Shown here: positions 1 through 64,000 of the stretch, piece by piece
How positions within the stretch are numbered: the stretch's first letter is position 1
Layout of the letters: each line of letters begins with the position of its first letter
Origin: a virus
DNA: 64,000 nt
Virus record (IMG/VR): IMGVR_UViG_3300001848_000349
Span: 481 to 64,480 of that record
Reading direction: 5' to 3' (one strand)
Notes under the pieces: model-generated
Seen by the model: the letters and a program-made list of their open reading frames with translations, nothing else
Told to the model about the DNA's origin: nothing
Database searches by the model: none
Translations under genes and position numbers: made by a program

Positions 1-213
1 TGAATGTGTAAATCTGTATACGTCATCTGAAGTAATACGATGCTTTAAGTACATCGTCTCAACACCATCATAATGCCACTCTTGATAAAACTGAATGGCA
101 GTATCGATGATGTCATCTACCTGATCATCATCGATATTGATTTGTAATACTGGAGCACCTAATTGTCGTTTACAATAAGCAATTAGTTCCGCCCTGCTAG
201 ATGGTCTTGCCAT
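1..213 (-). CDS. gp13: Neck protein gp13 (5' part; runs off the window edge)
   Basis: Manual translation from ATG at 213: MARPSSRAELIAYCKRQLGAPVLQINIDDDQVDDIIDTAIQFYQEWHYDGVETMYLKHRIT..., the typical T4-like gp13 N-terminus; TATAAATA promoter just upstream. Confidence 0.9.
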   Translation of the reverse strand, partial: MARPSSRAELIAYCKRQLGAPVLQINIDDDQVDDIIDTAIQFYQEWHYDGVETMYLKHRITSDDVYRFTHS

Positions 214-234
214 TTATACATAGACTCTTTTTTA

Positions 235-242
235 TATTTATA
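235..242 (-). promoter_or_regulatory. T4-type late promoter TATAAATA for gp13, overlapping the cpeT stop codon
   Basis: tatttata at 235-242 on the + strand. Confidence 0.8.
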
Positions 243-681
243 CCCTATCAAAAATGAAGGGTCCGCCATCATCTTTACCAAATATCAATTGTCCATCTGG
301 ATTGTATCCAGCATCTTTAGCTAGATAATGCTGCTGGTTAAATTTAACTTCGCTTACAATACGATTACCTTTTACAATACATTCACCACATTGAGATGCT
401 GTCCAGTAACCATCTTTGTAAGTAAAGATATAATCACAGTTGTGCTCCCAATTCATATTAAAAGATTTGAAAGCAACTTCTGTATCTGAAAGATATTCGT
501 AGGTGTGATATTCTTGACGATACGGTTCACCTTTAGGATAAAGATATTCATACCAATTTTGTGAGTGTAATTTATTATCTCCTAGATCTTTGTACACCAC
601 ACGAATCATAGCGTACTGTGATGGATAAGAAAATGCTTGGATTTTATTGACGTATTCTCCAATTATAGATTCAAATTTCAT
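238..681 (-). CDS. cpeT: Phage T-type bilin (phycobiliprotein) lyase, CpeT/CpcT family
   Basis: Motifs GEYVNKIQAFSYPSQYAMIRVVY...NWYEY...PYRQ and D.GY...G..IFG; position just before gp13 as in cyanomyoviruses. Start moved from the TTG at 693 to the ATG at 681, which follows a GGAGG RBS. Confidence 0.8.
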   Translation of the reverse strand: MKFESIIGEYVNKIQAFSYPSQYAMIRVVYKDLGDNKLHSQNWYEYLYPKGEPYRQEYHTYEYLSDTEVAFKSFNMNWEHNCDYIFTYKDGYWTASQCGECIVKGNRIVSEVKFNQQHYLAKDAGYNPDGQLIFGKDDGGPFIFDRV

Positions 682-694
682 TTCACCCTCCAAT

Positions 695-716
695 AAAAAA
701 CCCCCCGTGAGGGGGG
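695..716 (-). terminator. Rho-independent terminator
   Basis: Minus strand CCCCCC-TCAC-GGGGGG-TTTTTT. Confidence 0.85.
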
Positions 717-723
717 AGATAAA

Positions 724-945
724 TCATTCTACTACTTCTGTTTCAGAAACTGGAGTTTCCTCAGCAGGTGCTTCTGCTGTTTCTTCTTGAGGATCAAGGA
801 TCTGAAGAGTTTCCAGACCACCTAGAAGTTTGGTTTTATACTCCTTAGCTCTTTCTAGTTCACCTTCTAATTTGGTAATTTGCTCAGTAACATTTTTAAG
901 TTGAGCATTAAAGTTTTCACGTAATGTAGCAGTATCAGTTGTCAT
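724..945 (-). CDS. Small coiled-coil hypothetical protein with acidic tail (73 aa)
   Basis: ORF track frame; ATG at 945 preceded by CAGGAG is the more likely start; heptad pattern LKNVTEQITKLEGELERAKEY. Confidence 0.75.
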   Translation of the reverse strand: MTTDTATLRENFNAQLKNVTEQITKLEGELERAKEYKTKLLGGLETLQILDPQEETAEAPAEETPVSETEVVE

Positions 946-991
946 TTGTCGAATCTCCTGTTGTATAAAGCTGAATGGGGGATACATAATT

Positions 992-998
992 TATTTAT
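992..998 (-). promoter_or_regulatory. Late promoter ATAAATA
   Basis: tatttat in the intergenic gap upstream of the 73-aa gene. Confidence 0.6.
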
Positions 999-1007
999 GT
1001 TGTTATT

Positions 1008-1286
1008 TTAAGGCGTAGTAGAGTTACCCGTACCTAATCCTAGTATAGCAGCAAGTTGTTGTTTCTGTTCTAATGTAAGATTTGCTAAAGGATCTGGTTC
1101 TGGTTCTGGTGGAGCTGGTGGATTGTATTCATATTGATTTGGGTATTCTTCTAAAACAAGATGTACAGGATGTACATCCATATAAGTGTCATAAGATTCA
1201 ATCAGATCAGTATTCTCATCATCAACTAAAATTCTACCAATACAAGTATCATCTTCTTTTAATACATAAAATGTTCTTACTGTCAT
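1008..1286 (-). CDS. Small acidic protein directly after the giant fibre; possible tail-fibre assembly chaperone
   Basis: 92-aa ORF with a strong AGGAGG RBS; function inferred from position only. Confidence 0.55.
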   Translation of the reverse strand: MTVRTFYVLKEDDTCIGRILVDDENTDLIESYDTYMDVHPVHLVLEEYPNQYEYNPPAPPEPEPDPLANLTLEQKQQLAAILGLGTGNSTTP

Positions 1287-1297
1287 AAATCCTCCTA

Positions 1298-4200
1298 TTA
1301 ATACCAGTATACTCTTATGTGTCCTCTTCCGCCAGCACCACCGTCTCCGCCTTTTGCTGTGACAGCACTCACAATAGATGTTGATGCTACAGTTTGTGCT
1401 TTACCACTTACAATATAATTTGTAGTTGGAGAACCAGAGACTCCTCCATTATTTATTCTTAATACTGTACCAGCAGCACCAGCAGCACCTGGGATTAGAG
1501 CATATTGAATAGTTGCGCCTGTAAAAGCACTAATACCTGTTCCTGTATTTAAAGTGTAACCACCACCAGCGCCAGTACCACCATTTCTTGCTTGAATGAA
1601 GAATGAACTATTTACTGATTGTCCAGGTCCCTGACCAGCAGTAGCACAAGAAATTGATGCTCCAGTTACAATGGTATTTGTAGCAGTAGTCACAGTAAAG
1701 TTAGCAGTAGAAGCAGTGAAGTTAGCGATAAATGATCCAGTGTTCCAAGTTTGATATACCATAAATGAAGTTGTTGATGGTACAGAAGAAACAATCCAAT
1801 AACCATTATAAGCATTTGCCCAACCAGTAACACCAGAGGTTCCTAATGTATTAGCAGTAGTACCAGCAATTTGAACAAGATCACCTACTGCTAATCCATG
1901 AGTAGCAGAACAAGCAACAACAAATCCCATCAATAAAGGATTGACCGCCCCACCCCAATAAGGTGTGATGCTAGAAATAGAAACTGTTGAATATGTAGGT
2001 AGTGTTTTAATGGCAGTACCAGCAGCAACACCAGTACCAGTGAGGGATGCTCCTAGTGCTAATCTGCTGCCACCCATGCCTTGAGCTTGAGTTTGACCGC
2101 TTCCACTACAAGTAAAGTTAGCGCCAATGTTAGCAAGACCTTGACCGTATATAATATAAGTTCCAGCACCACCAGTAGTAGTTCCTGTTCCGAGAGCAAC
2201 AATAGTTGTTCCAGCAGGTAAACTACTACCAGTTACTGTCATTCCAGTTGTAAAAGCACCAGCAGAAACAGAACCAATATTTAAAATACCAAATCCAGGG
2301 AGACTTGCGTTTACGCCTGTTACTGTGGCATTATTACCAGAAGTAGCAGTTTGAGAAGCAGTAATTGCTGTTACAGTTAAAGTATTGTTGGCGATAGATC
2401 CAGTTACGGCACCATTATTTGTGGTAGTAGCGGTAAAGATTCTAGCAGCCCCACCACCGCCACCACCAGCACCAGGCCAACCACCTTCACCTCCTGCTTG
2501 TCCGTATACAGAAACGTTTCCAGTATGAAGGTTTGAAACACCACCATTTCCACCTAATCCTGCCCACCCAGTTGTAAGGAGATCATAACCAGGAGTAGCA
2601 GCAGTATCAAGATTAGTTAGAAGTGGCGTAGCTGCCGTCGAAGCAGCAACAGCATTTATAGTTAATGGAATACTAATAGTATAACCACCAGTAGCACCAG
2701 TACCGTTACATTGTGCTAATCCAGAAGTTACCATTGTAGCACCGTTTGTGAATCCAGTACCACTAGCAGTAAATCCAGTAGCAGTTGATGATGTAATAGT
2801 AACAGTTTGATTGAACTGTGTTGCTGATCCAGTAGAAGCAGTAGTACCACTAATTGTTACTGTACCACCACCAGGCCACTGCCAGTTAACATTACCAGTA
2901 TCTACAGTTATTGCTGTAGTTGATGTAGCAGTAATGTTTCTAATTTGAATTGGCCATGGCCATCCAGTGGCAACAACATAAGCATTAGTAGCGGTAGCAC
3001 CAAAGTTAATAAATTGTCCAACACTTAAAGCAGCACCAGTATTCATTGTCAATTTAATAAGTTGAGCTTGACCCCCAGTTGTAACTGCTGTGGTAGTTAA
3101 AGTACCAGCTGCAGTTGTTGTTGATGATGTTCCAGTACTACTTGTGTAACTTAATGATCCAACGTTTGCTGGAACACCAGAAGAAAGAATAGCTGGTGCT
3201 GTGCTAAGTGATGCTCCAGCACCACCACCAGTTGGAGCTTTACCAGTTTGTGTGAGTGATCTAGAAGTAGGTGATAAAGAACTTTCAGTTGGCCAAGCAT
3301 TTTGTGTTGGAGTTGCGGTTATACTTGCGTTTTGACCATTCATACCAGCAAGAGCAATATCAGTAGAATCTTGATAACCCCATAAACTAGTTGTGGCAGA
3401 AGTGACGGTGCTCCATGAATTATTAGCAACGCCAGCAGTTGTAGTACCACCACCACCACCAGCGTTTGGAGCTGGAGCACTGCTTAATGTTATTGTAGAT
3501 CCTGTTTTTAACGGAATAGATAAAGTTGTAATACTGCCAGCACCGCCAGCGGTTCCACTAGTATTACCTACAGAATTAATTAAACCACCAACTCCAGCCA
3601 ATCCGCCAGCAGCAATTGTACCTGTTGAGTTTGAAGATGATAGTGAAGATGCTGGAATTAAATAAGATCTATAACCACCAGATGCACCTGATGCTCCTCC
3701 ACCAGATCCTGTGGCACCAGTGTTATTTCTAAATCCATGTCCACCGCCACCTCCAGCACCAGAACTCCATAATTCAATATAGAACCACTTAGCATAAGGA
3801 GCGACAGTTAATAAATTGAGTGTTGTAGTTGCTGGAATATCAATATAACCATGGCTATCAGTCCACGAAGGAGTATTGCCAACGTTTCTTAGAATTTGAT
3901 TTAGTTGACCAAATTTGTTTGATTCAGAAGTAACTTGACCAGCATAGTTAATTGCTGTTGAAGTATTTGATCCAGACTGATAGTGGAATGCTAAGCTTCT
4001 AGTGTGTGTAATTGTTGTAGAAGCAGCAGATTGTGAAGTATCAACAGTATATAAACCTATACCACCATTTGAAATTGGAGTAATTGTAGGACCATTATTT
4101 GTATTAATAAATGCTGGTCCTAAATTAACTGCTCCATTAGTAATGGTTGTAGTTGTGGTTGTGGAAGAATTAACCAACCACAATCCGTAAATACCATTTA

Positions 4201-7200
4201 CTGTTTGGTTACCATTACAATAACCATTTGGAGTTACTCCAGAAATCTGTACAAATGAACCAACTGGAATAGCAATTGGGAATGCTGAGTGGGTTACAGT
4301 AAAGCTAGATGTAGTTGAAGTGATAGCAGTAATCGTTGCTCCACTTGTTCCAGCAGTTACTACAAAACCAAATTGTGAAATTCTTGTGCCAGCAGTTACA
4401 CCAGTTCCAGATAAAATATTTCCTAAAGTTAAAGTTCCAGTAGGAGCAGTAGTAATAGCAAGACATGTGGTAGCAATTTGTCCCGTAAATGTTCCTGTTG
4501 GATCAGTAAGTGATAGGTTATTGGCAGCACCAATATCAGTGATCGTTGATCTTGTTTGATAAACTGGAGCAGTATTAACGCCAGCACTAACTAATACTTG
4601 TCCTGTAGCAACAGCAGCAAGACCGCTTGTAGTGCCAACAGCAGATTGATATAGAATTGCTCCAACTGTGTTGCCAGAAGCAGGGACCGTGCTGACAGCA
4701 GTACCAGCAGCAAGAGTACTTTGGTTAACCCATTGTGGAGCTGTAGCACCAGTGTTAACGGTCAATACTTGGTTAGCAGTACCAGTTGCTAACTTAGCAG
4801 TAGCACCAGCACCAGATTGATATAAAATATTACCAGCAACACCACCAGAAATATTGTTTGATGTTCCTACTGTTACTGATGTATTAGTTGTCCATTGTGG
4901 AGCAGATCCACTTGAAGTTAAGATGGCATTAGATCCACCAATTGCCAATGTCGTTGTAGCGCCAGCAGCAGTTTGATAAGGAATAGATCCAGCAGCACCA
5001 CCAGCAATATTAGTTGCTGTTCCTACTGATAAACTAGAAGCATTCGCGTAAGTAGGAGCAGAAGCACCACCAATAATTACTTGAGTTGATGTACCAAGTG
5101 CTAAAAATGCCGTTGCTCCAGCAGCAGTTTGATAAGGAATAGATCCAGCAGCACCAGCAGCAATATTAGTTGCTGTTCCTACTGCTAGTGAAGATTGATT
5201 AGTCCAAGAAGGAGCAGCTGCTGATCCTCCAGAAAGAAGAACTTGGTTAGCAGTACCAGTTGATAACTTAGACGTTGTGTTAGCAGCAGATTGATAAAGA
5301 AGTTTAAAGTTATCTCCAGCAACTGAAGTAATGTTACCAGCAGTTAAAGTAGTTGGATCTGTCCATTGTGGAGCAACTGATGTAGTATTGTAAGTAAGAA
5401 CGTAACCATTTGTACCAACAGCAAGTTTAGATGTAGTTCCAGCACCAGATTGATAAAGAAGTTGACCAGCAGCCCCGCTTGAAATATTACCAGCAGTAAT
5501 ATTTGTTTGATCCGTCCATGAAGGAGCAGCAGCAGAACCACCAGAAATTAATACTTGGTTAGCAGTACCAGTTGATAACTTAGAGGTTGTATTGGCAGCA
5601 GACTGATAAAGAATCTTAAAGTTATCAGCAGCAAGTGAAGAAATATTACCAGCAGTTAAGTTTGCTTGATCTGTCCATGAAGGAGCAGTGGCACCAACGT
5701 TAACAATCAATGCTTGACCAGCAGTTCCGATTGCTAGTTTTGATGTAGCACCAGCAGCAGATTGATATAGAATCTGACCAGCAGTACCACCAGCAATATT
5801 ACCAGCAGTGATGCTACTTTGTGCTAACCAGGATGGGTTGGCACCAGCACCACCAGTTTGAAGAACATAACCAGCAGTACCAGCAGCAAGTTTAGATGTA
5901 GTTGAAGCAGCAGATTGATATAGAATATCTCCTTGAGCACCACCGTTAATATTTCCAGCAGTAACGTTTGATTGATCTCTCCAAATTGGTTTTGTGTTTG
6001 TTCCGTCATAGAACAGTACTTGACCATCGGTTCCTACAGTGAGTTTGGCAGTAGCACCAGCACCAGATTGATAGAGAAGTTGACCAGCAGATCCAGCATC
6101 AATGTTGCCAGCAGTAATAGTATTTTGTGCTACCCATGTTGGGTTAGCGCCTGTACCGTTTGTTCTTAGAATGTAACCAGAAGTTCCTACTGCTAGTTTT
6201 GAAGTTGTTCCAGAAGCAGACTGGAATAGTAATTCACCTTGATTACCGCCAGCAATATTACCAGCAGTGATATTAATTTGATTTGTCCAGAGAGGAGCAT
6301 TTGCTGTTGGATTAACAATCAATACTTGACCAGCATTACCAATTGGTAGTGATGTTGTTACGTTAGCACCAGATTGATATAGAAGTGAACCAGCAGCACC
6401 ACCAACGGAAACGGCAGTAGCACTAGAAGCATTACCAGTGAACGATCCAGAGAAAATCTTGGTTGTTAATGTTCCAGTGAATGGGTTGAAGAATAATCCA
6501 GTTGTAGCATCTGTATTGTATAATACGTTGGTGTATGATACGTTAGTAGCAAAGAATGGAATAGCATATGAACTATCAGTTGCTGTTTCGGAAGTAATCT
6601 TAATTGTATTTGATTGTCCAGAAGTTAATGTACTTTGAGCAACCCATTGAGGAGCTGTGGCACCAGAGTTAACGGTTAATACTTGACCAGCAGTTCCAAT
6701 ATTTAATTTTGTTAGTGTTGGAGTTGTAGCGTTAGCATAGAGTAAATCGCCAACAGCATAAGAATTAATTCCAGTACCACCACGTAATGCTGATAGAGTA
6801 CCAGCATCAGCATTATTCATATTAGTGTAGTAAGCACCAGTTTGATCATCTAATAAGTCAGCGTTTAAGTTTGTGACCTTGGTTGTAGATGAAACTGTTA
6901 ATGGAGCAGTTCCTTGTGGAGCAGGAATAATTAATTGACCAGACTTATCAAATGAGAATGTTCTGGATGTAGTAATTGTAGTATCGGTTGATCTTGTGGC
7001 ATCATCAGCGAATACAAAATCTAATCTTCCACCAGCCCCAGTTCCTACACCAGTAGCATCCGAATGCTTGAGTAAGAATCCATAATTTGATGTTTGATAC
7101 TTAGTAGCACCACCAGTAATGTAGATACCACCAGCAATATGATCTCCAGAAGTTCTTAGAATTGAGTAATCTCTTGTATTGAAATCTCTTCCATCTAATA

Positions 7201-10200
7201 GGTCAGCATCTAATCCAGATCCAGCACCATCATTGTTTTCATTCCAAATTCTATAATCGTTTGAACCAGAGCTATAGAAGATTGAACTATTATCTTTGGC
7301 GAAGAATCTAATGGTTCTATCAGCATCTACTTGTGCCCAGGTTGCTAATGTATTAGCAGCAGATCCATTTCCAATCGCTAGGTATAGAGAAGAACCACTA
7401 TTACCAATTGCCCATGTTCTGCCAGTTCCTGTGCTACCAGCAATACCTTGTAGACTTAAAGAACCACCATCAGCGATTAATCCAGCAACAACTTTATTGC
7501 TATAATTATCTGGGTCAACAACTGTATTATCAGCAAGTTGAGCAGCATCATTGACGGTAAGGAATCCAGTTAATGTTGTTGTTCCTCCAACAGAAATATT
7601 GCCAGAGGTTGAAGTATCTGTATCAGATCTCATTACCTGAGACTTGGTAATTCCTTGTAGGAAGTTAGCATTTAATCCAGAAGTATCGGTGTCATTACCA
7701 GAATGCCATACAGTGTTTGTATTGTATGTAAATCCAGCACCAGTGATGTTTAGAGAACCAGTGCCATTATCTGATGAACCACCAGTAACTTGGAATCTTA
7801 CATCATAATCATTATTTCTTCCGCTTGAATGGAAGTCAATAATAGCACCATTAGCAGGTACGTTGTTTGAAACAATATTGCTATCGTTTCTTCCTAGGAT
7901 TAATCTAGCACCAGTTCCATCATCTTGTAATGTAGCTGATGTATAAGTTCCAAAAGAACTAATTCTTACCGTAGTAAATGGTTGTTCATTTCCTGTTGTA
8001 CCAATTCTTGTGGCAGCACCAATAATACCTGTATCTAAAGATACGGTGTAAATTACATAATTTAATTCTGTGTTAATTGTTTCTAGTGGAAACTTCTGTT
8101 CAATTTGTTTGATTGTTACTTGTCCTACGTTTTGTAGGTTATCATTATAAAGATTTAATTGTTGCCCAATGCTGTAATTTAAATCACCATTGTTTAATCT
8201 ATTGGAGAAATAAATTTCGTAATGAGTAAAGTCAATATATTTTGTGAGGTTAATTGAGTTCAAGAATTTCTTAGAACTCATGATAGGTTGTAATCTAGCA
8301 TCAGAAATGCTACCACCATCAAGGTTTAGAGCATTTGTATACCATGCTCTTGTTCTACCATGCATCTTGTCGGCATCTAATCCAGATCCAGCACCGTCGT
8401 TACCAGAGGTCCATACTTTATACCATTGTGACCAAGCATTTGTAGGATCGGTAGGAATGAGGTTACCACTACCACGTAGATACATGTTTGGTACAACATC
8501 ATCGGCAGGAGATGCTGATGATCCACCACCACCAGAGTTAACATAAGGAGTACCATCTGTGAAAGCAAGTTGTTTAACACCACCGCCACCAGCATCGTTA
8601 CCAACACCAGATGGCCTCAACGTTAGAATTGAAACTCTATCGCCTTCATTTTCTAATGTTCTATCAGCAATATTATATCTAAAGTTGGAAGAAACTCTTA
8701 CAGCAAGAGTCATACCTTGAGTATATGCTGAAGGTGCTGGAACAGCATTAATAGAATCCACAATAGAATCTAGTCTTGCTGTAGAACCAGACTTACCTGT
8801 AACGTCAATTGAATATGAACCAGAGAGTCTATCTGTTCTAAGTGTACCTGCTTCTAGGTTAGAAGCATCAAGATAGAAAGCACCTTGCTTACCATCAAGT
8901 AAGTCAGCATCTAATCCAGATTCTGGACCAGTCTTAAGTGTTAGAGCACCGTTAGGACCAAAGGTATATTGTGACTTGAGGAATCTGGAAACACCTACAG
9001 TACCAAAAGCATCTAATGATGTTGTTTGGTTTGTTGTTCTCTTGATATCTACTTCAATATTGGAGAAGTAAATTTGCTGAGTAGAAACTAATCCTCTTAG
9101 TTTTGCTCCAGTACCAATTCCTAAAATACCAGGGATTGGATCTACAACAAAGTCAGTAGCGTATTGAATACCACCATCAGTGATAACAGCATTTGTAATT
9201 TTTCCACCTAGAACAGTGAATGAAGCTTTAGCTCCTGTTCCTGTTCCACCATCAGTTCTAAAGATTTCTACGTTATTGTATGTGCCATTGTTATAATATA
9301 CTCCAAATGTTACAGATTCATTAGTAATATTTTGAGTTAATGTTTGATCAATATTAACAGTAGCAGTAAAATCTACACCTGGGTTTAATGGAACAACTGA
9401 TGTTACTAAAGCACCAGATGGAACTTTTGATGAAAATACTTCTTGATCTTCAAGAATTCCACTGTAATCTCCTACAGTGAAGAAATTATCTCCAGAATTA
9501 CCAGAAAGAATTGTGGTTGTTACAGCATCTCCAGAGTTTTCAATGAAGATTGAATCAACAAATCCACCTTTAGTGAATGAAGATTCGAACTGTAATGGAG
9601 TTTCAGTTCTAGTAAAGGTGATAATTTGACCAGGAAGAATGTCATCAGTAATCAAACTACTTATTGATACTCTTGTATTTCCTTCTACAACAGTAACATC
9701 AATTACAATTGTATTTGCTAGAATACCGTTTCCAGAAACTTTTTGACCAGTTTGAACTAATGATGTCCTTTCTAATGTGATGTAGCTTAGTCCAGCTTCA
9801 GACTTAAGATATGCTAAACGTAAGAACTTGACTTCTGGTAGTTTAATACCTTGAACAACTGGTTTGTAAGTTTGATCTCCACGTAAGAAAGTAAATGAGT
9901 TGGCGGAACCAGTACCTAATCTTGAAGAAGAAATAATACCAGTAGTAATCGAACCAGCATCAATAGTTTGTGAAGTTAGAGGAACCCAATTGCCTTCATT
10001 TTGGGAAGAAATATTAACAACTCTAGTTATATCTAATGTTCTTTGTGGAGAATTATTAGATTTAATTGTATCAACATCAGTAAACTTAACAGCGTTTTGA
10101 ATCTTGATGTATACTCTACTTTCTACAAATGCCTGTAGAGAAGCTCTTTCACCAACGTAAGCATAGAAGCAAGTACCACCATCAGCAGGTTGTGGAATTG

Positions 10201-13200
10201 AAGATTGACCACTGAATGCTGCTGTTCCAGAAGTACCAGCAGTTGTGACTTCATATAACTCAAGACCTACATTAATTAGTTCTCCGACTGTGTAACTTTG
10301 ATTAGCAGACCAAGCAATTTCTCCAACATTAATATTTACAGTTGGAGCAACAGAATATCCACTACCAATGTTTGTCATGGTAATGGAAGAAATAGCAGTG
10401 CCAACTACAGTAGCAGTTGCTGTTGCTTGTACTCCACCTCCTTGATCTGGAGCAGAAATAACTACAGATGGTGTTCTGTATTGATAGATATCACCACCAG
10501 TTGCTCTAACGATTGAGTATACTACACCAAACGATGAGGATGTAATTTGACCAATAGCACCAGTAGCACTTCCAGTTACTAATCTTCCAGTTGTAAATAC
10601 GGTTCCAATATTTGGAGCATATGATAAGTATTGTGAATCAACATCATTATTAAGAATGTAAGAAACAGTACCAGTAGCAATACTAATTCCAGTATTTCCA
10701 CTACCAGCAGATGTGATTGTTAATGGAACTTCATCAATTACATTCTCTGGCGATGAAGCAAGTTGAATGTAATTAGGAGCTTTCAGAATAATATAATAGG
10801 TATTTCCTTCTACAATAGGACCAGCATTTGTTGCTGGTGGAGTAGCAGCTGAACTTGTAATAGTAACAATTTGACCACTTGAGAATCCTGTTTTAGGCGT
10901 ATAGATTTGATTGTTATCTACATCAATATCAGCATCGGATACGATGTCATTGAGTCTTGTTACCTGTACGGCAATATCACCAGCATTTAATCCTTCTAGA
11001 GCAAGTCTTTGATTAGTGCTTCCTACAGTATAAACTTTGAATGGTCTGATAGGTGGAATTTGATCTAGGTTGATCTTACCATCATTACCAAGTTCTACCA
11101 GAGCATTTGGAATTGGATTGTTTGAATATGGTTTACCGAAGTATGGACCAAGGTTATTGGTAACGAAGTCTTTAACCGCTTTCTGTGTTGGTAGTTTTTG
11201 GTTGGTAGCAGCAGCACCACCCATTGTTGGTGAAACATCAAATCCAGTAATGATTAGATCTCCACCACGAATACGTAAGAATTCAATTTCAGAAATCGAT
11301 ACCTGACCAGTAAAGTAAATGTTACCAGTACGGTTTTGCATTTTAACGGTTAGACCAACTTTAAAGTCACCAGCTTCATCAGTACCAGAAGCATATACTC
11401 TACCGTAACGTTGTGAAACCTGTTCGTTTTCTTCTTTCTTTTGACCACCATTTTCTGGTAGACCGTAATAATCAGTACCAGAACCAATGTATTCAAATGA
11501 GTGACCCGAGGAGTTAATAATAGAAGGTCTGTATAGTCTGATTGTCTTACCAATCAACTCAGATGTGTTTAGGTTAACTCTTTGACCAGTAGTATTATTT
11601 CTAAGGAGTAGAGCATCGTTGAATTCAACTCTAGCAGATACTTGACCAGTACCACCTACAGTAGCTCCAGTAACTACAGTGACGTAGTATTCAATACCAG
11701 ATACTACATTGCTATAACCATCGATCTTCATTACGAAGTTTTCAACTGGTTTTCTACCTAGTCCATTGATCTTGAATACAGTTTTACCAGCAGAAGTTGT
11801 AGCGATTTCTCCGATAGTACCAATATCAAATGGGTATGGATCTTTTCTGTATCCTACAGCACGTAGAGCATAAGTACCAAAGTTTGAAGCAGAGTTGGTA
11901 ACAGAAGCATATCCACCAGATTCAGCAAGAATACCATCTTGACAGAAGATACAGAATACAGATACCAACTGACAGTATCCATCATTGTTGACTAGGTATC
12001 CTGTACCACCTTGAGAAATGATGGTGAAGGCGTTAGCAACCATCGACTTACCTTGTGGAGCAAGTTTTGCTTTGCCATCTTCTCTTAGTCCTGGGCGAGG
12101 AACGTTGATTTGTTTGATCTTAGATCCATCAACTTCACAACCACCGCCACCTAAGAATGAAATAATAGAACAGTTTTGGATGTAAGGTGATACCTCAATA
12201 ATATCGTTGGCATTAATCATTCTGCCACGAATTACAGGACGGTTGCTGGCATCAATCATTGTGCCAGAACCTTGTACAACTGTAGGATTATAAAGAGTTC
12301 CTGGGTTTATAATAGGCGAATAAGAATTTTGTGCTACAATATCAGGTAATCCATTTCCATTTAATACAGAAGATAGAATATCAAAAATAGTTGTGATAGT
12401 AGATACAACGTTAGCACATTCTGGATATGAAGAATCAACAGTGATGAAATCATCAGTAAATGGTCTTTGTGTTCCTTTAAAATATGCCCCAGAGAAAATA
12501 CCAGGAATATTTTGTGATCTGTAAACAGTTACGTTATAATTTGTACCATATGTTGGTGATGGTAGTGGAGCTCCAGATTGTTCGAGAACTAAATCTAAAA
12601 TACCCCACAATGAAGTAATTGTTGATTGTATATTAGCACAAGATGCTGGATCTGTATTTGATCCAGTAGAAGGATCTGCTAAGATAGTTAAATCTTTATA
12701 AGCAGTTTCTGATGTGTATGTTCCAGTACTTGGGAGAGTATTTGTTACAGCTTGAAGAACTAAATTCTTAGCATATTCAAAAGCGTAACGGGTCTTGACA
12801 ACTTGATCATTAACGTAAATAACAGCACCAGAAGAATTGAGATATGATTTAGCTGCCTGTATACTACCAGAGTTACCACCAAGGATTAAATCTTTAATCC
12901 AAGCAGTCATATTGAGTTGAATATCTCTCTTACACTTAGGTTCGTTTGGAATATTAATAAGAGGATATTGATTATTGGCAGCACCAAGAGCTTCTTCAGC
13001 AATATATTTGAAGTTCTTAGCAATTAAAGTAGCAGCATCAATCTTAGTTCCACCAGATTTATTGGTAATAATATCAATAAAGATTTGGAATAAAGAATTG
13101 ATAGAAGATTCAACGAATGAGCACTGTGGATAACCAGCAGGATCCAATAGATTTGAATTTGTTACATAGTTTGAGGTAGCAAATTGCTTAGTATATTGTG

Positions 13201-16200
13201 TGTTAGAACCATTGATATACCAATTTCTCATAGCAAGAACTGCTAAATCTTTAGCTTTCTTGAATGTTTCGATACTTTGAATTAACTGATTACCAATGCT
13301 ATCTAAGTGACCAGCAGCATCTCTATAATAAGTAGCAGCTCTAATAGTCTCGGAGTTTCCACCATACCTTAAATCATGAATAAGAGCATCTAATACATAT
13401 CCAATATCTCTCTTACATGTAGCATTATTGTATTGTGAAACAAGTTCAAGATAACCAGTTGATGGAGTAAGAGTAGTTAGATAAGGATATCTGTCTTCAA
13501 TATATCCTACTGCTTCATCAGCAATGAATGTCTTGTTAGCAGCAATACTATTAGCAGCATCAAACCATGGAGCACCTACATTGCTGTAGGTGAAGTACAG
13601 AGTTGCTGAAGAAGTAGAAACACTAGCATTAAATGCTGTAGCAGTTAAAGATTGTGATCTTCCTAAGGTTACTGTATTATTGGTTCTGTTAATTCCAATT
13701 ACGTAAGCATAGGTATTGCCATTTGTATATCTAAATTGATTGGCAGATACTCTCATTCCAAGAACAACACCATCAGTATTTGGTAGAGTAACTACATTAT
13801 TGTTGTTTACTGTGGTACAATTTCTAATTTCAAAGTTCCAATTTCTAGCAGCAGCAACAGAAAGATGTTTAGCATACTCATAAATGTGTAGAGTTTTTGC
13901 TAGTTCGTTATTGACATAGGTTACGTTTCCTGTAGCACCAGAAATATAAGCATCAGCAGCAGTTGTGATACCTGTGTTACCACCTAGAATTGTATCTTTT
14001 TGTACTGCTCTTAGAATAAAACGAAGATCTCTCTTACATTTTGTTATGCTAGGAATTGAAGTTGATGGATATTGATTTTCTCCAGCAGCAAGAGCTTCTT
14101 CAATAATGAACTTCTCATTAATAGCAATTTGATTGGCAGCATCTAAGAATCTATTTGAAGCATTTCCTGATAGAATATCAACAATTAAATCAAATCTATT
14201 TGTAATGTCAGAAGCTACGTTAGTACAATATGGTATATTTGTATCTTCAATTACGAATGGATCTTGTACATAATCTAAATCAGCATACTGTTTTACATAG
14301 TATTGCTTTTGAGGAAACTCTTTCCAGTTTCTCATAGCAAGAATACATAGATCTCTTGTCTTTCTGAAAGCAGATAGAGATTGAATTAACTGACCATCAA
14401 TAAATGTGATTGGACCATTGCCACCAGTTTTGTAGTTGTTAGCATAAGTAATGCTATTTTTGTTTGATCCTAGTGTGATATCATTAATCACAGCATCAAT
14501 CATGTACTTGATGTCTCTAATACACTTCTGTTCGTTTAGAGAATAAGTGCCTCTCGAAACTGTAATTGAATTTAATGCTGTTAAATTACCAGCAGTAACA
14601 GTTGTAGTTACAATAGAAACTAGAGTTGTAATATTAGAAGCAACGTTAGCACATGATCTTACATCATAGTTATCGTTAGTTACAGCATCAGGAGTAATTG
14701 TAAAGTCTCTGTAAAGCAATTGATTTCTCATGGCATCAATCATGAGATCTCTAGCTTTGTTGAATGCTGTTACTGATTGATTTTCTTCTCCAGATAATCC
14801 GTTTGTAATTGGATTTCCTTCTTGGAAATAATAACGGGCAGCATTAATTGTACGCCAGTTAGATCCGTCGTAAACATCATCAGCGACGGCATCTACAATG
14901 TAACCTAGGTCTCTAGCACAAATAGATTCACCAGGATTGAATACTCCAGTATTTACTGTTGATTGATCTAGAGATAGAAGATTACCAGCAGTAAGTGTTG
15001 AATTGATGAACGTTGATAGAGTATCTAAAGCAGCCTGAACATCAGTACAAGAAGCAGCATTACCAGATTGAGATACTGGGATGTTACCACCACCTCCACC
15101 ATAATTAGCAGGACCAGAAGTTAATGTTAAATCTTTAGTATAAAGTTGATTAGTAACTGCTTTCTTCATCATGGTGTTTGCCATGGCAAAAGCAGTAACC
15201 GAAGGACCTTCTTCTCCAAGTAATCCATTTGTTAATGGGGAAGAAACATTAGTGAAGTATTGGGTTACAAAATCACGAGAATATTTGTTTCCTTTTGTGA
15301 AAAGATCAAGTGAAACAGCATCAGTGAAGAATCCAATATCACGCTTACACTTTAATTGATTTGGTGATGGTGATCCTTGACTTGAAGCAGCAAGGAATTG
15401 TGCTGCTGTAGAACCACCTAGATTACCAGCAGTGATAGTTGAGGTAACCGTAGCAGTTAATGTATCTACAAATGTTCTTACGTTAGCACAAGAAATATCA
15501 CTTACGTTTGAACCAGTTAAAGGATCAGCAGTAATTGTTTTATCTTTAAAATAAAGTTGGTTTGTGATGGCACCTTTGATTACATCTCTTGCTTTATTGA
15601 AAGCAATGTTTGAAGGTAGTTGCTCTCCATTTAATCCAGCACTAATCCAAGTAGTACCATCTGGTGTGAAGTAATAAGTTAAGAATTTTCTGACGTTGTA
15701 GTTACCACCTTGCTTGAGATCTTTCTCAATGGCATCTACAAAGTAACCTACATCACGCTTACACTTAGTTTCTCCAGGTGTAATTGTGGCAGATACTTCA
15801 GCAGGTAGTCCTGTTAAAGTACCAGCATTAATTACAGAAGTTACAATTGTTGTTAATGTATCAACAGCAGTTCTTACGTTAGCACATGATGTTTCATCAT
15901 TATTTGAGTTTGTTGTTGGGTCAGCAGTGATTGTAAAGTCTTTTGTATAAAGTTGGTTTGTAATTGCCAACTTCATAATATCCCTTGCTTTATTGAAAGC
16001 AACAATTGATTGTGCTTCTTCTCCTAAAAGACCGTTTGAAATTGGAGAACCATTATTAAAGTATTGTTGTACGAATTTTCTTGTGTAAACGTTTCCACTT
16101 CCTTGGCAGATATCTAAAGAAATAGCATCAATAAAATAACCGATGTCACGCTTACACTTGGATTCGCCAGCAGGAATTGTACCTGTTGTTTCTGCTGGTA

Positions 16201-19200
16201 GACCATTAACATTTCCTGCTGTAATAACTGATGTAACTACAGATGCTAAAGTATCAATAGCAGTTCTTACGTTAGCACAAGAATTTGGATTAGTGTTTGA
16301 TGGACTACCAGAAGAAGGAGATGGGTCTGCTGTGATTGTTAAATCTTTGATTGTTAACTGGTTTGTGATAGCAGACTTCATCAAGTCACGAGCTTTATTG
16401 AAAGCAACGTTTGATTGTGCTTCTTCTCCTACAAGACCATTTGAAATAGGATTACCATTATTAAAATACTGTAGGATAAACTTACGAGTATATCTGTTAC
16501 CACCACCTTGAGCGATATCTAGAGAAAGAGCATCAATAAAGTAACCTAAGTCACGCTTACATTTTGTAGGACTTGGGTTTACAAATGTTGGGTATTGAAC
16601 GGCAATTTGAGCAAATGCTGTATCAATAATTTCTTGTCTGTTTAATTGAATTAAACGATACGAATCTTTGAATCTTGATGTTGAATTTGATTGTGTATCA
16701 CCAGGATAGTAGAAGTCTGGATACTGTACACCAATTTCAGCAGCTGCTCTATCAATAATTTCTTGTCTGTTCTGCTGAATTAAACGATACGAATCTTTAA
16801 ATCTATTTACAGCATTGCTGGCAGAATCACCAGGAATTACAAAGTTATTTCCCCAAGCAGTTTCGCTGTACTGAGCAGAGATTTCAGCAACAGCGCGGTC
16901 AATGATTTCTTGCTTGTTGTTGTAAACTAGATTGGCGGCATCTTGGAATCTATCATTATATCCAGAAACTTTTGCTGCTAAACTGTTTAAATTGCCAGCA
17001 GTGATTGGACCAGTAATTACAGTGGTTAGGGTATCAATCGTAGTCTGTACATCAGCACAAGAAGCAGCATTACCAGATTGAGATACTGGAATGTTACCAC
17101 CAGATCCACCATAGGTAGCAGGTCCAGCAGTTAAAGTTAGATCTTTTGTATAAAGTTGATTAGTAATCGCCTTCTTCATCATGTCACGAGCCATGTTGAA
17201 AGCAACTACAGATTGTGCTTCTTCTCCTACCAATCCATTGCTTAATGGAGTTGTGGCATTAGTGAAGTATGATTGAACAAATTTTCTGCTGTAAGTATTT
17301 CCACCAAGGAAAACATCTAAAGCAACAGCATCAATTAAGAATCCTAAATCTCTCTTACACTTAGATTCACCAGCAGGAATGCTTCCTGTAGTTTCTGATG
17401 GAAGACCTGTGAGATTACCAGCGGTAATTCTATCAGTAATTAACGTTGTTAAGTTTGTAATTGCTGTTTGAACATTGGCACAAGATGCTGGATTAGTATT
17501 GGATCCAGTATCTGGATCAGCAGTTACAGTCAAATCTTTGATTGCTAATTGGTTAGCAATCGCTTTTTTCATTTCATCACGGGCTTTATTGAAAGCAGCA
17601 ATCGATTGTGCTTCTTCTCCTACTAAACCGTTGCTGAGTGGAGTTGTAGCATTAGTGAAGTATTGTTGAATAAACTTACGTGAATATACATTTCCTCCAC
17701 CTTGAGCAATATCAAGAGAAACAGCATCAATAAAGTAACCTAAGTCACGCTTACACTTGGTTCCATTCGTATCACCAGGAATAGAACCACCAGAAGCAGC
17801 ATAAGCAGTATTGATAATACTTGTTTTATTTTGTTGAATCAGACGATAAGCATCTTTAAATCTTGAAGTTGCTGTAGTTTGAGAATCACCAGGATAATAA
17901 AAATCTGGATATTGAATAGCAATTTCAGCAGCTGCTCTATCAATAATTTCTTGTTTGTTTTGCTTGATTAATCTATAAGCATCAAAGAATCTGCTACGTG
18001 GATTTGTCTGAACATCGCCAGGGAAGTAGAAGTCTGGATATTGTACAGCAATTTCAGCAGCTGCTGTATCAACAATCTCTTCTTTGTTTTGTTGAATTAA
18101 ACGATAACCATCAAAGAATCTGCTATTAGCATTAGTTTGGTCATCTCCAGGGAAGTAGAAATCAGGATACTGTACTCCAACTTCAGCAAGAGCTTTCTCA
18201 ATGATATATGTACGATTCTTTTTGATGAGATTTGAAGCATCCTTAAATCTCATTGAGTCATCTAGATATACATCTGGACGAACAACAATATTTTCTACAA
18301 CACCTTTTACTGCTTTGCTTATGTAAATTCTAGAAGTTTCTGTTGCAAAAGAAGTAATATAAGTGTTATCTTGAATATTAGCACCACTAATTAATTGACC
18401 AACTTTTAAATTAGTGAAACTTGATACTTGTAAATATGCTGGATAAGCATCAACAGCACTATTTGTAACTACGTTTTTATTGAACGTAGGTAGAGGATAA
18501 GCAAATCCTTTGTAAGTATCTTTTAACCAACCAGTTACTTCCTGAGCAATAAAATCTTTATTTGATTCAATTAAATTAGCAGCATCGAAATAACGATATG
18601 CTACGTTATTAGTTACAATTTTTTGAATTAATGTGAATAAAGAATTTAGAGCAGATGCTACGTTAGTACATTCTGGGAATTCTGGATAATCTGTAGTTCT
18701 AGGAACAAGGTTATCAAACCATAGAGGAGTGAATGAAGTTTGTCCTTCAGTTAATTTTAAATTAGTTGGTCTTTGACCAGTTCCAAAAGAATGATCCGAA
18801 CCAGATTGACCAGTAGCATATTTCCAAATAATGAATTGAGTTGGAGAAACTACTTCCTTAATGTAGTAATCTGATTCTACTTCATTGCTTTCATTATATG
18901 TGTAAACTCTCATTTTTGGAACTAATCCAAGAGTAGAAGCAACTTCTACTACATCACTTCCTGCTTTGAAAGTACAATTAATTTTTGTCTTCCAGTTCCT
19001 CATGGCAAGGACACAGTAATCTCTTGCTAATTGGAAAGCATAGCTAGATTGTCTGTGCTGATTATCAATTAGATATAAAGAGTTATTAGCATTATTAATA
19101 TAAGTTTTTGCTGCTTCAATACTAAGAGCATTTCCTCCATATGGAAGATCAGCAATTACGGCATTAATAACATGTTTAATATCTCTCTTACACTTGTTCT

Positions 19201-21925
19201 CGCCATCAGTTGTATTTGTTGTTACGGTAGGTAGTGAATTTAAATTACCTGCTGTAATTACTGTGGTTACAATAGATGCTAAAGTATCAATAGCACTTCT
19301 TACGTTAGCACAGTTAGTTTCTTTTACATTTAATTTTGTAGTTGGATCAAACGTTAAAGAAAGATCTCTAAATGGTTTAAATGTAGAATACTTTCCTTTT
19401 AAAGGAAGAGAGTTTGTGATAGCAAGTTTAGCAAAATCTCTAGCTTTGTTGAAAGCAGCAACTGATTGTGCTTCATCTCCAACTAATCCACCAGAAATAG
19501 GAGCACCAGAAACGGAATTGAAATATGATTTTGCTACAGCAATACTATTTCCATTTCCACCATCATATAAGTCGTTAGCAATTCCTCTTAAGAAATACTT
19601 AACATCTCTCCTACATTTTGTTTGAAGACTTAAATTTTGTTGACCCCAAGTAGCAGCATATGAAGATTCTGTCCATAACCATCCAATGACTTCATCGGCA
19701 ATATAATCTAAGTTCTTGTAAATTAAGTTTCTAGAATCTTTAAATCTATATCTGGTTGGATCTGTTCCAGGATAAATGAAGTCTGGATATTTGGATGAAA
19801 TAGCGCCAGTAATTTCTTCAGCAATAAAATCTCTATTATTTCTTATAAATGTTACGGCATCTAACCATCTATAAGAAGTAAATACAGAATCTGAGAATCC
19901 GTATGGTGAGTTTAAGAGCGTTAATTCAACATAACTTGTTTTAGATCTTGCTGTACACTTACCAGCAGGAGGTAAATATACAGTGTTATGATTTGGTCTA
20001 AGTTGTTTCTTAATTACAATTCTTCTTGAGAAACCATCAGCATCATAGAGAACTTGATCAACTCTTTGATAACCAAAGAATGATGCTAATTCTGCTGGAG
20101 CATTTGCTGGTTTTGTGATATTAACAATATCAAATTCTTTTAGATCATGTAATCCAGAGAATTTAAAAATAACACCACCACTTCCAGCAGTTGGTGTTCC
20201 TAGATCTCCAGGAGTTGGATATGTTGTCCATTGAGTGCTGTCAATAGATTCTACAACATAATTTCTTACTTCTCCATCAACGTATTTTACAACTTCACCT
20301 TCTGCTCTTGTTGATGTAAATTTACCTGCTTTAGCAGTATAAATGGTATTTCCTATTTGATAGGAAATGTTTTCATCAGCAATATATGAGAAAGCAGGAG
20401 AATTTTCTTTTACTGTAATGTTTAAAGATGCCTTTGTTTTATCACCAACATAAATGTAAGCACAAGTTCCTTGTGTTGCTGTTCTTGGTGTAGAGTCTTG
20501 ACCAGCAAAAGGAACTGTACCAGAATCTCCACCTACACTAACACGGTAAATAGAATTATTTACAGATACAACATCACCAACGTCATAAGTAGCATTAGCA
20601 CTCCAAGCATAATCTGGAATTGGAGTGGCAAAAACTATAGAGGTGATCGTAGAAGTACAAGAAGTTGTATCACCTAAAATGATACCATCAGTAGCACTAC
20701 CAGCAGTAGCGGCAGCAATAGCTGCCTGTAGTGTTGTTATATCTCCATTATGTTCTTTAATTTCAAGTAAAGCAGTTCTTTGACCGAACATTTTATGTCC
20801 GATCGGGAAGTTTCTTTTAAATGCTTCACCACCAATCTCTTCATCAAAATAAAATCTTTGCTTGTCATCAAAAACGAAAGCAAAGTTAAATGTGTAAGCA
20901 GGATTACCTTCCGAATCTAAAGCATCACGGAAAGTAATACCATTCATATAGTTTTGATTACTGGCTTTAAACATATGTTTGCCAGGATTCAATGGTCTTA
21001 CGATTACAAGACGTAAGTTGTCACCAATTACGGAACATAGTGGTGGAATTGAAATTGGGTTATCTTCATAATATTCACCACCAGCAACAATTAGAGTTTC
21101 TCTACCAGGAGTAGAAGCAGCAATCTGAGCAGCTCTTTTGATTGTTTTTACTGGTTTTGCTGGAGAACGACCATTGTTTTGATCGTTTCCAATTTCAGAC
21201 GAAACGTAAACACGACCACCTACGTCATTTGTAGCAACGTTATATACAAATTGAGTGGTGGCAATTCTATCACTTTGATCGCCTAGTGGTGGAGTGATCG
21301 ATGTTGGGTATAAAGTTTCTCCGTAATATGGAAGATTTGGATTGGTTAAATTAGTATAAGAAACTAACTCAGGAGCATTTAATCTAATTTTTGGAGTTAC
21401 GAAATTTCTTACACTTAGGTTATTAACAGTAGCACTATCACTAATAATAGATGAAGAAGTTCTGATAGCACCTAAAATATCTAAGTCATAATCAATACTG
21501 TCTAACTCACAAGTAGCTCTTGCTGTAATACCAGTTATTGGTGCTTCACTAAATGTAATTGTTGGTGGAGTTACATATCCTAAACCTGGATCTACGATAA
21601 CTACGGAAAGAATAGAACCAGTATCAGGATCTCTAACAGCACTTAGAACAGCTGTTTTAGCATTTGGGTTATTACCAGTTGGAGCACTCGCTGTAACTGA
21701 AGGAGCATCAAGATAACCGCTACCTGGATTGGTGATGGTAACTTTAAAAACTTTTTCACCAGTTTTATTAATACCTACTCTCGATCCAGTTTCTTTCTTT
21801 ATAATTCTTACAATTTCTTTATTATTGCTTCCTAAACCAGAGCTAATAGTAACAAATTCTTTACCATCAATATTAAGCTGATTAGCTTCAATTTTTTCCT
21901 TGCTTGGATTAAACTTTAAGCTCAT
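1298..21925 (-). CDS. Giant multidomain tail fibre / receptor-binding virion protein (6875 aa)
   Basis: GSGY..P.V repeats, ATTQFV fibre motif, split pectin-lyase-like beta-helix, 13 helical CxRD domains, CBM5/12-like WSAN..Y.VG motifs, several GLDADLLDG fibre motifs, gp37-like IDFHS...DYDVR, 13 ~51-aa repeats, Gly-rich adhesin-like C-terminus. Confidence 0.85.
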   Translation of the reverse strand: MSLKFNPSKEKIEANQLNIDGKEFVTISSGLGSNNKEIVRIIKKETGSRVGINKTGEKVFKVTITNPGSGYLDAPSVTASAPTGNNPNAKTAVLSAVRDPDTGSILSVVIVDPGLGYVTPPTITFSEAPITGITARATCELDSIDYDLDILGAIRTSSSIISDSATVNNLSVRNFVTPKIRLNAPELVSYTNLTNPNLPYYGETLYPTSITPPLGDQSDRIATTQFVYNVATNDVGGRVYVSSEIGNDQNNGRSPAKPVKTIKRAAQIAASTPGRETLIVAGGEYYEDNPISIPPLCSVIGDNLRLVIVRPLNPGKHMFKASNQNYMNGITFRDALDSEGNPAYTFNFAFVFDDKQRFYFDEEIGGEAFKRNFPIGHKMFGQRTALLEIKEHNGDITTLQAAIAAATAGSATDGIILGDTTSCTSTITSIVFATPIPDYAWSANATYDVGDVVSVNNSIYRVSVGGDSGTVPFAGQDSTPRTATQGTCAYIYVGDKTKASLNITVKENSPAFSYIADENISYQIGNTIYTAKAGKFTSTRAEGEVVKYVDGEVRNYVVESIDSTQWTTYPTPGDLGTPTAGSGGVIFKFSGLHDLKEFDIVNITKPANAPAELASFFGYQRVDQVLYDADGFSRRIVIKKQLRPNHNTVYLPPAGKCTARSKTSYVELTLLNSPYGFSDSVFTSYRWLDAVTFIRNNRDFIAEEITGAISSKYPDFIYPGTDPTRYRFKDSRNLIYKNLDYIADEVIGWLWTESSYAATWGQQNLSLQTKCRRDVKYFLRGIANDLYDGGNGNSIAVAKSYFNSVSGAPISGGLVGDEAQSVAAFNKARDFAKLAITNSLPLKGKYSTFKPFRDLSLTFDPTTKLNVKETNCANVRSAIDTLASIVTTVITAGNLNSLPTVTTNTTDGENKCKRDIKHVINAVIADLPYGGNALSIEAAKTYINNANNSLYLIDNQHRQSSYAFQLARDYCVLAMRNWKTKINCTFKAGSDVVEVASTLGLVPKMRVYTYNESNEVESDYYIKEVVSPTQFIIWKYATGQSGSDHSFGTGQRPTNLKLTEGQTSFTPLWFDNLVPRTTDYPEFPECTNVASALNSLFTLIQKIVTNNVAYRYFDAANLIESNKDFIAQEVTGWLKDTYKGFAYPLPTFNKNVVTNSAVDAYPAYLQVSSFTNLKVGQLISGANIQDNTYITSFATETSRIYISKAVKGVVENIVVRPDVYLDDSMRFKDASNLIKKNRTYIIEKALAEVGVQYPDFYFPGDDQTNANSRFFDGYRLIQQNKEEIVDTAAAEIAVQYPDFYFPGDVQTNPRSRFFDAYRLIKQNKQEIIDRAAAEIAIQYPDFYYPGDSQTTATSRFKDAYRLIQQNKTSIINTAYAASGGSIPGDTNGTKCKRDLGYFIDAVSLDIAQGGGNVYSRKFIQQYFTNATTPLSNGLVGEEAQSIAAFNKARDEMKKAIANQLAIKDLTVTADPDTGSNTNPASCANVQTAITNLTTLITDRITAGNLTGLPSETTGSIPAGESKCKRDLGFLIDAVALDVFLGGNTYSRKFVQSYFTNATTPLSNGLVGEEAQSVVAFNMARDMMKKAITNQLYTKDLTLTAGPATYGGSGGNIPVSQSGNAASCADVQTTIDTLTTVITGPITAGNLNSLAAKVSGYNDRFQDAANLVYNNKQEIIDRAVAEISAQYSETAWGNNFVIPGDSASNAVNRFKDSYRLIQQNRQEIIDRAAAEIGVQYPDFYYPGDTQSNSTSRFKDSYRLIQLNRQEIIDTAFAQIAVQYPTFVNPSPTKCKRDLGYFIDALSLDIAQGGGNRYTRKFILQYFNNGNPISNGLVGEEAQSNVAFNKARDLMKSAITNQLTIKDLTITADPSPSSGSPSNTNPNSCANVRTAIDTLASVVTSVITAGNVNGLPAETTGTIPAGESKCKRDIGYFIDAISLDICQGSGNVYTRKFVQQYFNNGSPISNGLLGEEAQSIVAFNKARDIMKLAITNQLYTKDFTITADPTTNSNNDETSCANVRTAVDTLTTIVTSVINAGTLTGLPAEVSATITPGETKCKRDVGYFVDAIEKDLKQGGNYNVRKFLTYYFTPDGTTWISAGLNGEQLPSNIAFNKARDVIKGAITNQLYFKDKTITADPLTGSNVSDISCANVRTFVDTLTATVTSTITAGNLGGSTAAQFLAASSQGSPSPNQLKCKRDIGFFTDAVSLDLFTKGNKYSRDFVTQYFTNVSSPLTNGLLGEEGPSVTAFAMANTMMKKAVTNQLYTKDLTLTSGPANYGGGGGNIPVSQSGNAASCTDVQAALDTLSTFINSTLTAGNLLSLDQSTVNTGVFNPGESICARDLGYIVDAVADDVYDGSNWRTINAARYYFQEGNPITNGLSGEENQSVTAFNKARDLMIDAMRNQLLYRDFTITPDAVTNDNYDVRSCANVASNITTLVSIVTTTVTAGNLTALNSITVSRGTYSLNEQKCIRDIKYMIDAVINDITLGSNKNSITYANNYKTGGNGPITFIDGQLIQSLSAFRKTRDLCILAMRNWKEFPQKQYYVKQYADLDYVQDPFVIEDTNIPYCTNVASDITNRFDLIVDILSGNASNRFLDAANQIAINEKFIIEEALAAGENQYPSTSIPSITKCKRDLRFILRAVQKDTILGGNTGITTAADAYISGATGNVTYVNNELAKTLHIYEYAKHLSVAAARNWNFEIRNCTTVNNNNVVTLPNTDGVVLGMRVSANQFRYTNGNTYAYVIGINRTNNTVTLGRSQSLTATAFNASVSTSSATLYFTYSNVGAPWFDAANSIAANKTFIADEAVGYIEDRYPYLTTLTPSTGYLELVSQYNNATCKRDIGYVLDALIHDLRYGGNSETIRAATYYRDAAGHLDSIGNQLIQSIETFKKAKDLAVLAMRNWYINGSNTQYTKQFATSNYVTNSNLLDPAGYPQCSFVESSINSLFQIFIDIITNKSGGTKIDAATLIAKNFKYIAEEALGAANNQYPLINIPNEPKCKRDIQLNMTAWIKDLILGGNSGSIQAAKSYLNSSGAVIYVNDQVVKTRYAFEYAKNLVLQAVTNTLPSTGTYTSETAYKDLTILADPSTGSNTDPASCANIQSTITSLWGILDLVLEQSGAPLPSPTYGTNYNVTVYRSQNIPGIFSGAYFKGTQRPFTDDFITVDSSYPECANVVSTITTIFDILSSVLNGNGLPDIVAQNSYSPIINPGTLYNPTVVQGSGTMIDASNRPVIRGRMINANDIIEVSPYIQNCSIISFLGGGGCEVDGSKIKQINVPRPGLREDGKAKLAPQGKSMVANAFTIISQGGTGYLVNNDGYCQLVSVFCIFCQDGILAESGGYASVTNSASNFGTYALRAVGYRKDPYPFDIGTIGEIATTSAGKTVFKINGLGRKPVENFVMKIDGYSNVVSGIEYYVTVVTGATVGGTGQVSARVEFNDALLLRNNTTGQRVNLNTSELIGKTIRLYRPSIINSSGHSFEYIGSGTDYYGLPENGGQKKEENEQVSQRYGRVYASGTDEAGDFKVGLTVKMQNRTGNIYFTGQVSISEIEFLRIRGGDLIITGFDVSPTMGGAAATNQKLPTQKAVKDFVTNNLGPYFGKPYSNNPIPNALVELGNDGKINLDQIPPIRPFKVYTVGSTNQRLALEGLNAGDIAVQVTRLNDIVSDADIDVDNNQIYTPKTGFSSGQIVTITSSAATPPATNAGPIVEGNTYYIILKAPNYIQLASSPENVIDEVPLTITSAGSGNTGISIATGTVSYILNNDVDSQYLSYAPNIGTVFTTGRLVTGSATGAIGQITSSSFGVVYSIVRATGGDIYQYRTPSVVISAPDQGGGVQATATATVVGTAISSITMTNIGSGYSVAPTVNINVGEIAWSANQSYTVGELINVGLELYEVTTAGTSGTAAFSGQSSIPQPADGGTCFYAYVGERASLQAFVESRVYIKIQNAVKFTDVDTIKSNNSPQRTLDITRVVNISSQNEGNWVPLTSQTIDAGSITTGIISSSRLGTGSANSFTFLRGDQTYKPVVQGIKLPEVKFLRLAYLKSEAGLSYITLERTSLVQTGQKVSGNGILANTIVIDVTVVEGNTRVSISSLITDDILPGQIITFTRTETPLQFESSFTKGGFVDSIFIENSGDAVTTTILSGNSGDNFFTVGDYSGILEDQEVFSSKVPSGALVTSVVPLNPGVDFTATVNIDQTLTQNITNESVTFGVYYNNGTYNNVEIFRTDGGTGTGAKASFTVLGGKITNAVITDGGIQYATDFVVDPIPGILGIGTGAKLRGLVSTQQIYFSNIEVDIKRTTNQTTSLDAFGTVGVSRFLKSQYTFGPNGALTLKTGPESGLDADLLDGKQGAFYLDASNLEAGTLRTDRLSGSYSIDVTGKSGSTARLDSIVDSINAVPAPSAYTQGMTLAVRVSSNFRYNIADRTLENEGDRVSILTLRPSGVGNDAGGGGVKQLAFTDGTPYVNSGGGGSSASPADDVVPNMYLRGSGNLIPTDPTNAWSQWYKVWTSGNDGAGSGLDADKMHGRTRAWYTNALNLDGGSISDARLQPIMSSKKFLNSINLTKYIDFTHYEIYFSNRLNNGDLNYSIGQQLNLYNDNLQNVGQVTIKQIEQKFPLETINTELNYVIYTVSLDTGIIGAATRIGTTGNEQPFTTVRISSFGTYTSATLQDDGTGARLILGRNDSNIVSNNVPANGAIIDFHSSGRNNDYDVRFQVTGGSSDNGTGSLNITGAGFTYNTNTVWHSGNDTDTSGLNANFLQGITKSQVMRSDTDTSTSGNISVGGTTTLTGFLTVNDAAQLADNTVVDPDNYSNKVVAGLIADGGSLSLQGIAGSTGTGRTWAIGNSGSSLYLAIGNGSAANTLATWAQVDADRTIRFFAKDNSSIFYSSGSNDYRIWNENNDGAGSGLDADLLDGRDFNTRDYSILRTSGDHIAGGIYITGGATKYQTSNYGFLLKHSDATGVGTGAGGRLDFVFADDATRSTDTTITTSRTFSFDKSGQLIIPAPQGTAPLTVSSTTKVTNLNADLLDDQTGAYYTNMNNADAGTLSALRGGTGINSYAVGDLLYANATTPTLTKLNIGTAGQVLTVNSGATAPQWVAQSTLTSGQSNTIKITSETATDSSYAIPFFATNVSYTNVLYNTDATTGLFFNPFTGTLTTKIFSGSFTGNASSATAVSVGGAAGSLLYQSGANVTTSLPIGNAGQVLIVNPTANAPLWTNQINITAGNIAGGNQGELLFQSASGTTSKLAVGTSGYILRTNGTGANPTWVAQNTITAGNIDAGSAGQLLYQSGAGATAKLTVGTDGQVLFYDGTNTKPIWRDQSNVTAGNINGGAQGDILYQSAASTTSKLAAGTAGYVLQTGGAGANPSWLAQSSITAGNIAGGTAGQILYQSAAGATSKLAIGTAGQALIVNVGATAPSWTDQANLTAGNISSLAADNFKILYQSAANTTSKLSTGTANQVLISGGSAAAPSWTDQTNITAGNISSGAAGQLLYQSGAGTTSKLAVGTNGYVLTYNTTSVAPQWTDPTTLTAGNITSVAGDNFKLLYQSAANTTSKLSTGTANQVLLSGGSAAAPSWTNQSSLAVGTATNIAAGAAGSIPYQTAAGATAFLALGTSTQVIIGGASAPTYANASSLSVGTATNIAGGAAGSIPYQTAAGATTTLAIGGSNAILTSSGSAPQWTTNTSVTVGTSNNISGGVAGNILYQSGAGATAKLATGTANQVLTVNTGATAPQWVNQSTLAAGTAVSTVPASGNTVGAILYQSAVGTTSGLAAVATGQVLVSAGVNTAPVYQTRSTITDIGAANNLSLTDPTGTFTGQIATTCLAITTAPTGTLTLGNILSGTGVTAGTRISQFGFVVTAGTSGATITAITSTTSSFTVTHSAFPIAIPVGSFVQISGVTPNGYCNGNQTVNGIYGLWLVNSSTTTTTTITNGAVNLGPAFINTNNGPTITPISNGGIGLYTVDTSQSAASTTITHTRSLAFHYQSGSNTSTAINYAGQVTSESNKFGQLNQILRNVGNTPSWTDSHGYIDIPATTTLNLLTVAPYAKWFYIELWSSGAGGGGGHGFRNNTGATGSGGGASGASGGYRSYLIPASSLSSSNSTGTIAAGGLAGVGGLINSVGNTSGTAGGAGSITTLSIPLKTGSTITLSSAPAPNAGGGGGTTTAGVANNSWSTVTSATTSLWGYQDSTDIALAGMNGQNASITATPTQNAWPTESSLSPTSRSLTQTGKAPTGGGAGASLSTAPAILSSGVPANVGSLSYTSSTGTSSTTTAAGTLTTTAVTTGGQAQLIKLTMNTGAALSVGQFINFGATATNAYVVATGWPWPIQIRNITATSTTAITVDTGNVNWQWPGGGTVTISGTTASTGSATQFNQTVTITSSTATGFTASGTGFTNGATMVTSGLAQCNGTGATGGYTISIPLTINAVAASTAATPLLTNLDTAATPGYDLLTTGWAGLGGNGGVSNLHTGNVSVYGQAGGEGGWPGAGGGGGGAARIFTATTTNNGAVTGSIANNTLTVTAITASQTATSGNNATVTGVNASLPGFGILNIGSVSAGAFTTGMTVTGSSLPAGTTIVALGTGTTTGGAGTYIIYGQGLANIGANFTCSGSGQTQAQGMGGSRLALGASLTGTGVAAGTAIKTLPTYSTVSISSITPYWGGAVNPLLMGFVVACSATHGLAVGDLVQIAGTTANTLGTSGVTGWANAYNGYWIVSSVPSTTSFMVYQTWNTGSFIANFTASTANFTVTTATNTIVTGASISCATAGQGPGQSVNSSFFIQARNGGTGAGGGYTLNTGTGISAFTGATIQYALIPGAAGAAGTVLRINNGGVSGSPTTNYIVSGKAQTVASTSIVSAVTAKGGDGGAGGRGHIRVYWY
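4540..6770 (-). repeat. About 13 intragenic ~51-aa repeats (G.LLYQS....T.KL..GT.GQVL....GA.AP.W..Q..ITAGNI)
   Basis: DNA period mostly 153 nt (gattgata/gactggaa anchors at 6372, 6219, 6066, 5913, 5760), with some 159-nt units. Confidence 0.9.
12355..19875 (-). repeat. 13 nested helical repeat domains (RFxDA / CxRD / CxxV segments)
   Basis: 13 copies of each of the three segment types counted in the translation. Confidence 0.85.
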
Positions 21926-21974
21926 TTGTTATTAACTCCGTAGTATTAATAAAATAGTAGTGCTCTATTAGTAG

Positions 21975-21982
21975 TATTTATA
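21975..21982 (-). promoter_or_regulatory. T4-type late promoter TATAAATA for the giant fibre gene
   Basis: Perfect consensus overlapping the upstream TAA; GGAG RBS before the ATG at 21925. Confidence 0.85.
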
Positions 21983-22535
21983 GGGAAAACGTAGAGGAAA
22001 CTATCTCTAAATTACAAACCCATTTAACTGCTTGGGAAGGATTTACTGGATTTCCGACACAAGTAAAACTTACTTGGTTGCCAGAAAAATATGGTGATAC
22101 TGACCACGTTATATTTTGTGGAAAGGATTCGATATAAATTGTTTGAAGATTAGAAATTTCTGTAATTACATCATTTGAACATAATAAACATGATTCGTAA
22201 TTTATAGAATATTTCTTATCAGTATTTTGTCTATTGATTGCCACAATATTTGCCTTCAAAAAATTAATAGAATTTGAAGGAAGTTGAGGATATAAACTGG
22301 TGGCATAATTACCAAGAGTTAAATTCGTTGATTGAGTATCCAAAGAAGTTGTGGCAATTAAAATATAATTATTCTTCTTCGAATTATCTAAATCATATGA
22401 ATGATTTACTTCAACCGAAGTAATATTTTTCAGATCAATATTTCTGCCATCGTTTGCCTCTAAAAAAGAAACAACAATTCCATCATTATCTTCTACGCTG
22501 AACCCTTTGCCAGCAATGAAATTTTTTCTAGACAT
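21978..22535 (-). CDS. Probable virion/fibre-associated structural protein (185 aa)
   Basis: ORF between two fibre genes; beta-rich composition; no family recognised. Confidence 0.6.
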   Translation of the reverse strand: MSRKNFIAGKGFSVEDNDGIVVSFLEANDGRNIDLKNITSVEVNHSYDLDNSKKNNYILIATTSLDTQSTNLTLGNYATSLYPQLPSNSINFLKANIVAINRQNTDKKYSINYESCLLCSNDVITEISNLQTIYIESFPQNITWSVSPYFSGNQVSFTCVGNPVNPSQAVKWVCNLEIVSSTFSL

Positions 22536-22540
22536 CTAAT

Positions 22541-25500
22541 TTATTTTCTGATTGAGGTCTTACTTATTTTTGAAGTAAATTGTGTGGCAGTTCCAGTGTA
22601 TCCTGGTACTTTGCTAACTGTTATATTTAGTACACCAGCAGTTACAGCCATAGAATACTCAACTATTTTTTGTGATGTGAACACATCATTACTTTCTGAG
22701 AAATAAGCATTGTTTGAATCATCAACTATACATGTTACTTCAGTGATTTCATAGTCTCCGCCATTTGAAGAAGTTTGAATCAAGACTTTAGCAGATCTAT
22801 ATTCACTTGTAGTAAATATTGGTATAGTAACGTCAGTAGTAAATGTTAATGAAACTTCGCTCTTTAATGTAAATTCTTTTAGATTTACAAATGTACCAGT
22901 GTTGTCTACAAAGGTTTCAAATGATCCATCATTTGAATAATCAATTTCTATTGCTCCTAAGGAGCTACCTTGCTTGGTAAATCTTAAGAAACTTACTCCA
23001 TTAACATTAAGAGCAATATTACTTGTTGTAGTTGAAAGAATAGGAGTTGTTGTGAAATCAACTTTAAAGATTCCTTGACTTAAAGATAGATTTGTATTCT
23101 GTAACTCAACAATAGGAGAACTATTATAGTTATTGATTGTGAGTAAATTACCAGCAGTTCTGGTAGAATTCATTGTTACAGTATCGCCGTTCAATGTCAA
23201 TACAGAATAGTTTGATCCGTCCTGACTGAATACTAAATCATACTTCTTGCTAGCACTGAATTTATTCGAGATAGTTCTTACTGTTTCAAGTTCTAATACA
23301 GTTCCAGATAATTGAACTGAATTTGTACCATTATTGTAGAAGTAGAAAATATTTTCATTAGCGCCTGGTGAAGTTTCGGCAAGTAGATATGTGTTGCCAT
23401 CAACGTCTCTTACGCCACCAATAGAACCCCACTGAGATCCATCATATCCTTCAAATAAAGTTCTTGAGGTATTAAATCTGATTAATCCAGTTACTACTTC
23501 AGTTGAAGGTCTTTGAGCTTCAGATCCTAGAGGAACTCTTAAACCAGTATTGGTATCAATTTTTACAATTCCATTTGTAGATGGTTTGATATTGATACCA
23601 GAACCAGATACATCAGTTACTGTAAAGTTAATTGTTTGATTACCAAATGTTGCTGTTACAGAATCTCCAATAGCATAACCAGATCCACCTTGAGCAATAA
23701 CAATGTTTGAAGGAAGTAGCTTACCACCTGATACAATTAGATTTACTCTACCACCAGAACCAGATCCACCATTGACTACTCTGTTATTGTAAGTTCCATT
23801 AGCAACTTGAGCAACATTAATATCACTTGTGGTTAATCTTACAAGTACACCAAATGAATTGCTTACATAAGAAGTATCTTGAATGAGTTGGTTGCCAGAT
23901 AAAGTGATACCTTTCAATACTTTTGAATTCTTGGAATATAGATCACCAATACTATTGAGATCACCCGATGCTATATCCAATCCAATGGTTTGAGTGTAAT
24001 CAGAAGTTCTAGCAACAATAGCATTATTACCAGTCAATGATCCATTGAATACAAAGTCAGATGATGTATCATTTACATTATAATTTAAATCTCCACTGTT
24101 TGATTTTATAGCATTTGTGGTAAATTCTAGGTTATTTACAGTTAACTTATTATTCGTAGCATCGTGATATAAAGTTCCGCCATCAACTTTAAGATCTCCC
24201 TGAACTTCTAAACCTACGTTTGTTGTCCAGTAATTAGAAGCAGCAGACCAAGTGATAGTTTTATTTGAGCTTGCTTTTAGTGTAATACCACCACCATTAG
24301 CTGTAGCATCGGTTGGAGTATCAATTGAACCAAGTTCAATATTAATATCATCGACTGTTACTACAGTTGAATTTAGAGTTGTTGTCGTTCCGTCAATAAT
24401 CAAGTTACCTTTGATTTGTACATCACCAGTATTGTTACCTACAACTCCTGGGTCAAGTACAATTAAACTGTTGGCAGAAGTAATTTGATTAGAAACAATT
24501 CTGATTTCTTCAATAGTAACTCCACCAGTTCCGTTACCTGTAATAGTGATGTCGCCATTTGTATCGGTATTGGTAATTGTATTTCCATTGATATTGATGT
24601 TATCAGCATAGAAGTTACCAACAACTGTCAATACAGATTCATCAGTTAATTTGCCAAAGTTTACATCGTTAAATGTTTCAACAACACCATTTCCATTTGC
24701 TAGGAAAGTAATGTTTCCATTTGTATTTGTAGAACTTAATGTGTTACTTGTAATTCTTAAGTTATCGGCATTGAACTGACCAGTTACAGTTAACGTGGCG
24801 TTAGTAACATTGAAGTTCTTAGCAGTTGTTGTTGATCCAGTTCCATTTGGTGTTAATACTATATTAGCGTTTGATCCAACAGAAGAAAGAACATTACCAG
24901 TAATCTTGAGCGTTTCAACAATAACTCCAGTGGTGTCAATAGAAGCTAATGTGCTTCCTGTCATTCTCAAGTTATTGGCATTAAGAGTTCCAGTGACAGT
25001 TAATGTTGAATTATTGACTGAAGTTCCAATATCAACGGCATTGATTGTAGTGGTCTTGCCAGTACCATTTGGAGAAAGAATGATATTACCGTTAGTGTTT
25101 GTTGAACTAATAGTATTTGTATTGACTGCTATATTTCCTAAAGTGGATGTTGATGTAACAGTAAGATTAGCACTGATGCTTACATCTTTTGTAGTCGTTG
25201 TCTTACCAGTACCATTAGGTGTTAATACAATATCTCCATTAGCAGTTGTTGATGAAAGAACGTTTGTATTAATCTTTAATGTTTCAATGATAACACCTGT
25301 AGTATCAATGGAAGTTAATGTACTTCCAGTCATTCTTAAGTTATTGGCGTTGAGAGTACCAGTAACAGTTAGGGTTGAGTTGTTTGGTCCAGTACCAATA
25401 TCAACAGCATTTATAGTTGTTACTTTTCCTGTACCATTCGGTGAGAGAATGATATTGCCATTAGTATTTGTTGAACTAATCGTGTTGGTATTGATTGCTA

Positions 25501-28500
25501 TATTTCCTAACGTAGAAGTACCAGTTGTAGTTAAGTTGGCACTAATGCTTACATCTTTTGTGGTTGTTGTCTTACCAGTTCCATTTGGTGTGATAACAAT
25601 ATCACCGTTAGTTGTTGTTGACGAAAGAACATTACCAGTAATCTTAAGAGTTTCAACAATAACACCTGTAGCATCAATAGAAGCAAGAGTGCTTCCAGTC
25701 ATTCTTAAGTTGTTAGCATTAAGAGTTCCAGTAACAGTTAATGTTGCCGATGTTACTCCAGATCCAATGTCAACAGAGTTTAATGTAGTTACTTTACCAG
25801 TACCATTAGCAGAAAGAATGATATTACCGTTAGTGTTTGTCGAACTAATAGTATTGGTATTGATTGAAAGGTTTCCTAGAGAAGATGTAGAAGTAACCGT
25901 TAAGTTGGCACTGATGCTTACATCTTTTGTGGTTGTTGTCTTACCACTACCATTCGGTGTAATAACAATATCTGAATTTGCTACTACAGATTGAAGAGCA
26001 TTACCAATGATTCTTAAATTCTCAACATTAATTCCAAGTGAATTTGTCGAAGTAATATCATTGGCATTTAAGAAAATATTGTCAACTGTTGTATCACCAA
26101 CAACAACTAATGATGATAAGTCTCCTGAATTACCGAAAGAAACATCATCTACTGTAATAATTTTTCCAGTGCCATTAGCATCTAAAATAATATCGCCATT
26201 TGTATTAGTAGAACTAATTGTATTGGCAACTATATTAATATTTCCTGCTTGTAAATTACTAAATGTAGCAATTCCTAATAAAGTATTACCATCAACTTTT
26301 AAATCTCCTTTTACTTGTAACAATCCAGTAGCATCACCAACAGCAGCTGGGTCAATAATAATTGTTGAGTTAGATGATGTGATTTGATTATCAGTAACTT
26401 TTAACGTTTCAATATTAACACCACCAGTTCCATTAGCATAAATTGTTAGATCACCATTGGTATTTGTTGTAGTAATAGTGTTTCCATTTAGATTAATATT
26501 ATCTGCTTGTAGATCACCATTTACAGTTACAGTAACATCTAGAGGAGTTGAAATATTTCCAAAGGTAGTATTGGCATTAAATTGCTCTAAGCTAGCATGT
26601 GTAATAGTATTACCAGTGCCAGCTTGAATTGTCATATCACCACTAGTACTTAATGTGCTAGTTCCTAACGTGAATGTATTAGCAATTAAAGTGCCAGTAA
26701 CAGTTAATGTTGAATTATTTGCTACTGTTCCAATATCTACATTATTAATTGTGGTTACTTTACCAGTACCATTTGGAGAAAGAATGATATTACCGTTAGT
26801 GTTTGTTGAACTAATTGTATTAGTAGCAACTCTTAAATTATCTAAGTTTGTTGTTCCAGTAATAGTAACAGTTCCAGAAATATCAGTGCTCTTAGTGATG
26901 TTTAGTTTACCAGTTCCGTTTGGAGATAATGTAATACTACCGTTTGTATTAGTAGCTAAAATTGTATTACCGTTAAAATTAAAGTTATCTAAGTTTGTTT
27001 CACCAATAACCGTTAAGATAGATTCATCAGATGTTTTACCAAAATTTACATCATTATAAGTTACTAATTTACCAGTGCCATTAGCAGCAATGATAATATC
27101 TGAATTAGTTTTTGTACCAGTAATTGTTGTGCTATTAATATTAAGATAATCAGCAGTAAATGTACCGAATACACTTACATCAGCAATATTAGCAAAAGTT
27201 AATTCTTCGGCACTAATGAAAGTATTTGTGTAATTACTTAAAGTGATAACAGTTCCATTAATACCAGAAACTGTAGTTCCAGATGGAATACTAGTAAATG
27301 AAGTATTTGATTCTACGTCATTTCCATTAGAAATACCAACTGCTGAAACTACATTAACTCTTAATGGATCGTAGGTTGTGAGATTTCCAGTTACTCCTGT
27401 TGATAATGTAGACGAAATGTTTATCTTTTGAGTAATCGTAGCAACAGTTAAAGTTAAATCAGATCCAGTAGCACCAATGCTTGCTACAGGAACTGTGATA
27501 GTTTCATTGACAGCAAAAGAAGCACCGCCATCATCTACAACAACAGTAGAAGCGGCACCAGTAGCATCAATTGTAATTGTGAAGGCAGCACCGACTCCAG
27601 AAGCAGATCCACTTAAATTTGTTACAGAATACACTCCAGCAGTTCTAGCAGGATCAGCACTACTTGTAGTTACTGTAGCAATGTATCCACTAATAATTGA
27701 AGTAATGTACGTTGTAGATGGAATTGAAGCAGAAACAAATCTATAACCAACTCCAATTAAAGATAAATCATCTGTAGATAAGAAATAGTTATTACCAGAA
27801 GTTCCAGATAATGTAATTAAATCATATAATGATGTAGCAGTAGAAGTGGCATAAAGAACACCGAATTTGTTTGTTCCTGTAGTTGTTGTAGTACCACTAA
27901 TTAAAGTATTACCAGCAACTGTTAAAGTTCCACCAATGTAAACATCTTTTACAATTCCAGCACCACCAGCAACATATAAAGCACCAGTTAATGTGTCAGT
28001 AGCATTACTTGTTGAATTAATTCTAACGATAGGTATAGTGTTACTAATTTCTAACGATAATGGACTATTGACATCAGTAGGAGCAGTTCTACCAAGTGTC
28101 ATTCTTTGAACACCACCAGTATAGAATTCTAAAGTATTATTAGATTCATTTGGACTTCTTTCTGGAATAATGTATGTTTGGTTGTCTACAGATCTTACAC
28201 CACCAAGAGAACCCCAGGCAGTTCCGTTATATCCTTCGAAGTATAATCCAGTGGTATTAAATCTAACCATACCAGCTACACCAGTTGGTTGTTGTGATGT
28301 TAAACCAGCTGGTAATAGCATAGCATTTGTGCCACTTATCTGTACATAACCAGTTCCATTTGGTGTTAAGAACAGATTTCCGTTAGTATTTTCTGTGGAA
28401 AGTGTATTAGTAGTTAATCCTAAGTTTCCAATGTATGCTTTTCTGCTGAGATAGATATCTCTCCATTTCTGAGAACTTGTACCAATATCATAGGTAGCAG

Positions 28501-31500
28501 TTACATCAGGAATAATTGTCGAGTTAATATCAGCATTAAATACAATGTTATCAGTGTTTAAATCACCAAATGTGATTGTACCACCAGTTCCTTGACCAGC
28601 TCTAAATGTAATATCTCCATTAACTGTAAGGTTTCCAGAAACAGTTGTATTCTTATGGAGAGTAATAGATTCAGCACCAGTTGAAGTTGATAATGTGATA
28701 TATGGATTTGTGCTTTCCTTAATTACAAATGACGAAGCGTTGTTGTTTAGAATCGTTAGAGAAGTAGCAGCTGCTGAAGTATCAACTGTTCCGCCTTGAA
28801 CAGTTAGAGTTCCTGAAATTACTGTATTACCTGTTGTAGAAGCAACCGTGAATTTGTTGACGGGAGTTCCAGCACCATCATTAATAAAGAAGTCTTGTGA
28901 AGTTCCACCCTTGAAGATAAAATCTCCAGTTCCATTTGGATCAATTGTAATATCACCATTAGCATTTTCCGTTGAAATTGTATTGGCAGTTAATCCAATA
29001 TTTCCAATAAATGCTTTTGTTGATAGGTATAGATTAGACCACTTATTAGTTGCTGAACCAAAATCATAAGCAGCAGATGAAGATGGAATAAAAGATGATC
29101 CAATATAAGAATTGAATATTGATGTATCAGCAGTAGCATCACCAAATGTTAGTGTTCCTCCAGCACCACCTTTAAAGTTTACACTTCCATCTACAGTAAG
29201 AGTTCCATTAAATGTAGTGTTCTTTGTAACAGTAATTGCTTCAGAACCAGTGGTTGTTGTTACAGTTACATAAGCATTAGATCCTTCTTTAATGGCAAAA
29301 GAAGAAGCATTGTTATTGATAATTGATAATGTTGTAGCAGCAGCAGAAACATTTACTGTTCCACCAGAGATTGTGGCATTACCAGAAATAGTTGTGTCAC
29401 CTGATGATGAAAGAACATTAAACTTAGTAGTAGTTCCATCGTTGATGACAAAGTTTTGAGAAGCTCCACCAGTAAACTGTAGATTTCCAGTTCCATTAGG
29501 ATCTAGAATAATATTTCCGTTTGTGTTGGTAGAAGCAATTGTGTTGTCAGTTACATCAACATTTAAATTGCCGATATAAGCACCACCAGAAAGATAAAGA
29601 TCTTTCCATTTTAATGTTGCTGTACCAAAGTCTCTAGTACCAGTAGTAGAAGGTACGAAATCACTAGCAACTCTAGCATTTACGGTTACTGTATCACTTG
29701 TAGCATCACCTATTGTTGTGTTGCCGTTTACTGTTAAGTTGCTGGTAATCGTTACATTAGTGCTAAAGGTAGTGTCTTTATGTAAGGTAATCGATTCTGT
29801 GCCAGTTGTGCTGTTCAGTGTTACATAAGAATTTGATCCTTGTTTGATCGTAAATGCTGAGGCATTATTTGTAATAATACCAACATTGGTTGCTACTGCT
29901 GATACATCAACTGTACCTCCAGAAACTGTAGCATTTCCTGAAACGTTGATAAATCCAGAGATTGTTGTGTCACCTGTTGTTGATAATACATTAAATTTAG
30001 TTACAGGAGTTCCAGCACCATCATTGATTGTGAAGTTTTGAGAAGCACCACCTTTATAGATAAAGCTACCAGTTCCATTAGGATCAATTGTGATGTTTCC
30101 GTTTGTATTGGTAGAAGAGATTACGTTGGTATCTAATAGTAAGTTAGCAAAATAACCACTAGTGCCAGCGTATACTGTTCTCCATTTTTGTGATGAGGAA
30201 CCTAAGTCATAAGTATTATTGAGATCAGGTATAAAGCTTGAATTAACATCAGCATTAAAAACGATATTGTCAGTATTGAGATCACCTAAAGTAATTGTAC
30301 CAGGGGTTGAACTACCAGCTCTAAATGTAATATCTCCATCAACAGTTAAAGTACCATTGACAAGAGTATTTTTGTGAAGAGTAATTGATTCAGAACCAGT
30401 AGTGGTATTTACAGTAATGTAAGAATTGGCACCTTGTTTTACTGTAAGTGCTGAAGCATTATTTGTAATGATTGGAATATTAGTTGCTACTGCCGATACA
30501 TCTACAGTACCACCAGAGATTGTGGCATTACCAGAAACGTTAACAAATCCTGAGATTGTAGTGTCACCTGATGTTGAAAGAACATTAAATTTAGTTGTAG
30601 TTCCATCATTGACTGTGAAGTTTTGGGAAGCTCCACCTGTAATTACTACACTTCCAGTACCGTTTGGATCAAATACGATGTTTCCATTGGTATTTGTGGA
30701 AGAAATAGTATTACCAGTTGTCCTAATATTTCCAGCATAGATGTTCGATGCTGCCCAAATATCTTTCCATTTGAGAGATGTACTACCTAAATCGTAAGTA
30801 TTGGTTGTTAGAGGTAATACGTTGGAACTTACTTCAGCATTAAATGTGATGCTATCTGTGTTAGCATCACCCAAAGTAATTGATCCAGTTGATCCATTAC
30901 CAGCTCTAAAGGTAATATCTCCATCAACAATTAAATTGCCATTAATATTTGTATTCTTATGAAGAGTGATGGATTCTGAACCACTTGTAGTATTTAATGT
31001 TACATAAGAATTAGCACCTTGTTTAAAGGTAAAAGCAGTAGCATTATTGTTGATGATAGAAACATTAGTAGCAACTGCTGAAGTATCTACAGTACCACCT
31101 TTTACTGTTAATGTTCCTTCAGTTACTGTATTGCCAGATGTAGTAGCAACAGTAAATTTATTAACAGGTGTTGGAGTTGTACCATCGTTAATAACAAAAC
31201 TTTGTGAAGCACCGCCAGTAAACTGGAAATTTCCAGTTCCGTTAGGATCAATAATGATGTTACCATTGGTATTTGTAGATGATACAGTATTTCCATCAAC
31301 TCTTAAATTATCTAAATTGGTTTGACCAATTACAGTAAGAATTGACTCATCCGCTAATGTACCTAGGTTGACATCATTTACTGTTTCTACGACACCAGTT
31401 CCATTAGGAGTTAAGGTAATATTACCATTAGTATCAGTGGAACTGAGAACGTTACCATCAATTCTTAAATTATCAGCATTAAACTGTCCAATAACAGTTA

Positions 31501-33808
31501 CCGTTGATAGATCTCCTAATGATCCAAAAGTAATATCACCATTCGTATTGATATTTCCAATTACATTGTATGATCCAGTAACATACAAATCACTATCAAT
31601 TGTTACTGAATTGGAACCAGCTGGAGAAAGAGTAATTCCGCCAGTTGTGGTTTCAATATTATTATTATTAAAATCTAGATTACCTACAGTTATATTTGTA
31701 GGAGTAATGACTGTTGATGTTACGTTATCAGTTACTGTTAAATTGGAAAGACTTGAAATACTAAATGCCTGTGATCCAAAGTTTAATGTTCCCTGTTTTT
31801 GATCAACTTCAAATACATCTCCAATCTTTACATTACCTCTTTGATCAATTGTGACATATGAAATATCACCACCATTGACTTTAATAATTTCATTTGCTTT
31901 AATGGTGTTTGATTGATCTTGTGAAAAATCTTTTCCTGATCCTACAAAATTTAAATTGAATGAGATCAAACGAAGTCTAGTTCCTACACCATCTGCTTTT
32001 ACTCCGTAGGTTCCAAACTCTACAGCAGATGAAATAGATCTCATTTCAGCACCAAACTGTTGGTAATCTGCTAAAATAATTCTTGAAGCCGTTGCTACTG
32101 TTGATGTATCTCCAGCATTTCTAATTCTAATATCTTGAACCGCTACTGAGTCATCAACAATAATTTTTGAGTTATTTGATCCATCAAAATGAAGCATTAA
32201 TGTAGCAAAAGTATCACTAGCATAAGCAAATGATGCTGGAGTGAATGTTGTATCGTATCTTCCGATACCCTGACTAATTCTAAGTTCATCAATATATCCA
32301 GTTAAACCATACAATCCGTTAAAATTAGCACCGATATTTACTGTGCTTTGTGGATATGTATTGTTATCAGTATAAGGTGAACCTTGTAAAGTACCATTAA
32401 CAAATAATCTAGTAGTATTAGATTTTCTTGATAAGGCAATATGATACCATGTATTAGTGCTTAATGTAGTAGTACCTACAATTTTATCAGCACCTGTTGT
32501 GTAGTATCTTACTACATTACCACTGATATAAATTACTGGTTGTGTATCTCCAGCAACAGTTCTTTGATCAAATAAAACTTGATCTACATTGTTTACGTTT
32601 CTTCGTACCCAAAAATCTACAGTGAAATCTCCAGTTCCATATTCAAAATCTGGACTTGAAGCATATGTAATATAATCCGATGTTCCTGGTAAATATAATG
32701 ATGCTGTACCAAATTTGTATTGAGCAGTTGATAAAGCAGCATTATTAATAACTGTAGCAACTTTTGCTGTTCTATCAGCTGGATCCGAGAATATTCCTGT
32801 ACCTTTGTTAGTTAAGATAACGTAGTTACCAGTGGCAGTTGAATCAATTGTTCCAGAAGCAACTAGGTTTCCAGAAACATCATAATATTTGATGATATTT
32901 CCAGCAGCAATAGATCCAGTAACACCAGATAATCTAAGTCTTGTTTTTCCTTGATTTGCTAAACCTAAAGTTCCAGACTCAGCAAGAATACCATATTGAG
33001 CAAAATATGAAAAACAATTAATCCATTCTACTCTTGCTCCATTTGTCATTCGGAGAGAAGTAGCATTTGGACATATTAAAGTAACTTCATTACATAAAAT
33101 AGCTGGTTCTAATGTAGTATATTGAACTACAGAACCATCAACTAAAATACCACACCCAGCATCACCAGAAGCAAATCCATAAGGATCTGATGAAGAAGTA
33201 ACAGATCCTTTGTTTAATACAGTAATTCTTTGAAGGTAAGGACTTCTTTGTAATGTTGTGCTATTTGTAGCAAATCTAAATGCCCATCCTGTGTTTAGAA
33301 GTGGGTTGAAGAACATATCTCCAACTGTAAGATCTTCTACTCCAGTATCTCCATTGAGTAAAAAACAATCTTTTGTATTAGTTGCTGGAGTTGGTACAAT
33401 CTTTGTTGAACGAATAGTTGTACCTTTAACTGTTACACCAGCTGGAATAGTAAGAGGAAAAATCTCTTGGAAAGTACCAGGACCAATATGAATTGTGTCA
33501 CCAAAAGATGCCTGTGAAAGAGCATACTTTACAGTTCTAAAAGCAACGTTTCTAGTCCTTCCTGGATTTTTTCTATATCCAGCAGAAGTAGGATCGTTAT
33601 CAATTGAGTCAACACCGTTTGTACTAACATACCAAACAGTCCCTTCATATGAAGAGACTGTTCCATCAAGATAATTAATTGCTCTAGCAAGAGTATTTGG
33701 TAATGGCGTGTTAAGCGAAGAAATATCGCCTAAATCAGCTCCTATTAAATTAACTTGTTGACGTTGCTGTTCTAAGGTAAAATTCTTAGCTACATTTCTA
33801 ACTGCCAT
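22541..33808 (-). CDS. Long tail-fibre-like virion protein (3755 aa) with beta-helix, LamG/ConA-like lectin domain and many ISSTNTNGNIxLxPNGTG repeats
   Basis: WYVSTNG...GDTIHIGPG beta-helix start; FGTASLYL...GDFTVDFWV...WYHIAL...GYIDELRIS LamG motif; two RFNT...FEGY.G..WGS.GG modules; C-terminal YRSAKVLIQ domain. Confidence 0.85.
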   Translation of the reverse strand: MAVRNVAKNFTLEQQRQQVNLIGADLGDISSLNTPLPNTLARAINYLDGTVSSYEGTVWYVSTNGVDSIDNDPTSAGYRKNPGRTRNVAFRTVKYALSQASFGDTIHIGPGTFQEIFPLTIPAGVTVKGTTIRSTKIVPTPATNTKDCFLLNGDTGVEDLTVGDMFFNPLLNTGWAFRFATNSTTLQRSPYLQRITVLNKGSVTSSSDPYGFASGDAGCGILVDGSVVQYTTLEPAILCNEVTLICPNATSLRMTNGARVEWINCFSYFAQYGILAESGTLGLANQGKTRLRLSGVTGSIAAGNIIKYYDVSGNLVASGTIDSTATGNYVILTNKGTGIFSDPADRTAKVATVINNAALSTAQYKFGTASLYLPGTSDYITYASSPDFEYGTGDFTVDFWVRRNVNNVDQVLFDQRTVAGDTQPVIYISGNVVRYYTTGADKIVGTTTLSTNTWYHIALSRKSNTTRLFVNGTLQGSPYTDNNTYPQSTVNIGANFNGLYGLTGYIDELRISQGIGRYDTTFTPASFAYASDTFATLMLHFDGSNNSKIIVDDSVAVQDIRIRNAGDTSTVATASRIILADYQQFGAEMRSISSAVEFGTYGVKADGVGTRLRLISFNLNFVGSGKDFSQDQSNTIKANEIIKVNGGDISYVTIDQRGNVKIGDVFEVDQKQGTLNFGSQAFSISSLSNLTVTDNVTSTVITPTNITVGNLDFNNNNIETTTGGITLSPAGSNSVTIDSDLYVTGSYNVIGNINTNGDITFGSLGDLSTVTVIGQFNADNLRIDGNVLSSTDTNGNITLTPNGTGVVETVNDVNLGTLADESILTVIGQTNLDNLRVDGNTVSSTNTNGNIIIDPNGTGNFQFTGGASQSFVINDGTTPTPVNKFTVATTSGNTVTEGTLTVKGGTVDTSAVATNVSIINNNATAFTFKQGANSYVTLNTTSGSESITLHKNTNINGNLIVDGDITFRAGNGSTGSITLGDANTDSITFNAEVSSNVLPLTTNTYDLGSTSLKWKDIWAASNIYAGNIRTTGNTISSTNTNGNIVFDPNGTGSVVITGGASQNFTVNDGTTTKFNVLSTSGDTTISGFVNVSGNATISGGTVDVSAVATNIPIITNNASALTVKQGANSYITVNTTTGSESITLHKNTLVNGTLTVDGDITFRAGSSTPGTITLGDLNTDNIVFNADVNSSFIPDLNNTYDLGSSSQKWRTVYAGTSGYFANLLLDTNVISSTNTNGNITIDPNGTGSFIYKGGASQNFTINDGAGTPVTKFNVLSTTGDTTISGFINVSGNATVSGGTVDVSAVATNVGIITNNASAFTIKQGSNSYVTLNSTTGTESITLHKDTTFSTNVTITSNLTVNGNTTIGDATSDTVTVNARVASDFVPSTTGTRDFGTATLKWKDLYLSGGAYIGNLNVDVTDNTIASTNTNGNIILDPNGTGNLQFTGGASQNFVINDGTTTKFNVLSSSGDTTISGNATISGGTVNVSAAATTLSIINNNASSFAIKEGSNAYVTVTTTTGSEAITVTKNTTFNGTLTVDGSVNFKGGAGGTLTFGDATADTSIFNSYIGSSFIPSSSAAYDFGSATNKWSNLYLSTKAFIGNIGLTANTISTENANGDITIDPNGTGDFIFKGGTSQDFFINDGAGTPVNKFTVASTTGNTVISGTLTVQGGTVDTSAAATSLTILNNNASSFVIKESTNPYITLSTSTGAESITLHKNTTVSGNLTVNGDITFRAGQGTGGTITFGDLNTDNIVFNADINSTIIPDVTATYDIGTSSQKWRDIYLSRKAYIGNLGLTTNTLSTENTNGNLFLTPNGTGYVQISGTNAMLLPAGLTSQQPTGVAGMVRFNTTGLYFEGYNGTAWGSLGGVRSVDNQTYIIPERSPNESNNTLEFYTGGVQRMTLGRTAPTDVNSPLSLEISNTIPIVRINSTSNATDTLTGALYVAGGAGIVKDVYIGGTLTVAGNTLISGTTTTTGTNKFGVLYATSTATSLYDLITLSGTSGNNYFLSTDDLSLIGVGYRFVSASIPSTTYITSIISGYIATVTTSSADPARTAGVYSVTNLSGSASGVGAAFTITIDATGAASTVVVDDGGASFAVNETITVPVASIGATGSDLTLTVATITQKINISSTLSTGVTGNLTTYDPLRVNVVSAVGISNGNDVESNTSFTSIPSGTTVSGINGTVITLSNYTNTFISAEELTFANIADVSVFGTFTADYLNINSTTITGTKTNSDIIIAANGTGKLVTYNDVNFGKTSDESILTVIGETNLDNFNFNGNTILATNTNGSITLSPNGTGKLNITKSTDISGTVTITGTTNLDNLRVATNTISSTNTNGNIILSPNGTGKVTTINNVDIGTVANNSTLTVTGTLIANTFTLGTSTLSTSGDMTIQAGTGNTITHASLEQFNANTTFGNISTPLDVTVTVNGDLQADNINLNGNTITTTNTNGDLTIYANGTGGVNIETLKVTDNQITSSNSTIIIDPAAVGDATGLLQVKGDLKVDGNTLLGIATFSNLQAGNINIVANTISSTNTNGDIILDANGTGKIITVDDVSFGNSGDLSSLVVVGDTTVDNIFLNANDITSTNSLGINVENLRIIGNALQSVVANSDIVITPNGSGKTTTTKDVSISANLTVTSTSSLGNLSINTNTISSTNTNGNIILSANGTGKVTTLNSVDIGSGVTSATLTVTGTLNANNLRMTGSTLASIDATGVIVETLKITGNVLSSTTTNGDIVITPNGTGKTTTTKDVSISANLTTTGTSTLGNIAINTNTISSTNTNGNIILSPNGTGKVTTINAVDIGTGPNNSTLTVTGTLNANNLRMTGSTLTSIDTTGVIIETLKINTNVLSSTTANGDIVLTPNGTGKTTTTKDVSISANLTVTSTSTLGNIAVNTNTISSTNTNGNIILSPNGTGKTTTINAVDIGTSVNNSTLTVTGTLNANNLRMTGSTLASIDTTGVIVETLKITGNVLSSVGSNANIVLTPNGTGSTTTAKNFNVTNATLTVTGQFNADNLRITSNTLSSTNTNGNITFLANGNGVVETFNDVNFGKLTDESVLTVVGNFYADNININGNTITNTDTNGDITITGNGTGGVTIEEIRIVSNQITSANSLIVLDPGVVGNNTGDVQIKGNLIIDGTTTTLNSTVVTVDDINIELGSIDTPTDATANGGGITLKASSNKTITWSAASNYWTTNVGLEVQGDLKVDGGTLYHDATNNKLTVNNLEFTTNAIKSNSGDLNYNVNDTSSDFVFNGSLTGNNAIVARTSDYTQTIGLDIASGDLNSIGDLYSKNSKVLKGITLSGNQLIQDTSYVSNSFGVLVRLTTSDINVAQVANGTYNNRVVNGGSGSGGRVNLIVSGGKLLPSNIVIAQGGSGYAIGDSVTATFGNQTINFTVTDVSGSGINIKPSTNGIVKIDTNTGLRVPLGSEAQRPSTEVVTGLIRFNTSRTLFEGYDGSQWGSIGGVRDVDGNTYLLAETSPGANENIFYFYNNGTNSVQLSGTVLELETVRTISNKFSASKKYDLVFSQDGSNYSVLTLNGDTVTMNSTRTAGNLLTINNYNSSPIVELQNTNLSLSQGIFKVDFTTTPILSTTTSNIALNVNGVSFLRFTKQGSSLGAIEIDYSNDGSFETFVDNTGTFVNLKEFTLKSEVSLTFTTDVTIPIFTTSEYRSAKVLIQTSSNGGDYEITEVTCIVDDSNNAYFSESNDVFTSQKIVEYSMAVTAGVLNITVSKVPGYTGTATQFTSKISKTSIRK
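24800..25960 (-). repeat. Three tandem 369-nt (123-aa) units in the 3755-aa fibre
   Basis: gtcatt (RMTG) anchors at 24960, 25329 and 25698, exactly 369 nt apart. Confidence 0.9.
28400..31250 (-). repeat. About five ~190-195-aa units in the 3755-aa fibre
   Basis: agctctaaa (FRAG) anchors at 30902, 30317 and 28598 (585 nt, then 3x573 nt); recurrent GSESITLHK / TYDLG...KW / SQNF.INDG motifs. Confidence 0.8.
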
Positions 33809-34013
33809 TTTTTAATAACTCTCGTAAAAGATTTTTGATATCAGAAAGCTCTTCTTTTAGAAGGTGAACATCTTGTTGGATTTGATGAAACGAAGAAGCA
33901 TTTAGACGTGCTTTTTTGACACTTTCAAATACGCTTTTATCAGTATTTATAATGGCTCCTGTATCCTTATCTCTTACGAGACCATCATGACCACTAACTT
34001 TCAAATAATCCAT
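33798..34013 (-). CDS. Small hypothetical protein with C-terminal coiled coil (71 aa)
   Basis: YLKVSGHDGLVRD..TGAIIN N-terminus, which I recall from cyanomyovirus small proteins after VrlC; overlaps the next start. Confidence 0.8.
   Translation of the reverse strand: MDYLKVSGHDGLVRDKDTGAIINTDKSVFESVKKARLNASSFHQIQQDVHLLKEELSDIKNLLRELLKNGS
33944..33951 (-). promoter_or_regulatory. Possible late promoter TATAAATA inside the 71-aa gene, serving the 3755-aa fibre
   Basis: Perfect consensus about 135 nt upstream of the fibre ATG; could also be a coding coincidence (I-I-N-T). Confidence 0.5.
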
Positions 34014-34016
34014 TTA

Positions 34017-37000
34017 TCAATAACTTGCTACTGCTCTTATATCTTGAATCTTAGGTACGTATACAGGATCATTTGTTTTCATTACAATTTTAATAGCAAA
34101 TGAAGTAAATTCTGGTAAGTTAGCAACACTATATTTCAACTCTTGATAATAATCTTGTTTTTCAAACTGACCAGAAATTGAATTAGCTGGTTTAGCAAGA
34201 TCTCTATTATCAGGGGAACCATCAGCATTAAAATACTTCCAATCAATATCATCAAAGTTTGACTGTGAAGAAGATAATTTAATCTTATAAAGTATCTTGA
34301 TATTTTCTACGTCTTTGATATTTGCTGTAGTTCTCACATCAATCGAAGTTCCAGGACTATTGATTGAAATTTCTTTAGTTACATACTTAGCTAAAGCAGA
34401 ACTATTTTTAGAACTAGTCTCAGTAATATAATCAACGCCATTTGTAAATGTCATTTGATCTACTTCAACATATTTTCCATCAGAAGATTTGATAACATCA
34501 CCAACTCTAAAAATATCTGGTATTTGATCAGAAGTATTTTCCAATCTTGTGAAAGGACTATTTAAAGTAATCTTACTATTATAGTCTAGATTGATAGGAG
34601 CATATGAATTTTCAACGATTAATTCTTTATTCTTAGAATCCCATGATAACACTTTGCCATTAATCTTATTATCATAAGATATTGTAGCATTTTGTGGGAA
34701 GTAAGAAACAATGTTTGAATTTTCATCGAAGCTAAATGATAACTCATTGATATCAGTAATTGTTACAGTAACTGATGATAGAGTTGTTCCATCAGTTTGC
34801 TTAACAGATACTGTTTCATTTTTAATAAATCCTGTATTTGTTTTCAATTTCACTTGTGCTATAGATCCAGTTACAGAAATAACAGTTGCTTCTGCTTTTG
34901 AAGCGTTGCCAACAAATGATTGATTTGCTTCTATTGAACCAGCTGGTCCTAGAACTGATATAGAAAGATTATAAATTGGAAGGAATGAAAGAATTTGATT
35001 TCTCTTTCCAAATCTATCTTCTTGACCTGTAGAATTTTCTACTCTATTTGATATAGTTTTTACAGATGAAGTTCTTAAGTCAATTACAGGCGAAAGATTG
35101 GATGAAGTAGAAGATAGCATTAATTTGTAAATTAATGAATTATCAATGCTATTCATTGTTTCATTGATTCTAGAAGCAATTACTTTTTGATTAATAAAGA
35201 AATGTTCGTCATTAATAAAAGTTTTTTCATAATCAGATTGAGAATATGATGTATAATTGATAGTTTTGGAATCTACTGGAACGATATTTGTAGTCTTAAC
35301 ATAACTATCAATCTTAGTAGACTTAACTTGTAAGTATCCTATCTGAGCATATAGTTTTTCATATTTCCTATTATATGTTGATAGAACTTTTTTACCTCCA
35401 CCAAATGTACTTAAACCAGCTCTGTTTGGTCCAATGATGTTGTAACTATCGATACCATTATTATAAACTTCAAACAATGAAGAATTTAATAATACAGCAG
35501 AAATACCACCAACATCTTCTACATTTCTATAGAATACGTAAGACATTCCTTTGTCTTCAAATCCATGATCTCTATGATTAATTTTTACAACATAATTGTT
35601 GTTTTTAAATAATGGTGAGGTAGCATTTGTTGCTGAACGTACACTGGTTTCAAAAGGATCTTTTTGTAATAACTCATAATCTAATGGCATATTTGTTAAT
35701 AACAGTTCGCCAGATTTTGATGTATTAAAATCAGCACGATACATAGTAAACTTAATATCTTCTGATAAATCTTCAGTCCAGTTATCAGTGTTTTGTGATT
35801 TATACACAGAACCTAATAATGGTTGTGATGTAACTACAGCACTAGTTGCTTTTTCTATTTCTCCTAATTTAGATGCCCATAGTGTATAATCAATAGAATC
35901 TGTTTCAATATTCAAAGAATACTTGACATCATTTTGTAAATAAACTGGATACTCAAAAGCAAATCTTGTTGGAGTTGTGGATTCCTTTTGAAGTCCTGAA
36001 TCAATAGCAATACCCATTCTTACAGCTGGGGTATCAATTTCTATAGTAGATTCGATTACAGCACCACCAGAACCAGTTCCAATGCCTTTAATAACAACTG
36101 AAGGTGCTTCTGTGTATCCTCTACCATTTAAAGAGATTGTAGCGTTATAAATTGATCCATTAGAAACATCTACAGATCCAGTTGCTGTACTTCCTCCAGG
36201 AAGTTGAGGACTTTCGATAACAATAGAAGCACTTTCATAGTTTTCTCCTAAACTAGCAACTTTCAAATCAATAACTCTACCAGAATCTTTAGCAATGCTA
36301 ATTAAAGCAGATTTGTTATTTGTAGCGTTATATGTAGTAACGGAAGGAATAACTAATGCTTCGTTAGCAACAAATGATTTACCATTGTGATTACTTAAAA
36401 CAAGAGTATAAACTTGCTCTTTATTTAATTCAAATTCAGGACTATTTTCATCACCAACTAAAATATTATTCTTATCATATACTTTTGAAATTGGTCCTTG
36501 AGCATTCGAAGTCTTACCTAAAACAAGTTCTGATTTCTTAACTTTGATTGTATCTACATCACCAGTTAAATAAACTTTCAAATATGTATCTGGATATACA
36601 GTACTTTCTGTTCCAGGTATAATATATTTTCCAGGTTTATCTGAATCTATATTTGAAATGTAAACTCTAATCGGAATATTAGAACTCTTGGAAGCAAAGA
36701 ACAAATCAATTCCTGTAACAAAAACACCGCCTTCATAATTTTCTACTTTGAAAGTTTGTGCTAATGGATTTGGTTTAATTTTAGATTGAGTATTATTATT
36801 GATCAACTGTACACCTTCGTTTGCTTTGAAATAAGCAGGAACAGTTGATACGATGCTTGATGGATTTTCTGGTAAAATACCAGTAGAATAGAATTTGACA
36901 TCAGCAAATGTATCCACATCATCTGTCATCGAATTTTCAGAACTTGATGTAAATGTGATAGTTTTAGCACCACAAGTGAATTTAATTTCTTCTGAAGAAT

Positions 37001-40000
37001 CATCATAAGAAACAGTATTTACATCACCAGTCCATTTAGTATTTTCTACAGGAGCTAAACCATTAGGAATCAAAATAACACCACTTAAATTACCATTAGC
37101 ATCAGTAACTAAAGGTGAATTGAAAGTAGATAAAGAATTTTCTGGAATACCTGTGAACTTAGTATCAGGAACAACCCATCTATTGATGTTTCTTCCTTCC
37201 ATGAATACATAGATTTTTGTATTTGGTTTTAATCTACGTACAATAAATCTAACTGGAATAGATCTTACAAAAAATTGTAATCCAGTTGATACTTTTGTAT
37301 TGTTGACAACTTTAGAACCAACACCTTTTGCTAGTTCATTATTTTGTGGACTAATATTTGAACTACTAGATACTGAAGCAGAACTTACACTTGATTTTAT
37401 ATTTTCGCTATTAATATTAGCTAATGATTCTATATTGAAAAATGCTTTACTAGTTCCAACCCAATTAATAATGAATGAATTAAAAAGACTTGAGAAAGAT
37501 TCTTTTACATTTTCTTTTGCTAAGAAAATAGAGTTTAATTGAGTATTACTATCAACAACTAATGGAGCTGTGTTAGTATCATACCATTGATCAACCAAAG
37601 GTGAGATAGAAACATCACCAACATATTGTAAAACTACAAATTCATTTGGATTAATTGTTTTAGTAGCATTACTATTTCCTAGTAATTTTACTTCATTGAA
37701 TGGGAGAGTAACAACCCCATTGTTATTGACATAACCAGAAATAATTCTTTGATCTTCTCTATTATTTACTTCTTGAAGAGAAATACAATCTTCTTTTGAT
37801 TGTGGTCTTAATACAGACTGTTGAGTATCAATAGCACATTTATAATCTACTGATTGAAGATTTCCTACTTTATGTGCTTCAAAATTATCAACGATGAAAC
37901 CAGACTTAAATCTGTCCATACCAATATCATCTTTAACTTGCATATTCAATGCTTGCTGCTCTAATATGCTTAAAGATGTGTAGTATTCTAATCTTTCAAT
38001 TCTCTTCTCAAGTTTTCCAATATCTCTCATTGTATAACGTTTGTTATCAACTGGAAGAATTCTTACATCTTTACTTGTATTGGTAAACGATGGTATATGA
38101 ATATAGCACAAACTTATAGCATCATCAACTGCTTCTGGTTTAGATGGATTTAATGAAGAGTTTCCTTCTTTGATAATAAAATCACCTTTCTTCGTTAAGA
38201 AAACACCATCGATTCTATCTAGATATTGTGTTTCACTAAATGACATTGTATATTCTAAATTAGAATCTGATGCTGGCGTTAAAGAAACAACTCCACCTGA
38301 CCCAACAAAATTAATATAATCGTAGTTACTTGGATTTGATAGAATCGATACATCCTGGAATCCAGTAACAGTTGTATTAGAATCTACTTTTGGTCTAAAA
38401 TCAATAACATCTTTTAAGGATACAACTCCGTGAACAGCAGAATTAAATGTTGGAATTTCTTCTGCTGTAATACCAGCTTCGTGTAAATAAGAATCTACAG
38501 TACAGAAATCACCTTGAGAATGCTCAAAGTAATCAAAAGCAACAACTAACTGACCAGAAGGAGCATCAAATCCTGGTTTAAGAACAAGTCTAGAAACATC
38601 ATAGAATGTATCTCTTTGACCATCATCAAAAGTAAATTTGTAAGTTATATCTGTACCACTAATTAAATTACCATTTGAATCTACTTTTGCTGGGTCTGTA
38701 GAAGTTCCCTCATAAACATATCTTAGTTTATATACATCAGAATACGAGAATACTTCTATAGTGTTGGCATCATAATCTTTTCCTCTTAATGGTATTACTT
38801 TATCTCCAGAGGATACAATAATAATTCTTTTATTTTGTATGGATGTTTTTAATCTTGATTTAGCGTTATTAACTTCTACCGTAGCAGTAAGTTTTAATTT
38901 AGGATATGTTCCACCATTACTAATTGAACCAAAATAATTGGTTGGCAAATTAATTACAAATGAACCAGCGGTGATTTGATTATTTGTACTTGTAGATTGA
39001 ATAATCTGAACTTTAGTGCTGTCATTAAAATCAATATAAACAATGTCACCATTTTCTACTAATGTGGACGATCCTTTATCTAAAACAGTCAGAATATAAT
39101 TAGCTTCGGATGGAATAACAAATCTTTGAGTTCCTACTGGAAGTTGAGCAGAGAATGTAATTGTTCCACCACTAGAAGAAAGATCTGTAGTAAAATCTTT
39201 TCTGATATAATATTTAAATTTAGTATCAGCATTGTCACTAATAAGTGATTTTAATTGCTTGCTACCAGTTGGATATATTAGTGATGATGTAGATACGTTT
39301 TCAATATTTGGTCTTAAACGAATTACACTAGCATTTGAAATGTTTGTTTGTAGAGCATAATCTAAATAAATCCTTGATTTTTTTGTTCCCTGAGGATTTG
39401 TAACATATTGAACAACAGTTTTTACAACATTATTGTTAGAATCATTAAATTGAATAATGTCACCTTGAATTAAATCTTTTGATAAATCTGCTCCAAATCC
39501 ATTACATTCCAAATACTTATATCCTTGAGTTCCTGAGAAAGTAAAACTACTAATCTGATAATATGAAGAATATGAAGTACTTGTTAAATCTACATCAGCA
39601 GTGTAATTGTAATTATTATACTGTGAATAGAATGATTTAATATTTTGTGGGTTAAAGGTCAAAACAGTATTTTTATATAATACTGGCGTCACAGTAGCTA
39701 CATTAGAAGAAATTGATGGTGAAGGAGATACAGTAACAACTGGAGGTGATGAGTATGTTTGACTTAAAGCATTTCTATTTAAAACTGTACACTTATAAAC
39801 TTTTCCTCCATAAGTATTGACAGCAACATTAGAAGCATCAATTGTTGATCCATCAATAATTAATTTAGATGTATCTGGATATCCATTACCTCCATAATTA
39901 ACAACAAAATGTGAGATAGTATTTTCTGTAGCAATTTTTACTGAATTACCATCTTCATCAAAGATAGTTTCTCCTGGTAAAAAGTTTCCTGATAACGTAG

Positions 40001-42098
40001 AAACAAATAGAGTATTTCCAAAGCTATAATTTTCGGTAGAATCGTTTTCAATTACGCCAAATGCTTTACTTGTTTTACCAGTGATATATTTACCACTAGT
40101 AAATCCCAGGTCAATTACAGTTTCTACTGTAATTCTAGTAAAAAATACTGGATTGAAGTAAGAAAAATTGAATGAAGATGTATAAGGAGTTGAACCACTA
40201 CCAGTTCTTCCTTTTGATAAAATGATATCTGTGTCTTGATTAAAACCAATTGCTCTTTCGTTGAATGAAAAATCTTTTGGTTTTGCTATACCAACTACTG
40301 GAGTAATGGTGAGATTATAATCTACTATCCATCCATAGTAATCTTCTCCTGCTGCTAAAGCAGTTGCTTCCGTCAGATAAAGATATCTGTATTTACCAGC
40401 TCCAGCATCATCATATTCTTTTAGATAAGTATCTAAGAAAGCTTTCTTTCCTAAAACTGTTAGTTCTAAAAAGTACTGTGATGATGAAGAAGATACTTCT
40501 GGTCTATTAACTAAAGAGTGGGCAATTACATCTACATAATCAACACTAGATGGTTGTGTTCCAGATCTTGTTTTAATAAACCAAAGTTTTGTAGGCCATT
40601 GAGATTCTTGTGAAGGAAGATCTCCTTTTATTTGAACATAAATTGTTTTTGTGGCATCACTTAATGAAAATCCTTTTGATCTTCTATCTACAGTTTGTTT
40701 GAAATATGTGGAAGATTCTGTGTTGTTTAATCCAATTGTACCATCATTATATAAAGAATTTAAATATACATTTGGATAAGCAGTTAATTCGTCACCGACA
40801 GTGTTTAAAGGTACACTTCCATAAACATTAGTAATTTTAAAATTAGATAATCCTTTTGATTTCAAAGTAACATTATCTCTTGTTAAAGTATCTCTAGCTT
40901 TATTTACAGTAAGATATTTTGTTTCTTTGTTTACAATTTCAAAACCTTTAACATATGCTTTTCCAGGACCAACTCCAAGAACCATCTTTTGTGATGCTTC
41001 AGTCTCGGAAATACCATTAACTAATTTTGTTGTTGTGTTATATTGATAAAATCCGTTATTACCATTCTTTTGATAATACTCTCTAATATCTAAAGAAAAA
41101 TCATTGACTACATAATCTCCAGATTCGTCATATGTTCTTCTTGCTAATGTTTCTTCTAATAAAGTATAATCTGCTGGTTTAATTAATGACTCGATCGAAC
41201 CAGATCTTATTTGAAGAAGTTGAATAAAATTCTTATCTGTTACAGCACCATAATCAAATCTTTTCAATTCTAAAGAAATTTTTAATCTATGTGCTCCAGG
41301 AGAAGAATAATTTGTAGATCCTCTAGCAATATCATACAAAGAAGCATCTTCTTCTGGTGTTACAATATCCTCAACAATTGTAAATCCAATTTTTGCTGAT
41401 GGTTTATCATAATATTTGTCAATAATTAAAAGTTGAGCGTCGTTTCTAACAAAATAACCATTTACAAAGTAAATACCTTCTTGTACTTTTACAGCAGAAG
41501 CAAATCCCATTGCTGGGCTTTTTAAAGATATTGTATCTGATGTTATTGGATCAGTGATTGTAACAGTGGTTGGCAATACACTACCATCAGTACCAACTAC
41601 TAATAAAGGAGTATTGATTCCATCAACTACTTCTAAAGTTTCGCCTTGTCTAAAAGTAACTTCATTGTTAGAATCTCCACTAGTTAGATATGTAACATAT
41701 AAAGTATCTGAATCTGTACTAGTGGCATATTCTGCTTCAATTACATTGGCAATTACGTTTGAATTAATTCCTCTTAATTTTAATCCTACTAGGGTTTTAA
41801 TATCATATTTTTTATATACAATATTTCCACCATCACTAATAGCTACTTCAGAAACTGAAGATAACTTAACATAATTTACTTTTGTATTTAAACCTACTTC
41901 ACCAGGGACTACTAATTCACCTTGTTTAAAATTAAACTTACCATAGTTTTCAATTTGTGATTGAAGTATTGACTGTAGAGTTGTTAACTCTCTGGTTTGA
42001 ACAGCATACCCAGGTCTAAAAAGAACTTTATAAAAATTCTTAGACGCGTTATAATCATCAAAATATGGAGATACGTTAAGATTAGTCTTCTGTGGCAT
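34017..42098 (-). CDS. DUF4815 / VrlC-like large virion (baseplate-associated) protein (2693 aa)
   Basis: N-terminus MPQKTNLNVSPYFDDY...FYKVLFRPG..VQ.RELT.LQSILQ.Q; GFIVDNF motif; C-terminal P.IQDIRAVA; follows gp8. Confidence 0.85.
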   Translation of the reverse strand: MPQKTNLNVSPYFDDYNASKNFYKVLFRPGYAVQTRELTTLQSILQSQIENYGKFNFKQGELVVPGEVGLNTKVNYVKLSSVSEVAISDGGNIVYKKYDIKTLVGLKLRGINSNVIANVIEAEYATSTDSDTLYVTYLTSGDSNNEVTFRQGETLEVVDGINTPLLVVGTDGSVLPTTVTITDPITSDTISLKSPAMGFASAVKVQEGIYFVNGYFVRNDAQLLIIDKYYDKPSAKIGFTIVEDIVTPEEDASLYDIARGSTNYSSPGAHRLKISLELKRFDYGAVTDKNFIQLLQIRSGSIESLIKPADYTLLEETLARRTYDESGDYVVNDFSLDIREYYQKNGNNGFYQYNTTTKLVNGISETEASQKMVLGVGPGKAYVKGFEIVNKETKYLTVNKARDTLTRDNVTLKSKGLSNFKITNVYGSVPLNTVGDELTAYPNVYLNSLYNDGTIGLNNTESSTYFKQTVDRRSKGFSLSDATKTIYVQIKGDLPSQESQWPTKLWFIKTRSGTQPSSVDYVDVIAHSLVNRPEVSSSSSQYFLELTVLGKKAFLDTYLKEYDDAGAGKYRYLYLTEATALAAGEDYYGWIVDYNLTITPVVGIAKPKDFSFNERAIGFNQDTDIILSKGRTGSGSTPYTSSFNFSYFNPVFFTRITVETVIDLGFTSGKYITGKTSKAFGVIENDSTENYSFGNTLFVSTLSGNFLPGETIFDEDGNSVKIATENTISHFVVNYGGNGYPDTSKLIIDGSTIDASNVAVNTYGGKVYKCTVLNRNALSQTYSSPPVVTVSPSPSISSNVATVTPVLYKNTVLTFNPQNIKSFYSQYNNYNYTADVDLTSTSYSSYYQISSFTFSGTQGYKYLECNGFGADLSKDLIQGDIIQFNDSNNNVVKTVVQYVTNPQGTKKSRIYLDYALQTNISNASVIRLRPNIENVSTSSLIYPTGSKQLKSLISDNADTKFKYYIRKDFTTDLSSSGGTITFSAQLPVGTQRFVIPSEANYILTVLDKGSSTLVENGDIVYIDFNDSTKVQIIQSTSTNNQITAGSFVINLPTNYFGSISNGGTYPKLKLTATVEVNNAKSRLKTSIQNKRIIIVSSGDKVIPLRGKDYDANTIEVFSYSDVYKLRYVYEGTSTDPAKVDSNGNLISGTDITYKFTFDDGQRDTFYDVSRLVLKPGFDAPSGQLVVAFDYFEHSQGDFCTVDSYLHEAGITAEEIPTFNSAVHGVVSLKDVIDFRPKVDSNTTVTGFQDVSILSNPSNYDYINFVGSGGVVSLTPASDSNLEYTMSFSETQYLDRIDGVFLTKKGDFIIKEGNSSLNPSKPEAVDDAISLCYIHIPSFTNTSKDVRILPVDNKRYTMRDIGKLEKRIERLEYYTSLSILEQQALNMQVKDDIGMDRFKSGFIVDNFEAHKVGNLQSVDYKCAIDTQQSVLRPQSKEDCISLQEVNNREDQRIISGYVNNNGVVTLPFNEVKLLGNSNATKTINPNEFVVLQYVGDVSISPLVDQWYDTNTAPLVVDSNTQLNSIFLAKENVKESFSSLFNSFIINWVGTSKAFFNIESLANINSENIKSSVSSASVSSSSNISPQNNELAKGVGSKVVNNTKVSTGLQFFVRSIPVRFIVRRLKPNTKIYVFMEGRNINRWVVPDTKFTGIPENSLSTFNSPLVTDANGNLSGVILIPNGLAPVENTKWTGDVNTVSYDDSSEEIKFTCGAKTITFTSSSENSMTDDVDTFADVKFYSTGILPENPSSIVSTVPAYFKANEGVQLINNNTQSKIKPNPLAQTFKVENYEGGVFVTGIDLFFASKSSNIPIRVYISNIDSDKPGKYIIPGTESTVYPDTYLKVYLTGDVDTIKVKKSELVLGKTSNAQGPISKVYDKNNILVGDENSPEFELNKEQVYTLVLSNHNGKSFVANEALVIPSVTTYNATNNKSALISIAKDSGRVIDLKVASLGENYESASIVIESPQLPGGSTATGSVDVSNGSIYNATISLNGRGYTEAPSVVIKGIGTGSGGAVIESTIEIDTPAVRMGIAIDSGLQKESTTPTRFAFEYPVYLQNDVKYSLNIETDSIDYTLWASKLGEIEKATSAVVTSQPLLGSVYKSQNTDNWTEDLSEDIKFTMYRADFNTSKSGELLLTNMPLDYELLQKDPFETSVRSATNATSPLFKNNNYVVKINHRDHGFEDKGMSYVFYRNVEDVGGISAVLLNSSLFEVYNNGIDSYNIIGPNRAGLSTFGGGKKVLSTYNRKYEKLYAQIGYLQVKSTKIDSYVKTTNIVPVDSKTINYTSYSQSDYEKTFINDEHFFINQKVIASRINETMNSIDNSLIYKLMLSSTSSNLSPVIDLRTSSVKTISNRVENSTGQEDRFGKRNQILSFLPIYNLSISVLGPAGSIEANQSFVGNASKAEATVISVTGSIAQVKLKTNTGFIKNETVSVKQTDGTTLSSVTVTITDINELSFSFDENSNIVSYFPQNATISYDNKINGKVLSWDSKNKELIVENSYAPINLDYNSKITLNSPFTRLENTSDQIPDIFRVGDVIKSSDGKYVEVDQMTFTNGVDYITETSSKNSSALAKYVTKEISINSPGTSIDVRTTANIKDVENIKILYKIKLSSSQSNFDDIDWKYFNADGSPDNRDLAKPANSISGQFEKQDYYQELKYSVANLPEFTSFAIKIVMKTNDPVYVPKIQDIRAVASY

Positions 42099-42136
42099 TG
42101 TAAATTATTCTCTGTAAATTAAGAGGAAAATTATAA

Positions 42137-43960
42137 TTAAAATTCTATTACCAATTTGATATCTTCAATTTGATCAGCAGCTCTTGTAATTAATCTTCTG
42201 TTTTCTACATAGATAATTTCGCCACTGTTGTTTTCAATTTCTGGGGTGGCAAATCCATTGGTAAAGGTTACTCCGAGAATAGTACCATTAGTTGTAGCAT
42301 CAACGGAACCAGCTGCTCCTGAAGAAGCACCAGCAATAGTATTAGCGCCAGAAGCAAAGGATCTAACTTTGCCATTTGAGGTGTGTAATTCTGGAGATTG
42401 GATATACTTAAGAACACCAGAAGTTGTTGAACCAGAATCTAAAGTCCAAGAAACAACAGTACCGTAAGCAGTGTTGCCGTTTACAGTTTGTGAAATAATC
42501 TCATCTGCTTGATAACTAGCAGTTGCTCCTGTAATTTTTACAGCATATAAAGAGTTTAATGTATCAACAGTGGCATAGGTAGTTGTTCCGTAATTATATG
42601 GATCTCTAATAATACCAATTCTACGGAAATCATTATCAACAGGGAAATCTCCAGATCCTTCGGCATATGTTAGACGAATATTTGTCATTACTCGTTTGGC
42701 ATTTAGTTCGCCTTCCATGTCAGCACCACCATGTCCTCCTTGAGGTGGAAGTACGACAACTACAGATCCTACAGCAGTACCACCAACAGTTTGTGAAGTT
42801 GTTAGAGCAGAATCGGTAAATAGACCATAAGCAGTTGCTCCACTTCCTGTTCCAGTTTTTAAAGCAACGCTAGCGTATGTATATCCACTACCAGCTGTTT
42901 GTACAGTAGCAGCAGTAATTGCCCCACTGGCAATAACTAGTTTTGCTACACCACCAGTTCCATCTCCTAAAATAGGAGCATAGAAAGTTCCGTTTGGTAA
43001 GTTTGATCCAGCATTTCTAACCAAAATAACATTAATTGATCCAGCAACAGCAGCTGCTTGAACAGCAGCTCTAGAAGCGTTTGATGGTTGAACAATAGGA
43101 ATAAAGTCAGTAGATAAGAATCTGATTACGTCATCAGTTGGCACTGTGAACATATACTTCCAAATATAACCAGCTGTTCCACTTTCTTCTTTGTACAAAC
43201 CGCCAGCGTATGTTCCTGTTCCAGGTGAAGGTGTAGTTTTTGGTTCACTGGTGGCATTTTGTCCTGATGGATATGCTGGAGTTGTTCCGTTATAAAGGCA
43301 TTTAAAAACTTCATACTGAGAGTTGATTACATAGAATTTGGAATCAGCAATAGAGCTGGCACCAGTTCCTGATTGATTTCCTACAATGCCATTAGCTGTA
43401 GCAAAATAATCTGGTCTCCACATATCAAATTTTGGATTTGCTGTTAAATCCCAATTATATCTTCTAATAACACTTCTAGCATAATCAGATGTAATTCTTT
43501 TTAGAGCAATGAAATCATCATATACTGAGTATTTTTCTGATAAATTGTCTAATGGAAGAGGTGGAACATCTTCTGTAGCGTAACGATAAACACCAGTTAA
43601 TGCTGTAGCTCCAGTATCTGCTGTTCCATCCCAACACTTTAGATTTGATCCTAAAGCAGGAGCAGAAGAAACTGTTGGTCCAATCGAATAAAGGAGAAGA
43701 CTATTTTCACGAACTTCTCTAATTGTTCCTTTGAACGTAGCAGCGGCAAAAGATGCTCCAATATAAACTGTTTGACCAACGGCAAAAGCAGTTGAGTTTT
43801 TATTGTAAACTTCTAAGTAAGCATCCCATCTTTGTGGACGACCTACGAAGAAGTACATTCTAGTACGTTCATTACCAACATCGCTAGAACCTTCGGACAA
43901 AGATTCTAAAAATTGCTGAGCATTAAAAATTCTAAATTTGTCTGAGATAATAGCGGCCAT
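42137..43960 (-). CDS. gp8: Baseplate wedge protein gp8
   Basis: MAAIISDKFRIFNAQQF, WKYMFTV, DFRRIGIIRDP and C-terminal ENRRLITRAADQIEDIKLVIEF. Confidence 0.9.
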   Translation of the reverse strand: MAAIISDKFRIFNAQQFLESLSEGSSDVGNERTRMYFFVGRPQRWDAYLEVYNKNSTAFAVGQTVYIGASFAAATFKGTIREVRENSLLLYSIGPTVSSAPALGSNLKCWDGTADTGATALTGVYRYATEDVPPLPLDNLSEKYSVYDDFIALKRITSDYARSVIRRYNWDLTANPKFDMWRPDYFATANGIVGNQSGTGASSIADSKFYVINSQYEVFKCLYNGTTPAYPSGQNATSEPKTTPSPGTGTYAGGLYKEESGTAGYIWKYMFTVPTDDVIRFLSTDFIPIVQPSNASRAAVQAAAVAGSINVILVRNAGSNLPNGTFYAPILGDGTGGVAKLVIASGAITAATVQTAGSGYTYASVALKTGTGSGATAYGLFTDSALTTSQTVGGTAVGSVVVVLPPQGGHGGADMEGELNAKRVMTNIRLTYAEGSGDFPVDNDFRRIGIIRDPYNYGTTTYATVDTLNSLYAVKITGATASYQADEIISQTVNGNTAYGTVVSWTLDSGSTTSGVLKYIQSPELHTSNGKVRSFASGANTIAGASSGAAGSVDATTNGTILGVTFTNGFATPEIENNSGEIIYVENRRLITRAADQIEDIKLVIEF

Positions 43961-43990
43961 TTAATGTTACTAGTAACGTTTTTTCTAAGT

Positions 43991-44004
43991 TATTTATATT
44001 TATA
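43991..44004 (-). promoter_or_regulatory. Two overlapping late promoters, TATAAATATAAATA, upstream of gp8
   Basis: tatttata at 43991-43998 and at 43997-44004. Confidence 0.8.
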
Positions 44005-44008
44005 CTGT

Positions 44009-47000
44009 TTATCCAGGTCCTGGATCTAATATATTATCTAATGGAAGATCAGCAATTTCAATGGATCTAATGTAATCTCCAGCTGAATGTGTCTGTGCTC
44101 CTGTATTTAAATATCCCCTGTCCTGAACAATAAATCTATCAGATTGTTTTGATGAGTAACGAACAATTTCTTTATTAATTAATAACAAACCACTAGATGG
44201 GAATCCAGTTGTACTGGTAACATATATTACTGTTAAAGAATTTGATAATGGAGCGTCCAAATATGTTCCAAATTCTTGTACAGAAGCAGGAACCAAATCA
44301 AAAATTTCTCCACCAGACATATAATGTGATAGTTTTCTATCAGCAAATTGTTCAATAGTTACATTAGGATAAGCAATTTCAAATTCTAATAAAGTCATTC
44401 CAGAAACATCAGAAGAACCGCTACCAGTAAATACATTGTTCTCATACAATCCTATATTAAATCCAGCATTTGTTAGACCATATCTTGTTAGAGTTTCTGA
44501 AGGTTTGTAATCAAATAATCCAACAACAGAATAACGATCAATTTCACGATTTACTGAAGCAATTGTAGTAGTTTGTAACTCTGGTCTAATTGTTGTTTTA
44601 ATGTCAATAGAGGCAGTAGGAGAAATAGATGTGGATGATTTTGTAACAATATCAGAAAGTAAAACATCAACAATACCAGTCGAAGCGTAACTTACTGTGG
44701 AAATTTTTTGTGCTGGCGTAACAATAGAAGAAATTTCTCTGTCTGATTTAATTTCTCCAAATGTAGCTCCAAATGATACAATTGATATAGCATTTGGTTG
44801 TTGTCCAGCAAGGAAAAATTGAATAGAAGTTGAAACTATAAGATTGGTAGAATCTATTTGAGGTGAAATTACAAAGCTGGTTACACTATCAATTTTTCTT
44901 TTGTTTGATTTAATTTTATTGTAACCCCTAGCAACTACAACCTTAGGTGGTTCGGTATATCCAGATCCACCCTCCACCAAAACAATATCTAAAATATCTC
45001 CACCATATGCTATGACTTCTGCTCTAGCACCGCCACCAAATTCTGTTTGAGGTACAAATTCAATTATAGGTGTAGTATAATATTGATAGGCAGTTGGTTG
45101 TAATAAAAGATTTTTTTCAAAGAAAAGTTCTAAATCTCTCTTATTCCAAATCAAATCAATAACAGATCCATTCTCGTCTATGACAGCATTAATACTTAAA
45201 CCTTCACCTCTTGTTATTTCATTGTAATTAGTTACTGTAATTTTTGAATACAAATCATTTGTTATAATTTGTTCATTAACGTAGTTCTTTTGTTTAACTA
45301 CATCAGGTACTGAAATAATTTCACGATAAGAATTTTCTCCATCAATTTGAATTAAATCGCCAGGACTTAAAGAAACAATGGATCTTTCTTTTCTGTAAGT
45401 TTCTATATCATCTCCTAATGAATAACCATATAACCATAGTGGTTGTCTTTTTCCTCTAACAAGAATTCTTTCCCCATCAGAATTTAAAGCATACTGTGAA
45501 CTAATAGTATATGTGCCAGATAATGTATATGAATTTTTATCATTGACTACAAATTTTAAAGCATTGTTATTAATCAAATTAAGATCATTTAATGGAGTTA
45601 AAATGGTAAATTTAATATTGTTTGAAACTTTATCTACTTTCTTAAGTTCACCTAATAAGTTATTATTCTGAAATACTTTTACATTTTGACTGTAGAATTC
45701 TGGAGAATGATTACTATACGATGCTGTTAAAGTATCAAAATTTTGTATTAGATTAGATCCAGATACAGTTAATGTTATTTTATTATAGAATGTATCTGGC
45801 TCATAATCATATGCTGTAATAGTTTTAGGTAAATCTCTACCATATAGTAAAATAATAGAAACATTTTGATGAACCTCAGATCCATCTGTGAAAACATATT
45901 TTTTAAGAGGAGCTGTAAATGTTATATTTGGTCCAACAATATCATAAGATTTTTTCTCTTGCTGTAAAACACCGTCAATAAAGACCAAAGCAAATGAAGC
46001 GTCATCTATTTTTCTTACTCTACCAGTAACTTCATCTTTAATTAAATAAGGACCATTTCCACGATATTCAATAGTTTTACTATCAATAGTTAATCTTTCA
46101 TAATTGCCAACACTAAATCCAAAGAATTTTTCTGGAAGATCATCAGTTGTTACTGGATTTATTGGAGGATTTTTAAATACAATTTTATCAGTCTCTTGAA
46201 TATCATCAGATCTTAAAATGTAATAAGAATTTCCATATGGTGTGAGAGAATCTTGTTTTGCTTTTTGTAATACACCATTCAAGAATATTAATAGATTTTC
46301 ATTTTCATCTGTTTTGACGATAGATCCATCTTTATAATATAATTCAAATATTCTATCAACCCCATTAAATTGATCACTAATATCTTGTAAAGATTTGAAG
46401 TATTTTGTATTCAAATCATTATTTTTAAATTTAATTATTCTTCCATAGAAATTTTGACTTTCTACTGTTTGTCCTTCTATAATTCTTTCGCCCAGTGGAG
46501 GTTGGGAGAAAGAAAGTTGAGTTCCAGAAACAACAAATGCTTTTCCTGGTTCTTGAATTATACCATCTAAAGATACAATTAAATTATCTACATCAGAAAC
46601 TGATAAAGGTAAATTAGTTTTTTTGTCATACATTGTAAAAACAGTATCACCTTCAGATTTTGTTGTATCTGTTTGATCGTCACCATTAAATGGTGTCAAT
46701 AATCCAAACTCTCTAGAGAATAATTCTGAAGAATCAAAAGTGTCTACCGATATAGACCCTAAACCTCTTTCTACCAATAAGCTATCAACTGATAATAAAG
46801 TATTAGTAATTTGCTGTTTTGTACTAACAACAGTTAATGAAATAGGTGGTAAACTGATACAACTATAAGATTCTACTATTCTTTGCTCCGTGGGCATTCT
46901 AGTAGAAGCTTCAGTTTCAATTAAAACTTCACCAAACAATTGGAATCCAGCTGGATGTGTTGTCTGTTTAATTAAATCTCTCCAAACATCGATTGGTGTT

Positions 47001-50000
47001 TTAGATTTAATTACATAAGAATAATCTTGATAGAAATAAGAATCTGTTAATTTTTGAGAATTGGCACTTAGTTGTCCTCTATCAGAAGCATAATATCCAA
47101 TATTATCATAAGAAGATTTTACTTGTGGAACAAATTCAGTATAAATTTTTGATTTAATAATTGCTGATGCTTTGCTTGATTGTCCTACTATAGGGTAACC
47201 AGATTCAAATATACCATTTATTCTGTATACTTTTAATAAATTAGTTCCAGGTCTCCATCCAGATGAAGATACAACAGCAGATGCTCCAGTGTATTCTTGT
47301 GTTACTATTTCACCATCTGTGAAATTTTTAGTAATTTGTTTTAATTCAAAAACAGTATTTGAAGTAAAGGATGATAATGTTGTTTTATCATTATTAAAAT
47401 TGACTCCGTTTTGTATAATTTTTACATTTTGTGGAACGCCAATATTATTTGATCCCAAATAGATTTTCAAATCTGTTTCAATAACTTTTAATGTTGGTGA
47501 ATATGTGTAACCATACCCAGCATTTACTACCTTAACATTTTTTATTTTTCCATCCAATAAAACTACGTCAAAGGTAGCACCATTTCCATCTCCATTCGTA
47601 ACAACAACTTTAGGTTGAGAATAAGACTCACCTTGAGTTACAACAGTTACTCCTTTTATTTGTTTCTTAATTGAATCATAAATTGCTTCAATTTTTGCTT
47701 CTTTAGATGAAGTTGGGACAACACCAACAACATTAGGAACTTTTTTGTAATCTGAACCAGTATCTAAAATTTTGATACTATTAATTTTACCAACAGCATA
47801 TTCTGATGAAGTTGTGTAAGTTATTTTTCCACTACCATCATATGCTGGTATAGAACTTAAAGAATAAACAAATTTATTATTTGTGGTGTAAATAATTCTC
47901 TTTTCGCCAGTCAAAGGATCATCTTTAATTTTTAAGAAAGAATCTTCGGTATTTACATTATTAGAAGCTTTAATAAAATAGAAGAAAGCACTATAGTTTA
48001 AAGGAATTTTATCTTCGTAGTTGTTTAGAGAAATATTTGCTCCAAAACCAAATTTAACACTTAAAAATGATCCAGGATTGCCTGGGCTTATATTGTTTAC
48101 ATATTTCTCTTCAGTGTAAATATTTTTATTAGCACTGGCAGAAAAATCTAGATATGTATCAACCATTGAATAATGGCTGGTATCAAATTTATATTTGTAG
48201 TATTTTTGTACATCTATAACAGGATTAGTTACAAATGAAATATTATCTCTCGAAAATTCTAATTGATATTCTGGATCTGTTACCGTTTTAATACTTACTA
48301 ATTTTGCTGGTGTACTATTATCATAAAATGTAGAACTCAATTGTAAAACAATTGGAGAATTTACACCATAAGAATAAGATACATTAATTTTTTTAATATC
48401 AGATTGATATGAAATATAATATGGTTTACTTACATCAGAACCAAAAGGTCTGTATCCATCAGTAAATCTATAATTTGCTTCATATAATGATACTTCTTTT
48501 CCATCATAATGATTTACTGCTGTAGTTCCTTCTTGTGATCTAATTACATCTACAGTTTTTTTATTGGTATCGACATTTGTTATTTTTACAATTTCGTTGC
48601 CTATTTTTAAATAGTCATCATTAGATAAATTTGATACATTAGATAGTTTTAATAATGTATTATTATATCCAAATCCAGCATGATCTACTTCTATTAATAT
48701 TCTTTGATTATTAATAGATCCAGGTGATCTATGTAAATTATCATCTGATATTGTAAGTCTATCGCCTTTTCTATAATTTTTTCCTTTATCAGTTATAATA
48801 ATATTTTGTACTCCACCAAAACCACCAGGAAAAATAACTACAGTTGCTTTAGCATTGTAAGCATCACCTGGAGCTCCTATATTGTTTCGTACCAAAGATT
48901 GATCTTGGAATACCAATTCAACATCAGTATAAGTGCCAGATTGATAATCTAAACCAGTATTTAAATATGTAAAATTACCAACACCAGTATCTGATATTGT
49001 GGACGAATGACTTACTTCATTTAAAATTGCTGATTGGTATAATCTTTTTCTAACATAGTATTCAGTTTCAGTTGTAGTATCATCTGGTGAAACATCAACT
49101 GTTACAATATCACCAACTGCTAATTGATGAGGTTCTGAAGTATTGATAATTGCTATATTGTCATTTAAATCAAAAATTTCTAAGTTTTCACTTAATGATA
49201 AAATGGTAAGTATTTTTGCTTTTGGAGTATCATCTAAATTACTACTCTTTAAAAAATAGTTGTCATCAATAATAAAATCTGTTGTTGAGGTCACTTTTAT
49301 TTTTAAAGAGTTTTGCCTTAAAGTACCTTCTAGTATTTCTCCAAAAGCAATATCAGAATCTTCTTTTCCTTTTCCATCAGTTAAAGTTACAATAGATCCT
49401 TTAGTAAATGAAGCATTTTTGTCTAAGATAACATTAATTACTTTTGTTTGAGAAAATAACCTATCAGTTAAATTGAATTTTTTTTCTGATAAAGTTACAG
49501 AAAATTCACAATTTCTTAATACAAATGTGTTAGTATTAAATACATTACCAATTAATGTTCCAGATGCCAAAATTTCTCCATCACTATTTCTTTGTTCAAT
49601 AGCATCCCCTTCAAACAAATAGGCATTACTAACTAAAGAAATTTGTACTGCTTTTGTTTGATTAGATTCTAATGATAATACTTCCTTTCCTTTTACTGTA
49701 GCAACAGCAGCTGTTACGCCTGCTCCTTCTGTTAAAGAATTATTAATAATCAAATCATTATTAACAGAAAAATTGGGAATTGAAGATTCAACAATACATG
49801 AGTTAATATTTCCAGATTTTACGTCTTGAATTAAGCAATAAACGTTGTCTCCATTTTTTTCAGAATATTCAGATCTTAAACGCTTGGCAGAAATAGGAAG
49901 ATCATCCTGAGAAATATTTGAATTATAATTGGAGTCTACAGGAAGTGAATAGAAATTTGCTCCAATAATATATGGGAATACTGGAGTATTTGAACTATCG

Positions 50001-52579
50001 ATAGTTAAGAAGTAAGCATATACTCCTTGTGGATAATCTGGAGTTACACAGAATCTTCCATTATTTTGATCTAACTCTGTCTTTCCAGAATTTATACTTG
50101 GAACCCAAACATAATCATCTATAAAAGATCCAGCTGGATAATCACCAATAGAAGGTCCATTTTCTCTAGAAGAATTTAATTGATAACCGCTAGCAAGTCT
50201 AATTATTGAAGAATTTGAATCTAAAGGATTTGAATGCCCATAAGGTCCGTAAATTGGATTACCATCATAAGCATATCCTAAAATAGGAGAATGTGTTAAT
50301 GTATTAGTTTCACTAAACCCAGCAGTTATATTGTCGTTAATTTTATATCTTAAAAGTTTTGGATTAGCAATCACTCCATATCCATAATTTTTTGTTGGAT
50401 TGTAATTGATGAAAGGAAAAGCATTATTAATGTCTAATGTATCAGAAATTTTTGTGTATCTATTTTTTACCCATTTTTTAATAGAGGCCGTTGCTTGAGC
50501 ACCAAAACCCACTGCTTCTACTGTAACTTTAGTAGTTTCTCTCGTATAAAATCTTCCGTAATTAATTGATTTACAAGATTCTATTTTACCCTCTGGTGAA
50601 AGTACTGCTTCATACTCAGCAAAACTTCCTTTTCCTAAGTCATCAGTAATTTTGATGATTGGTGGTGATGAATAGTATTCACCTGGATCATCAACTCTAA
50701 TGCTAGTAATCTTTCCGTTAGTAACTATAGCTGTTAATTTTGCTCCTCTTCCAGAAGTTATTGTGATTTCTGGATCTTCTGTAAAATTTTCATCAGTATC
50801 AATAAGAATAGAATCTACAGTTTCTCCTGATAAAACAGATCTTGCTTTATTAGGAGTATTATTAACTAAAACAAAAGGAGCAGATTTGTAACCATTTCCT
50901 TTATAAGTTACTTTACTTTCTACAATTTTTCCATATTTTACATATTCTTCATCTTTATATCCAACAGCTAAAGTTCCATCTACAAAAATGCCCACATCTC
51001 TTGTTGAAGTTTTATATACTTCTGTTGTAATTGTTGGGCGTTTTCTAATTAATCTTAAGATTTTTTGATCTTCTAAGATAATGCTGCTATCAATGTCATT
51101 ATTAAAAATACTAGTATATGAAGGGAAACTAGATGAACAAACATAATAATATTGATCATCTTCATAAACAGCAGAAACATCAGAAATAAACTTATTAACT
51201 TTAGAGTTTATTTGCGGAGAAAGAGCAGTTGCTCTAGAAGAACTGTCATTAATTTGCCAACGAATTGATTCGCTAAATTTATCAAAAATAATAGGATCTC
51301 TTGTGGAAAAACCAGAATCAGAAATTTCTATAGTATCGTTGGTACTAGCATAAGGACTTGGGTTAGTTGGAATTAGATTGTAGACAACTCCAACAGTAAT
51401 TAACTTTACTATGCCAGTGTCATATGTTCCTTGCAAAGTTGAGTAATTATATACTGTTTGACCAACTCCATGTGTTTGGGGATTGATTCTAGTATCAATA
51501 ATAAATTGATTTACATTTTTCTGTGTAAATGTGATAACCTCATTGCCAATTAATAATTTTCCTTGCTTACCCCAACCTAAAGTTGAATATACATCAACTC
51601 TATCGCCAGTAGATTCTGTAACTGATAAATTATTTTTTAATGTAGTTCTTGAATAAACATTGAATTTGCCATTCACAGATGATGGTTGTAACACTAATTC
51701 GTAAATGTCATCCCCTTCAAAGTTACCAGAATATAAAACATTGTCAACAACAGCAGAAGCATAACCAATAGATTTATCATAATCGTCTAAATTTTGTACA
51801 ATTAAATTCCCTACTAATTTTTGAATGTCGCCAGATACAACTTTCACTTTTAAAGCATATGCCGTAGTCCAATCAGAAGTAGAAGACTTTAATGTAAAGT
51901 CTTTTGGATTGTAAACACTTACCTGTTCATTATTGTCTTTTGAGACAATAGAGTTAAAAATAAATTTTATAGACTTCTCAGTTCCTTTTGATTTATAAAA
52001 TTTACCTATATTCTTGATTAAAGTTCTTTTATCTACATTTGTCTTTAAATATTGCTCAGGAAAAGCACCTAAGTACTGTGATTCAAAACTTTTTACTAAA
52101 GCATAAAGAAATAGATTACTGATGTTAGTAACAACATCTCCTTGATAATGTGGAGCTGCTTGAGTTGTTATAAACTCAGATTCCTTGTATAGATTTCCTA
52201 AAGTAGTATTTCCACTTACTCCTCTAGAAACATATAAAAATTGAGTGTCGGTCTTTTCTTTGTAGAAGCAGATTTCATCACCTATTTGAATATAACCGTT
52301 TTTATCTGGAAATGAATCTGTTGATGCTACACTAATAGAAGTGACGTTCGCTAAAATACTTGCCGATAACGTAGTTGTTTGTTGTAATAAATCGTTTTCA
52401 TATGTATTGATATCACGATATTTTGTGATATTATTAATAATATCTAGAGGCTGACCTTTTATTTCTAACTGCTCGTAGTATTTCTCTACAAACTTAGAAA
52501 ATTCTGTATAATCACTTGTTATGAATGAAGGTAGTTGAGACTCTACAAGAGTCGAAATTGTTTTTGTCTTAGCAGCCAT
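44009..52579 (-). CDS. gp7: Baseplate wedge initiator gp7-like protein, expanded (2856 aa), with a YHYH-like domain
   Basis: SQLPSFI...FVEKYYE, KNIGKFYKSKGTEKSIKFIF, SYFYQDYSYVIKS and HPAGFQLFGE motifs; HSPILGYAYDGNPIYGPYG...GRFCVTPDYP.G.YAYF; lies between gp6 and gp8. Confidence 0.85.
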   Translation of the reverse strand: MAAKTKTISTLVESQLPSFITSDYTEFSKFVEKYYEQLEIKGQPLDIINNITKYRDINTYENDLLQQTTTLSASILANVTSISVASTDSFPDKNGYIQIGDEICFYKEKTDTQFLYVSRGVSGNTTLGNLYKESEFITTQAAPHYQGDVVTNISNLFLYALVKSFESQYLGAFPEQYLKTNVDKRTLIKNIGKFYKSKGTEKSIKFIFNSIVSKDNNEQVSVYNPKDFTLKSSTSDWTTAYALKVKVVSGDIQKLVGNLIVQNLDDYDKSIGYASAVVDNVLYSGNFEGDDIYELVLQPSSVNGKFNVYSRTTLKNNLSVTESTGDRVDVYSTLGWGKQGKLLIGNEVITFTQKNVNQFIIDTRINPQTHGVGQTVYNYSTLQGTYDTGIVKLITVGVVYNLIPTNPSPYASTNDTIEISDSGFSTRDPIIFDKFSESIRWQINDSSSRATALSPQINSKVNKFISDVSAVYEDDQYYYVCSSSFPSYTSIFNNDIDSSIILEDQKILRLIRKRPTITTEVYKTSTRDVGIFVDGTLAVGYKDEEYVKYGKIVESKVTYKGNGYKSAPFVLVNNTPNKARSVLSGETVDSILIDTDENFTEDPEITITSGRGAKLTAIVTNGKITSIRVDDPGEYYSSPPIIKITDDLGKGSFAEYEAVLSPEGKIESCKSINYGRFYTRETTKVTVEAVGFGAQATASIKKWVKNRYTKISDTLDINNAFPFINYNPTKNYGYGVIANPKLLRYKINDNITAGFSETNTLTHSPILGYAYDGNPIYGPYGHSNPLDSNSSIIRLASGYQLNSSRENGPSIGDYPAGSFIDDYVWVPSINSGKTELDQNNGRFCVTPDYPQGVYAYFLTIDSSNTPVFPYIIGANFYSLPVDSNYNSNISQDDLPISAKRLRSEYSEKNGDNVYCLIQDVKSGNINSCIVESSIPNFSVNNDLIINNSLTEGAGVTAAVATVKGKEVLSLESNQTKAVQISLVSNAYLFEGDAIEQRNSDGEILASGTLIGNVFNTNTFVLRNCEFSVTLSEKKFNLTDRLFSQTKVINVILDKNASFTKGSIVTLTDGKGKEDSDIAFGEILEGTLRQNSLKIKVTSTTDFIIDDNYFLKSSNLDDTPKAKILTILSLSENLEIFDLNDNIAIINTSEPHQLAVGDIVTVDVSPDDTTTETEYYVRKRLYQSAILNEVSHSSTISDTGVGNFTYLNTGLDYQSGTYTDVELVFQDQSLVRNNIGAPGDAYNAKATVVIFPGGFGGVQNIIITDKGKNYRKGDRLTISDDNLHRSPGSINNQRILIEVDHAGFGYNNTLLKLSNVSNLSNDDYLKIGNEIVKITNVDTNKKTVDVIRSQEGTTAVNHYDGKEVSLYEANYRFTDGYRPFGSDVSKPYYISYQSDIKKINVSYSYGVNSPIVLQLSSTFYDNSTPAKLVSIKTVTDPEYQLEFSRDNISFVTNPVIDVQKYYKYKFDTSHYSMVDTYLDFSASANKNIYTEEKYVNNISPGNPGSFLSVKFGFGANISLNNYEDKIPLNYSAFFYFIKASNNVNTEDSFLKIKDDPLTGEKRIIYTTNNKFVYSLSSIPAYDGSGKITYTTSSEYAVGKINSIKILDTGSDYKKVPNVVGVVPTSSKEAKIEAIYDSIKKQIKGVTVVTQGESYSQPKVVVTNGDGNGATFDVVLLDGKIKNVKVVNAGYGYTYSPTLKVIETDLKIYLGSNNIGVPQNVKIIQNGVNFNNDKTTLSSFTSNTVFELKQITKNFTDGEIVTQEYTGASAVVSSSGWRPGTNLLKVYRINGIFESGYPIVGQSSKASAIIKSKIYTEFVPQVKSSYDNIGYYASDRGQLSANSQKLTDSYFYQDYSYVIKSKTPIDVWRDLIKQTTHPAGFQLFGEVLIETEASTRMPTEQRIVESYSCISLPPISLTVVSTKQQITNTLLSVDSLLVERGLGSISVDTFDSSELFSREFGLLTPFNGDDQTDTTKSEGDTVFTMYDKKTNLPLSVSDVDNLIVSLDGIIQEPGKAFVVSGTQLSFSQPPLGERIIEGQTVESQNFYGRIIKFKNNDLNTKYFKSLQDISDQFNGVDRIFELYYKDGSIVKTDENENLLIFLNGVLQKAKQDSLTPYGNSYYILRSDDIQETDKIVFKNPPINPVTTDDLPEKFFGFSVGNYERLTIDSKTIEYRGNGPYLIKDEVTGRVRKIDDASFALVFIDGVLQQEKKSYDIVGPNITFTAPLKKYVFTDGSEVHQNVSIILLYGRDLPKTITAYDYEPDTFYNKITLTVSGSNLIQNFDTLTASYSNHSPEFYSQNVKVFQNNNLLGELKKVDKVSNNIKFTILTPLNDLNLINNNALKFVVNDKNSYTLSGTYTISSQYALNSDGERILVRGKRQPLWLYGYSLGDDIETYRKERSIVSLSPGDLIQIDGENSYREIISVPDVVKQKNYVNEQIITNDLYSKITVTNYNEITRGEGLSINAVIDENGSVIDLIWNKRDLELFFEKNLLLQPTAYQYYTTPIIEFVPQTEFGGGARAEVIAYGGDILDIVLVEGGSGYTEPPKVVVARGYNKIKSNKRKIDSVTSFVISPQIDSTNLIVSTSIQFFLAGQQPNAISIVSFGATFGEIKSDREISSIVTPAQKISTVSYASTGIVDVLLSDIVTKSSTSISPTASIDIKTTIRPELQTTTIASVNREIDRYSVVGLFDYKPSETLTRYGLTNAGFNIGLYENNVFTGSGSSDVSGMTLLEFEIAYPNVTIEQFADRKLSHYMSGGEIFDLVPASVQEFGTYLDAPLSNSLTVIYVTSTTGFPSSGLLLINKEIVRYSSKQSDRFIVQDRGYLNTGAQTHSAGDYIRSIEIADLPLDNILDPGPG

Positions 52580-52584
52580 CTATC

Positions 52585-54384
52585 TTATTCTGAATAAGTA
52601 GTGAATTTACTTTGGGCAATATCTACGTCGATATATGCTTCTCTTAAAACATTGATATCTCCATGCTTTGGTCTAACTCTCAATTCAATTCTGTTATCAT
52701 CAAATGATCCTTTAATGATCGTTAAATTATACATCATAACTTCACCTTTCATATAATCAACCTTACCCAAGGCGTCATTCAATACAACCTTTGTGCCAGT
52801 TAATGAATCTAATCTATATAGGACCAGAACTCCATTACGATCTTCAACATAGCAAGTATAATTAGGATATTCGCTTACAACAAACCCAGTTGATTGAACA
52901 ACAGGTCCTTCACAATCATCAGCAAATTCATTTTGATAACATATCTCATAATAGAAAGTGGAATTCAATGTTGGATAGAAATCTTTTCTCAATACAATAT
53001 GAGTATCATTAGAATTAATTGATTGATCAGCATTATCGATCGTACCGATAATTTTACTTAATCTAAATTTACCATTGAATTTTTCAACATCAGATTGAGC
53101 AAGATATTTTTCTACAGATTGAATGATTTTCTTTTTAATCTCTGGAGTAGATAATGTCGTTCTTGATCGACTAAAAGAAACACTACTAATAATTTCAATA
53201 TACAATATAGATGGGTCTACAATTTCTGGTACAACAGATCCAACCATATATGATTTTAATTTATTGACAATCTCTCTTTTTGTAACAGCAGATAAAGAAG
53301 AAGTATTCTTTGGTTTAATAACAATCTTAACTTTACCATATTCTGGTGGTACTTCATTCTCTCCACCATATGTAATGATGTCAGAAATTGCTGGATAGAT
53401 ATTTCTTACAATAGCAGCGTAGTCTTGTGCTGTTACAGCTCGATCTTGTGTACCAAAATATTTTGGAGCATTAAATTTGATTTTATCAATGCTTTCGATG
53501 TCCTCACCACCATTAGCAGCTGATGTAGTAGTAAGACTAGCAATTGTGAAAGGATAATTTGTTGTACCATTGATATCCTGTAAAACACCAGCAAAAGTAA
53601 ATTGCTTGGCACCATTGGTAGCAGAAGCATTTGTAATCAAATATGTGATCTCAATATAACTACCATTTTCTAATTTCTTGCCAATAACACCATCACCAAA
53701 GAAAATTTCATAATTCTCATCTTCAATCTCTTCTACAAAAAAGACATTTGAGTTTGAGTTAACAGAAAGAATATTATTTGAATATTCAAACGTTTTAAAT
53801 GCTGTAGATGTAATACTATCAAAAACTCTTACTCTAATTGACGAAACATCCAATCCTACGTTTTGAATAACAAATCTTTGACTTTTTAATGAAGTATTGA
53901 CTGTATAATAGTTTTTAACAATCGTACCTTCATAAATTGGTAAATTTGTAAATGTAGCTATACCATTAACTACTGATGTTGTAATATCATCCACTACAAC
54001 ATATTCATACAGATCACTATCAAATACGGTTGTAAATCCTGTTCCTTTCTTTAACGTAATTGTATTTGGATATGTTCCCGTAAAATTAACCTGACAAGTT
54101 ACATTTGCCTTCGGAGCAACTGCTGACTTTGGTGTGTATCCTAATTGCTTGGCAATCGCTACTACATTATCTCTTAGCGTAGCAGAATCAAGAAATAACT
54201 CATTCACCACCATGTTGGTGTTGAATGCTGTGTAATACGTATTATATGCTAATACATCCAGTAATGTGCTCCATACAGAACCTTCAAAGTCATAACTAGT
54301 AAAGTCCGACTGTGACTTTAAATAATCCTTTAAAGCTGTTTTAATTTGATTAAAATCTAAATTAGAAACCTGAACGTATGGCAT
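52585..54384 (-). CDS. gp6: Baseplate wedge protein gp6
   Basis: LDFNQIK..LK.YL...FT.YDFEGS, ELFLDSATLRDNVV, QDRAVTAQDY motifs. Confidence 0.95.
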   Translation of the reverse strand: MPYVQVSNLDFNQIKTALKDYLKSQSDFTSYDFEGSVWSTLLDVLAYNTYYTAFNTNMVVNELFLDSATLRDNVVAIAKQLGYTPKSAVAPKANVTCQVNFTGTYPNTITLKKGTGFTTVFDSDLYEYVVVDDITTSVVNGIATFTNLPIYEGTIVKNYYTVNTSLKSQRFVIQNVGLDVSSIRVRVFDSITSTAFKTFEYSNNILSVNSNSNVFFVEEIEDENYEIFFGDGVIGKKLENGSYIEITYLITNASATNGAKQFTFAGVLQDINGTTNYPFTIASLTTTSAANGGEDIESIDKIKFNAPKYFGTQDRAVTAQDYAAIVRNIYPAISDIITYGGENEVPPEYGKVKIVIKPKNTSSLSAVTKREIVNKLKSYMVGSVVPEIVDPSILYIEIISSVSFSRSRTTLSTPEIKKKIIQSVEKYLAQSDVEKFNGKFRLSKIIGTIDNADQSINSNDTHIVLRKDFYPTLNSTFYYEICYQNEFADDCEGPVVQSTGFVVSEYPNYTCYVEDRNGVLVLYRLDSLTGTKVVLNDALGKVDYMKGEVMMYNLTIIKGSFDDNRIELRVRPKHGDINVLREAYIDVDIAQSKFTTYSE

Positions 54385-54780
54385 TTATCGAGTTCTCTCT
54401 AAGAAAAATTGAATTTCGATTGGTGGATCATCTTCTCTTCCAACAATGTCCAAAATCAATTCAACATTATAACCATCGTTATCATAATCAATCGATGTCG
54501 TAATCTCATTAATATTAACACGACGCTCGTATCGATCAATTACATACGAAATTTCTTTTTGTACGGTTGTAGCAGTGGCAACATCCAAAGGTTCAAAAAG
54601 TATCTTATTTAAACTAGAACCAATCTTAGAATTAAATAATCTCTCACCTTTGATTGTTAATAATAAATTTGCCACCGATTGTTTAATATCAGCCTCATCC
54701 TTTTTAACGGTGAGATCACCAGTTACAGGATGAGGCTTAAATGTGATATTCAGATCTTTAAAGGTCTGGAACGTAGGCAT
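54385..54780 (-). CDS. gp25: Baseplate wedge subunit gp25
   Basis: FKDLNITFKPHPVTGD...IKQSVANLLLT..GERLFN..IGS...LFEP...ERRV. Confidence 0.95.
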   Translation of the reverse strand: MPTFQTFKDLNITFKPHPVTGDLTVKKDEADIKQSVANLLLTIKGERLFNSKIGSSLNKILFEPLDVATATTVQKEISYVIDRYERRVNINEITTSIDYDNDGYNVELILDIVGREDDPPIEIQFFLERTR

Positions 54781-54793
54781 TGAAAGAGGTTTT

Positions 54794-54804
54794 TATTTAT
54801 TTAT
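54794..54804 (-). promoter_or_regulatory. Late promoter(s) ATAAATAAATA upstream of gp25
   Basis: Two overlapping tatttat copies on the + strand. Confidence 0.7.
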
Positions 54805-54806
54805 GG

Positions 54807-54995
54807 TCATTCATGCCACCTTTCAACAAAATCATCAAATCCACCTTTACCACCACAGGGTCGAGAATATCGATCTGTAGGGGGATCATTTACTTTTTTA
54901 TTTGAATTCAGAGCACCATAATCGGTTATTAACCGATCGGTGCCCCAATTCTCTAACATGTATTTTACGTCTCGATCGACTTGGTATTTTGACAT
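54807..54995 (-). CDS. Small hypothetical protein (62 aa)
   Basis: ORF track; GGAG RBS; C-terminal CGGKGGFDDFVERWHE. Confidence 0.7.
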   Translation of the reverse strand: MSKYQVDRDVKYMLENWGTDRLITDYGALNSNKKVNDPPTDRYSRPCGGKGGFDDFVERWHE

Positions 54996-55081
54996 CTGTT
55001 TTCTCCATAAGAATCAAACAGAACTTTTAAAGGGGTTCCTATCCCTCTGTATAATGTTTCAGAGTCACACCCCCATAATAT

Positions 55082-55225
55082 TCAACGTCCCTGACCACGA
55101 TAACGCTTCTTGGCGCCATTACGTGACGAAGCAGCGTACTTTGTATGCTTCCCCATACCCTGACGAGTTTTCTTGGGTTTGGACTCAATAACAATCTTAT
55201 TAGTCAATGAAGGGCGTTTTGCCAT
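55082..55225 (-). CDS. Small, very basic protein (47 aa), not in the ORF track
   Basis: MAKRPSLTNKIVIESKPKKTRQGMGKHTKYAASSRNGAKKRYRGQGR; GAGG RBS. Confidence 0.75.
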   Translation of the reverse strand: MAKRPSLTNKIVIESKPKKTRQGMGKHTKYAASSRNGAKKRYRGQGR

Positions 55226-55258
55226 AGTTTACCTCGTTAATACTTTCAAATTATACCA

Positions 55259-55654
55259 TTATTTGCCCTTACTGGCAAATATTACGTTAGGAAACTGAAA
55301 GGGTGCTACGAACAACCTTTTAGTACCTGGGAATGATGTGAGCTCTGTAGCATCACCTTGTACAGCAGGTAAAAACTTATTGATGAATACACTAGTATTA
55401 ACAGTAGTAAGTACTTTCCTTGCTGCTGTGGGCGTTAGACATGGAATTAAAGTACCTGGAGCAGCTGGATTGGGAATCCATGGTTGTCCTTCTACAGTAT
55501 CTGGTGGTATAGCAGCATGTACAAATTGTACTTTTTGCTTGTTGATATACACGTTGGGCGATGTAAAAGGACTTGTTATAGCTTTTGCTGGAAACTCACA
55601 AGGTCCATTGAATGATGTTGTATCTATTGTTTTTGGTCCTATAAGGAGCGGCAT
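55259..55654 (-). CDS. PAAR-like / gp5.4-like spike-tip protein (131 aa)
   Basis: Repeated SPNVYIN / TSVFIN..PAVQGD pattern, two Cys, Pro-rich; located just upstream of gp25. Confidence 0.6.
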   Translation of the reverse strand: MPLLIGPKTIDTTSFNGPCEFPAKAITSPFTSPNVYINKQKVQFVHAAIPPDTVEGQPWIPNPAAPGTLIPCLTPTAARKVLTTVNTSVFINKFLPAVQGDATELTSFPGTKRLFVAPFQFPNVIFASKGK

Positions 55655-55842
55655 TTGTCTTCTACCTCTTTTAAACGTTTATCGATCTCATTTAAATATT
55701 CAACAATATTCATATAGTCTTCACGTTCAGGGGGTTTGTACATCATTTTGAATGGTACAGGAATTTGGTCTAATTTTTGTTTGAGACTATTGACCAATCT
55801 CGTTAAGGAATTCAGGCGTTCCTCCATTTCGTGGTTCCACAT
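55639..55842 (-). CDS. Hypothetical coiled-coil protein (67 aa)
   Basis: ORF track; overlaps neighbours in an operon-like arrangement. Confidence 0.65.
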   Translation of the reverse strand: MWNHEMEERLNSLTRLVNSLKQKLDQIPVPFKMMYKPPEREDYMNIVEYLNEIDKRLKEVEDKCRSL

Positions 55843-56029
55843 TTGTTACATTCTCCTTTTTAATGAGTCCTTCATCGTAGATGCTTTCTACATCGACTTG
55901 AGGGGCTTTCAACCCCTGGTAATATTCATTGGCAATAGACTCCATGGAATCGGCAAATTCGTTGAAGTTATCAAAGAATTGCTCTCTTAGCGTTCCATCG
56001 GAAGTTTTAAAAGTAACTTTCTGTTTCAT
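55787..56029 (-). CDS. Hypothetical protein (80 aa), first gene of the late block
   Basis: ORF track; ATAAATA upstream. Confidence 0.65.
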   Translation of the reverse strand: MKQKVTFKTSDGTLREQFFDNFNEFADSMESIANEYYQGLKAPQVDVESIYDEGLIKKENVTNVEPRNGGTPEFLNEIGQ

Positions 56030-56087
56030 GGCGACTTTTTGAGAAATTTTTTATGGCGAAAATTTTTTGGATTAGGGATCCTATCGT

Positions 56088-56094
56088 TATTTAT
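56088..56094 (-). promoter_or_regulatory. Late promoter ATAAATA at the early/late boundary
   Basis: tatttat at 56088-56094. Confidence 0.6.
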
Positions 56095-56166
56095 TTCGGT
56101 CGCTTGGATACTTTTGTAGGTTAGAGAGGGTCAAATATGGGACCCGCTCGGCGCGCCGCCCTTAAG

Positions 56167-56192
56167 GGGGGCAACGGCGAACCACTGCCCCC
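56167..56192 (-). terminator. 11-bp GC-rich hairpin with a UUCG loop closing the early cassette array
   Basis: GGGGGCAGTGG-TTCG-CCGTTGCCCCC; only a weak U-tract follows. Confidence 0.65.
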
Positions 56193-56209
56193 TGGCGGAT
56201 GTGCTAGGA

Positions 56210-56410
56210 TCAACCGTTGCCCATCACGACAGCGTAGGCGGAGGGCGAAGCGATTGCCTCACGATCTCGCCACTGCTGACTGCCACGCTTAGTCTTGAAC
56301 CCTACCCGCTGGCAGATCAACTCACCCTTACGGGGGCGACGGGGGCGAACCGTCTTGAATGAGAACCCAGCGGCGGCGAGTTGGGCAGGGGTGGCGGTGG
56401 CGAAGTTCAT
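56210..56410 (-). CDS. Small basic early protein (66 aa)
   Basis: MNFATATPAQLAAAGFSFKTVRPRRPRKGELICQ...; the ATG at 56410 avoids overlap with the 53-aa gene. Confidence 0.65.
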   Translation of the reverse strand: MNFATATPAQLAAAGFSFKTVRPRRPRKGELICQRVGFKTKRGSQQWRDREAIASPSAYAVVMGNG

Positions 56411-56453
56411 CTGGTCTGTGTGTGTAGGGGTAGTGTAGCAGATGGGGGGCAGA

Positions 56454-56615
56454 TCACCAACGCTGGCGATCGTAGCGGGCGTCGCCCCATCCATCACGTT
56501 CCCAGCGGCGGGCGTCGTAGTCGTCGGCGGTCATCAGGTCGTCGTGCTCGGCGTCTTCATAGAATCGATCGGACTTGCCGAAGGACTCACCGTAAGCGAA
56601 GGACGTGGTTGCCAT
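56454..56615 (-). CDS. Small early protein (53 aa), not in the ORF track
   Basis: MATTSFAYGESFGKSDRFYEDAEHDDLMTADDYDARRWERDGWGDARYDRQRW; directly after a repeat promoter. Confidence 0.7.
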   Translation of the reverse strand: MATTSFAYGESFGKSDRFYEDAEHDDLMTADDYDARRWERDGWGDARYDRQRW

Positions 56616-56655
56616 GGTTGGTTGGTTTCGTTTGAACTGAGGTTAGTCTACAGGG

Positions 56656-56829
56656 TCAGGGCATCTGGCAACTGCCAGGGAGGACACTATTGTAGGTGGC
56701 ACAGCGGGCAGCGGTCTGCTGGTTGACATGCTGTACGGTCTCGGATGCGAACCCGATCGCTGCCGATCCTACAGCAGCGATGGGGGCATAGAAGGCGGCG
56801 CCGAGAATGAGAAGGGCGAGGGTCTTCAT
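56656..56829 (-). CDS. Small early protein with an N-terminal hydrophobic helix (57 aa), not in the ORF track
   Basis: MKTLALLILGAAFYAPIAAVGSAAIGFASETVQHVNQQTAARCATYNSVLPGSCQMP. Confidence 0.7.
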   Translation of the reverse strand: MKTLALLILGAAFYAPIAAVGSAAIGFASETVQHVNQQTAARCATYNSVLPGSCQMP

Positions 56830-56873
56830 GGGGTCGTTTGAACTGAGGTTAGTCTACAGGGTGGGGTGAGCGA

Positions 56874-57032
56874 TCAACGCTCGAACTGTGCCAGACTGCT
56901 AGGTGCCACATGGGCGGGAGAACCACAGGAGAGGTAGAAGGCGACCATGCGTTCTGCCTCGTCAAGGGTCTTGAACCACTGGGAGTGCCAGTCGTTGCTG
57001 TAGGGGCGTTGGTAGCGAACTTCGATTCTCAT
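56874..57032 (-). CDS. Small early protein (52 aa), not in the ORF track
   Basis: MRIEVRYQRPYSNDWHSQWFKTLDEAERMVAFYLSCGSPAHVAPSSLAQFER. Confidence 0.75.
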   Translation of the reverse strand: MRIEVRYQRPYSNDWHSQWFKTLDEAERMVAFYLSCGSPAHVAPSSLAQFER

Positions 57033-57077
57033 GGGGTTGGTTGGTTGATGCTGTTAGTCTACAGGGTCAGGATGGGG

Positions 57078-57302
57078 TCAGCGTGCCAGCAGGTGACGGT
57101 TAGCGAATTGTCCCAGGGAGGCACCTGGCATCATCAGGCGGAGCATGTCACGACGGCGGCAATCATGGGCGCTGATGCTGCCGCTGTGCCATTGTACGAT
57201 AGCACGACGGGTCAAGGGCGACAGGATGATCCGTTGGCAAGCGGTGCTGCCACGTTCAACGTTGATGAACACGGGCAGGCGATCGATGGCGAAGTTGATC
57301 AT
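57078..57302 (-). CDS. Small early protein (74 aa)
   Basis: ORF track; ATG directly after a repeat leader. Confidence 0.7.
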   Translation of the reverse strand: MINFAIDRLPVFINVERGSTACQRIILSPLTRRAIVQWHSGSISAHDCRRRDMLRLMMPGASLGQFANRHLLAR

Positions 57303-57382
57303 GGTTGGGTTTGAACTGAGGTTAGTCTACAGGGTCAGGATGGGAGGAAGGGGGGCAGCGTGTGCCACCCCCTCAACTGGCA

Positions 57383-57808
57383 TCAGCAGTCTCGAAAGAT
57401 TGCCACCTCACGGTAGGACTTCTCACAAGCGGTGAAATCGTAGCGGAGGGTGCTATCGTAGGTTGCTTGCCAATCTACAACCAAAGCGACGGGCACATCG
57501 TACAGATCGCTGTAGAATTGCTCAGCGAAGTCTGCCTCGGATTCGTACCAACCAACGAAGCGATCATCACACCCTTCGATGTTATCAATGCCATCCTCAG
57601 CAGCGAGGGCATCAACAGCATCGTATCCGATCACTTCACCACAACGAACGTACTCTTCGTAGTTATCAACGAACATACGCTCGTTGTAGTTATCGATGAA
57701 CTCCAGAATGTCATCGATAGCGTAGTTGTCATCGATCAACTCTTCGATTTTCTCAACAGTGCTAGCGGCGAGCACTTCTTTGTAGTTAGCGGTCAAGGTG
57801 ACGGTCAT
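57383..57808 (-). CDS. ardA: ArdA-like anti-restriction (DNA-mimic) protein (141 aa)
   Basis: 35 D/E versus 9 K/R; C-terminal DRFVGWYESEADFAEQFY..LYDVP..LVVDWQATY..L.YDF matches my recollection of the ArdA Y.G.Y.SEEDFA.E...IP..L..YIDWE pattern; own TTGACT-17-TATTGT promoter. Confidence 0.7.
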   Translation of the reverse strand: MTVTLTANYKEVLAASTVEKIEELIDDNYAIDDILEFIDNYNERMFVDNYEEYVRCGEVIGYDAVDALAAEDGIDNIEGCDDRFVGWYESEADFAEQFYSDLYDVPVALVVDWQATYDSTLRYDFTACEKSYREVAIFRDC

Positions 57809-57829
57809 TGGTTTGTTTGAACTGAAGGA

Positions 57830-57858
57830 ACAATAGAACGGATGGAGGGGAGAGTCAA
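57830..57858 (-). promoter_or_regulatory. Sigma70-type promoter TTGACT-17-TATTGT for the ardA-like gene
   Basis: agtcaa at 57853-57858 and acaata at 57830-57835. Confidence 0.75.
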
Positions 57859-57883
57859 GGGGGTGGGGACACCCCCTCAGGTG

Positions 57884-58045
57884 TCACATGCCGTTGGTGT
57901 ACTCCCCGATGATCATGCCATTCTGGCGGACCTGAGCGTATCCGAACTCTTCGGACAGGTCCAGGCACAGATCCCATGCCCGATCCTCATCACAGGTGGT
58001 GTTCTCCCAGGGAGCGGAGGGGCAGATCACGTCGTAGCGGTTCAT
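57884..58045 (-). CDS. Small acidic early protein (53 aa)
   Basis: MNRYDVICPSAPWENTTCDEDRAWDLCLDLSEEFGYAQVRQNGMIIGEYTNGM; ATG lies downstream of the promoter at 58071-58128. Confidence 0.7.
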   Translation of the reverse strand: MNRYDVICPSAPWENTTCDEDRAWDLCLDLSEEFGYAQVRQNGMIIGEYTNGM

Positions 58046-58218
58046 TCGTTGTTTGGTTGACTGTCCCCATAGTATGGCAGCAGATCGGGGGCAATGGTCG
58101 GTTTGGTGGGCACTGTGAGAAGTGGCACAGCCCCCATAGCAAAGCGCCCCCAAGGCGACTAACCTAGAGGGCGGGAGGGGAGGGAAGGGGCAGCGACGCG
58201 GCCGCCCAGTTTGTATAA

Positions 58219-58401
58219 CTAACTCAACAGATCGGGATAGTAAGATTCAACCTCAGAAATCAGTTCCTCATCAGTATAGCTGGTGAGATTTTCTTCCATC
58301 TGGTCACCAACAATACGGAGCAGATCTTTGGTGCTCATGTTATCAAGCAAACGGTCGATGTATGCTTCAACGAGTGCTTGACGATCGAAAGTGTTGTTCA
58401 T
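58219..58401 (-). CDS. Small acidic hypothetical protein (60 aa)
   Basis: ORF track. Confidence 0.7.
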   Translation of the reverse strand: MNNTFDRQALVEAYIDRLLDNMSTKDLLRIVGDQMEENLTSYTDEELISEVESYYPDLLS

Positions 58402-58409
58402 GGTTTGTA

Positions 58410-58577
58410 TCAGTTGGAGGGGAAGTTACGGCAGACAGCATCACACAGGACACGAACTAAGTCATCGAATTGTTCCTGTGAGTTGGGGAAATGTTCACAA
58501 AAGAACTCATCACAGATGGCATCAATGTCCTCCATCAGTTGTTCCCTGGCAGTCAACATCTCAAGTTTGGTGTTCAT
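58410..58577 (-). CDS. Small acidic hypothetical protein (55 aa), not in the ORF track
   Basis: MNTKLEMLTAREQLMEDIDAICDEFFCEHFPNSQEQFDDLVRVLCDAVCRNFPSN; ATGA-coupled to the upstream gene. Confidence 0.7.
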   Translation of the reverse strand: MNTKLEMLTAREQLMEDIDAICDEFFCEHFPNSQEQFDDLVRVLCDAVCRNFPSN

Positions 58578-58702
58578 TTCCGAAGGGGAGAATTGTAGTA
58601 GCGAGTGAAAGCAGTTACAATGATAATGGCGGTTGAGATAACACCAACCAAACCAAGAAAGGTAACAGCGTCACCAGTGAAAGTGTAAGTGTCAGGTGTC
58701 AT
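58574..58702 (-). CDS. Single-pass membrane peptide (42 aa), not in the ORF track
   Basis: MTPDTYTFTGDAVTFLGLVGVISTAIIIVTAFTRYYNSPLRK; ATGA overlaps at both ends. Confidence 0.7.
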   Translation of the reverse strand: MTPDTYTFTGDAVTFLGLVGVISTAIIIVTAFTRYYNSPLRK

Positions 58703-58836
58703 TTTTTGTTTTGGTTACGATAACGATAAGAGGCAGAAGGATCAGGGTCATACATACCCCCACCCATCCGATCTTCAAGATAAAACATGATGCCAAAGGT
58801 GGAGAGAATCACTCCCCCAAGAATAGCAGTGATCAT
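58699..58836 (-). CDS. Small membrane-anchored peptide (45 aa), not in the ORF track
   Basis: MITAILGGVILSTFGIMFYLEDRMGGGMYDPDPSASYRYRNQNKK; ATGA overlaps. Confidence 0.6.
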   Translation of the reverse strand: MITAILGGVILSTFGIMFYLEDRMGGGMYDPDPSASYRYRNQNKK

Positions 58837-58949
58837 TGATCTTCCTCAGGTTGGTTGAGTTCCATGTCGTGCCAGCATTCTGCTAACGGATGCCCCCAAT
58901 CTTCGATGTCAAAGATCTCACCAGGCATGTCTTGAATCTCTTCCCACAT
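58833..58949 (-). CDS. Small acidic peptide (38 aa), not in the ORF track
   Basis: MWEEIQDMPGEIFDIEDWGHPLAECWHDMELNQPEEDQ; first gene after the promoter at 58975-59032. Confidence 0.65.
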   Translation of the reverse strand: MWEEIQDMPGEIFDIEDWGHPLAECWHDMELNQPEEDQ

Positions 58950-59039
58950 AATGTGTTTTTGTGTTGACTCTGTTAGTATGGCAGCAACAGGTGCCCAGTG
59001 GTTGAAATAGTGGACACCTGTTGAACTGGCACACTGATA

Positions 59040-59216
59040 TCAGAATTCGATCGGATTCAGTGTAGGTTGAGCAGACTTCATTTGTTCATACATTTCAGTC
59101 ATCAGTTGCATATGCTGATCGACAGGATTTGTATCACTGAAACCATCAAGAACTGCTAGCAGTTCGTTACCATTGGTGGCACGATTGAGCAGCGAAAGCA
59201 TAACAGATTTGGTCAT
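59040..59216 (-). CDS. Hypothetical protein (about 58 aa)
   Basis: ORF track frame; likely start MTKSVMLSLL. Confidence 0.65.
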   Translation of the reverse strand: MTKSVMLSLLNRATNGNELLAVLDGFSDTNPVDQHMQLMTEMYEQMKSAQPTLNPIEF

Positions 59217-59243
59217 AGTTAGATAGAACAAAGGAACAAAGAA

Positions 59244-59363
59244 TCAGTCTTGAATAGTATAGTCTAAGTCGTAACTATAGACTATACTATTATCTTCAAT
59301 CTCTATATCTTCATATAGATCTTGATCTATAATCTCTTCTAATACATACTCTTCAAAAGTCAT
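59244..59363 (-). CDS. Extremely acidic peptide (39 aa), not in the ORF track
   Basis: MTFEEYVLEEIIDQDLYEDIEIEDNSIVYSYDLDYTIQD; 14 D/E, no K/R. Confidence 0.5.
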   Translation of the reverse strand: MTFEEYVLEEIIDQDLYEDIEIEDNSIVYSYDLDYTIQD

Positions 59364-59408
59364 AGTTTGTAAAAAGTAAAGATTAACAAATAATATTTAA
59401 TTTTTAGT

Positions 59409-59484
59409 TTTTAAGATTTTGATAAATCTTAAAATATAAGAAAATCCCACTTTGTTGAAATTTGTATATTCAACAAAAGTGGGA
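59409..59484 (-). terminator. Two adjacent stem-loops; the larger one is terminator-like
   Basis: TCCCACTTTGTTGAA/TTCAACAAAAGTGGGA (59445-59484) followed by TTTT on the minus strand; 11-bp TTTTAAGATTT/AAATCTTAAAA (59409-59434). Confidence 0.65.
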
Positions 59485-59511
59485 ATGTAAGGCATCGTGT
59501 ATGCTGCCAAT

Positions 59512-59838
59512 TCAAGCAAGTCTCATAGAAGAACGGAAAGGCACAGTCTGAAGACCACTAGGGGTGTTTAAAGTGATAAACCATTCCCATTTCTTCTGGA
59601 AGATATGCTCACCAGGAGCACCATGCTCACGAAGAATAGCATTGAGACGAGATTTGGTGGTGTTGGATTGCCAACCACCATCAAACAGTTTCAACCAAGT
59701 GTCACCAACCTCAGCAATCAAATTGCCATGAAGGCGAACTTGAGACACTCCACCAATATTGGTGACAGAAGTGTTAGTCAAACTCCAATCTTTGCTGTCA
59801 CGAATGGCAGCATTCATCAGACGTTCGATTTTTCTCAT
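59512..59838 (-). CDS. Phage hypothetical protein (108 aa)
   Basis: ORF track; LHGNLIA...DGGWQSNTTKSRLNAIL motif, which I recall as common in phages. Confidence 0.8.
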   Translation of the reverse strand: MRKIERLMNAAIRDSKDWSLTNTSVTNIGGVSQVRLHGNLIAEVGDTWLKLFDGGWQSNTTKSRLNAILREHGAPGEHIFQKKWEWFITLNTPSGLQTVPFRSSMRLA

Positions 59839-59864
59839 GGGGTGAATCCCTCAGGAACAAATGT

Positions 59865-59893
59865 AGTATGGCAGGAATGGGGGGCATTGTCAA
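59865..59893 (-). promoter_or_regulatory. Sigma70-type promoter TTGACA-17-(TGC)CATACT
   Basis: tgtcaa at 59888-59893 and agtatg at 59865-59870. Confidence 0.8.
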
Positions 59894-59918
59894 CCCCCTG
59901 ATTGATTAGTGTTACTTA

Positions 59919-60086
59919 TCAGACATCGTAGCACAGATAAGTTTTCATTTCATCTGTATACATGTCACGTTCGTTATCAGTCAGCCAGGACAATCCTGCC
60001 ATCATGTTAAAAAAATCAACTTGCCAATTGTTCAGGGTCATGATATCATCGTGGTTACGAATGATATCACTGTTGAAGTAATTCAT
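59919..60086 (-). CDS. Small hypothetical protein (55 aa), not in the ORF track
   Basis: MNYFNSDIIRNHDDIMTLNNWQVDFFNMMAGLSWLTDNERDMYTDEMKTYLCYDV; follows the promoter at 60112-60169. Confidence 0.6.
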   Translation of the reverse strand: MNYFNSDIIRNHDDIMTLNNWQVDFFNMMAGLSWLTDNERDMYTDEMKTYLCYDV

Positions 60087-60182
60087 TGAATGAATTCCTG
60101 ACGACTCATGTACAATACCATCACCAGACCACTCTACAAGGTCTTCTATGCCACTTTAAATACTGTCACAGGGTCTTACCAT

Positions 60183-60347
60183 TCAGTAGTCGATATACGT
60201 ATCATCCTGGTCCTTAAACTTTGCTTGACGTTTACTACGTGCTGAGTAACGTTTAGCATTTTGTACTTCATAACCATAATCTTCATAATCATCTTCAAAG
60301 TTCACTTCTTTGAAGGATTCGGTATACTTTTTGTTGATTTTAGACAT
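60183..60347 (-). CDS. Small charged hypothetical protein (54 aa), not in the ORF track
   Basis: MSKINKKYTESFKEVNFEDDYEDYGYEVQNAKRYSARSKRQAKFKDQDDTYIDY. Confidence 0.65.
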   Translation of the reverse strand: MSKINKKYTESFKEVNFEDDYEDYGYEVQNAKRYSARSKRQAKFKDQDDTYIDY

Positions 60348-60379
60348 TTTTGAAAGAAATCAGTAACAATTGTGAAGAA

Positions 60380-60643
60380 TTATTGAACATTCGTATTTAT
60401 TTGTTGAATATTCTCACTTTTAATTGAAGAAGTGATGAATTTACCAACACTTTCACTGTTTTTGATAGTATTTTGAAGGTTTTCTTCGAAATTCTTATCA
60501 ATTATAGTGTAATTATATTCTTTATCACTAGAATTGAAGACTACAGTACAAATGTCTTCAGTAATACTCACTGATTTAATAGCTGTACTATTTAAATCTT
60601 GATATACTACAGTTTGAGATTCTTTGACAATCATTGAAATCAT
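60380..60643 (-). CDS. KTSC-like domain protein (87 aa)
   Basis: NSTAIKSVS...TVVFNS...YNY...SESVGKFI resembles the KTSC SSAI.SVGY...L.V.F...Y.Y...S.G.Y/F pattern. Confidence 0.5.
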   Translation of the reverse strand: MISMIVKESQTVVYQDLNSTAIKSVSITEDICTVVFNSSDKEYNYTIIDKNFEENLQNTIKNSESVGKFITSSIKSENIQQINTNVQ

Positions 60644-60787
60644 TAAAATTTAAAAATTGAGTTTTTTGAATTTCTTAAAAAACTTAAAAAGTGAGTTTTT
60701 TAAGATTTTGAGATTCTGTGGAAAACTATTTTTCCACAAGTCTTGAAAACCTGTGGAAAACTCGAAATCCCTCAACCTCATGAACAT

Positions 60788-60816
60788 AGTATAGGGCATT
60801 TGGAGGGGTCTGTCAA
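60788..60816 (-). promoter_or_regulatory. Consensus sigma70 promoter TTGACA-17-TATACT (leftward)
   Basis: tgtcaa at 60811-60816 and agtata at 60788-60793. Confidence 0.85.
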
Positions 60817-60864
60817 GTGCCTGAGAGGTCCTCTGTGCCACTTTGAGAGGTGTCACAATACCCC

Positions 60865-60893
60865 TTGACATTCGTTCGCTGACGTGCTAAGAC
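60865..60893 (+). promoter_or_regulatory. Rightward promoter TTGACA-17-(TGC)TAAGAC firing into non-coding DNA
   Basis: -35 at 60865-60870, extended -10 at 60885-60893; operator palindrome ends 31 nt before the -10. Confidence 0.65.
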
Positions 60894-61026
60894 AACGACT
60901 CCTCCGTACATTAAGAGACATTACCGTACAATACATCACACTACCTATATTTTTTAACCTATTTTTAATTATAGAGTTTTCCACAGGTTTTTCCACAGGT
61001 AGTTCCGTATCCTGTGGAAAACTATA

Positions 61027-61650
61027 TTATTTCCATCTAGGACCTATAATCCAACCTACGAGAGATTTACGTTGACCTGATTTAATTTTAGTAACTCTAT
61101 GTTTAGTTCTTGAGTCAAAGATAATAAGAGAACCAAGATCTAGGTTAGCAGTTGTCAATTGATCATTTGGTGGAAGAAGTTGTAGATGTCCACCTGTGTA
61201 AGTATTAGGATCAGATAATTGTAAGGAGAAGGATAATTTTCTTGTATATTCTGCTTTAGGAGTAATATAGTCTGATAGGTTAGTTTCTCTCCAAGCAGGA
61301 TATTTTTTATTAGCATAAAGTTCTGTTAGTCCAGAGTCTGTATGCCAACCATAATGATCACCTTGATTGTAGACAGTATATTGCATTTGTCCACCATCTA
61401 GGTTATTGATATCATACTTAAAATTAAGATCATTAGCGAGTCTGATGTAGTAATCAACAAAAGCTGCTATCCAATTTTCTTGTTGAATCCATGCTACTTG
61501 AGTTGAGCGTCTATCTTGTTCAATTGATGGTTGACTACGAAGAATACTAGCAGGTTTGAGGTATGCATCATATTGTTCAAGATGTTGTATCATAATGTTA
61601 ACAACATCTTGAGGTAAATGAGTTTGAATGATGACGTTATTTTCTGCCAT
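61027..61650 (-). CDS. 2OG-Fe(II) oxygenase (prolyl-4-hydroxylase-like, cyanophage type)
   Basis: Y..GDHYGWHTD (HxD), RKLSFSLQL, GG.L.L, HRVTKI..G.RKSLVGW. Confidence 0.9.
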   Translation of the reverse strand: MAENNVIIQTHLPQDVVNIMIQHLEQYDAYLKPASILRSQPSIEQDRRSTQVAWIQQENWIAAFVDYYIRLANDLNFKYDINNLDGGQMQYTVYNQGDHYGWHTDSGLTELYANKKYPAWRETNLSDYITPKAEYTRKLSFSLQLSDPNTYTGGHLQLLPPNDQLTTANLDLGSLIIFDSRTKHRVTKIKSGQRKSLVGWIIGPRWK

Positions 61651-61867
61651 TTTGTTTACGAAGATCTTTGTATTGTTGTTTCAGTTCTCTTTCATTGTAG
61701 AAGAGGATGACTTCATTATCTAGATCACGTAACCATTCTTTGACTTCATCACCTATGGCAATAGCATCATCTTTATTTTTGTTAAGGACACGAAAGAATT
61801 GATCTTGGTATGCTTCTAGGATAGTATCCACTTGATCTGATACTGATAGTTGTTCTTGTTCTGTCAT
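61637..61867 (-). CDS. Hypothetical protein (76 aa)
   Basis: Likely start MTEQEQ at 61867, after the promoter at 61891-61920. Confidence 0.65.
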   Translation of the reverse strand: MTEQEQLSVSDQVDTILEAYQDQFFRVLNKNKDDAIAIGDEVKEWLRDLDNEVILFYNERELKQQYKDLRKQNGRK

Positions 61868-62061
61868 TTGATTTTGGTGTATGGTGGTTGATTGTACACT
61901 GAAACATAGGGTTTTGTCAAGTTTGGGCAGGATTCGTGGAATGTGCCGTTGATGTAACATGCTTTACCTTGTTCGTAGTATTGAATAGGTGGTGGATCAG
62001 GTGGTTGACAGATGAATATACCTTGTAGGCATATATTAATCAGATCAAGTGCTAATCCCAT
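61864..62061 (-). CDS. Hypothetical protein (65 aa), Cys/Pro-rich
   Basis: ORF track; coupled overlaps with neighbours. Confidence 0.5.
   Translation of the reverse strand: MGLALDLINICLQGIFICQPPDPPPIQYYEQGKACYINGTFHESCPNLTKPYVSVYNQPPYTKIK
61891..61920 (-). promoter_or_regulatory. Host-like promoter TTGACA-18-TACAAT without the palindromic operator (possibly middle class)
   Basis: tgtcaa at 61915-61920 and attgta at 61891-61896. Confidence 0.6.
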
Positions 62062-62426
62062 GATACATCTTCAAGCATGAAACCAGGCATGACATATGTT
62101 TTAGGTTGTAGACCACCTGCTGTTCCTACCTTATACTCCCATTTGTATTCAAATTTGTTATGGCTATCCCATGTTACGAAACCTTTTTCTTTATCGAATC
62201 GTGATTTGATTGTGAGAGAGAATCGATTGGAGTAGATATTACGAGTGCGGAGAGCACCGCCTTTTTCTCGTGTTTCAATGACAGTACAGGTATCATCATC
62301 GTATGTCATTGCTTTCTCATTGACAAGATAGCAAAGAGTTTGATATTTAAATGGGCGATAGGTTTGTTCTTCAGCATGTGCTGCCAGTGGTAGCATTGCT
62401 GCAAGTAGAATCAACAGTTTTTTCAT
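62052..62426 (-). CDS. Hypothetical protein with a signal peptide (124 aa)
   Basis: MKKLLILLAAMLPLAAHA-E; classical Sec signal with an AHA cleavage site. Confidence 0.75.
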   Translation of the reverse strand: MKKLLILLAAMLPLAAHAEEQTYRPFKYQTLCYLVNEKAMTYDDDTCTVIETREKGGALRTRNIYSNRFSLTIKSRFDKEKGFVTWDSHNKFEYKWEYKVGTAGGLQPKTYVMPGFMLEDVSWD

Positions 62427-62680
62427 TTTTGAATGACAGTAACGTTATTCAGGAGATGATCATAAGAGATGAATTCACATTTAGTGGGCAATGTGTTGAT
62501 AATTGCCTGTGTGAATTCTTGAGGGAAACTACCATGATATTTCCAGAACAGTTGAAGTTCTCTCTGGGATATAGTGGTACGTGGATACACTTTAAGTGTA
62601 TGTTGCCCTTGTTGAAGAGTAGGGAATGTTTCCAGGAGAGATGTGATATGTGATACTGTAAGATGAGAGAGTTTTGTCAT
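62423..62680 (-). CDS. Hypothetical protein (85 aa)
   Basis: ORF track; ATGA overlaps. Confidence 0.7.
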   Translation of the reverse strand: MTKLSHLTVSHITSLLETFPTLQQGQHTLKVYPRTTISQRELQLFWKYHGSFPQEFTQAIINTLPTKCEFISYDHLLNNVTVIQK

Positions 62681-62913
62681 TTGATGTAGTATGCTTTTTG
62701 TTCGTGAGTTTGAATGAGATCAATTGCTGCTTGATAGATTTTACGAGTAGTGGGAGAAAGATCCAACCATTCAATGGTATCTGCGGAATCCCAATCAACC
62801 CATTCAATCATATGGTCATGTTCATCACGAACAAGATCACAGACAATTGGATTACCGAGTTCATCAACAGCAACTGCTTTGTCTTGAATAACAACATACA
62901 TCAGATTGTACAT
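62677..62913 (-). CDS. Hypothetical protein (78 aa)
   Basis: ORF track; GGAG RBS. Confidence 0.7.
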   Translation of the reverse strand: MYNLMYVVIQDKAVAVDELGNPIVCDLVRDEHDHMIEWVDWDSADTIEWLDLSPTTRKIYQAAIDLIQTHEQKAYYIK

Positions 62914-62963
62914 GATTCTCCTTGAAGAGTGTTACAGTAATTTAGCAGGGAAATGCTGATTTG

Positions 62964-63404
62964 TCAACGAGCGTAAAGATACCCACCAGACCAATCAGCA
63001 TTCTCAAACAACCATTCACGTTGTTCAATGATGCGGAGATCATAGCGAACACCTTTAGCAGGAGACTTCCAGGATGCGGATTTGTACACTTCACCAGTCT
63101 TTTTATCGACAAAAGCATGAACAGAACGGGAAGAACCACCATCAATCATCACGATCTTGTGGTATTTCTTACCAGTCTCAATCACATAATTGATAGGAGA
63201 AGTGCCTTGCTTGAGTTTCTCGATTTGTTGTTTGTGATGCTCAACCGATTCACCTTTGTCAATCAAACGTTGATGACCACGAATAGCATAATCGTGATAG
63301 TTTTGAACGAGAGCATCACAGAGCATATAGGACCATTTGAGCACATTCAGATAAGTGGTGTTCTTAGCGTCCTGTTCAGCAACAAATTGAGCGAAGGAGG
63401 TCAT
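62964..63404 (-). CDS. Phage hypothetical protein (146 aa)
   Basis: KYHKIV...SVHAFVDKKTGEVYKSASWKSPAKGVRYDL motif, which I recall as widespread in T4-like phages; early promoter upstream. Confidence 0.85.
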   Translation of the reverse strand: MTSFAQFVAEQDAKNTTYLNVLKWSYMLCDALVQNYHDYAIRGHQRLIDKGESVEHHKQQIEKLKQGTSPINYVIETGKKYHKIVMIDGGSSRSVHAFVDKKTGEVYKSASWKSPAKGVRYDLRIIEQREWLFENADWSGGYLYAR

Positions 63405-63440
63405 TGGGTTCCTTGTTTGGTATGTAGATATTATAGGGTC

Positions 63441-63581
63441 TCAGAAGTCCTCCAGGAGGTCCAGGGGGACACTTTCGTAACTGTCCTCAAAGATCTGTTC
63501 TTCCAGCTCATCAAAGATACGCTGTCGTACCATTGGATCGTCGTAATTGTCACGATAGTCAAAGTCAGAAAAATAAGTCAT
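63441..63581 (-). CDS. Acidic peptide (46 aa), not in the ORF track
   Basis: MTYFSDFDYRDNYDDPMVRQRIFDELEEQIFEDSYESVPLDLLEDF; ATGA-coupled. Confidence 0.65.
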   Translation of the reverse strand: MTYFSDFDYRDNYDDPMVRQRIFDELEEQIFEDSYESVPLDLLEDF

Positions 63582-63769
63582 GATTCGTGTGAATGATTAC
63601 CTCGTACAAGTTCAAGTTTGTCTAATTGGTCAGGATACACGAGAACACAAACATCTCGTTGTGGATTATTAGTTGGTGAGCGAACACATACAGTCATGTA
63701 TTGTTCACATGTAAAGTTTACTTTACCATACATTCCATCAAAGTAAACCTCTGTCCCTTCTGGCAGCAT
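63578..63769 (-). CDS. Small hypothetical protein (63 aa)
   Basis: Likely start MLPEGTEVYF at 63769; the longer ORF-track version overlaps the upstream gene. Confidence 0.65.
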   Translation of the reverse strand: MLPEGTEVYFDGMYGKVNFTCEQYMTVCVRSPTNNPQRDVCVLVYPDQLDKLELVRGNHSHES

Positions 63770-64000
63770 ATTGTTCTGGAGTAATTGGTTCGTCGTTGAC
63801 GGAGACTCCTGTGGCATCTGGGTAGGCACTGTTGGCGAAATACTGGGCTTGGACATGATTATTAGCGATCACATAGTAGTCTACATGGAGTACAGTTGGA
63901 GCGTCATCAGGAGCATCCTGTAATGGTAAATCAAGTTCAACAAGATATACTCTACCATTATTGAGGTGAGTATCAAAATCAATGATTATATCAGCAGTCA
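63738..64000 (-). CDS. Hypothetical protein (about 87 aa), start at or beyond the window edge
   Basis: (M)TADIIIDFDTHLNNGRVYLVELDLPLQDAPDD...AARRDRGLL. Confidence 0.6.
   Translation of the reverse strand, partial: TADIIIDFDTHLNNGRVYLVELDLPLQDAPDDAPTVLHVDYYVIANNHVQAQYFANSAYPDATGVSVNDEPITPEQYAARRDRGLL

Follow-up and report, generated by a model that had tools for sequence, protein, structure and literature searches.

The phycobiliprotein beta subunits, including those of C-phycocyanin and phycoerythrin (PF00502), are free proteins of 17-20 kDa, and the X-Y helical hairpin of real phycobiliproteins forms the alpha-beta pairs. A phycobiliprotein-type domain also occurs inside a large multidomain protein, as in the PB domain of ApcE, where it is interrupted by the PB-loop at a position that we take to be between helices B and E. 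However, the ApcE insert is a single loop and not a phycobiliprotein domain, there is no recursion, and ApcE is an intracellular antenna protein. In other proteins with one-level insertions, a complete domain occupies a surface loop of a parent that still folds, and we know of no domain-insertion case of a depth comparable to the one reported here. Here, we describe a region of a T4-like cyanophage giant fibre that probably consists of 13 recursively nested domains of the phycobiliprotein (globin-like) fold. In this region the fold appears to be inserted into itself six deep (seven in a truncated homologue), with branch points and at least three permitted sites, all within an inferred virion protein of 6875 aa. 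The interpretation is drawn from sequence comparison and predicted models; an experimental structure and evidence of presence in the virion are lacking. No description of phycobiliprotein-like domains in cyanophage fibres was found in the literature. Homologous giant fibre or baseplate proteins of T4-like cyanophages (S-PM2 p091, the S-PM2 T4-GC 734 'short tail fiber' protein, Syn1_032 and S-WAM2 gp224) are built of the same three kinds of segment, termed A, B and C, in other bracket arrangements, whereas the copy analysed here has 13 domains and is followed, rather than preceded, by cpeT.

The window is a 64,000-nucleotide stretch of viral DNA taken from a 71.5-kb fragment with an estimated completeness of 37%. 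It contains one very large open reading frame:

1298..21925, minus strand: giant fibre ORF (P0001), 6875 aa, matching the PHROG tail-fibre families phrog_5342 and phrog_4527

Among the PHROG profiles, phrog_5342 matches the N-terminal part of the product (E 2.9e-181) and phrog_4527 matches aa 1105-2590 (E 0). The flanking genes are further giant structural ORFs, and the upstream ORFs of 185 aa and 3755 aa have no Pfam match. By profile and gene position the product can be placed among phage tail-fibre proteins, its presence in the virion being inferred. The region singled out by the initial annotation corresponds approximately to aa 684-3190.

Segments were placed by a regex scan combined with manual placement, and their order was read with a stack parser. 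Thirteen A, 13 B and 13 C segments were recovered in the order that had been claimed, namely AABCBC, then AAAAABCBCAAABCBCBCBCBCBC, then ABABCABCC. The conserved Asp of the A segments is at aa 689, 730, 1114, 1229, 1272, 1315, 1358, 1662, 1711, 1754, 2595, 2789 and 2963; the Cys of the B-segment CxRD motif is at aa 771, 912, 1391, 1523, 1789, 1924, 2055, 2193, 2336, 2468, 2630, 2837 and 2998; and the C-segment Cys is at aa 872, 1086, 1482, 1623, 1883, 2014, 2146, 2293, 2425, 2567, 2935, 3096 and 3170. The initial annotation had read A as an opening and BC or C as a closing bracket and had proposed that the string balances three times. The parser indeed finds three exact closures, at aa 1086, 2567 and 3170, giving blocks of 2, 8 and 3 domains, and reproduces the proposed tree of D1{D2}; D3{D4{D5{D6{D7},D8{D9{D10}}}}}; D11{D12,D13}, with a maximum depth of 6. 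Eight of the ten child domains lie in the B-E loop of their parent, and D12 and D13 lie in the G-H loop of D11. The blocks, their domains and the stretch that was modelled are as follows:

18599..19873, minus strand: bracket block 1, D1{D2} (aa 685-1109; parse closes at aa 1086)
14156..18598, minus strand: bracket block 2, D3{D4{D5{D6{D7},D8{D9{D10}}}}} (aa 1110-2590; parse closes at aa 2567)
12347..14155, minus strand: bracket block 3, D11{D12,D13} (aa 2591-3193; inserts between D11 B and C; RNW/YP.C match B2630-C3170)
19772..19873, minus strand: D1 A segment, predicted helices A/B (aa 685-718)
18599..19201, minus strand: D1 B+C segments (aa 909-1109; a beta-rich insert separates B from C)
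19241..19750, minus strand: D2, contiguous domain (aa 726-895)
18497..18598, minus strand: D3 A segment (aa 1110-1143)
14156..14533, minus strand: D3 B+C segments (aa 2465-2590; ~1350 aa from the D3 A segment)
18152..18253, minus strand: D4 A segment (aa 1225-1258)
14582..14929, minus strand: D4 B+C segments (aa 2333-2448)
18023..18124, minus strand: D5 A segment (aa 1268-1301)
14978..15358, minus strand: D5 B+C segments (aa 2190-2316)
17894..17995, minus strand: D6 A segment (aa 1311-1344)
16988..17368, minus strand: D6 B+C segments (aa 1520-1646)
17411..17866, minus strand: D7, contiguous domain (aa 1354-1505)
16853..16954, minus strand: D8 A segment (aa 1658-1691; one of the two chains of the complex test)
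15419..15772, minus strand: D8 B+C segments (aa 2052-2169; used in the complex test)
16706..16807, minus strand: D9 A segment (aa 1707-1740)
15815..16165, minus strand: D9 B+C segments (aa 1921-2037)
16208..16678, minus strand: D10, innermost contiguous domain, depth 6 (aa 1750-1906; matches phycobiliprotein beta chains)
13820..14155, minus strand: D11 A+B segments (aa 2591-2702; best single PF00502 match, aa 2590-2650)
12347..12436, minus strand: D11 C segment (aa 3164-3193)
13052..13573, minus strand: D12, contiguous domain (aa 2785-2958)
12569..13051, minus strand: D13, contiguous domain (aa 2959-3119)
15395..16969, minus strand: AlphaFold2-modelled stretch D8{D9{D10}}, a three-deep nest (aa 1653-2177; pLDDT 88.0, pTM 0.89)

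Alignments bear out the co-variation of subtypes that had been proposed on the basis of this pairing: the RFFD-type A5 and A6 go with the two YGG.GGNIPVSQSGNAASC units, the RFKD[AS]YRL-type A7, A9 and A10 with the DI[AC]QG[GS]GN units, and the FIA.E..G-type A1, A3 and A12 with the AMRNW units. In addition, every RNW-type B segment (4 of 4) has a YP.C-type C segment as its partner, even in the case of the distant B2630 and C3170. It is important to point out that one arrangement in 14 balances when 13 A and 13 BC are ordered at random, and therefore the decisive statistics are those from homologues and covariation rather than balance in a single protein.

The initial annotation had described each A+B+C unit as a helical bundle. 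The unit is one helical domain in the model of D10, but what had been missed is that the fold is that of a phycobiliprotein and that it carries the chromophore-site residues. Judged by profiles and predicted structure, the A+B+C unit is a phycobiliprotein (globin-like) fold without the X-Y hairpin. PF00502 gives an E-value of 1e-26 over fibre aa 1-3400, the whole protein reaching 94.2 bits where the cut-off is 22.2, and it matches a stretch made up only of A segments with an E-value of 2.6e-11; single domains score 14-20 bits, under the Pfam gathering threshold of 22.2. A precomputed PF00502 match is present in most homologues. In the PDB sequence set, profiles of the contiguous domains retrieve phycobiliproteins and nothing else (best E 1.3e-6), and their Cys falls on alpha Cys84. 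The structural match is limited to the contiguous inner domain D10, whose AlphaFold2 model aligns with phycobiliprotein beta chains at a VIA-align Z of 17.2 and an rmsd of 2.1-2.2 Å over 139-140 residues. The top 50 VIA-align entries consist entirely of phycobiliproteins and close homologues of these, and the best chains are beta subunits (phycoerythrin, phycocyanin). Compared with the PDB structures, all six helices of the globin-like fold (A, B, E, F, G and H) are present in the model and superpose on those of the C-phycocyanin and phycoerythrin beta subunits with Z of 15-17 and an rmsd of ~2.1 Å, although identity is only 11-18%. Foldseek, run with the 525-residue model of the three-deep nest, gave phycobiliprotein rows with probability 1.0 and poor E-values, and ApcE as a weak row (7vea_aM, probability 0.72). 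A resemblance to membrane transporters in the top Foldseek rows was rejected, as no E-value was significant and VIA-align settled the question for phycobiliproteins.

No X-Y hairpin was found in sequence or structure alignments, which begin at phycobiliprotein residues 31-39. Only a short linker precedes each domain, and some alignments overlay part of the preceding A segment on the X/Y region. Given that the phage domains lack the hairpin, an alpha-beta heterodimer would not be expected. In the proposed correspondence, helices A and B would come from the A segment and helices E, F and G from the B segment, at the start of which is the Cys-x-Arg-Asp chromophore motif; helix H would come from the C segment, with the second chromophore cysteine located just before it.

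When aligned by hhalign with 63 cyanobacterial CpcB sequences, the phage invariants fall on Asp39, Cys82, Arg84, Asp85 and Cys153, and these five site residues are retained in 87-100% of the 368-437 distinct copies of each segment type. In the 437 distinct B segments, the K-C-x-R-D motif of helix E aligns residue-for-residue, with Cys and Asp each retained in 97% and Arg in 87%. With the hhalign global option, the C-segment Cys (100% conserved), which precedes helix H as in the beta subunits, pairs with beta Cys153, and the A-segment Asp (95%) pairs with beta Asp39; the end-points of the VIA alignment agree. The remaining residues of the domain have diverged to ~30% identity.

In real phycobiliproteins, the Cys82 pocket is lined by the B-E loop and the F region. 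In the phage domains these parts are shortened or replaced: the loop is ~8-10 residues shorter than that of phycocyanin or has whole domains in its place, and a beta hairpin is present in the F region.

Segment order was then compared across other cyanophages. Equal numbers of A and B in a valid bracket order are found in 57 of 58 distinct full-length ORFs, and all 33 distinct architectures are balanced once the two parts of one B segment, separated by a 70-aa insert, are joined. Full-length ORFs are between 1 and 6 levels deep, and it is the truncated ORF L016 that reaches depth 7. Whether homologues gain or lose whole brackets had been raised as a check, and they do: the closest relatives, with 11 or 12 domains instead of 13, are still balanced; 13 is the highest number among complete genes in the sample. 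Indels that break the brackets, which would have refuted nesting, were sought among the 33 architectures and none was found. Two apparent exceptions to balance, L033 and L009, were discounted because their B segments are split by an insert (~70 aa and ~225 aa, respectively). HMMs built from the fibre ORF alone missed many C and some A segments in distant homologues and were rebuilt over three rounds. The C segment is the weakest marker, scoring weakly in L006 and lacking the Cys or going undetected in the terminal copies of L007 and L008, and a full parse that includes C was obtained in only 33 of the 58 ORFs.

Complementation between separated halves was examined with A8 and B8C8, which are ~360 residues apart in the chain. 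Modelled as two chains, they gave an ipSAE of 0.65 against 0.00 for the best control, the ipSAE mark being one that 58 of 80 solved complexes reached, as did 2 of 110 mismatched pairs. In this model, both A helices contact helices E and G as well as the beginning of helix H. Close cousins can also pass the test, and it therefore speaks for complementation of A with BC, not for which A belongs with which BC. Deletion of B8C8 from the modelled nest lowered pLDDT only in A8 and its linker (from 96/95/75/69 to 92/88/60/57) and left pTM at 0.88. The drop is small, and as a comparison of models it lends specific but weak support to the pairing of A8 with B8C8. In the single-chain model, the contacts of the outer domains D8 and D9 were not seen directly, and the pairing of outer domains is supported only by models and covariation.

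It is conceivable that the halves complement one another without acting as brackets of a single chain, either because the i-th A pairs with the i-th BC or because three-dimensional domain swapping joins different chains of an oligomeric fibre. Fibres are usually oligomers, the complex test cannot separate cognate from cousin partners, and the orphan A8 is still confidently modelled, indicating that A segments have other packing surfaces. Nevertheless, we consider such pairings very unlikely. Congruence of the A and BC segments under nested versus sequential pairing had been suggested as a test, and within the fibre ORF the Mantel correlation of A with B distances is 0.70 when nested and 0.32 when sequential, the nested value being matched by 52 of 200,000 random pairings. 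A coupling model trained only on 191 contiguous A-B pairs and then scored on split domains prefers nested pairing in 46 of the 49 proteins in which the two differ and sequential pairing in the other 3, and in the fibre ORF 0.2% of 5040 permutations attain the nested score. This covariation may mirror shared duplication history as well as physical contact. However, the A-to-A and C-to-B spacings are only ~41-49 residues, scarcely above segment length. The linker at the innermost A-B junction is also the short one found in free-standing ABC domains, for example in S-CREM1; the inner pairing is thereby fixed and, by recursion, so is the remainder. The high pTM of the nest was also obtained for a monomer.

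A more radical possibility is a pair of independent solenoids, one built of tandem helical A segments and the other of BC units. Runs of up to five A and up to six BC do resemble tandem repeats, but this idea is close to untenable, given that A10, B10 and C10 together make a complete phycobiliprotein fold to which all other A and BC segments are homologous, that A and B are equal in number in every one of the 33 architectures, and that the complex model places A8 in contact with helices E, G and H of B8C8. Nested insertion, the inference originally made from segment order, is instead supported by the balanced architectures, the 11- and 12-domain relatives, the covariation, the pTM of 0.89 and the ipSAE of 0.65. 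The identity of the fold, the equal counts and bracket order, the co-variation of partners and the in silico complementation of A with BC are thus demonstrated at the sequence, model or evolutionary level.

With nesting as the preferred reading, new copies would have been inserted recursively into the helix B-E loop of an existing copy and, less often, into the G-H loop. The chain would lay down N-terminal halves on its way out and C-terminal halves on its return, such that each block may be a self-closing all-helical module, probably rigid, with its ends meeting at the base. We infer that these modules could serve as length-adjustable projections of the fibre.

Close to the end of the fibre gene lies a second ORF of relevance to the chromophore site:

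238..693, minus strand: ORF for a CpeT-like bilin lyase (T-type), on the strand of the fibre gene and 578 nt downstream of it (PF06206)

It scores 28.5 bits with PF06206 against a cut-off of 21 and matches a phage CpeT HMM with an E-value of 1e-52. A cpeT gene adjoins the fibre gene in the window and in 15 of 59 other lineages. As these 15 of 59 genes belong mostly to one orthologue group, the adjacency is largely inherited synteny, with the exception of the different arrangement in the window. In 15 complete genomes, cpeT and the domain occur together in 10, the domain is present without cpeT in 2, both are absent from 3, and cpeT never occurs without the domain. The source record yielded no genes for bilin reductase or heme oxygenase, which is uninformative given how incomplete the fragment is.

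Whether the domains carry pigment can be argued both ways. We lean, without great conviction, toward purely structural, pigment-free domains, in which a host phycobiliprotein fold was captured and reused as a rigid brick and the cysteines are either free or engaged in inter-domain disulfides in oxidising sea water. The shortened or domain-filled B-E loop and the hairpin in the F region are consistent with this, as is the finding of cpeT in only 66 phage records (tblastn with one query) compared with 259-314 for the domain, S-ShM2, P-SSM7 and B23 having the domain without a detectable CpeT; moreover, no report of pigmented cyanophage virions was found in the literature. A disulfide within a domain is disfavoured, since by homology, and from the secondary structure of the model, the long A-B helix would have one of the two cysteines at each end. 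What pigment-free domains leave unaccounted for is that the conserved positions, in an otherwise diverged domain, are exactly both Cys/Asp pairs of the beta-subunit bilin sites together with Arg84, and that cpeT adjoins the fibre gene in several arrangements. In phycocyanin, the roles of the site residues have been described, and beta Asp39 hydrogen-bonds the pyrrole nitrogens of the Cys153 bilin (PMC6614406). From these near-invariant equivalents, covalent attachment of bilins at one or both conserved cysteines, by phage CpeT and host lyases, can be put forward tentatively as a serious possibility, in the absence of any binding or pigment-attachment data. The bolder proposal is that the fibre is a true virion biliprotein with up to 26 bilins per chain on the conserved cysteines, CpeT serving the Cys153-like sites, and acts as the light sensor in the light-dependent adsorption of cyanomyoviruses, for which an explanation is lacking. 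P-HM1, P-HM2 and S-PM2, which adsorb only in the light, have the domain, whereas P-SSM2, which adsorbs in the dark, has neither the domain nor cpeT. Together with the cpeT adjacency and the co-occurrence in 15 genomes, this pattern is circumstantial support, and with binding untested we regard the proposal as unlikely.

Phage cpeT and bilin genes have so far been read as aids to host light harvesting. An S-type lyase is carried by the 'cluster C' phages (PMC10665884). Gasper and colleagues reportedly observed in 2017 that a phage CpeT-PEB complex was unable to pass the bilin on to the beta subunit of the host. A substrate that the phage itself encodes beside cpeT, with conserved Cys153-like sites, is a concrete alternative to the host-helper role. 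The benefit of cpeT and bilin genes to Prochlorococcus phages has been called unclear (PMC2984593), and a pigmented fibre, if real, would also explain the bilin lyase genes of phages, including those of Prochlorococcus. Irrespective of pigment, the fibre would be a natural example of one fold self-inserted six to seven levels deep with branch points, in dozens of arrangements that are all balanced, and may offer a ready system for studying the folding of discontinuous domains and the change of fibre length by insertion of whole domains. For the cyanophages themselves, the nested fibre is a specific and testable candidate for why some of them adsorb only in the light.

The whole array of recurring A, B and C segments lies inside one giant fibre ORF of 6875 amino acids (aa), which PHROG profiles label as a tail fibre and whose top matches, by DNA and by protein, all come from T4-like cyanophages that infect Synechococcus and Prochlorococcus. 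Features of the fibre region, in window coordinates and all on the minus strand, are:

1298-21925: giant fibre ORF, 6875 aa
4826-6748 (approximate; aa ~5060-5700 of the giant ORF): about a dozen tandem repeats of ~45 aa, pattern ..GNI.GG..G.LLYQSA.G.TSKLA.GT.GQVL..
22541-33808: upstream giant ORF, 3755 aa
34017-42098: upstream giant ORF, 2693 aa
44009-52579: upstream giant ORF, 2856 aa
238-693: CpeT-like T-type bilin lyase ORF, ~147-151 aa, 578 nt downstream of the fibre gene

The ~45-aa repeats are unrelated to the segment array and are followed by Gly/Ser/Thr-rich tip sequence. A, B and C segments are absent from all three upstream giant ORFs, and the 3755-aa ORF has no Pfam match.

The initial annotation proposed that 13 A, 13 B and 13 C segments are ordered like balanced brackets, and regular expressions with manual placement recovered exactly that number and order. 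A stack parser, in which A opens a domain, B joins the open A and C closes it, came to balance at aa 1086, 2567 and 3170 and returned the same tree, D1{D2}; D3{D4{D5{D6{D7},D8{D9{D10}}}}}; D11{D12,D13}, with D10 at depth six. Every co-variation between A and B subtypes claimed in support of this pairing is present in the segment alignments, which also reveal that RNW-type B segments always accompany YP.C-type C segments, including a D11 pair (B2630 and C3170, named by the position of their Cys) whose members are 540 residues apart.

Across aa 1-3400 the single strong Pfam family is PF00502 (Phycobilisome protein; E 1e-26), a score that is the sum of many weak per-copy matches. Profiles of contiguous innermost domains, built from either 5 or 63 sequences, matched only phycobiliproteins among all PDB sequences, with the B-segment Cys aligned to alpha Cys84 in K-C-x-R-D-I-G-Y. 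An AlphaFold2 model of D8{D9{D10}} (aa 1653-2177), made from a 29-sequence alignment, has a mean pLDDT of 88 and a pTM of 0.89; its inner domain superposes in VIA-align on phycoerythrin and phycocyanin beta subunits with a Z score of 17.2 and an rmsd of 2.1-2.2 Å over 139-140 residues, and each of the 50 entries listed is a phycobiliprotein or a close homologue. Taken together, the profile, model and VIA-align matches therefore indicate that A corresponds to helices A and B, B to helices E and G plus a short F helix accompanied by a small beta hairpin, and C to helix H. Unlike real phycobiliproteins, the phage domains have no X-Y hairpin.

An alignment of 63 diverse contiguous domains has just seven invariant columns, and four of these hold the Asp of A, the Cys and Asp of B, and the Cys of C. 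Over all distinct segments, conservation is 95% for the A Asp, 97%, 87% and 97% for the B Cys, Arg and Asp, and 100% for the C Cys, the last being partly an artefact because C-segment detection leans on that Cys. In a global profile alignment to 63 cyanobacterial CpcB sequences, gathered by a DNA pattern scan, the conserved phage residues correspond to beta Asp39, Cys82, Arg84, Asp85 and Cys153. Phycocyanin carries bilins on beta Cys82 and beta Cys153, and the pyrrole nitrogens of the Cys153 bilin form hydrogen bonds with beta Asp39 (PMC6614406). The Cys153-equivalent site is served by T-type lyases (PMC10452541).

Whether each A belongs with its bracket partner (nested) or with the BC of the same rank along the chain (sequential) was assessed by covariation. 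The Mantel correlation between A and B distance matrices in this protein is 0.70 for nested and 0.32 for sequential pairing, and only 52 of 200,000 random pairings matched the nested value. A coupling model trained solely on 191 contiguous A-B pairs, whose partners are not in doubt, and applied to split domains alone, favored nested over sequential pairing in 46 of the 49 proteins in which the two differ; in this protein just 0.2% of 5040 permutations reached the nested score. The top couplings, which link columns 7, 8, 11 and 14 of A with columns 11 and 14 of B, fall inside the interface of the modeled A8/B8C8 complex, where both A helices pack against helices E and G and the beginning of helix H. 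Covariation may nevertheless be produced by co-duplication as well as by contact.

In the two-chain test, A8 and B8C8 gave an ipSAE of 0.65, against 0.00 for the best control. Among solved complexes 58 of 80 attained this mark, as did 2 of 110 mismatched pairs; both counts are only rough, since a custom alignment was used, and the test did not distinguish cognate from cousin partners. A8 and A9 have pLDDT values of 94-96 in the D8{D9{D10}} model, and removal of B8C8 caused a modest drop confined to A8 and its linker. The main rival is that A and BC are swapped between chains of an oligomer; outer-domain contacts in the single-chain model were not seen directly, for want of coordinates. Even without that direct view, intrachain bracket pairing explains the evidence far better than any alternative.

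Homologues were sampled from 11 annotated phage loci and ~100 IMG/VR loci, with all long ORFs scanned by iterated A, B and C HMMs. In 57 of 58 distinct full-length ORFs, A and B counts are equal and closings never exceed openings, the sole exception being an ORF in which a 70-aa insert interrupts one B segment. These ORFs comprise 33 distinct architectures, from plain tandem ABC through AABCBC and AAAABCBCBCBC to branched forms, and an incomplete ORF (L016) contains a run seven deep. The initial annotation asked whether homologues gain or lose whole brackets: the nearest relatives (L034-L037) differ in this way, with 11 or 12 domains against 13 here, and are still balanced. The unnested tandem of S-CREM1 is probably the ancestral arrangement:

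OP535465 (S-CREM1), aa ~3885-4700 of a 5424-aa baseplate protein: five domains in plain tandem (ABC ABC ...), without nesting

The C helix of its last copy lacks the Cys.

Of the ten child domains here, eight interrupt their parent between A and B (the helix B-E loop), and D12 and D13 occupy the G-H loop of D11, which separates its B and C segments. Two homologous loci (L009, L033) use a third site, within B itself. The same loops as those of the nested domains also hold three beta-rich, non-phycobiliprotein modules of ~70-90 aa (minus strand):

18692-18958: aa 990-1078
18260-18478: aa 1150-1222
13580-13819: aa 2703-2782

These have no Pfam matches and share a loose G.V.G/V..I pattern; similar inserts split the B segments of L009 and L033. 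Spacing barely exceeds segment length (41-49 aa from A to next A, 40-47 aa from C to next B), which fits a tight out-and-back chain path. Every balanced block starts and ends at its base, and the blocks should therefore, by inference, be closed projections rather than in-line connectors.

The CpeT ORF in the window is shorter than the 174-179-aa CpeT of most Synechococcus myophages and nearer in size to the 134-135-aa frames of P-HM1 and P-HM2. Among 59 distinct fibre genes with the domain and at least 3 kb of visible upstream sequence, 15 have cpeT upstream at a distance of 14-2112 nt and on the same strand, an arrangement that differs from that in this window; the adjacency is largely inherited synteny, because the 15 are mostly one orthologue group. 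In 15 complete genomes not selected for having the domain, 10 have domain and CpeT, two the domain only, three neither and none CpeT only (one-sided Fisher p ~0.02, calculated by hand without phylogeny correction). With a single tblastn query, many fewer records yielded CpeT than yielded the domain. Further CpeT matches are:

NC_070961 (S-H9-1), 12288-12830: CpeT ORF absent from the deposited annotation, which has a 500-nt gap here, upstream of the fibre gene; HMM E 2.4e-84
NC_006884 (P-SSM4), ~16642-17064: 148-aa frame, CpeT-family match of 37.4 and 22.9 bits

A 2010 review gives P-SSM4 as without cpeT (PMC2984593). In S-CAM1, Syn1, S-MbCM7 and S-H9-1, the interval separating cpeT from the fibre gene, or the stretch immediately following the fibre genes, holds at least one 2OG-Fe(II) oxygenase gene, suggesting that fibre proteins are post-translationally modified.

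Adsorption fails in the dark for P-HM1 and P-HM2, and for S-PM2 it is light-dependent but independent of host photosynthesis, whereas P-SSM2 does adsorb in the dark; the first three have both domain and CpeT and P-SSM2 has neither. With only four phages, this association is a lead and not evidence. Automated pipelines have already placed PF00502 on many of these proteins, under no names other than 'hypothetical protein' or 'putative short tail fibre', and full-text literature searches returned no paper on structural proteins of cyanophages with phycobiliprotein-like domains in either a nested or an unnested order. Neither the fold nor domain insertion as a principle is new; the novelty lies in the recursive self-insertion, its depth and its virion context, presence in the virion being inferred.

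Follow-up and report, generated by a model that had tools for sequence, protein, structure and literature searches.

The stretch of DNA analysed here (the window; 64,000 nucleotides, positions 481 to 64,480 of IMG/VR record IMGVR_UViG_3300001848_000349) comes from a 71.5-kb linear metagenomic virus fragment with a CheckV completeness of 37%. It carries baseplate and fibre genes of a T4-like cyanomyovirus, all of them on the minus strand. In transcription order, the gene for a gp6-like wedge protein (52585-54384) is followed by those for a 2856-aa protein, a gp8-like protein (42137-43960), a 2693-aa protein and then a 3755-aa protein, P0002 (22541-33808), which is an orthologue of PHM1_095 (annotated as ‘gp7’) and of S-PM2p089. 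A gene for a 185-aa virion structural protein (phrog_5449; 21978-22535) separates P0002 from the 6875-aa giant fibre protein P0001 (phrog_5342 tail fiber; 1298-21925, a single open frame), and a CpeT-like gene lies directly downstream of P0001, last in the order. Megablast of window positions 20500-22500 against phage records gave no match. The gene order itself is conserved: the orthologues of P0001 are S-PM2p091 and PHM1_097 (‘tail fiber protein’), the 185-aa gene has its positional counterparts in S-PM2 p090 and P-HM1 PHM1_096, and all three genes, from the P0002 orthologue to that of the giant fibre, are thus kept together in both S-PM2 (p089, p090, p091) and P-HM1 (PHM1_095, 096, 097).

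An earlier, sequence-only reading of this DNA had claimed that the two large fibre proteins on either side of the small gene share one beta-helical scaffold, here called the chassis, into which cargo is plugged at different loops. All but one of the motifs on which that claim was built are at the claimed places. In P0001 these are YVS (residue 240), KTIKRA (260), GEYYEDNPISIP (283), AFVF (349-352; window 20870-20881), SPYIQ (3246-3250; window 12176-12190), GCEVDGS (3262), GILAESG (3331) and SASNFGTY (3345); in P0002 they are YVS (60), GTFQEIFPLTIP (111), AFRF (176), SPYLQ (189), GILVDGS (220), GILAESG (273) and SAVEFGTY (594). The one pattern that did not hold is KT[IV]K.A, which in P0002 reads RTVKYA. 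The spacing of the motifs also agrees with the reading, which had placed AF.F and SPY.Q 9 residues apart in P0002 and about 2,890 apart in the giant: we measured 9 residues in P0002 versus 2,893 in P0001. Conversely, GILAESG and S...FGTY are 7 residues apart in P0001 and 314 apart in P0002, where an insert of about 310 residues containing a LamG lectin had been proposed.

Direct comparison of the two proteins by BLASTP gave weak but collinear likeness (25% identity; E = 1e-3 for the front part and 3e-5 for the back part). A search with residues 45-300 of P0002 across 1.84 billion representatives returned 738 matches (311 at E < 1e-30), nearly all of which are unbroken and lie at differing places in large proteins. 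From 30 P0002-type members that have nothing at the GILAESG site we derived a chassis profile of 396 positions, which matches P0001 with a whole-protein E value of 5.7e-25 in three ordered, collinear pieces. The first (residues 228-355; 20861-21244) aligns at 228-351 with profile positions 20-143 (E = 1.2e-15). The second, from SPYIQ to FGTY (residues 3235-3352; 11870-12223), aligns at 3235-3351 with positions 139-253 and is individually weak against this P0002-type profile (E = 3e-4). The third, the block from H.FEYIGSG to GDFKVG (residues 3474-3552; 11270-11506), falls on positions 282-358 (E = 7.2e-6). In P0002, the profile aligns with residues 52-305 (positions 25-263) and 581-729 (positions 247-395; E = 1.1e-40), and we place the chassis at residues 52-287 (32948-33655), uninterrupted at the site at which P0001 is first split (site 1), and at residues 585-729 (31622-32056).

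The separated pieces of both proteins therefore map collinearly onto a single domain profile, positions 120-165 of which are spanned by one alignment in 181 of 232 targets. Comparison by HHalign of uninterrupted P0002-type with uninterrupted P0001-type domains gave a probability of 99.3% (E = 2.7e-20, 232 columns), and this result, together with the collinear profile matches, places the likeness beyond chance despite the weak BLASTP scores. On these profile alignments, both proteins appear to share one homologous, discontinuous domain of approximately 330-390 residues. The profile found no copy of it in the other large open reading frames of the window (2693, 2856, 607, 599 and 185 aa; E at least 0.03), and the Pfam beta-helix families Beta_helix, Pectate_lyase_3 and DUF1565 gave no match at E values up to 0.1 in P0001 1-480 and 3150-3950 or in P0002 1-720. 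The profile-profile comparison supports the pairing of the two S...FGTY motifs. It places the AFRF strand of P0002 opposite P0001 residues 3235-3241, that is, after the insert, so the equation of AFVF with AFRF is uncertain by one strand, and TFNFAFVFDD may be a strand peculiar to the P0001 lineage. This ambiguity leaves the insertion point itself, as located by the profile (positions ~135-143), unaffected.

AlphaFold2 predicts residues 40-732 of P0002 (from a 70-row alignment) as a right-handed beta-helix with a pLDDT of 93.3 and a pTM of 0.80. Foldseek matches to this model were re-aligned with their ranges; ranked over the whole model, they mixed beta-helices and jelly-rolls at a TM score of about 0.2. 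Solved beta-helices align over model residues 18-639 with only ~250 aligned positions and skip residues 307-516. Among them are a rhamnogalacturonan lyase (5olr, chain 5olr_C; Z = 20.9, rmsd 3.2, 256 aligned positions, model residues 18-637), the tailspikes 7chu, 6c72 and 6w4q (Z = 19-20; 19.4 for 6w4q), 8tne (Z = 19.3) and 9ozd (Z = 19.1), and the matches include Geobacillus virus E2 ORF18, Fri1 gp49, CBA120 TSP2, pectin methylesterases and RbmB. Jelly-rolls (AbnA domain 4, the LamG domain of PAPP-A and the pentraxin PTX3) match only model residues 307-516 (Z = 17-19). Because the helices skip exactly the region to which the jelly-rolls are confined, the lectin of P0002 is a loop insertion across which the modelled helix is continuous, as had been proposed. 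The insert at this second site (site 2; residues 288-584, 297 aa; 32057-32947) consists of a small beta unit and the LamG jelly-roll (residues 346-555; window 32144-32773; Z ~18 for model 307-516), which is also recognized by Pfam (Laminin_G_3, PF13385) at residues 375-512 with 70.4 bits against a cutoff of 27.6.

These structural matches also bear on what the chassis does. The best of them are glycan-active proteins (a PL9 lyase, pectin methylesterases, RbmB and capsule depolymerases), the chassis has many conserved Asp, Arg, Glu and Asn columns, and LamG and the CBM5/12-like motif of P0001 (below) belong to carbohydrate-binding modules. It is thus possible, although we consider it the less likely course, that the beta-helix acts chiefly as an enzyme, cutting polysaccharides as a lyase or hydrolase in the manner of tailspike depolymerases, and that the inserts, as in the tailspike LKA1gp49 (below), are accessory domains that bind the substrate or shape the groove. 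However, the resemblance to the helices of polysaccharide lyases, pectin methylesterases and CBA120 TSP2 is structural, at 10-14% identity, and neither the Pfam families of lyase and esterase helices nor any other Pfam lyase or hydrolase family matched the scanned parts of either protein; a helical array of 2,880 residues also far exceeds what the shaping of a groove would need. The alternative concerns function only, and is compatible with a split domain. Even with the inserts as displayed cargo, the beta-helix itself may be a glycan-binding or glycan-cutting domain.

The site-1 insert of P0001 (residues 356-3234, ~2,880 aa; 12224-20860) is absent from the uninterrupted relatives. It contains a beta-rich region that carries a CBM5/12-like motif, followed by 13 helical units that are marked by C.RD; the insert contains 13 C.RD and 13 C[AST][NDF][VI] motifs, and Pfam finds in it Phycobilisome-like matches and a CBM_5_12 motif. 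Because the record is a metagenomic fragment, the exact count of C.RD repeats is uncertain and could be affected by assembly. The helical units score above the threshold for Pfam Phycobilisome and retain the Lys-Cys-x-Arg-Asp-x-Gly-Tyr signature found in the bilin-attachment helix of phycobiliproteins; their sole sequence matches in the PDB are the alpha subunits of phycocyanin and allophycocyanin, at the bilin-attachment site. With a gene for a CpeT-like bilin lyase adjoining the giant gene downstream in this window, one could picture a chassis that carries a branched array of phycobiliprotein-derived modules on the exterior of the virion, perhaps binding bilin or mimicking antenna proteins. 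We consider this improbable. In S-PM2 and P-HM1, cpeT is not adjacent to the fibre gene, which makes a link between the two less likely.

For the two halves of the chassis in P0001, we predicted residues 195-360 and 3236-3575 as two separate chains, each with its own alignment (A3 and A4). The pair reached an ipSAE of 0.82 (0.81-0.83), whereas all three controls scored 0.00; 58 of 80 solved complexes reach the mark applied, as do 2 of 110 mismatched pairs, counts that hold only roughly for custom alignments. At least 80% of contacts were common to the runs, with a partner pLDDT of at least 82 and a chain pLDDT of 77-83. The predicted interface joins residues 3245-3267, the rung that contains SPYIQ, to residues 321-334 and 342-355, in the strands that immediately precede the insert. 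The contact is thus located at the cut ends, as a continuous helix requires, and the halves are predicted to stack rung on rung into one helix. The score may partly reflect likeness to solved beta-helices, as the halves of a split domain often pass such a comparison, and is support rather than proof.

The contrary possibility, which the sequence-only reading had itself named as its refutation, is that the halves of P0001 are separate domains, either remnants of two beta-helix copies or the product of a fusion, whose likeness to the front and back of the P0002 domain would be coincidental. The weak direct BLASTP likeness would fit such an origin, as would the failure of one model: a natural relative (L048, residues 225-1130, alignment A2), in which a 335-aa insert contains one helical unit, gave an unusable AlphaFold prediction (pLDDT 40.8, pTM 0.27). 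Yet the three pieces of P0001 cover consecutive, non-overlapping profile positions in order, and neither half alone spans the whole domain profile. In relatives at ~48% identity (of the L037-L060 type), the halves lie just 16 residues apart, and in the giant they are predicted to meet exactly where they are cut. We therefore regard separate domains as very unlikely; the evidence points the opposite way, to the giant's halves as parts of one scaffold.

A survey of relatives, which the earlier reading had proposed, shows that the same sites are filled to very different extents. It was done by profile mapping, as strict motif expressions proved too narrow across 150 representatives. A scan of IMG/VR with the front half of P0001 yielded 60 loci. 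At site 1 (profile positions ~125-143), the gap between the halves forms a series of 16, 332-432, 832-1195, 1882-1986, 2521-2719 and 2884 aa, with 0-13 C.RD units; the 2,884-residue insert of the window is the longest in the survey. Some long inserts at this site lack C.RD, so its cargo is not uniform. At site 2 (after GILAESG, profile position ~248), insert lengths fall into discrete classes: among 139 representatives, 32 have 0-6 residues, 39 have 60-99, 48 have 280-319, 19 have 340-379 and one has 499. The classes of 290, 365 and 499 residues contain one or two LamG domains, and the 80-residue class gave no match in Pfam.

A third site, additional to the two in the sequence-only reading, lies in the gap between profile positions 253 and 282. 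In P0001 it holds residues 3353-3473 (11507-11869), about 95 aa beyond the uninterrupted profile. Relatives have a further 170-320 aa here, many with one helical unit: many orthologues carry a further 184-193 residues with one such unit, and relatives in which site 1 is empty carry a further 173-320 residues, several of them with one unit. When compared with P0001, the site-3 cargo columns of relatives (alignment A4) pick out the helical units of its site 1 at E values of 1e-9 to 1e-5, which indicates that one helical module is used at more than one site. Rare further insertions occur at profile positions ~127-132 and 165. By these mappings, the chassis has at least three insertion sites. In L048, the helical unit seems to be located just before the AF.F-like strand rather than after it. 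The inserts themselves have the marks of autonomous domains: the LamG domain by its Pfam and jelly-roll matches, and the helical units by their recurrence elsewhere.

The size series also bears on whether the extreme length of P0001 is real. An artefact of metagenome assembly, through repeat expansion or a chimeric join, might be suspected in a linear fragment of such low estimated completeness with a repetitive insert, but it is very improbable: six independent IMG/VR contigs with ~87% identical N-halves have inserts of 2,521-2,719 aa with 11-12 units, phages isolated in culture have 830-1790 aa at the equivalent place, and the frame is open across 20.6 kb. Least probable of all is the removal of the insert after translation, intein-like or by protease excision, to leave an uninterrupted mature beta-helix; nothing direct speaks for it beyond the unusual size of the insert, and the insert is made of conserved structural repeats that all orthologues retain, in genes annotated at full length as virion structural or tail fibre proteins. 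We dropped this reading after Pfam scans of the insert found no Hint, intein or protease family.

We therefore favour, with a probability of roughly 85%, the reading that P0002 and P0001 share a split beta-helix, that the inserts are side arms and that the chassis diversifies as inserts are gained, lost and expanded. In P0002, the chain would leave the helix after GILAESG, form the beta unit and LamG domain (297 aa) and re-enter to complete the helix. In P0001, it would leave just before the SPY.Q rung, form the ~2,880 aa of beta-rich region and 13 helical units, re-enter for four or five rungs, leave again for ~100 aa and then return to finish the helix. The main line of both fibres would run from an N-terminal anchor through the beta-helix to the distal fibre. 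As this line would enter and leave the helix at its ends, inserts in loops would project from a rigid stem, a geometry that may be the sole route by which one polypeptide could give a branched fibre. A small, recurring set of loops is either empty or occupied by varied cargo across cyanomyoviruses, which is the pattern expected of a chassis that diversifies by its inserts.

The term ‘display platform’, used in the earlier reading, would describe a function with which this anatomy is compatible. Host-surface recognition is a likely role for chassis and cargo, because the stem is similar to beta-helices that act on glycans, and lectin-type modules are among the cargo. By analogy with the glycan-active helices, and with LamG and CBM5/12-like modules as cargo, we suggest that surface glycans are recognized and possibly cleaved. 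The receptor-binding proteins of marine cyanomyoviruses are huge and almost uncharacterized, and they decide which of the main primary producers of the ocean die. A split chassis would explain how a branched fibre can arise from a single chain, and offers a rule for reading giant fibre genes: once the chassis pieces are located, the remainder is cargo.

Domains inserted into beta-helices are already known. In the tailspike of Pseudomonas phage LKA1 (LKA1gp49), the helix (residues 181-283 and 371-675) is interrupted by a beta-barrel insert at 284-370 (PMC5701251). The arrangement described here is like that of LKA1gp49, and of related depolymerases such as KP34gp57, in that a right-handed beta-helix of a phage tail is interrupted by an autonomous side domain and jelly-roll carbohydrate modules occur within the same protein. 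Whereas the insert of LKA1gp49 has ~87 aa at one site, those of the cyanophage fibres reach 297 aa (LamG) and 2,884 aa (13 units) at three or more sites. The kind of cargo and the site also vary among the cyanophage relatives, and no match of the chassis to a sequence family was detected.

A second parallel is the passenger of Hbp, an autotransporter of the SPATE group, in which a beta-helical stem bears side domains d1-d5 that can be dispensed with or exchanged for foreign proteins (PMC4252983). The two share the fold class and the principle of a long beta-helical stem that scaffolds side domains, as the earlier reading had proposed. Hbp is secreted, whereas the cyanophage proteins are virion proteins with nested inserts of much greater size. 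In P-HM1 and P-HM2, the orthologues are annotated as ‘YapH protein’; Pfam scans found no autotransporter translocator domain in the scanned parts of P0001 and P0002. In the literature that we searched, we found no description of an interrupted beta-helix domain in cyanophage fibres. Given LKA1gp49 and Hbp, the fibres represent an extreme variant rather than a new principle; what is new is the scale (an insert ~8 times the size of its host domain), along with the fact that several sites are used and exchange cargo.

Insert lengths at one loop of this ~350-residue domain range from 16 to 2,884 residues, a natural series that could be used to examine how a discontinuous domain folds when its second half is made thousands of residues later. 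The chassis also suggests a natural scaffold for protein display at multiple sites, in parallel with the engineered Hbp platform. The closest annotated counterparts, S-PM2p091 and PHM1_097 (tail fiber, T4-GC 830/513) and S-PM2p089 and PHM1_095, have the gene order, chassis and insert site in common with the proteins of the window. With its 6875 aa, P0001 is roughly twice as long as S-PM2p091.

Two open reading frames bearing the chassis, the insert-interrupted beta-helix domain common to the 6875-aa giant fibre protein P0001 and the 3755-aa protein P0002, also occur together on several related contigs. The IMG/VR loci L018, L046, L053 and L055 each carry two such frames, which makes the pair of paralogues a common feature of these phages. 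The chassis is absent from the other giant proteins of the module, of 2693 and 2856 aa (window 34017-42098 and 44009-52579, both on the minus strand), for which a chassis profile search gave E values of at least 0.03, and these two proteins fall in different PHROG families from the chassis-bearing proteins.

The first approximately 50 residues of P0002 (within aa 1-56, window 33640-33808) closely resemble the N terminus of the protein of L048 (L048 9302-9440), a related locus; the beta-helix of the L048 protein is of the P0001 type. The similar N-terminal stretch may be a common segment for attachment, transferred from one paralogue to another.

P0001 also contains two tryptophan motifs that resemble CBM5/12, one within its site-1 insert (window 20537-20608, aa 440-463) and one downstream of the chassis (window about 10220-10310, aa about 3871-3903). 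Their scores of 25.5 and 16.3 bits, respectively, fall short of the Pfam threshold of 26.2.

A resemblance to phycobiliproteins was seen in the helical units of the P0001 insert (window 12224-19750, aa about 727-3234). The Pfam Phycobilisome model (PF00502, cutoff of 22.2 bits) matches this array at 54.8 and 65.2 bits and a single helical unit from a relative at 25.7 bits. The only PDB sequences matched by one helical unit were CpcA, ApcA and ApcD, with weak E values (0.2-0.75), in alignments that fall on the Cys-x-Arg-Asp bilin site. Directly downstream of the P0001 gene, on the same minus strand, lies a CpeT-like bilin-lyase gene (phrog_488, window 238-693). In the cultured relatives S-PM2 and P-HM1, no such adjacency to a giant fibre gene was found up to 12-14 kb from the matched region, a distance that reaches about 5 kb past the gene end.

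Inside P0002, a 399-aa open frame runs antisense on the plus strand (window 24795-25994); it probably arises incidentally from the repeats and low GC content of the P0002 coding sequence.

What the first reader, a model, noticed from the sequence alone, without database searches (positions are those of the whole stretch)
60645..61021. Six perfect cyanobacterial DnaA boxes around divergent promoters: a host-like oriC or DnaA sink in a T4-like phage
Seen in sequence: TTTTCCACA or its complement occurs six times in 305 bp, as two triads (60717-60760 and 60977-61021). Four copies extend to GTTTTCCACAG/CTGTGGAAAAC. The triads flank a back-to-back promoter pair and are bordered by AT-rich, A-tract-rich non-coding DNA (60645-60710, about 60945-60975). 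Established: TTTTCCACA is the DnaA-box consensus at cyanobacterial oriC, while T4-like phages encode their own replisome and T4 uses R-loop origins, not DnaA. Inference: either an origin that recruits host DnaA for early replication, or a datA-like decoy that titrates host DnaA or ties local transcription to DnaA state.
Basis: partly seen in the sequence, partly recalled or inferred. Interest (0 to 1): 0.85.

Follow-up and report, generated by a model that had tools for sequence, protein, structure and literature searches.

The report
DnaA boxes flanking cyanophage promoter hub
A T4-like cyanophage carries six perfect binding sites for its host's replication initiator DnaA on both sides of a conserved, single-copy pair of back-to-back early promoters; lab phages such as S-PM2 and Syn9 share this layout, which may mark the still-unmapped replication origin of these abundant aquatic viruses.

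Summary
Six exact TTTTCCACA 9-mers lie in 305 bp of one 383-bp intergenic gap; there is only one more in the 71.5-kb contig. The motif is the cyanobacterial DnaA-box consensus, and 12-bp tandem pairs of it sit in real cyanobacterial dnaA-dnaN regions.

The gap is a conserved, single-copy module of T4-like cyanophages. In order it holds:
- an AT tract;
- a leftward gene promoter;
- one dyad operator;
- an orphan rightward early-class promoter;
- 10-11-bp tandem repeats;
- a second AT tract;
- a swappable cassette of protein-binding sites.

In 30 of 70 modules, including S-PM2, S-CAM3, Sf-FR1 and Syn9, that cassette is made of perfect DnaA boxes. Their orientation varies, so a hairpin alone cannot explain them. 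Other phages carry unrelated motifs at the same spot, and four Prochlorococcus phages have no cluster.

It is not an oriC copy: there are no DnaA-trios. My best reading (0.42) is a transcription-activated phage origin with host DnaA as an interchangeable accessory. DnaA-gated transcription alone is the main rival. A DnaA sink is unlikely.

I found no paper describing this. Within this scan, DnaA-box arrays were noted before in other phage lineages, and the same module in one other cyanophage genome.

The parts
60644..61026 (.). Whole non-coding module between two minus-strand genes. It is single-copy in complete relatives.
   Evidence: ORF list. The core motif occurs once each in S-PM2, S-RSM4 and S-CAM3 and once per contig in 65 viral contigs.
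60645..60714 (.). Left AT tract, 84% A+T, with phased A/T runs. It is either the 5' leader of the leftward operon or a candidate unwinding element.
   Evidence: top 0.6% easiest-to-melt 60-bp windows. Homologous AT-rich repeat tracts are present in all relatives.
60717..60725 (-). DnaA box L1 (exact TTTTCCACA)
60730..60738 (+). DnaA box L2 (exact)
60752..60760 (-). DnaA box L3 (exact). L2 and L3 form a 14-bp inverted repeat.
60788..60816 (-). Leftward promoter P_L: -35 TTGACA at 60816-60811, 17-bp spacer, -10 TATACT at 60793-60788.
   Evidence: Promoter scan, 11 of 12. The -10 is conserved in relatives. In Syn9 a perfect TTGACA-17-TATAAT sits directly before a gene.
60835..60856 (.). Dyad operator GTGCCAC-N8-GTGTCAC, shared by the two divergent promoters.
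   Evidence: The same dyad lies 31-33 bp upstream of the -10 of eight other early promoters in the window. It is conserved in relatives.
60865..60896 (+). Orphan rightward early-class promoter P_R: -35 TTGACA at 60865-70, TG at 60885-6, -10 TAAGAC at 60888-93. It lies inside the highly conserved block TTGAC-N14-GTGCTAAGMCAAC.
   Evidence: The operator-to--10 spacing of 31 bp matches the phage's other early promoters. The block is found once in each of 65 viral contigs. No ORF of conserved length follows it.
60908..60947 (.). Four degenerate 10-bp units (ACATT/ACAAT/ACACT every 10 bp): an iteron-like spacer of variable copy number.
   Evidence: Across modules the spacer length comes in steps of about 10.5-11 bp, and autocorrelation peaks at 11.
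60945..60976 (.). Right AT tract, 84% A+T, corresponding to the conserved ACCTATATTTTTTTAACCATTT-type block.
   Evidence: the ninth easiest-to-melt 30-bp window in 64 kb.
60977..60985 (+). DnaA box R1 (exact)
60989..60997 (+). DnaA box R2 (exact). It stands 12 bp after R1, and this tandem pair is the conserved heart of the cassette.
   Evidence: A ++ pair at 12 bp occurs 24 times among related modules.
61013..61021 (-). DnaA box R3 (exact, inverted). It can pair with R1 or R2 as a hairpin.

Best explanation
The six 9-mers are genuine binding sites for the host initiator DnaA. They form the two outer arms of a conserved, single-copy, non-coding control module of T4-like cyanophages.

The module holds two early-class promoters placed back to back around one dyad operator. 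The leftward promoter feeds the next block of early genes. The rightward promoter is an orphan: it points against almost every gene in the genome. It transcribes only a string of 10-11-bp repeats, then a short AT tract, and then runs into the DnaA boxes.

I read the module as the phage's origin for the first, origin-dependent rounds of replication. In this reading, transcription from the orphan promoter activates or primes the AT tract, as at T4 oriF/oriG or at lambda's pR/pO. DnaA bound at the flanking boxes then helps in one of three ways: by stopping RNA polymerase at a fixed place, by stabilising the open AT tract, or by coupling firing to the host's DnaA state.

DnaA would be an accessory, not the universal initiator, because related phages carry other site cassettes at the same spot.

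Shown: the sites, their enrichment, their conservation independent of orientation, the module's architecture and uniqueness, and the cassette swap. Inferred: DnaA binding, promoter activity, and any replication role.
For: 1. The motif is the exact cyanobacterial DnaA-box consensus.
2. It is strongly clustered: 6 of the contig's 7 copies lie in 305 bp.
3. In 70 unique related modules, box density is 2.3 per kb against 0.036 per kb in the rest of the same contigs. In the modules with two or more exact boxes there are 90 exact copies against only 17 one-mismatch copies.
4. There is exactly one cluster per complete genome, always at this locus, in S-PM2, S-CAM3, Sf-FR1 and Syn9.
5. Orientation varies (++-, +++, ++, --) while the 9-mer never does, which points to a protein site rather than an RNA stem.
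6. The same 12-bp tandem pairs lie in the dnaA-dnaN regions of 3 of 4 cyanobacterial genomes sampled.
7. No phage genome tested encodes a DnaA DNA-binding domain, so the binder would be the host protein.
8. Origin-like features are present: single copy; two AT tracts among the easiest-melting DNA; a repeat spacer whose length moves in steps of about 10.5-11 bp; and an orphan promoter of the phage's own early class aimed at non-coding DNA, in genomes where nearly all genes share one strand.
9. Lambda offers a precedent: DnaA boxes lie downstream of pO, and DnaA stimulates the transcriptional activation of ori-lambda.
10. Metatranscriptome contigs show 3-4 times more RNA to the left of the module than to the right, so a promoter inside it is active in nature.
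Against: No experiment or marker-frequency data bear on replication. GC skew is uninformative because the genes are co-oriented. There are no DnaA-trios, so DnaA-driven unwinding of the oriC type is not expected. Forty of 70 modules lack boxes altogether, and four Prochlorococcus T4-like phages have no cluster, so whatever DnaA does here is dispensable or replaceable. The rightward -10 (TAAGAC/TAAGCC) lacks the usual final T, and no abundant rightward RNA is visible in the metatranscriptome contigs. The AT tracts are easy to melt but are not the unique minimum. The step-wise spacer length could be a by-product of slippage in 11-bp repeats. An earlier prediction for Syn9, cited, placed a single theta origin by other means. 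I could not read that paper.
Confidence: 0.42

Rival explanations
1. This is DnaA-gated transcription only. The module is a promoter hub, and the boxes lie 20-120 bp downstream of the two start sites. There, DnaA either blocks RNA polymerase (as a roadblock or insulator, or to limit the antisense RNA) or stimulates it as at lambda pR. Early gene expression is thereby tied to the host's DnaA, replication or light status. There is no role in phage replication.
For: The left boxes sit at about +22 to +65 of P_L and the right boxes at about +77 to +121 of P_R. In other phages the left boxes recur at the same junction, even when the right cassette is of another class. DnaA is a known transcription factor and acts on lambda promoters. 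In two metatranscriptomes the strongly covered left contig stops at 60667-60682, short of the left boxes. The right-hand contigs start at 60944-60981, just past the right boxes.
Against: This reading does not explain the orphan promoter, the helically periodic repeats, or the single-copy status. Contig ends cannot prove RNA ends. Box orientation relative to the promoters is not fixed, whereas DnaA roadblocks described in E. coli depend on orientation (this last point is from my own knowledge, not checked here).
Confidence: 0.28
2. The sites are bound by some other protein, phage-encoded or a different host factor, and the identity with the DnaA box is a coincidence.
For: Alternative cassettes at the same place have their own triads of unrelated motifs, such as ATTGA-N3-TCAAT in S-RSM4, S-B43 and ACG-2014h. 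So the position accepts sites for several binders. Phages with box cassettes and phages with other cassettes infect the same hosts, WH7803 and WH8102.
Against: An exact 9-of-9 match to the host consensus has a chance of about 1 in 130,000 for an arbitrary 9-mer. The same 12-bp tandem layout occurs in host dnaA-dnaN regions. Viral contigs of other lineages mix TTTTCCACA with TTATCCACA in one array, as true DnaA-box arrays do. No DnaA-like DNA-binding domain is encoded by the phages.
Confidence: 0.1
3. The boxes matter only as arms of hairpins. On the right they would form a bidirectional terminator or a 3'-end stabiliser. On the left they would form a leader attenuator.
For: In the window the arms form 11-14-bp stems with z-scores of -2.8 to -4.7. 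The left one is scored terminator-like. Right-hand RNA contigs begin just past the right hairpin. Most arrangements contain a + copy followed by a - copy.
Against: Among modules with right-hand boxes, about a third have no inverted partner (+++ in 5, ++ in at least 2, -- in 2) yet keep perfect boxes. The arms never show compensatory or wobble changes; they are always the same 9-mer. No U-tract follows on the gene strand.
Confidence: 0.07
4. The cluster is a datA-like sink. As the phage genome multiplies, its high-affinity boxes soak up host DnaA and shut off host initiation.
For: All boxes are perfect, high-affinity consensus sites, and copy number rises during infection (general knowledge).
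Against: Three to six sites per genome is a small sink. The fixed position inside a promoter and repeat module, the 12-bp pairing, and the replacement by other motifs in many phages are not what a sink needs. T4-like cyanophages are thought to degrade or silence host DNA anyway (general knowledge).
Confidence: 0.04

Closest known systems
[quoted passage not shown]
   Same: A phage with its own initiation machinery still carries host DnaA boxes downstream of two promoters next to its origin. One of those promoters makes a short non-coding RNA.
   Different: In lambda the boxes are weak, the promoters converge on the origin, and the origin's iterons bind the phage O protein. Here the boxes are perfect, the promoters diverge, no initiator protein is known, and the phage is a T4-like virus.
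T4 oriF (uvsY) and oriG (gene 34) R-loop origins
   Same: Same phage family. Both are non-coding elements made of a promoter plus a downstream easily melted tract whose transcript could prime DNA synthesis. T4 facts are from my own knowledge.
   Different: T4 uses MotA-dependent middle promoters, has several origins, and has no DnaA boxes. R-loop formation was not tested here.
Bacterial oriC basal unwinding system (tandem DnaA boxes + DnaA-trios + AT-rich tract; Pelliciari et al. 2021, PMC8287927)
   Same: Tandem perfect DnaA boxes lie next to AT-rich DNA. The same 12-bp pairs occur in cyanobacterial dnaA-dnaN regions.
   Different: There are no DnaA-trios at any of the six boxes. The right AT tract lies on the 5' side of the tandem pair rather than the 3' side. 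S. elongatus oriC has abutting boxes with a 9-bp period.
Iteron-type theta origins of plasmids and P1 oriR (DnaA boxes + AT-rich tract + iterons + promoter)
   Same: The same four ingredients appear in the same kind of order, and the element is single-copy. Plasmid facts are from my own knowledge.
   Different: The repeats here are only 10-11 bp long, degenerate, and differ in sequence between phages. No Rep gene is evident beside them.
E. coli datA
   Same: A cluster of high-affinity DnaA boxes outside oriC.
   Different: datA works with IHF and promotes ATP hydrolysis on DnaA. Nothing of that kind can be read here, and the phage cluster is embedded in promoters.

Membership tests
DnaA box (cyanobacterial consensus TTTTCCACA) | Exact match to the 9-mer consensus of the host group | tested here: met
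   There are six exact copies. The consensus 3'-AAAAGGTGT-5' is the one used for S. elongatus, WH8102, CC9311 and Prochlorococcus in the DoriC-based tables of PMC8287927.
DnaA box (cyanobacterial consensus TTTTCCACA) | Clustering beyond chance, and conservation of the motif itself in relatives | tested here: met
   7 copies against 1.2 expected. Density is 65-fold higher inside 70 related modules than outside them, in any orientation. There is one cluster per genome in S-PM2, S-CAM3, Sf-FR1 and Syn9.
DnaA box (cyanobacterial consensus TTTTCCACA) | Physical binding by DnaA | not testable with these tools
   Needs EMSA, footprinting or ChIP with Synechococcus DnaA.
oriC basal unwinding system (BUS) | Tandem DnaA boxes | tested here: met
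   R1 and R2 are direct repeats with a 12-bp period.
oriC basal unwinding system (BUS) | At least three DnaA-trios (3'-NAN-5', consensus GAT) within 16 bp on the 3' side of a box | tested here: not met
   The longest run at any of the six boxes is 2. Random positions in the window typically give 2-3. Criterion taken.
oriC basal unwinding system (BUS) | AT-rich unwinding tract beyond the trios | tested here: inconclusive
   AT tracts are present. The right one lies on the 5' side of the tandem pair. The left one adjoins box L1 on the correct side, but without trios.
T4-type R-loop origin | A promoter firing into a non-coding, easily melted tract | tested here: inconclusive
   P_R has the same operator, spacing and -10 class as eight other early promoters and is followed by repeats and an AT tract. 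No start site has been mapped, and metatranscriptome contigs show no abundant rightward RNA.
T4-type R-loop origin | A persistent RNA-DNA hybrid used as primer | not testable with these tools
   Needs DRIP, RNA-DNA junction mapping or in-vitro replication.
Iteron-type theta origin | Tandem direct repeats with a period near the helical repeat | tested here: met
   There are four 10-bp units in the window. Autocorrelation peaks at 11 bp. Spacer lengths cluster at about 27, 37, 48, 58, 68 and 81 bp; the Rayleigh R is 0.73-0.77.
Iteron-type theta origin | A cognate initiator gene next to the iterons | not tested
   The flanking genes are an unannotated 87-aa ORF (its positional counterpart in Sf-FR1 is annotated KTSC domain-containing) and a 2OG-Fe(II) oxygenase. 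No initiator is evident, and I did not search systematically.
Rho-independent terminator | GC-rich hairpin followed by a U-tract, conserved as a structure | tested here: not met
   Hairpins exist in the window. But 5 related modules have three direct boxes and several have only two, so no stem can form. The arms show no compensatory change.
datA-like DnaA titration locus | A high-affinity box cluster together with IHF-dependent DnaA-ATP hydrolysis | not testable with these tools
   Only the box cluster can be read from the sequence.

The most novel reading that the evidence does not exclude
The conserved module is the long-sought primary replication origin of T4-like cyanophages. It would be an origin of mixed design: an orphan early promoter, 10-11-bp iteron-like repeats and an AT tract. 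Its accessory factor would be chosen by a swappable site cassette. In a large share of Synechococcus phages, including S-PM2 and Syn9, that factor would be the host initiator DnaA. A lytic phage with a complete replisome of its own would then still enlist, or listen to, the host's initiator.
Probability: 0.35. Interest if true: 0.85.

Novelty: new variant of a known kind. Interest (0 to 1): 0.62.

Why it matters
T4-like cyanophages are among the most abundant viruses of the ocean's main primary producers. How they start replication has never been mapped; a 2010 review notes only a predicted single theta origin in Syn9.

This finding gives a concrete candidate. It is short, single-copy, and present in cultured phages that can be worked with in the laboratory (S-PM2, Syn9, S-CAM3). 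It carries an obvious handle, the perfect host DnaA boxes, and natural controls, the relatives with other cassettes at the same spot.

If DnaA acts here, it links phage development to the host's replication state. Cyanobacterial replication is said to depend on light (my own knowledge, not checked here), which could bear on the light dependence of cyanophage infection.

The result also adds T4-like phages to the growing list of phage lineages that carry DnaA-box arrays.

Tried and rejected
- **Rfam search of 59500-62000:** only chance-level hits, so no known RNA family.
- **tRNA search:** none in the window region or at the S-PM2 locus. The tRNA features lying over the S-PM2 boxes in AJ630128 are therefore misplaced annotation.
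- **Cumulative GC skew in S-PM2, S-RSM4, Syn9, S-CAM3 and the contig:** monotonic, because nearly all genes share one strand. It cannot locate an origin.
- **First viral-contig scan for the core motif:** I used the wrong spacer and found nothing. It was repeated correctly.
- **BUS/oriC copy:** rejected, no trios.
- **Phage-encoded DnaA domain IV:** none found.
- **Doron et al. 2016 (Syn9 transcriptome):** not held in the library.
- **Metatranscriptome runs:** available only as contigs, so RNA ends, strand and level could not be established.
- **BLAST of a low-GC box-bearing module (L148) against cultured phages:** no match.
- **A 45-codon frame from 60787 across the left boxes:** rejected as a gene. 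The conserved leader bases fall in a different frame, and a stop follows after four codons, in Sf-FR1 (read by eye).
- **Literature searches:** combining DnaA box(es) with cyanophage or T4-like, and cyanophage or Syn9 with origin of replication, found nothing relevant.

Full report
**Observation**

The window holds seven exact copies of TTTTCCACA, counting both strands. Six lie between 60717 and 61021. Dinucleotide-preserving shuffles give 1.21 copies on average and never reach seven. The whole 71.5-kb viral contig also has only these seven.

The six copies form two triads. The left triad is at 60717(-), 60730(+) and 60752(-). The right triad is at 60977(+), 60989(+) and 61013(-).

All six lie in the 383-bp gap between two minus-strand genes. 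One is an 87-aa ORF with no Pfam match. The other is a 2OG-Fe(II) oxygenase. The outer tracts 60645-60714 and 60945-60976 are 84% A+T, against 52% in the core.

The phage is a T4-like cyanomyovirus. Every DNA relative is a Synechococcus phage of the Kyanoviridae, and a neighbouring gene matches the Kyano_Gp96 family. CheckV rates the record 37% complete.

**What the gap is**

Aligning the syntenic gaps of S-PM2, S-RSM4, S-CAM3, Sf-FR1, ACG-2014h, Sf-CH1b and S-B43 shows a shared module. A pattern taken from its most conserved block, TTGAC-N14-GTGCTAAGMCAAC, found 65 viral contigs with one copy each. The block occurs once per complete genome in S-PM2, S-RSM4 and S-CAM3.

Read left to right on the window's + strand, the module contains:
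- an AT-rich tract of short A/T-run repeats;
- a leftward promoter, TTGACA-17-TATACT, matching 11 of 12 consensus positions;
- a dyad, GTGCCAC-N8-GTGTCAC;
- a rightward promoter, TTGACA-17-TAAGAC with a TG extension;
- a spacer of short tandem repeats;
- a conserved AT block of the type ACCTATATTTTTTTAACCATTT;
- a cassette of repeated short motifs.

I checked this. In eight leftward gene promoters the dyad ends 31-33 bp before the -10. In the module that spacing (31 bp) holds for the rightward promoter, not the leftward one. In Sf-FR1 and S-CAM3 the two -35 hexamers sit symmetrically 5-7 bp from the dyad.

Nearly all genes in these genomes share one strand. The rightward promoter is therefore an orphan aimed at non-coding DNA.

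**The boxes are a cassette**

Among 70 non-identical modules, 30 carry at least one exact box and 27 carry two or more. Box density is 2.3 per kb inside the modules and 0.036 per kb in the rest of the same contigs. In the box-bearing modules there are 90 exact copies against only 17 one-mismatch copies.

The heart of the right-hand cassette is a direct pair with a 12-bp period, seen 24 times. The third copy may be direct (+++ in 5 modules), inverted at 13-44 bp (++-), or absent. In two modules the pair is flipped (--).

Left-hand boxes also recur in other contigs. They usually appear as a + copy followed by a - copy at the junction between the AT tract and the core. Some of these contigs have a different cassette on the right.

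Complete genomes have exactly one cluster, always here:
- S-PM2: 8 boxes, 3 clustered.
- S-CAM3: 13 boxes, 3 clustered.
- Sf-FR1: 7 boxes, 3 clustered, all direct.
- Syn9: 4 boxes, 2 clustered, plus one near-box.

S-RSM4, S-B43 and ACG-2014h have instead a triad of ATTGA-N3-TCAAT-type palindromes. Sf-CH1b has a third motif. Two contigs, L174 and L177, are about 85-90% identical (judged by eye from the alignment) through the promoters, the spacer and the sequence beyond the cassette. They differ only in the 35-40 bp cassette, which is a DnaA-box pair in one and the palindrome in the other. P-SSM2, P-SSM4, P-HM1 and P-HM2 have only scattered single boxes.

**Are they DnaA sites?**

The 9-mer is the consensus used for cyanobacterial origins, including WH8102, CC9311 and Prochlorococcus. 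S. elongatus DnaA needs such boxes to unwind its cognate origin scaffold in vitro.

A scan of bacterial genomes for the 12-bp tandem pair returned many lineages. Of the four cyanobacterial hits I examined, three lie between or beside dnaA and dnaN. Their layouts, an inverted copy plus a tandem pair around AT-rich DNA, resemble the phage triads.

The same scan of viral contigs returned more than 116 contigs of widely differing GC content. Some mix TTTTCCACA with TTATCCACA in one array, as genuine DnaA-box arrays do.

No DnaA DNA-binding domain is encoded in this contig or in S-PM2, S-CAM3, Sf-FR1, Syn9 or S-RSM4.

A hairpin-only reading fails. About a third of box cassettes cannot form a stem, and the arms never co-vary. 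In the window itself, however, the hairpins are strong. I put the chance that these are functional DnaA sites at about 0.8.

**Not an oriC copy**

The basal unwinding system of oriC needs at least three DnaA-trios within 16 bp on the 3' side of a box. None of the six boxes has more than two, which is no better than random positions. The host S. elongatus pair abuts with a 9-bp period and is followed by GAT repeats. The phage pair has a 12-bp period, and the AT tract lies on its 5' side.

**Origin-like features of the module**

Besides being unique and non-coding, the module has a spacer between the rightward promoter and the AT block whose length comes in steps: about 27, 37, 48, 58, 68, 81 and 102 bp. 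The Rayleigh R is 0.73-0.77 at periods of 10.5-11 bp, and 0.61-0.72 when each distinct length is counted once. Sequence autocorrelation peaks at 11 bp. The window has four 10-bp units.

This is a DNA-level periodicity, close to one helical turn. Slippage of 11-bp units could produce it without any selection.

The AT tracts rank among the easiest-melting DNA of the window: the ninth best 30-bp window, and the top 0.6% at 60 bp. They are not the single minimum.

DnaA boxes, an AT tract, short tandem repeats and a promoter are the ingredients of iteron-type origins. A promoter firing into an AT tract is the design of T4 oriF/oriG. Both statements rest on my own knowledge. In lambda, DnaA boxes lie downstream of pO, and DnaA stimulates the pR transcription that activates the origin. 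GC skew cannot help here.

**RNA in nature**

Four metatranscriptome runs from one study hold the stretch, as contigs only.

In two runs a contig of depth about 36 covers the leftward genes and stops at 60667 or 60682. Contigs of depth 2.5-13 cover the upstream genes and begin at 60944 or 60981. The core is uncovered. A third run reaches 60896, the last base of the conserved block, and continues into adapter sequence. The fourth covers everything.

This fits a promoter inside the module and little stable RNA across the core. Contigs cannot fix RNA ends or strand, so I use this only as a hint.

**Verdict**

The DnaA-box reading is well supported, but 'host-like oriC' is not.

My best explanation (0.42) is that the module is a transcription-activated phage origin with host DnaA as an exchangeable accessory. 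The rivals are:
- DnaA-gated transcription without a replication role (0.28);
- a different binder (0.10);
- hairpins only (0.07);
- a DnaA sink (0.04).

I found no paper that links DnaA boxes to cyanophages or to T4-like phages. A 2010 review notes only a predicted single theta origin in Syn9. Within this scan, DnaA-box arrays have been noted in several other phage lineages. The same divergent-promoter module with boxes was noted in one other cyanophage genome.

I class the finding as a new variant of a known kind. It is directly testable in S-PM2 and Syn9.

Noticed in passing
L002:1590-1690 (S-RSM4); also L007 and L005, and many viral contigs such as L124-L186: At the place where this phage has DnaA boxes, S-RSM4, S-B43, ACG-2014h and many uncultured relatives carry three copies of a palindrome of the type ATTGA-N3-TCAAT. 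I could not name its binder. A third cassette type (TTCACCGAGGGGGAGAG...GTTCAAAAACC) occurs in Sf-CH1b and others.
   Followed up: partly
L174 vs L177 (alignment); also L002:1625-1660: A conserved block of the type CCNTTGSTATSACTGRCGCGGA follows the cassette in many modules of all cassette classes. It is absent from the window, and its role is unknown.
   Followed up: no
window 60908-60947 and the homologous spacers in 59 modules: The spacer after the rightward promoter is built of 10-11-bp units whose copy number varies between phages. One contig (L128) has an expansion to about 157 bp.
   Followed up: yes
L023, L047, L065, L097, L111 (viral contigs, GC 0.55-0.58): An unrelated family of high-GC viral contigs carries arrays of six or more DnaA boxes near a contig end. 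The arrays use the same GGG/GGT-spaced 12-bp pairs and are sometimes mixed with TTATCCACA. They look like another phage lineage with DnaA-box arrays.
   Followed up: no
window 60896: In one metatranscriptome run a contig ends exactly at the last base of the conserved block GTGCTAAGACAAC and runs on into Illumina adapter. This may mark a natural RNA end, or it may be an artefact.
   Followed up: no
L001:1464-1620 (AJ630128.1 19177-19333): The S-PM2 GenBank record annotates tRNA-Leu and tRNA-Asn, and other tRNAs inside CDSs, over this region. ARAGORN finds no tRNA anywhere in the 3-kb locus, so these features appear to be misplaced coordinates.
   Followed up: yes
window 56681-60148: Eight leftward early promoters share the dyad GTGNCAC-N8-GTGNCAC 31-33 bp upstream of a TAGACT/TATTGT-type -10. 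Four of them also share a near-identical leader (aacctcagttcaaac). This is a repeated early-promoter cassette reminiscent of the promoter-stem-loop cassettes of T4-type phages.
   Followed up: partly
window 60380-60643 (-): The first gene downstream of the leftward promoter has no Pfam match here. Its positional counterpart is annotated as a KTSC-domain protein in Sf-FR1 and as T4-GC 805 in S-PM2 and ACG-2014h, so the module and this gene travel together.
   Followed up: no

Follow-up and report, generated by a model that had tools for sequence, protein, structure and literature searches.

A conserved promoter-like element and an origin-like, gene-free module in T4-like cyanophages

The rightward promoter-like element at positions 60865-60896 of a cyanophage contig is real and, as comparison with related phages confirms, is part of a module of T4-like cyanophages that contains no gene and usually occurs once per genome. 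The module is best read as origin-like, with early transcription that would run into an unwinding element next to sites for the host DnaA; we give this reading a probability of about 0.4. Its anatomy, its conservation, its non-coding nature and its lack of an RNA fold are observed directly.

The window, the 64-kb stretch of DNA that was analyzed, is part of a 71.5-kb source contig and was found in aquatic and freshwater metagenomes. Its Pfam matches include the T4 gp25, gp6 and gp8 baseplate proteins, a Gp96 protein of the Kyanoviridae and a 2OG-Fe(II) oxygenase, and blastn of the window gave matches to Synechococcus and Prochlorococcus myoviruses only, which identifies it by sequence as a freshwater T4-like cyanomyovirus. 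Four giant open reading frames, all on the minus strand (1298-21925, 22541-33808, 34017-42098 and 44009-52579; 6875, 3755, 2693 and 2856 aa), adjoin the gp6, gp8 and gp25-like baseplate genes and presumably encode giant baseplate or fibre proteins. The region 56000-59000 is a GC-rich island (0.48-0.57 vs ~0.30 around it) full of very small leftward early genes, each with a palindrome-type promoter and a near-identical -10 and leader (TAGACTAACCTCAGTTCAAAC). The contig's least stable 60-100-bp duplex, at 59370-59450, is an AT-rich spacer among early genes, 1.4 kb to the left of the module. The module and its flanks contain the following features.

60380-60643, minus strand: first early gene, 87 aa, behind the leftward promoter; kept in S-PM2 and S-RIM32
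60645-60712, unstranded: AT-rich repeated leader of AAAACTCA / GAGTTTTTT units, separating DnaA cluster 1 from the first early gene
60717-60760: DnaA cluster 1, TTTTCCACA at 60717-25 (minus), 60730-38 (plus) and 60752-60 (minus), in the leader of the leftward transcript
60788-60816, minus strand: leftward early promoter TTGACA-17-TATACT (TTGACA 60816, TATACT 60788)
60835-60856, unstranded: perfect palindrome GTGCCAC-N8-GTGTCAC (general form GTGNCAC-N8-GTGNCAC), the early-promoter element common to both divergent promoters
60865-60896, plus strand: conserved block, a rightward promoter-like element with TTGACA at 60865-70, a 17-nt spacer and TAAGAC at 60888-93
60885-60886, plus strand: TG of a TGn extension (TGc before TAAGAC), read from the sequence
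60886-96, plus strand: motif GCTAAGACAAC inside the conserved block
60897-60945, plus strand: variable stretch of ~10-11-nt repeats (GTACATT 60906, AGACATT 60916, GTACAAT 60926, ATACATC 60933)
60946-60975, unstranded: AT tract starting with TATATTTTTTAA, 49 nt after the block, a candidate unwinding element
60977-61021: DnaA cluster 2, TTTTCCACA at 60977-85 (plus), 60989-97 (plus) and 61013-21 (minus)
61027-61650, minus strand: convergent 2OG-Fe(II) oxygenase gene, 207 aa, its stop codon 6 nt past the third DnaA box

When the sequence was re-read, the palindrome, TTGACA, the 17-nt spacer, TAAGAC, the TG and the boxes were all found where an earlier note on this DNA had placed them. The palindrome pattern has 10 matches in the window, against 1.2 expected. 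Its end lies 31 nt from the rightward TAAGAC, and the earlier claim that this is the spacing of the leftward early promoters was borne out (30-32 nt in the seven palindrome-linked ones that were aligned). A palindrome 30-32 nt upstream of the -10 is seen in the window, in S-PM2, in S-RIM32 and in G003, a 200-kb cyanophage genome. The palindrome had been assigned to the rightward promoter alone, given its distance of 41 nt from the leftward -10. That distance is correct, but the assignment does not extend to the relatives, since in the complete genomes of S-PM2, S-RIM32 and G003 one palindrome is situated 30-31 nt from both divergent -10 positions. In these three phages the rightward element and the leftward promoter thus appear to form a symmetric bidirectional early promoter around a single palindrome. 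The centre bases of the palindrome vary among relatives without covariation, so that it fits a protein site; an RNA stem was ruled out, because the changes are uncompensated.

Doron et al. (ISME J, 2016) reportedly described an early-gene regulatory element of T4-like cyanophages together with a start-site map of Syn9. The palindrome resembles that element in being conserved, upstream of early genes and at a fixed distance from the -10, here as GTGNCAC-N8-GTGNCAC at 30-32 nt. It differs in that a gene-free module with an atypical -10 lies in front of the palindrome studied here and may be driven by it.

The description of the rightward element as a full early-class promoter was overstated, because TAAGAC lacks the final T of the other early -10s of this phage (TAGACT, CATACT, TATTGT and TATACT) and the promoter consensus scanner run on the window did not list it. 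The hexamer is TAAGAC or TAAGCC and not of the TAnnnT type; its last base (TAAGMC) is a conserved C in all variants seen. Judged from its sequence, a C at this position would be unfavourable for sigma-70, and it sets the element apart from the other early promoters. The sole conserved purine past the hexamer is 4 nt downstream, nearer than the usual start site. On the other side, TTGAC is exactly 17 nt from the hexamer and the palindrome is at the class-typical 31 nt.

Viral contigs were searched with the block pattern TTGAC-N13-CGTGCTAAGNCAAC; the 32-nt block can also be written TTGAC-N13-CGTGCTAAGMCAAC. The pattern matched 63 viral contigs, about 60 of which are cyanophage loci, and it is also present in S-PM2 and S-RIM32. 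Two of the 63 (L006 and L062) are unrelated high-GC chance matches. A palindrome precedes the block by 8-9 nt in nearly all block loci; it is not clear in four AT-rich divergent ones (L025, L030, L045 and L059). In all of the ~60 loci the genes downstream of the block are on the opposite strand, 50-250 nt away, so the block serves no gene anywhere. At all loci examined the module is flanked by convergent or co-directional gene blocks.

One copy of the module is present in S-PM2, S-RIM32, the window contig and Syn9, where the block copy at ~52.67 kb is degenerate. G003 contains two complete modules ~105 kb apart. The second of these (L081 5950-6180, corresponding to G003 ~105,950-106,180) has the palindrome, the block, CTAGACATT repeats, the AT tract and four to five tandem DnaA boxes, and it faces a 214-aa ORF on the opposite strand. 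In Syn9, the small ORFs gp86 and gp87 are annotated over the degenerate module on the opposite strand (L099 978-1298, corresponding to Syn9 52477-52797); their coding status is doubtful. The S-PM2 record AJ630128 has tRNA-Leu and tRNA-Asn annotated over the module (L001 3182-3338, corresponding to S-PM2 19177-19333) and further tRNAs inside the oxygenase gene. A tRNA reading of the module was rejected: ARAGORN gives no tRNA in the S-PM2 locus or in the window, and these annotations are therefore probably spurious. Most lineages (e.g. L004, L023, L052 and L038) carry an extra motif, AACCCTTG..AT.ACTGRCGCGGA, at the far end of the module, ~+100 to +160 past the block. This motif is split by a small CACT-NNNN-AGTG hairpin in S-PM2-like phages, partially overlaps the stop of the next gene and is absent from the window.

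The DNA faced by the rightward element was claimed to be non-coding, and this was verified. There is no ATG from 60900 to the oxygenase stop at 61027, and the region is non-coding in every relative examined. The only plus-strand ORF (60884-61075, GTG start) begins upstream of any plausible start site, as had been pointed out. It was rejected as a coding sequence: its 63 codons start upstream of the -10, overlap the oxygenase gene and have no consistent counterpart in relatives. Moreover, the repeat number shifts in 11-nt steps, so any reading frame would break.

The putative RNA does not behave as a structured RNA. The consensus fold of the 14 aligned box-bearing modules, taken from the presumed start, has an RNAalifold energy of -0.12 kcal/mol and 0 covarying pairs; in this alignment, the AT tract and the pair of tandem boxes make up the invariant columns. 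Rfam gave no match, either at the gathering threshold or at E<=1. In the window RNA, pairing of box 1 with the inverted box 3 could give a 13-bp hairpin that is followed by a U-rich run and resembles a terminator (MFE -24.5 kcal/mol, z=-3.2). This hairpin is absent where the three boxes are direct repeats (L028, L036, L056 and L065), and a terminator was for that reason ruled out as a conserved feature. There is thus no covarying fold, no described family and no conserved intrinsic terminator, and a structured regulatory ncRNA is disfavoured. What is conserved in the module is, on these alignments, a set of DNA sites. The predicted rightward RNA, if made, most likely acts in cis.

Metatranscriptomes over 60300-61500 comprised four runs, represented by assembled contigs only, which carry no strand, start or level information; no plus-strand start near 60900 emerged from them. 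Missing cover was for this reason not counted as evidence. The interval 60897-60943 is uncovered in three runs and spanned in full by one, which may include DNA; two runs show a contig break between ~60670 and 60944-60981. In run X14, a contig covers 58285-60896 from the leftward early genes and then passes into Illumina adapter at the last base of GCTAAGACAAC. The end at 60896 marks a defined molecule end in this single contig; a minus-strand RNA with its 5' end there is an easier reading than a plus-strand RNA that starts there. The S-PM2d RNA-seq papers do not mention the module locus.

Between the block and the AT tract the modules share a phased arrangement of short repeats. In 30 non-redundant modules the repeat autocorrelation peaks at lag 11 (z=14), with lag 22 at z=11.7. 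The distance from block to AT tract among relatives is 19, 29, 41, 49-53, 59, 63 or 72 nt; these distances are phase-coherent, in steps of approximately one helical turn (Rayleigh p ~0.008 at period 10.5-11). The repeats of the window are weak, consisting of ~4-5 RKACAWY copies of which GTACATT, AGACATT and GTACAAT are at 10-nt spacing, and TRF reported no tandem repeat in the 60897-60945 stretch.

The AT tract is conserved in sequence among the aligned relatives, beyond its composition. By duplex stability, the window tract falls in the bottom 0.04% of the contig's 30-bp windows, and the S-PM2 tract ranks among the lowest 3-4 of all 30-40-bp stretches in the 196-kb genome. The AT tracts of S-RIM32 and Syn9 are of ordinary stability within their genomes. 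The least stable 100-bp windows at the equivalent of the leftward leader have genome ranks of 1, 3 and 4 in G003, 1 and 5 in S-RIM32, and 7 in S-PM2. As the earlier note described, the path from the rightward element crosses the AT tract and three DnaA boxes toward the 3' end of the oxygenase gene.

The sequence TTTTCCACA is the cyanobacterial DnaA box (PMC5987646). It occurs seven times exactly in the window vs 1.2 times expected, a number reached in 0 of 100 shuffles. Six of the seven boxes are within 305 bp (60717-60760 and 60977-61021), arranged three and three around the divergent promoters, so that in the window six perfect host-consensus boxes are clustered beside an AT-rich element, as in an oriC. 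The tandem box pair of cluster 2 is identical in 14 of 14 aligned relatives. In S-PM2 the DnaA-box cluster at the module is the only one of the genome. Within 300 nt either side in 49 non-redundant modules, at least two exact boxes are present in 20 (~40%; two to five boxes), and box density is 2.07 per kb in the modules vs 0.044 per kb elsewhere in the same loci, a 47-fold difference. In several relatives the boxes are on the leftward side only. No exact box is found within the same distance in 27 of the 49 (~55%). The boxes are therefore not shared by all homologous elements, and DnaA is not essential to the module in general. Nor are they specific to it: when tandem DnaA boxes were tried as an anchor for finding the module, most matches were unrelated phages. 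Box-free modules (e.g. L004, L016 and L032) have three copies of TGRTTCTCAA, which contain TTATTGA and are oriented plus, minus, plus, at the position of the boxes. Their placement suggests a swap of the bound protein.

Several known origins share parts of this anatomy. T4 oriF and oriG consist of a promoter and an A+T-rich DUE, and they form a priming R-loop (PMC3016281). The earlier note had invoked this precedent, and the anatomy does fit it: the promoter-like element leads directly into an A+T-rich candidate unwinding element of low duplex stability (60946-60975). Both have a phage promoter with an A+T-rich stretch within tens of bases in a unit of ~100-150 bp without a gene of its own, and the module is found in T4-like cyanophages, which encode the gp59 helicase loader. 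The differences are that the cyanophage promoter is of the early, palindrome type and not MotA-dependent, that the AT tract keeps its sequence among relatives, in contrast to the replaceable DUE of T4, and that the module additionally has phased 11-nt repeats and boxes for host DnaA. T4 oriE requires an early promoter and contains 12-nt repeats at even spacing (PMC3016281). An early-type promoter followed by evenly spaced short direct repeats is likewise seen across the modules, although weakly in the window, and both are kept in syntenic regions of relatives (PMC3016281). In contrast to oriE, the cyanophage period is 11 nt and the repeats are in the presumed transcribed stretch, between promoter and AT tract; a non-systematic look identified no repEA/repEB-like gene beside the module.

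In lambda, DnaA boxes lie downstream of pO/oop, and the activity of this promoter influences origin firing (PMC3985674). The module resembles this part of ori-lambda in having DnaA boxes downstream of a promoter and a short convergent non-coding transcript, which is predicted here. It has neither O/P-type initiator genes nor lambda-type iterons, and unlike oop the predicted RNA has no conserved terminator or fold. With bacterial oriC and iteron-plasmid origins the module shares perfect tandem host-type DnaA boxes that adjoin an AT tract, with further repeats nearby. Unlike those origins it has two to five boxes only, no adjacent initiator gene was identified, and such boxes are missing from over half of the homologous modules.

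These observations can be explained in other ways. The module may be a control region and not an origin, an explanation we consider rather unlikely. The palindrome would be a symmetric activator site, which for that reason makes promoters on both sides, and DnaA would act as a roadblock or modulator. Bound past both promoters (cluster 1 at ~+20 to +65 leftward, cluster 2 at ~+77 to +121 rightward), DnaA would tie early transcription to the replication state of the host. The rightward transcript would be a short by-product, or would insulate the early genes from read-through out of the oxygenase operon. The equal distance of the palindrome from both -10s in three complete genomes agrees with this, as does the constant position of the module between convergent or co-directional gene blocks. 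So do the boxes, which in the window are on the transcribed side of both promoters and in some relatives are confined to the leftward side. DnaA is a known transcription factor. A precedent for its boxes downstream of a promoter is lambda pO (PMC3985674). A control region leaves unexplained why the AT tract is conserved, why the repeats are phased at 11 nt and why the rightward arm is strictly kept although it has no gene ahead of it. A small early RNA that acts as RNA is less probable still. Like lambda oop, such an RNA could pair in antisense with the 3' end of the convergent mRNA, or it could titrate a protein through its repeated CA-rich 11-nt units; short repeated motifs in variable copy number are typical of sponge RNAs. 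A promoter geometry that in all relatives points at a non-coding target, the terminator-like hairpin with its U-rich run in the window, and the lambda example of a short convergent RNA with boxes downstream would suit such an RNA. Against it count the missing secondary structure and covariation, the lack of an Rfam match at E<=1, the loss of the hairpin in the four loci with three direct boxes, and the fact that RNA length and content past the repeats are swapped between lineages.

It is equally improbable, in our estimate, that the block is not a promoter and that no rightward RNA is made. In this case GCTAAGMCAAC would be a protein site, namely the first and best-kept of the repeats, and the nearby TTGAC would be part of this site or of the leftward control region. 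The case for it includes one lineage (L133, L177, L171 and L178), in which GCTAAGACAAC or GCTTAGATCAC is found 4 nt past a canonical TTGACA-17-TAGCCT or TACGCT promoter. The motif there is situated at ~+1 to +11 and not at the -10, and it is still conserved; the motif is hence conserved in its own right. It may thus be a DNA or protein site, or a first repeat, that overlaps a promoter, and not, or not only, a -10. The conserved C at the end of the hexamer, the motif-like repeats (CTAAGACATT, CTAGACATT) that follow in L021 and in the second G003 module, and the X14 contig, which arrives from the left and stops at the last base of the motif, point the same way. However, TTGAC at 17 nt together with the palindrome at 31 nt would then be an odd coincidence, and in the commonest lineage the repeats (CACAGTATCTT type) are unlike the motif.

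The origin-like reading can be put as a sequence of events. The two divergent promoters would make up one bidirectional early promoter that shares a single palindromic site for its factor, the rightward element being one of the arms. The module would most likely function as a replication origin, or else as a control region linked to replication. Soon after infection, RNA polymerase would begin transcription immediately beyond the CAAC of the block and cross the phased 11-nt repeats into the easily melted AT tract that adjoins the host DnaA sites. The resulting RNA, short, non-coding and without structure, would work in cis, either as an R-loop primer or through transcriptional activation of unwinding. 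DnaA would assist in opening the AT tract, or would stop the transcription complex and keep it in place. What is inferred here is that the promoter is active, that DnaA binds, that the tract unwinds and that the module has a role in replication. Against the reading, the initial transcribed region is poor in G when read from the sequence, a composition that disfavours stable R-loops. Cumulative, detrended GC skew showed no consistent inflection at the module in S-PM2, S-RIM32, Syn9 and G003, and the skew rises monotonically, probably because gene orientation is mostly uniform. Of the earlier interpretation, the early-promoter geometry, the non-coding target and the origin-like anatomy are supported; a consensus -10 is not, and a structured ncRNA is disfavoured.

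In the literature searched, the only origin cited is one theta origin predicted for Syn9 from GC skew (PMC2984593). That literature contains no experimental definition of the start of replication in a T4-like cyanophage and no paper that connects cyanophages with DnaA boxes; a mapped transcript of Syn9 may already be known. A more far-reaching proposal, which we put forward tentatively and regard as somewhat doubtful, is that Kyanoviridae start replication at a defined, usually single-copy origin that is fired by a bidirectional early promoter and depends on host DnaA in many lineages, other lineages having exchanged the DnaA boxes for the sites of a different initiator. If true, this would be the first defined origin of the Kyanoviridae, an abundant virus family, and the first T4-type origin to use host DnaA. 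The conserved module of ~300 bp, with its early promoter, phased repeats, unwinding tract and DnaA sites, offers a precise experimental target. If it acts as an origin or senses DnaA, it would couple the infection cycle of major viruses of oceans and lakes to the replication state of their hosts.
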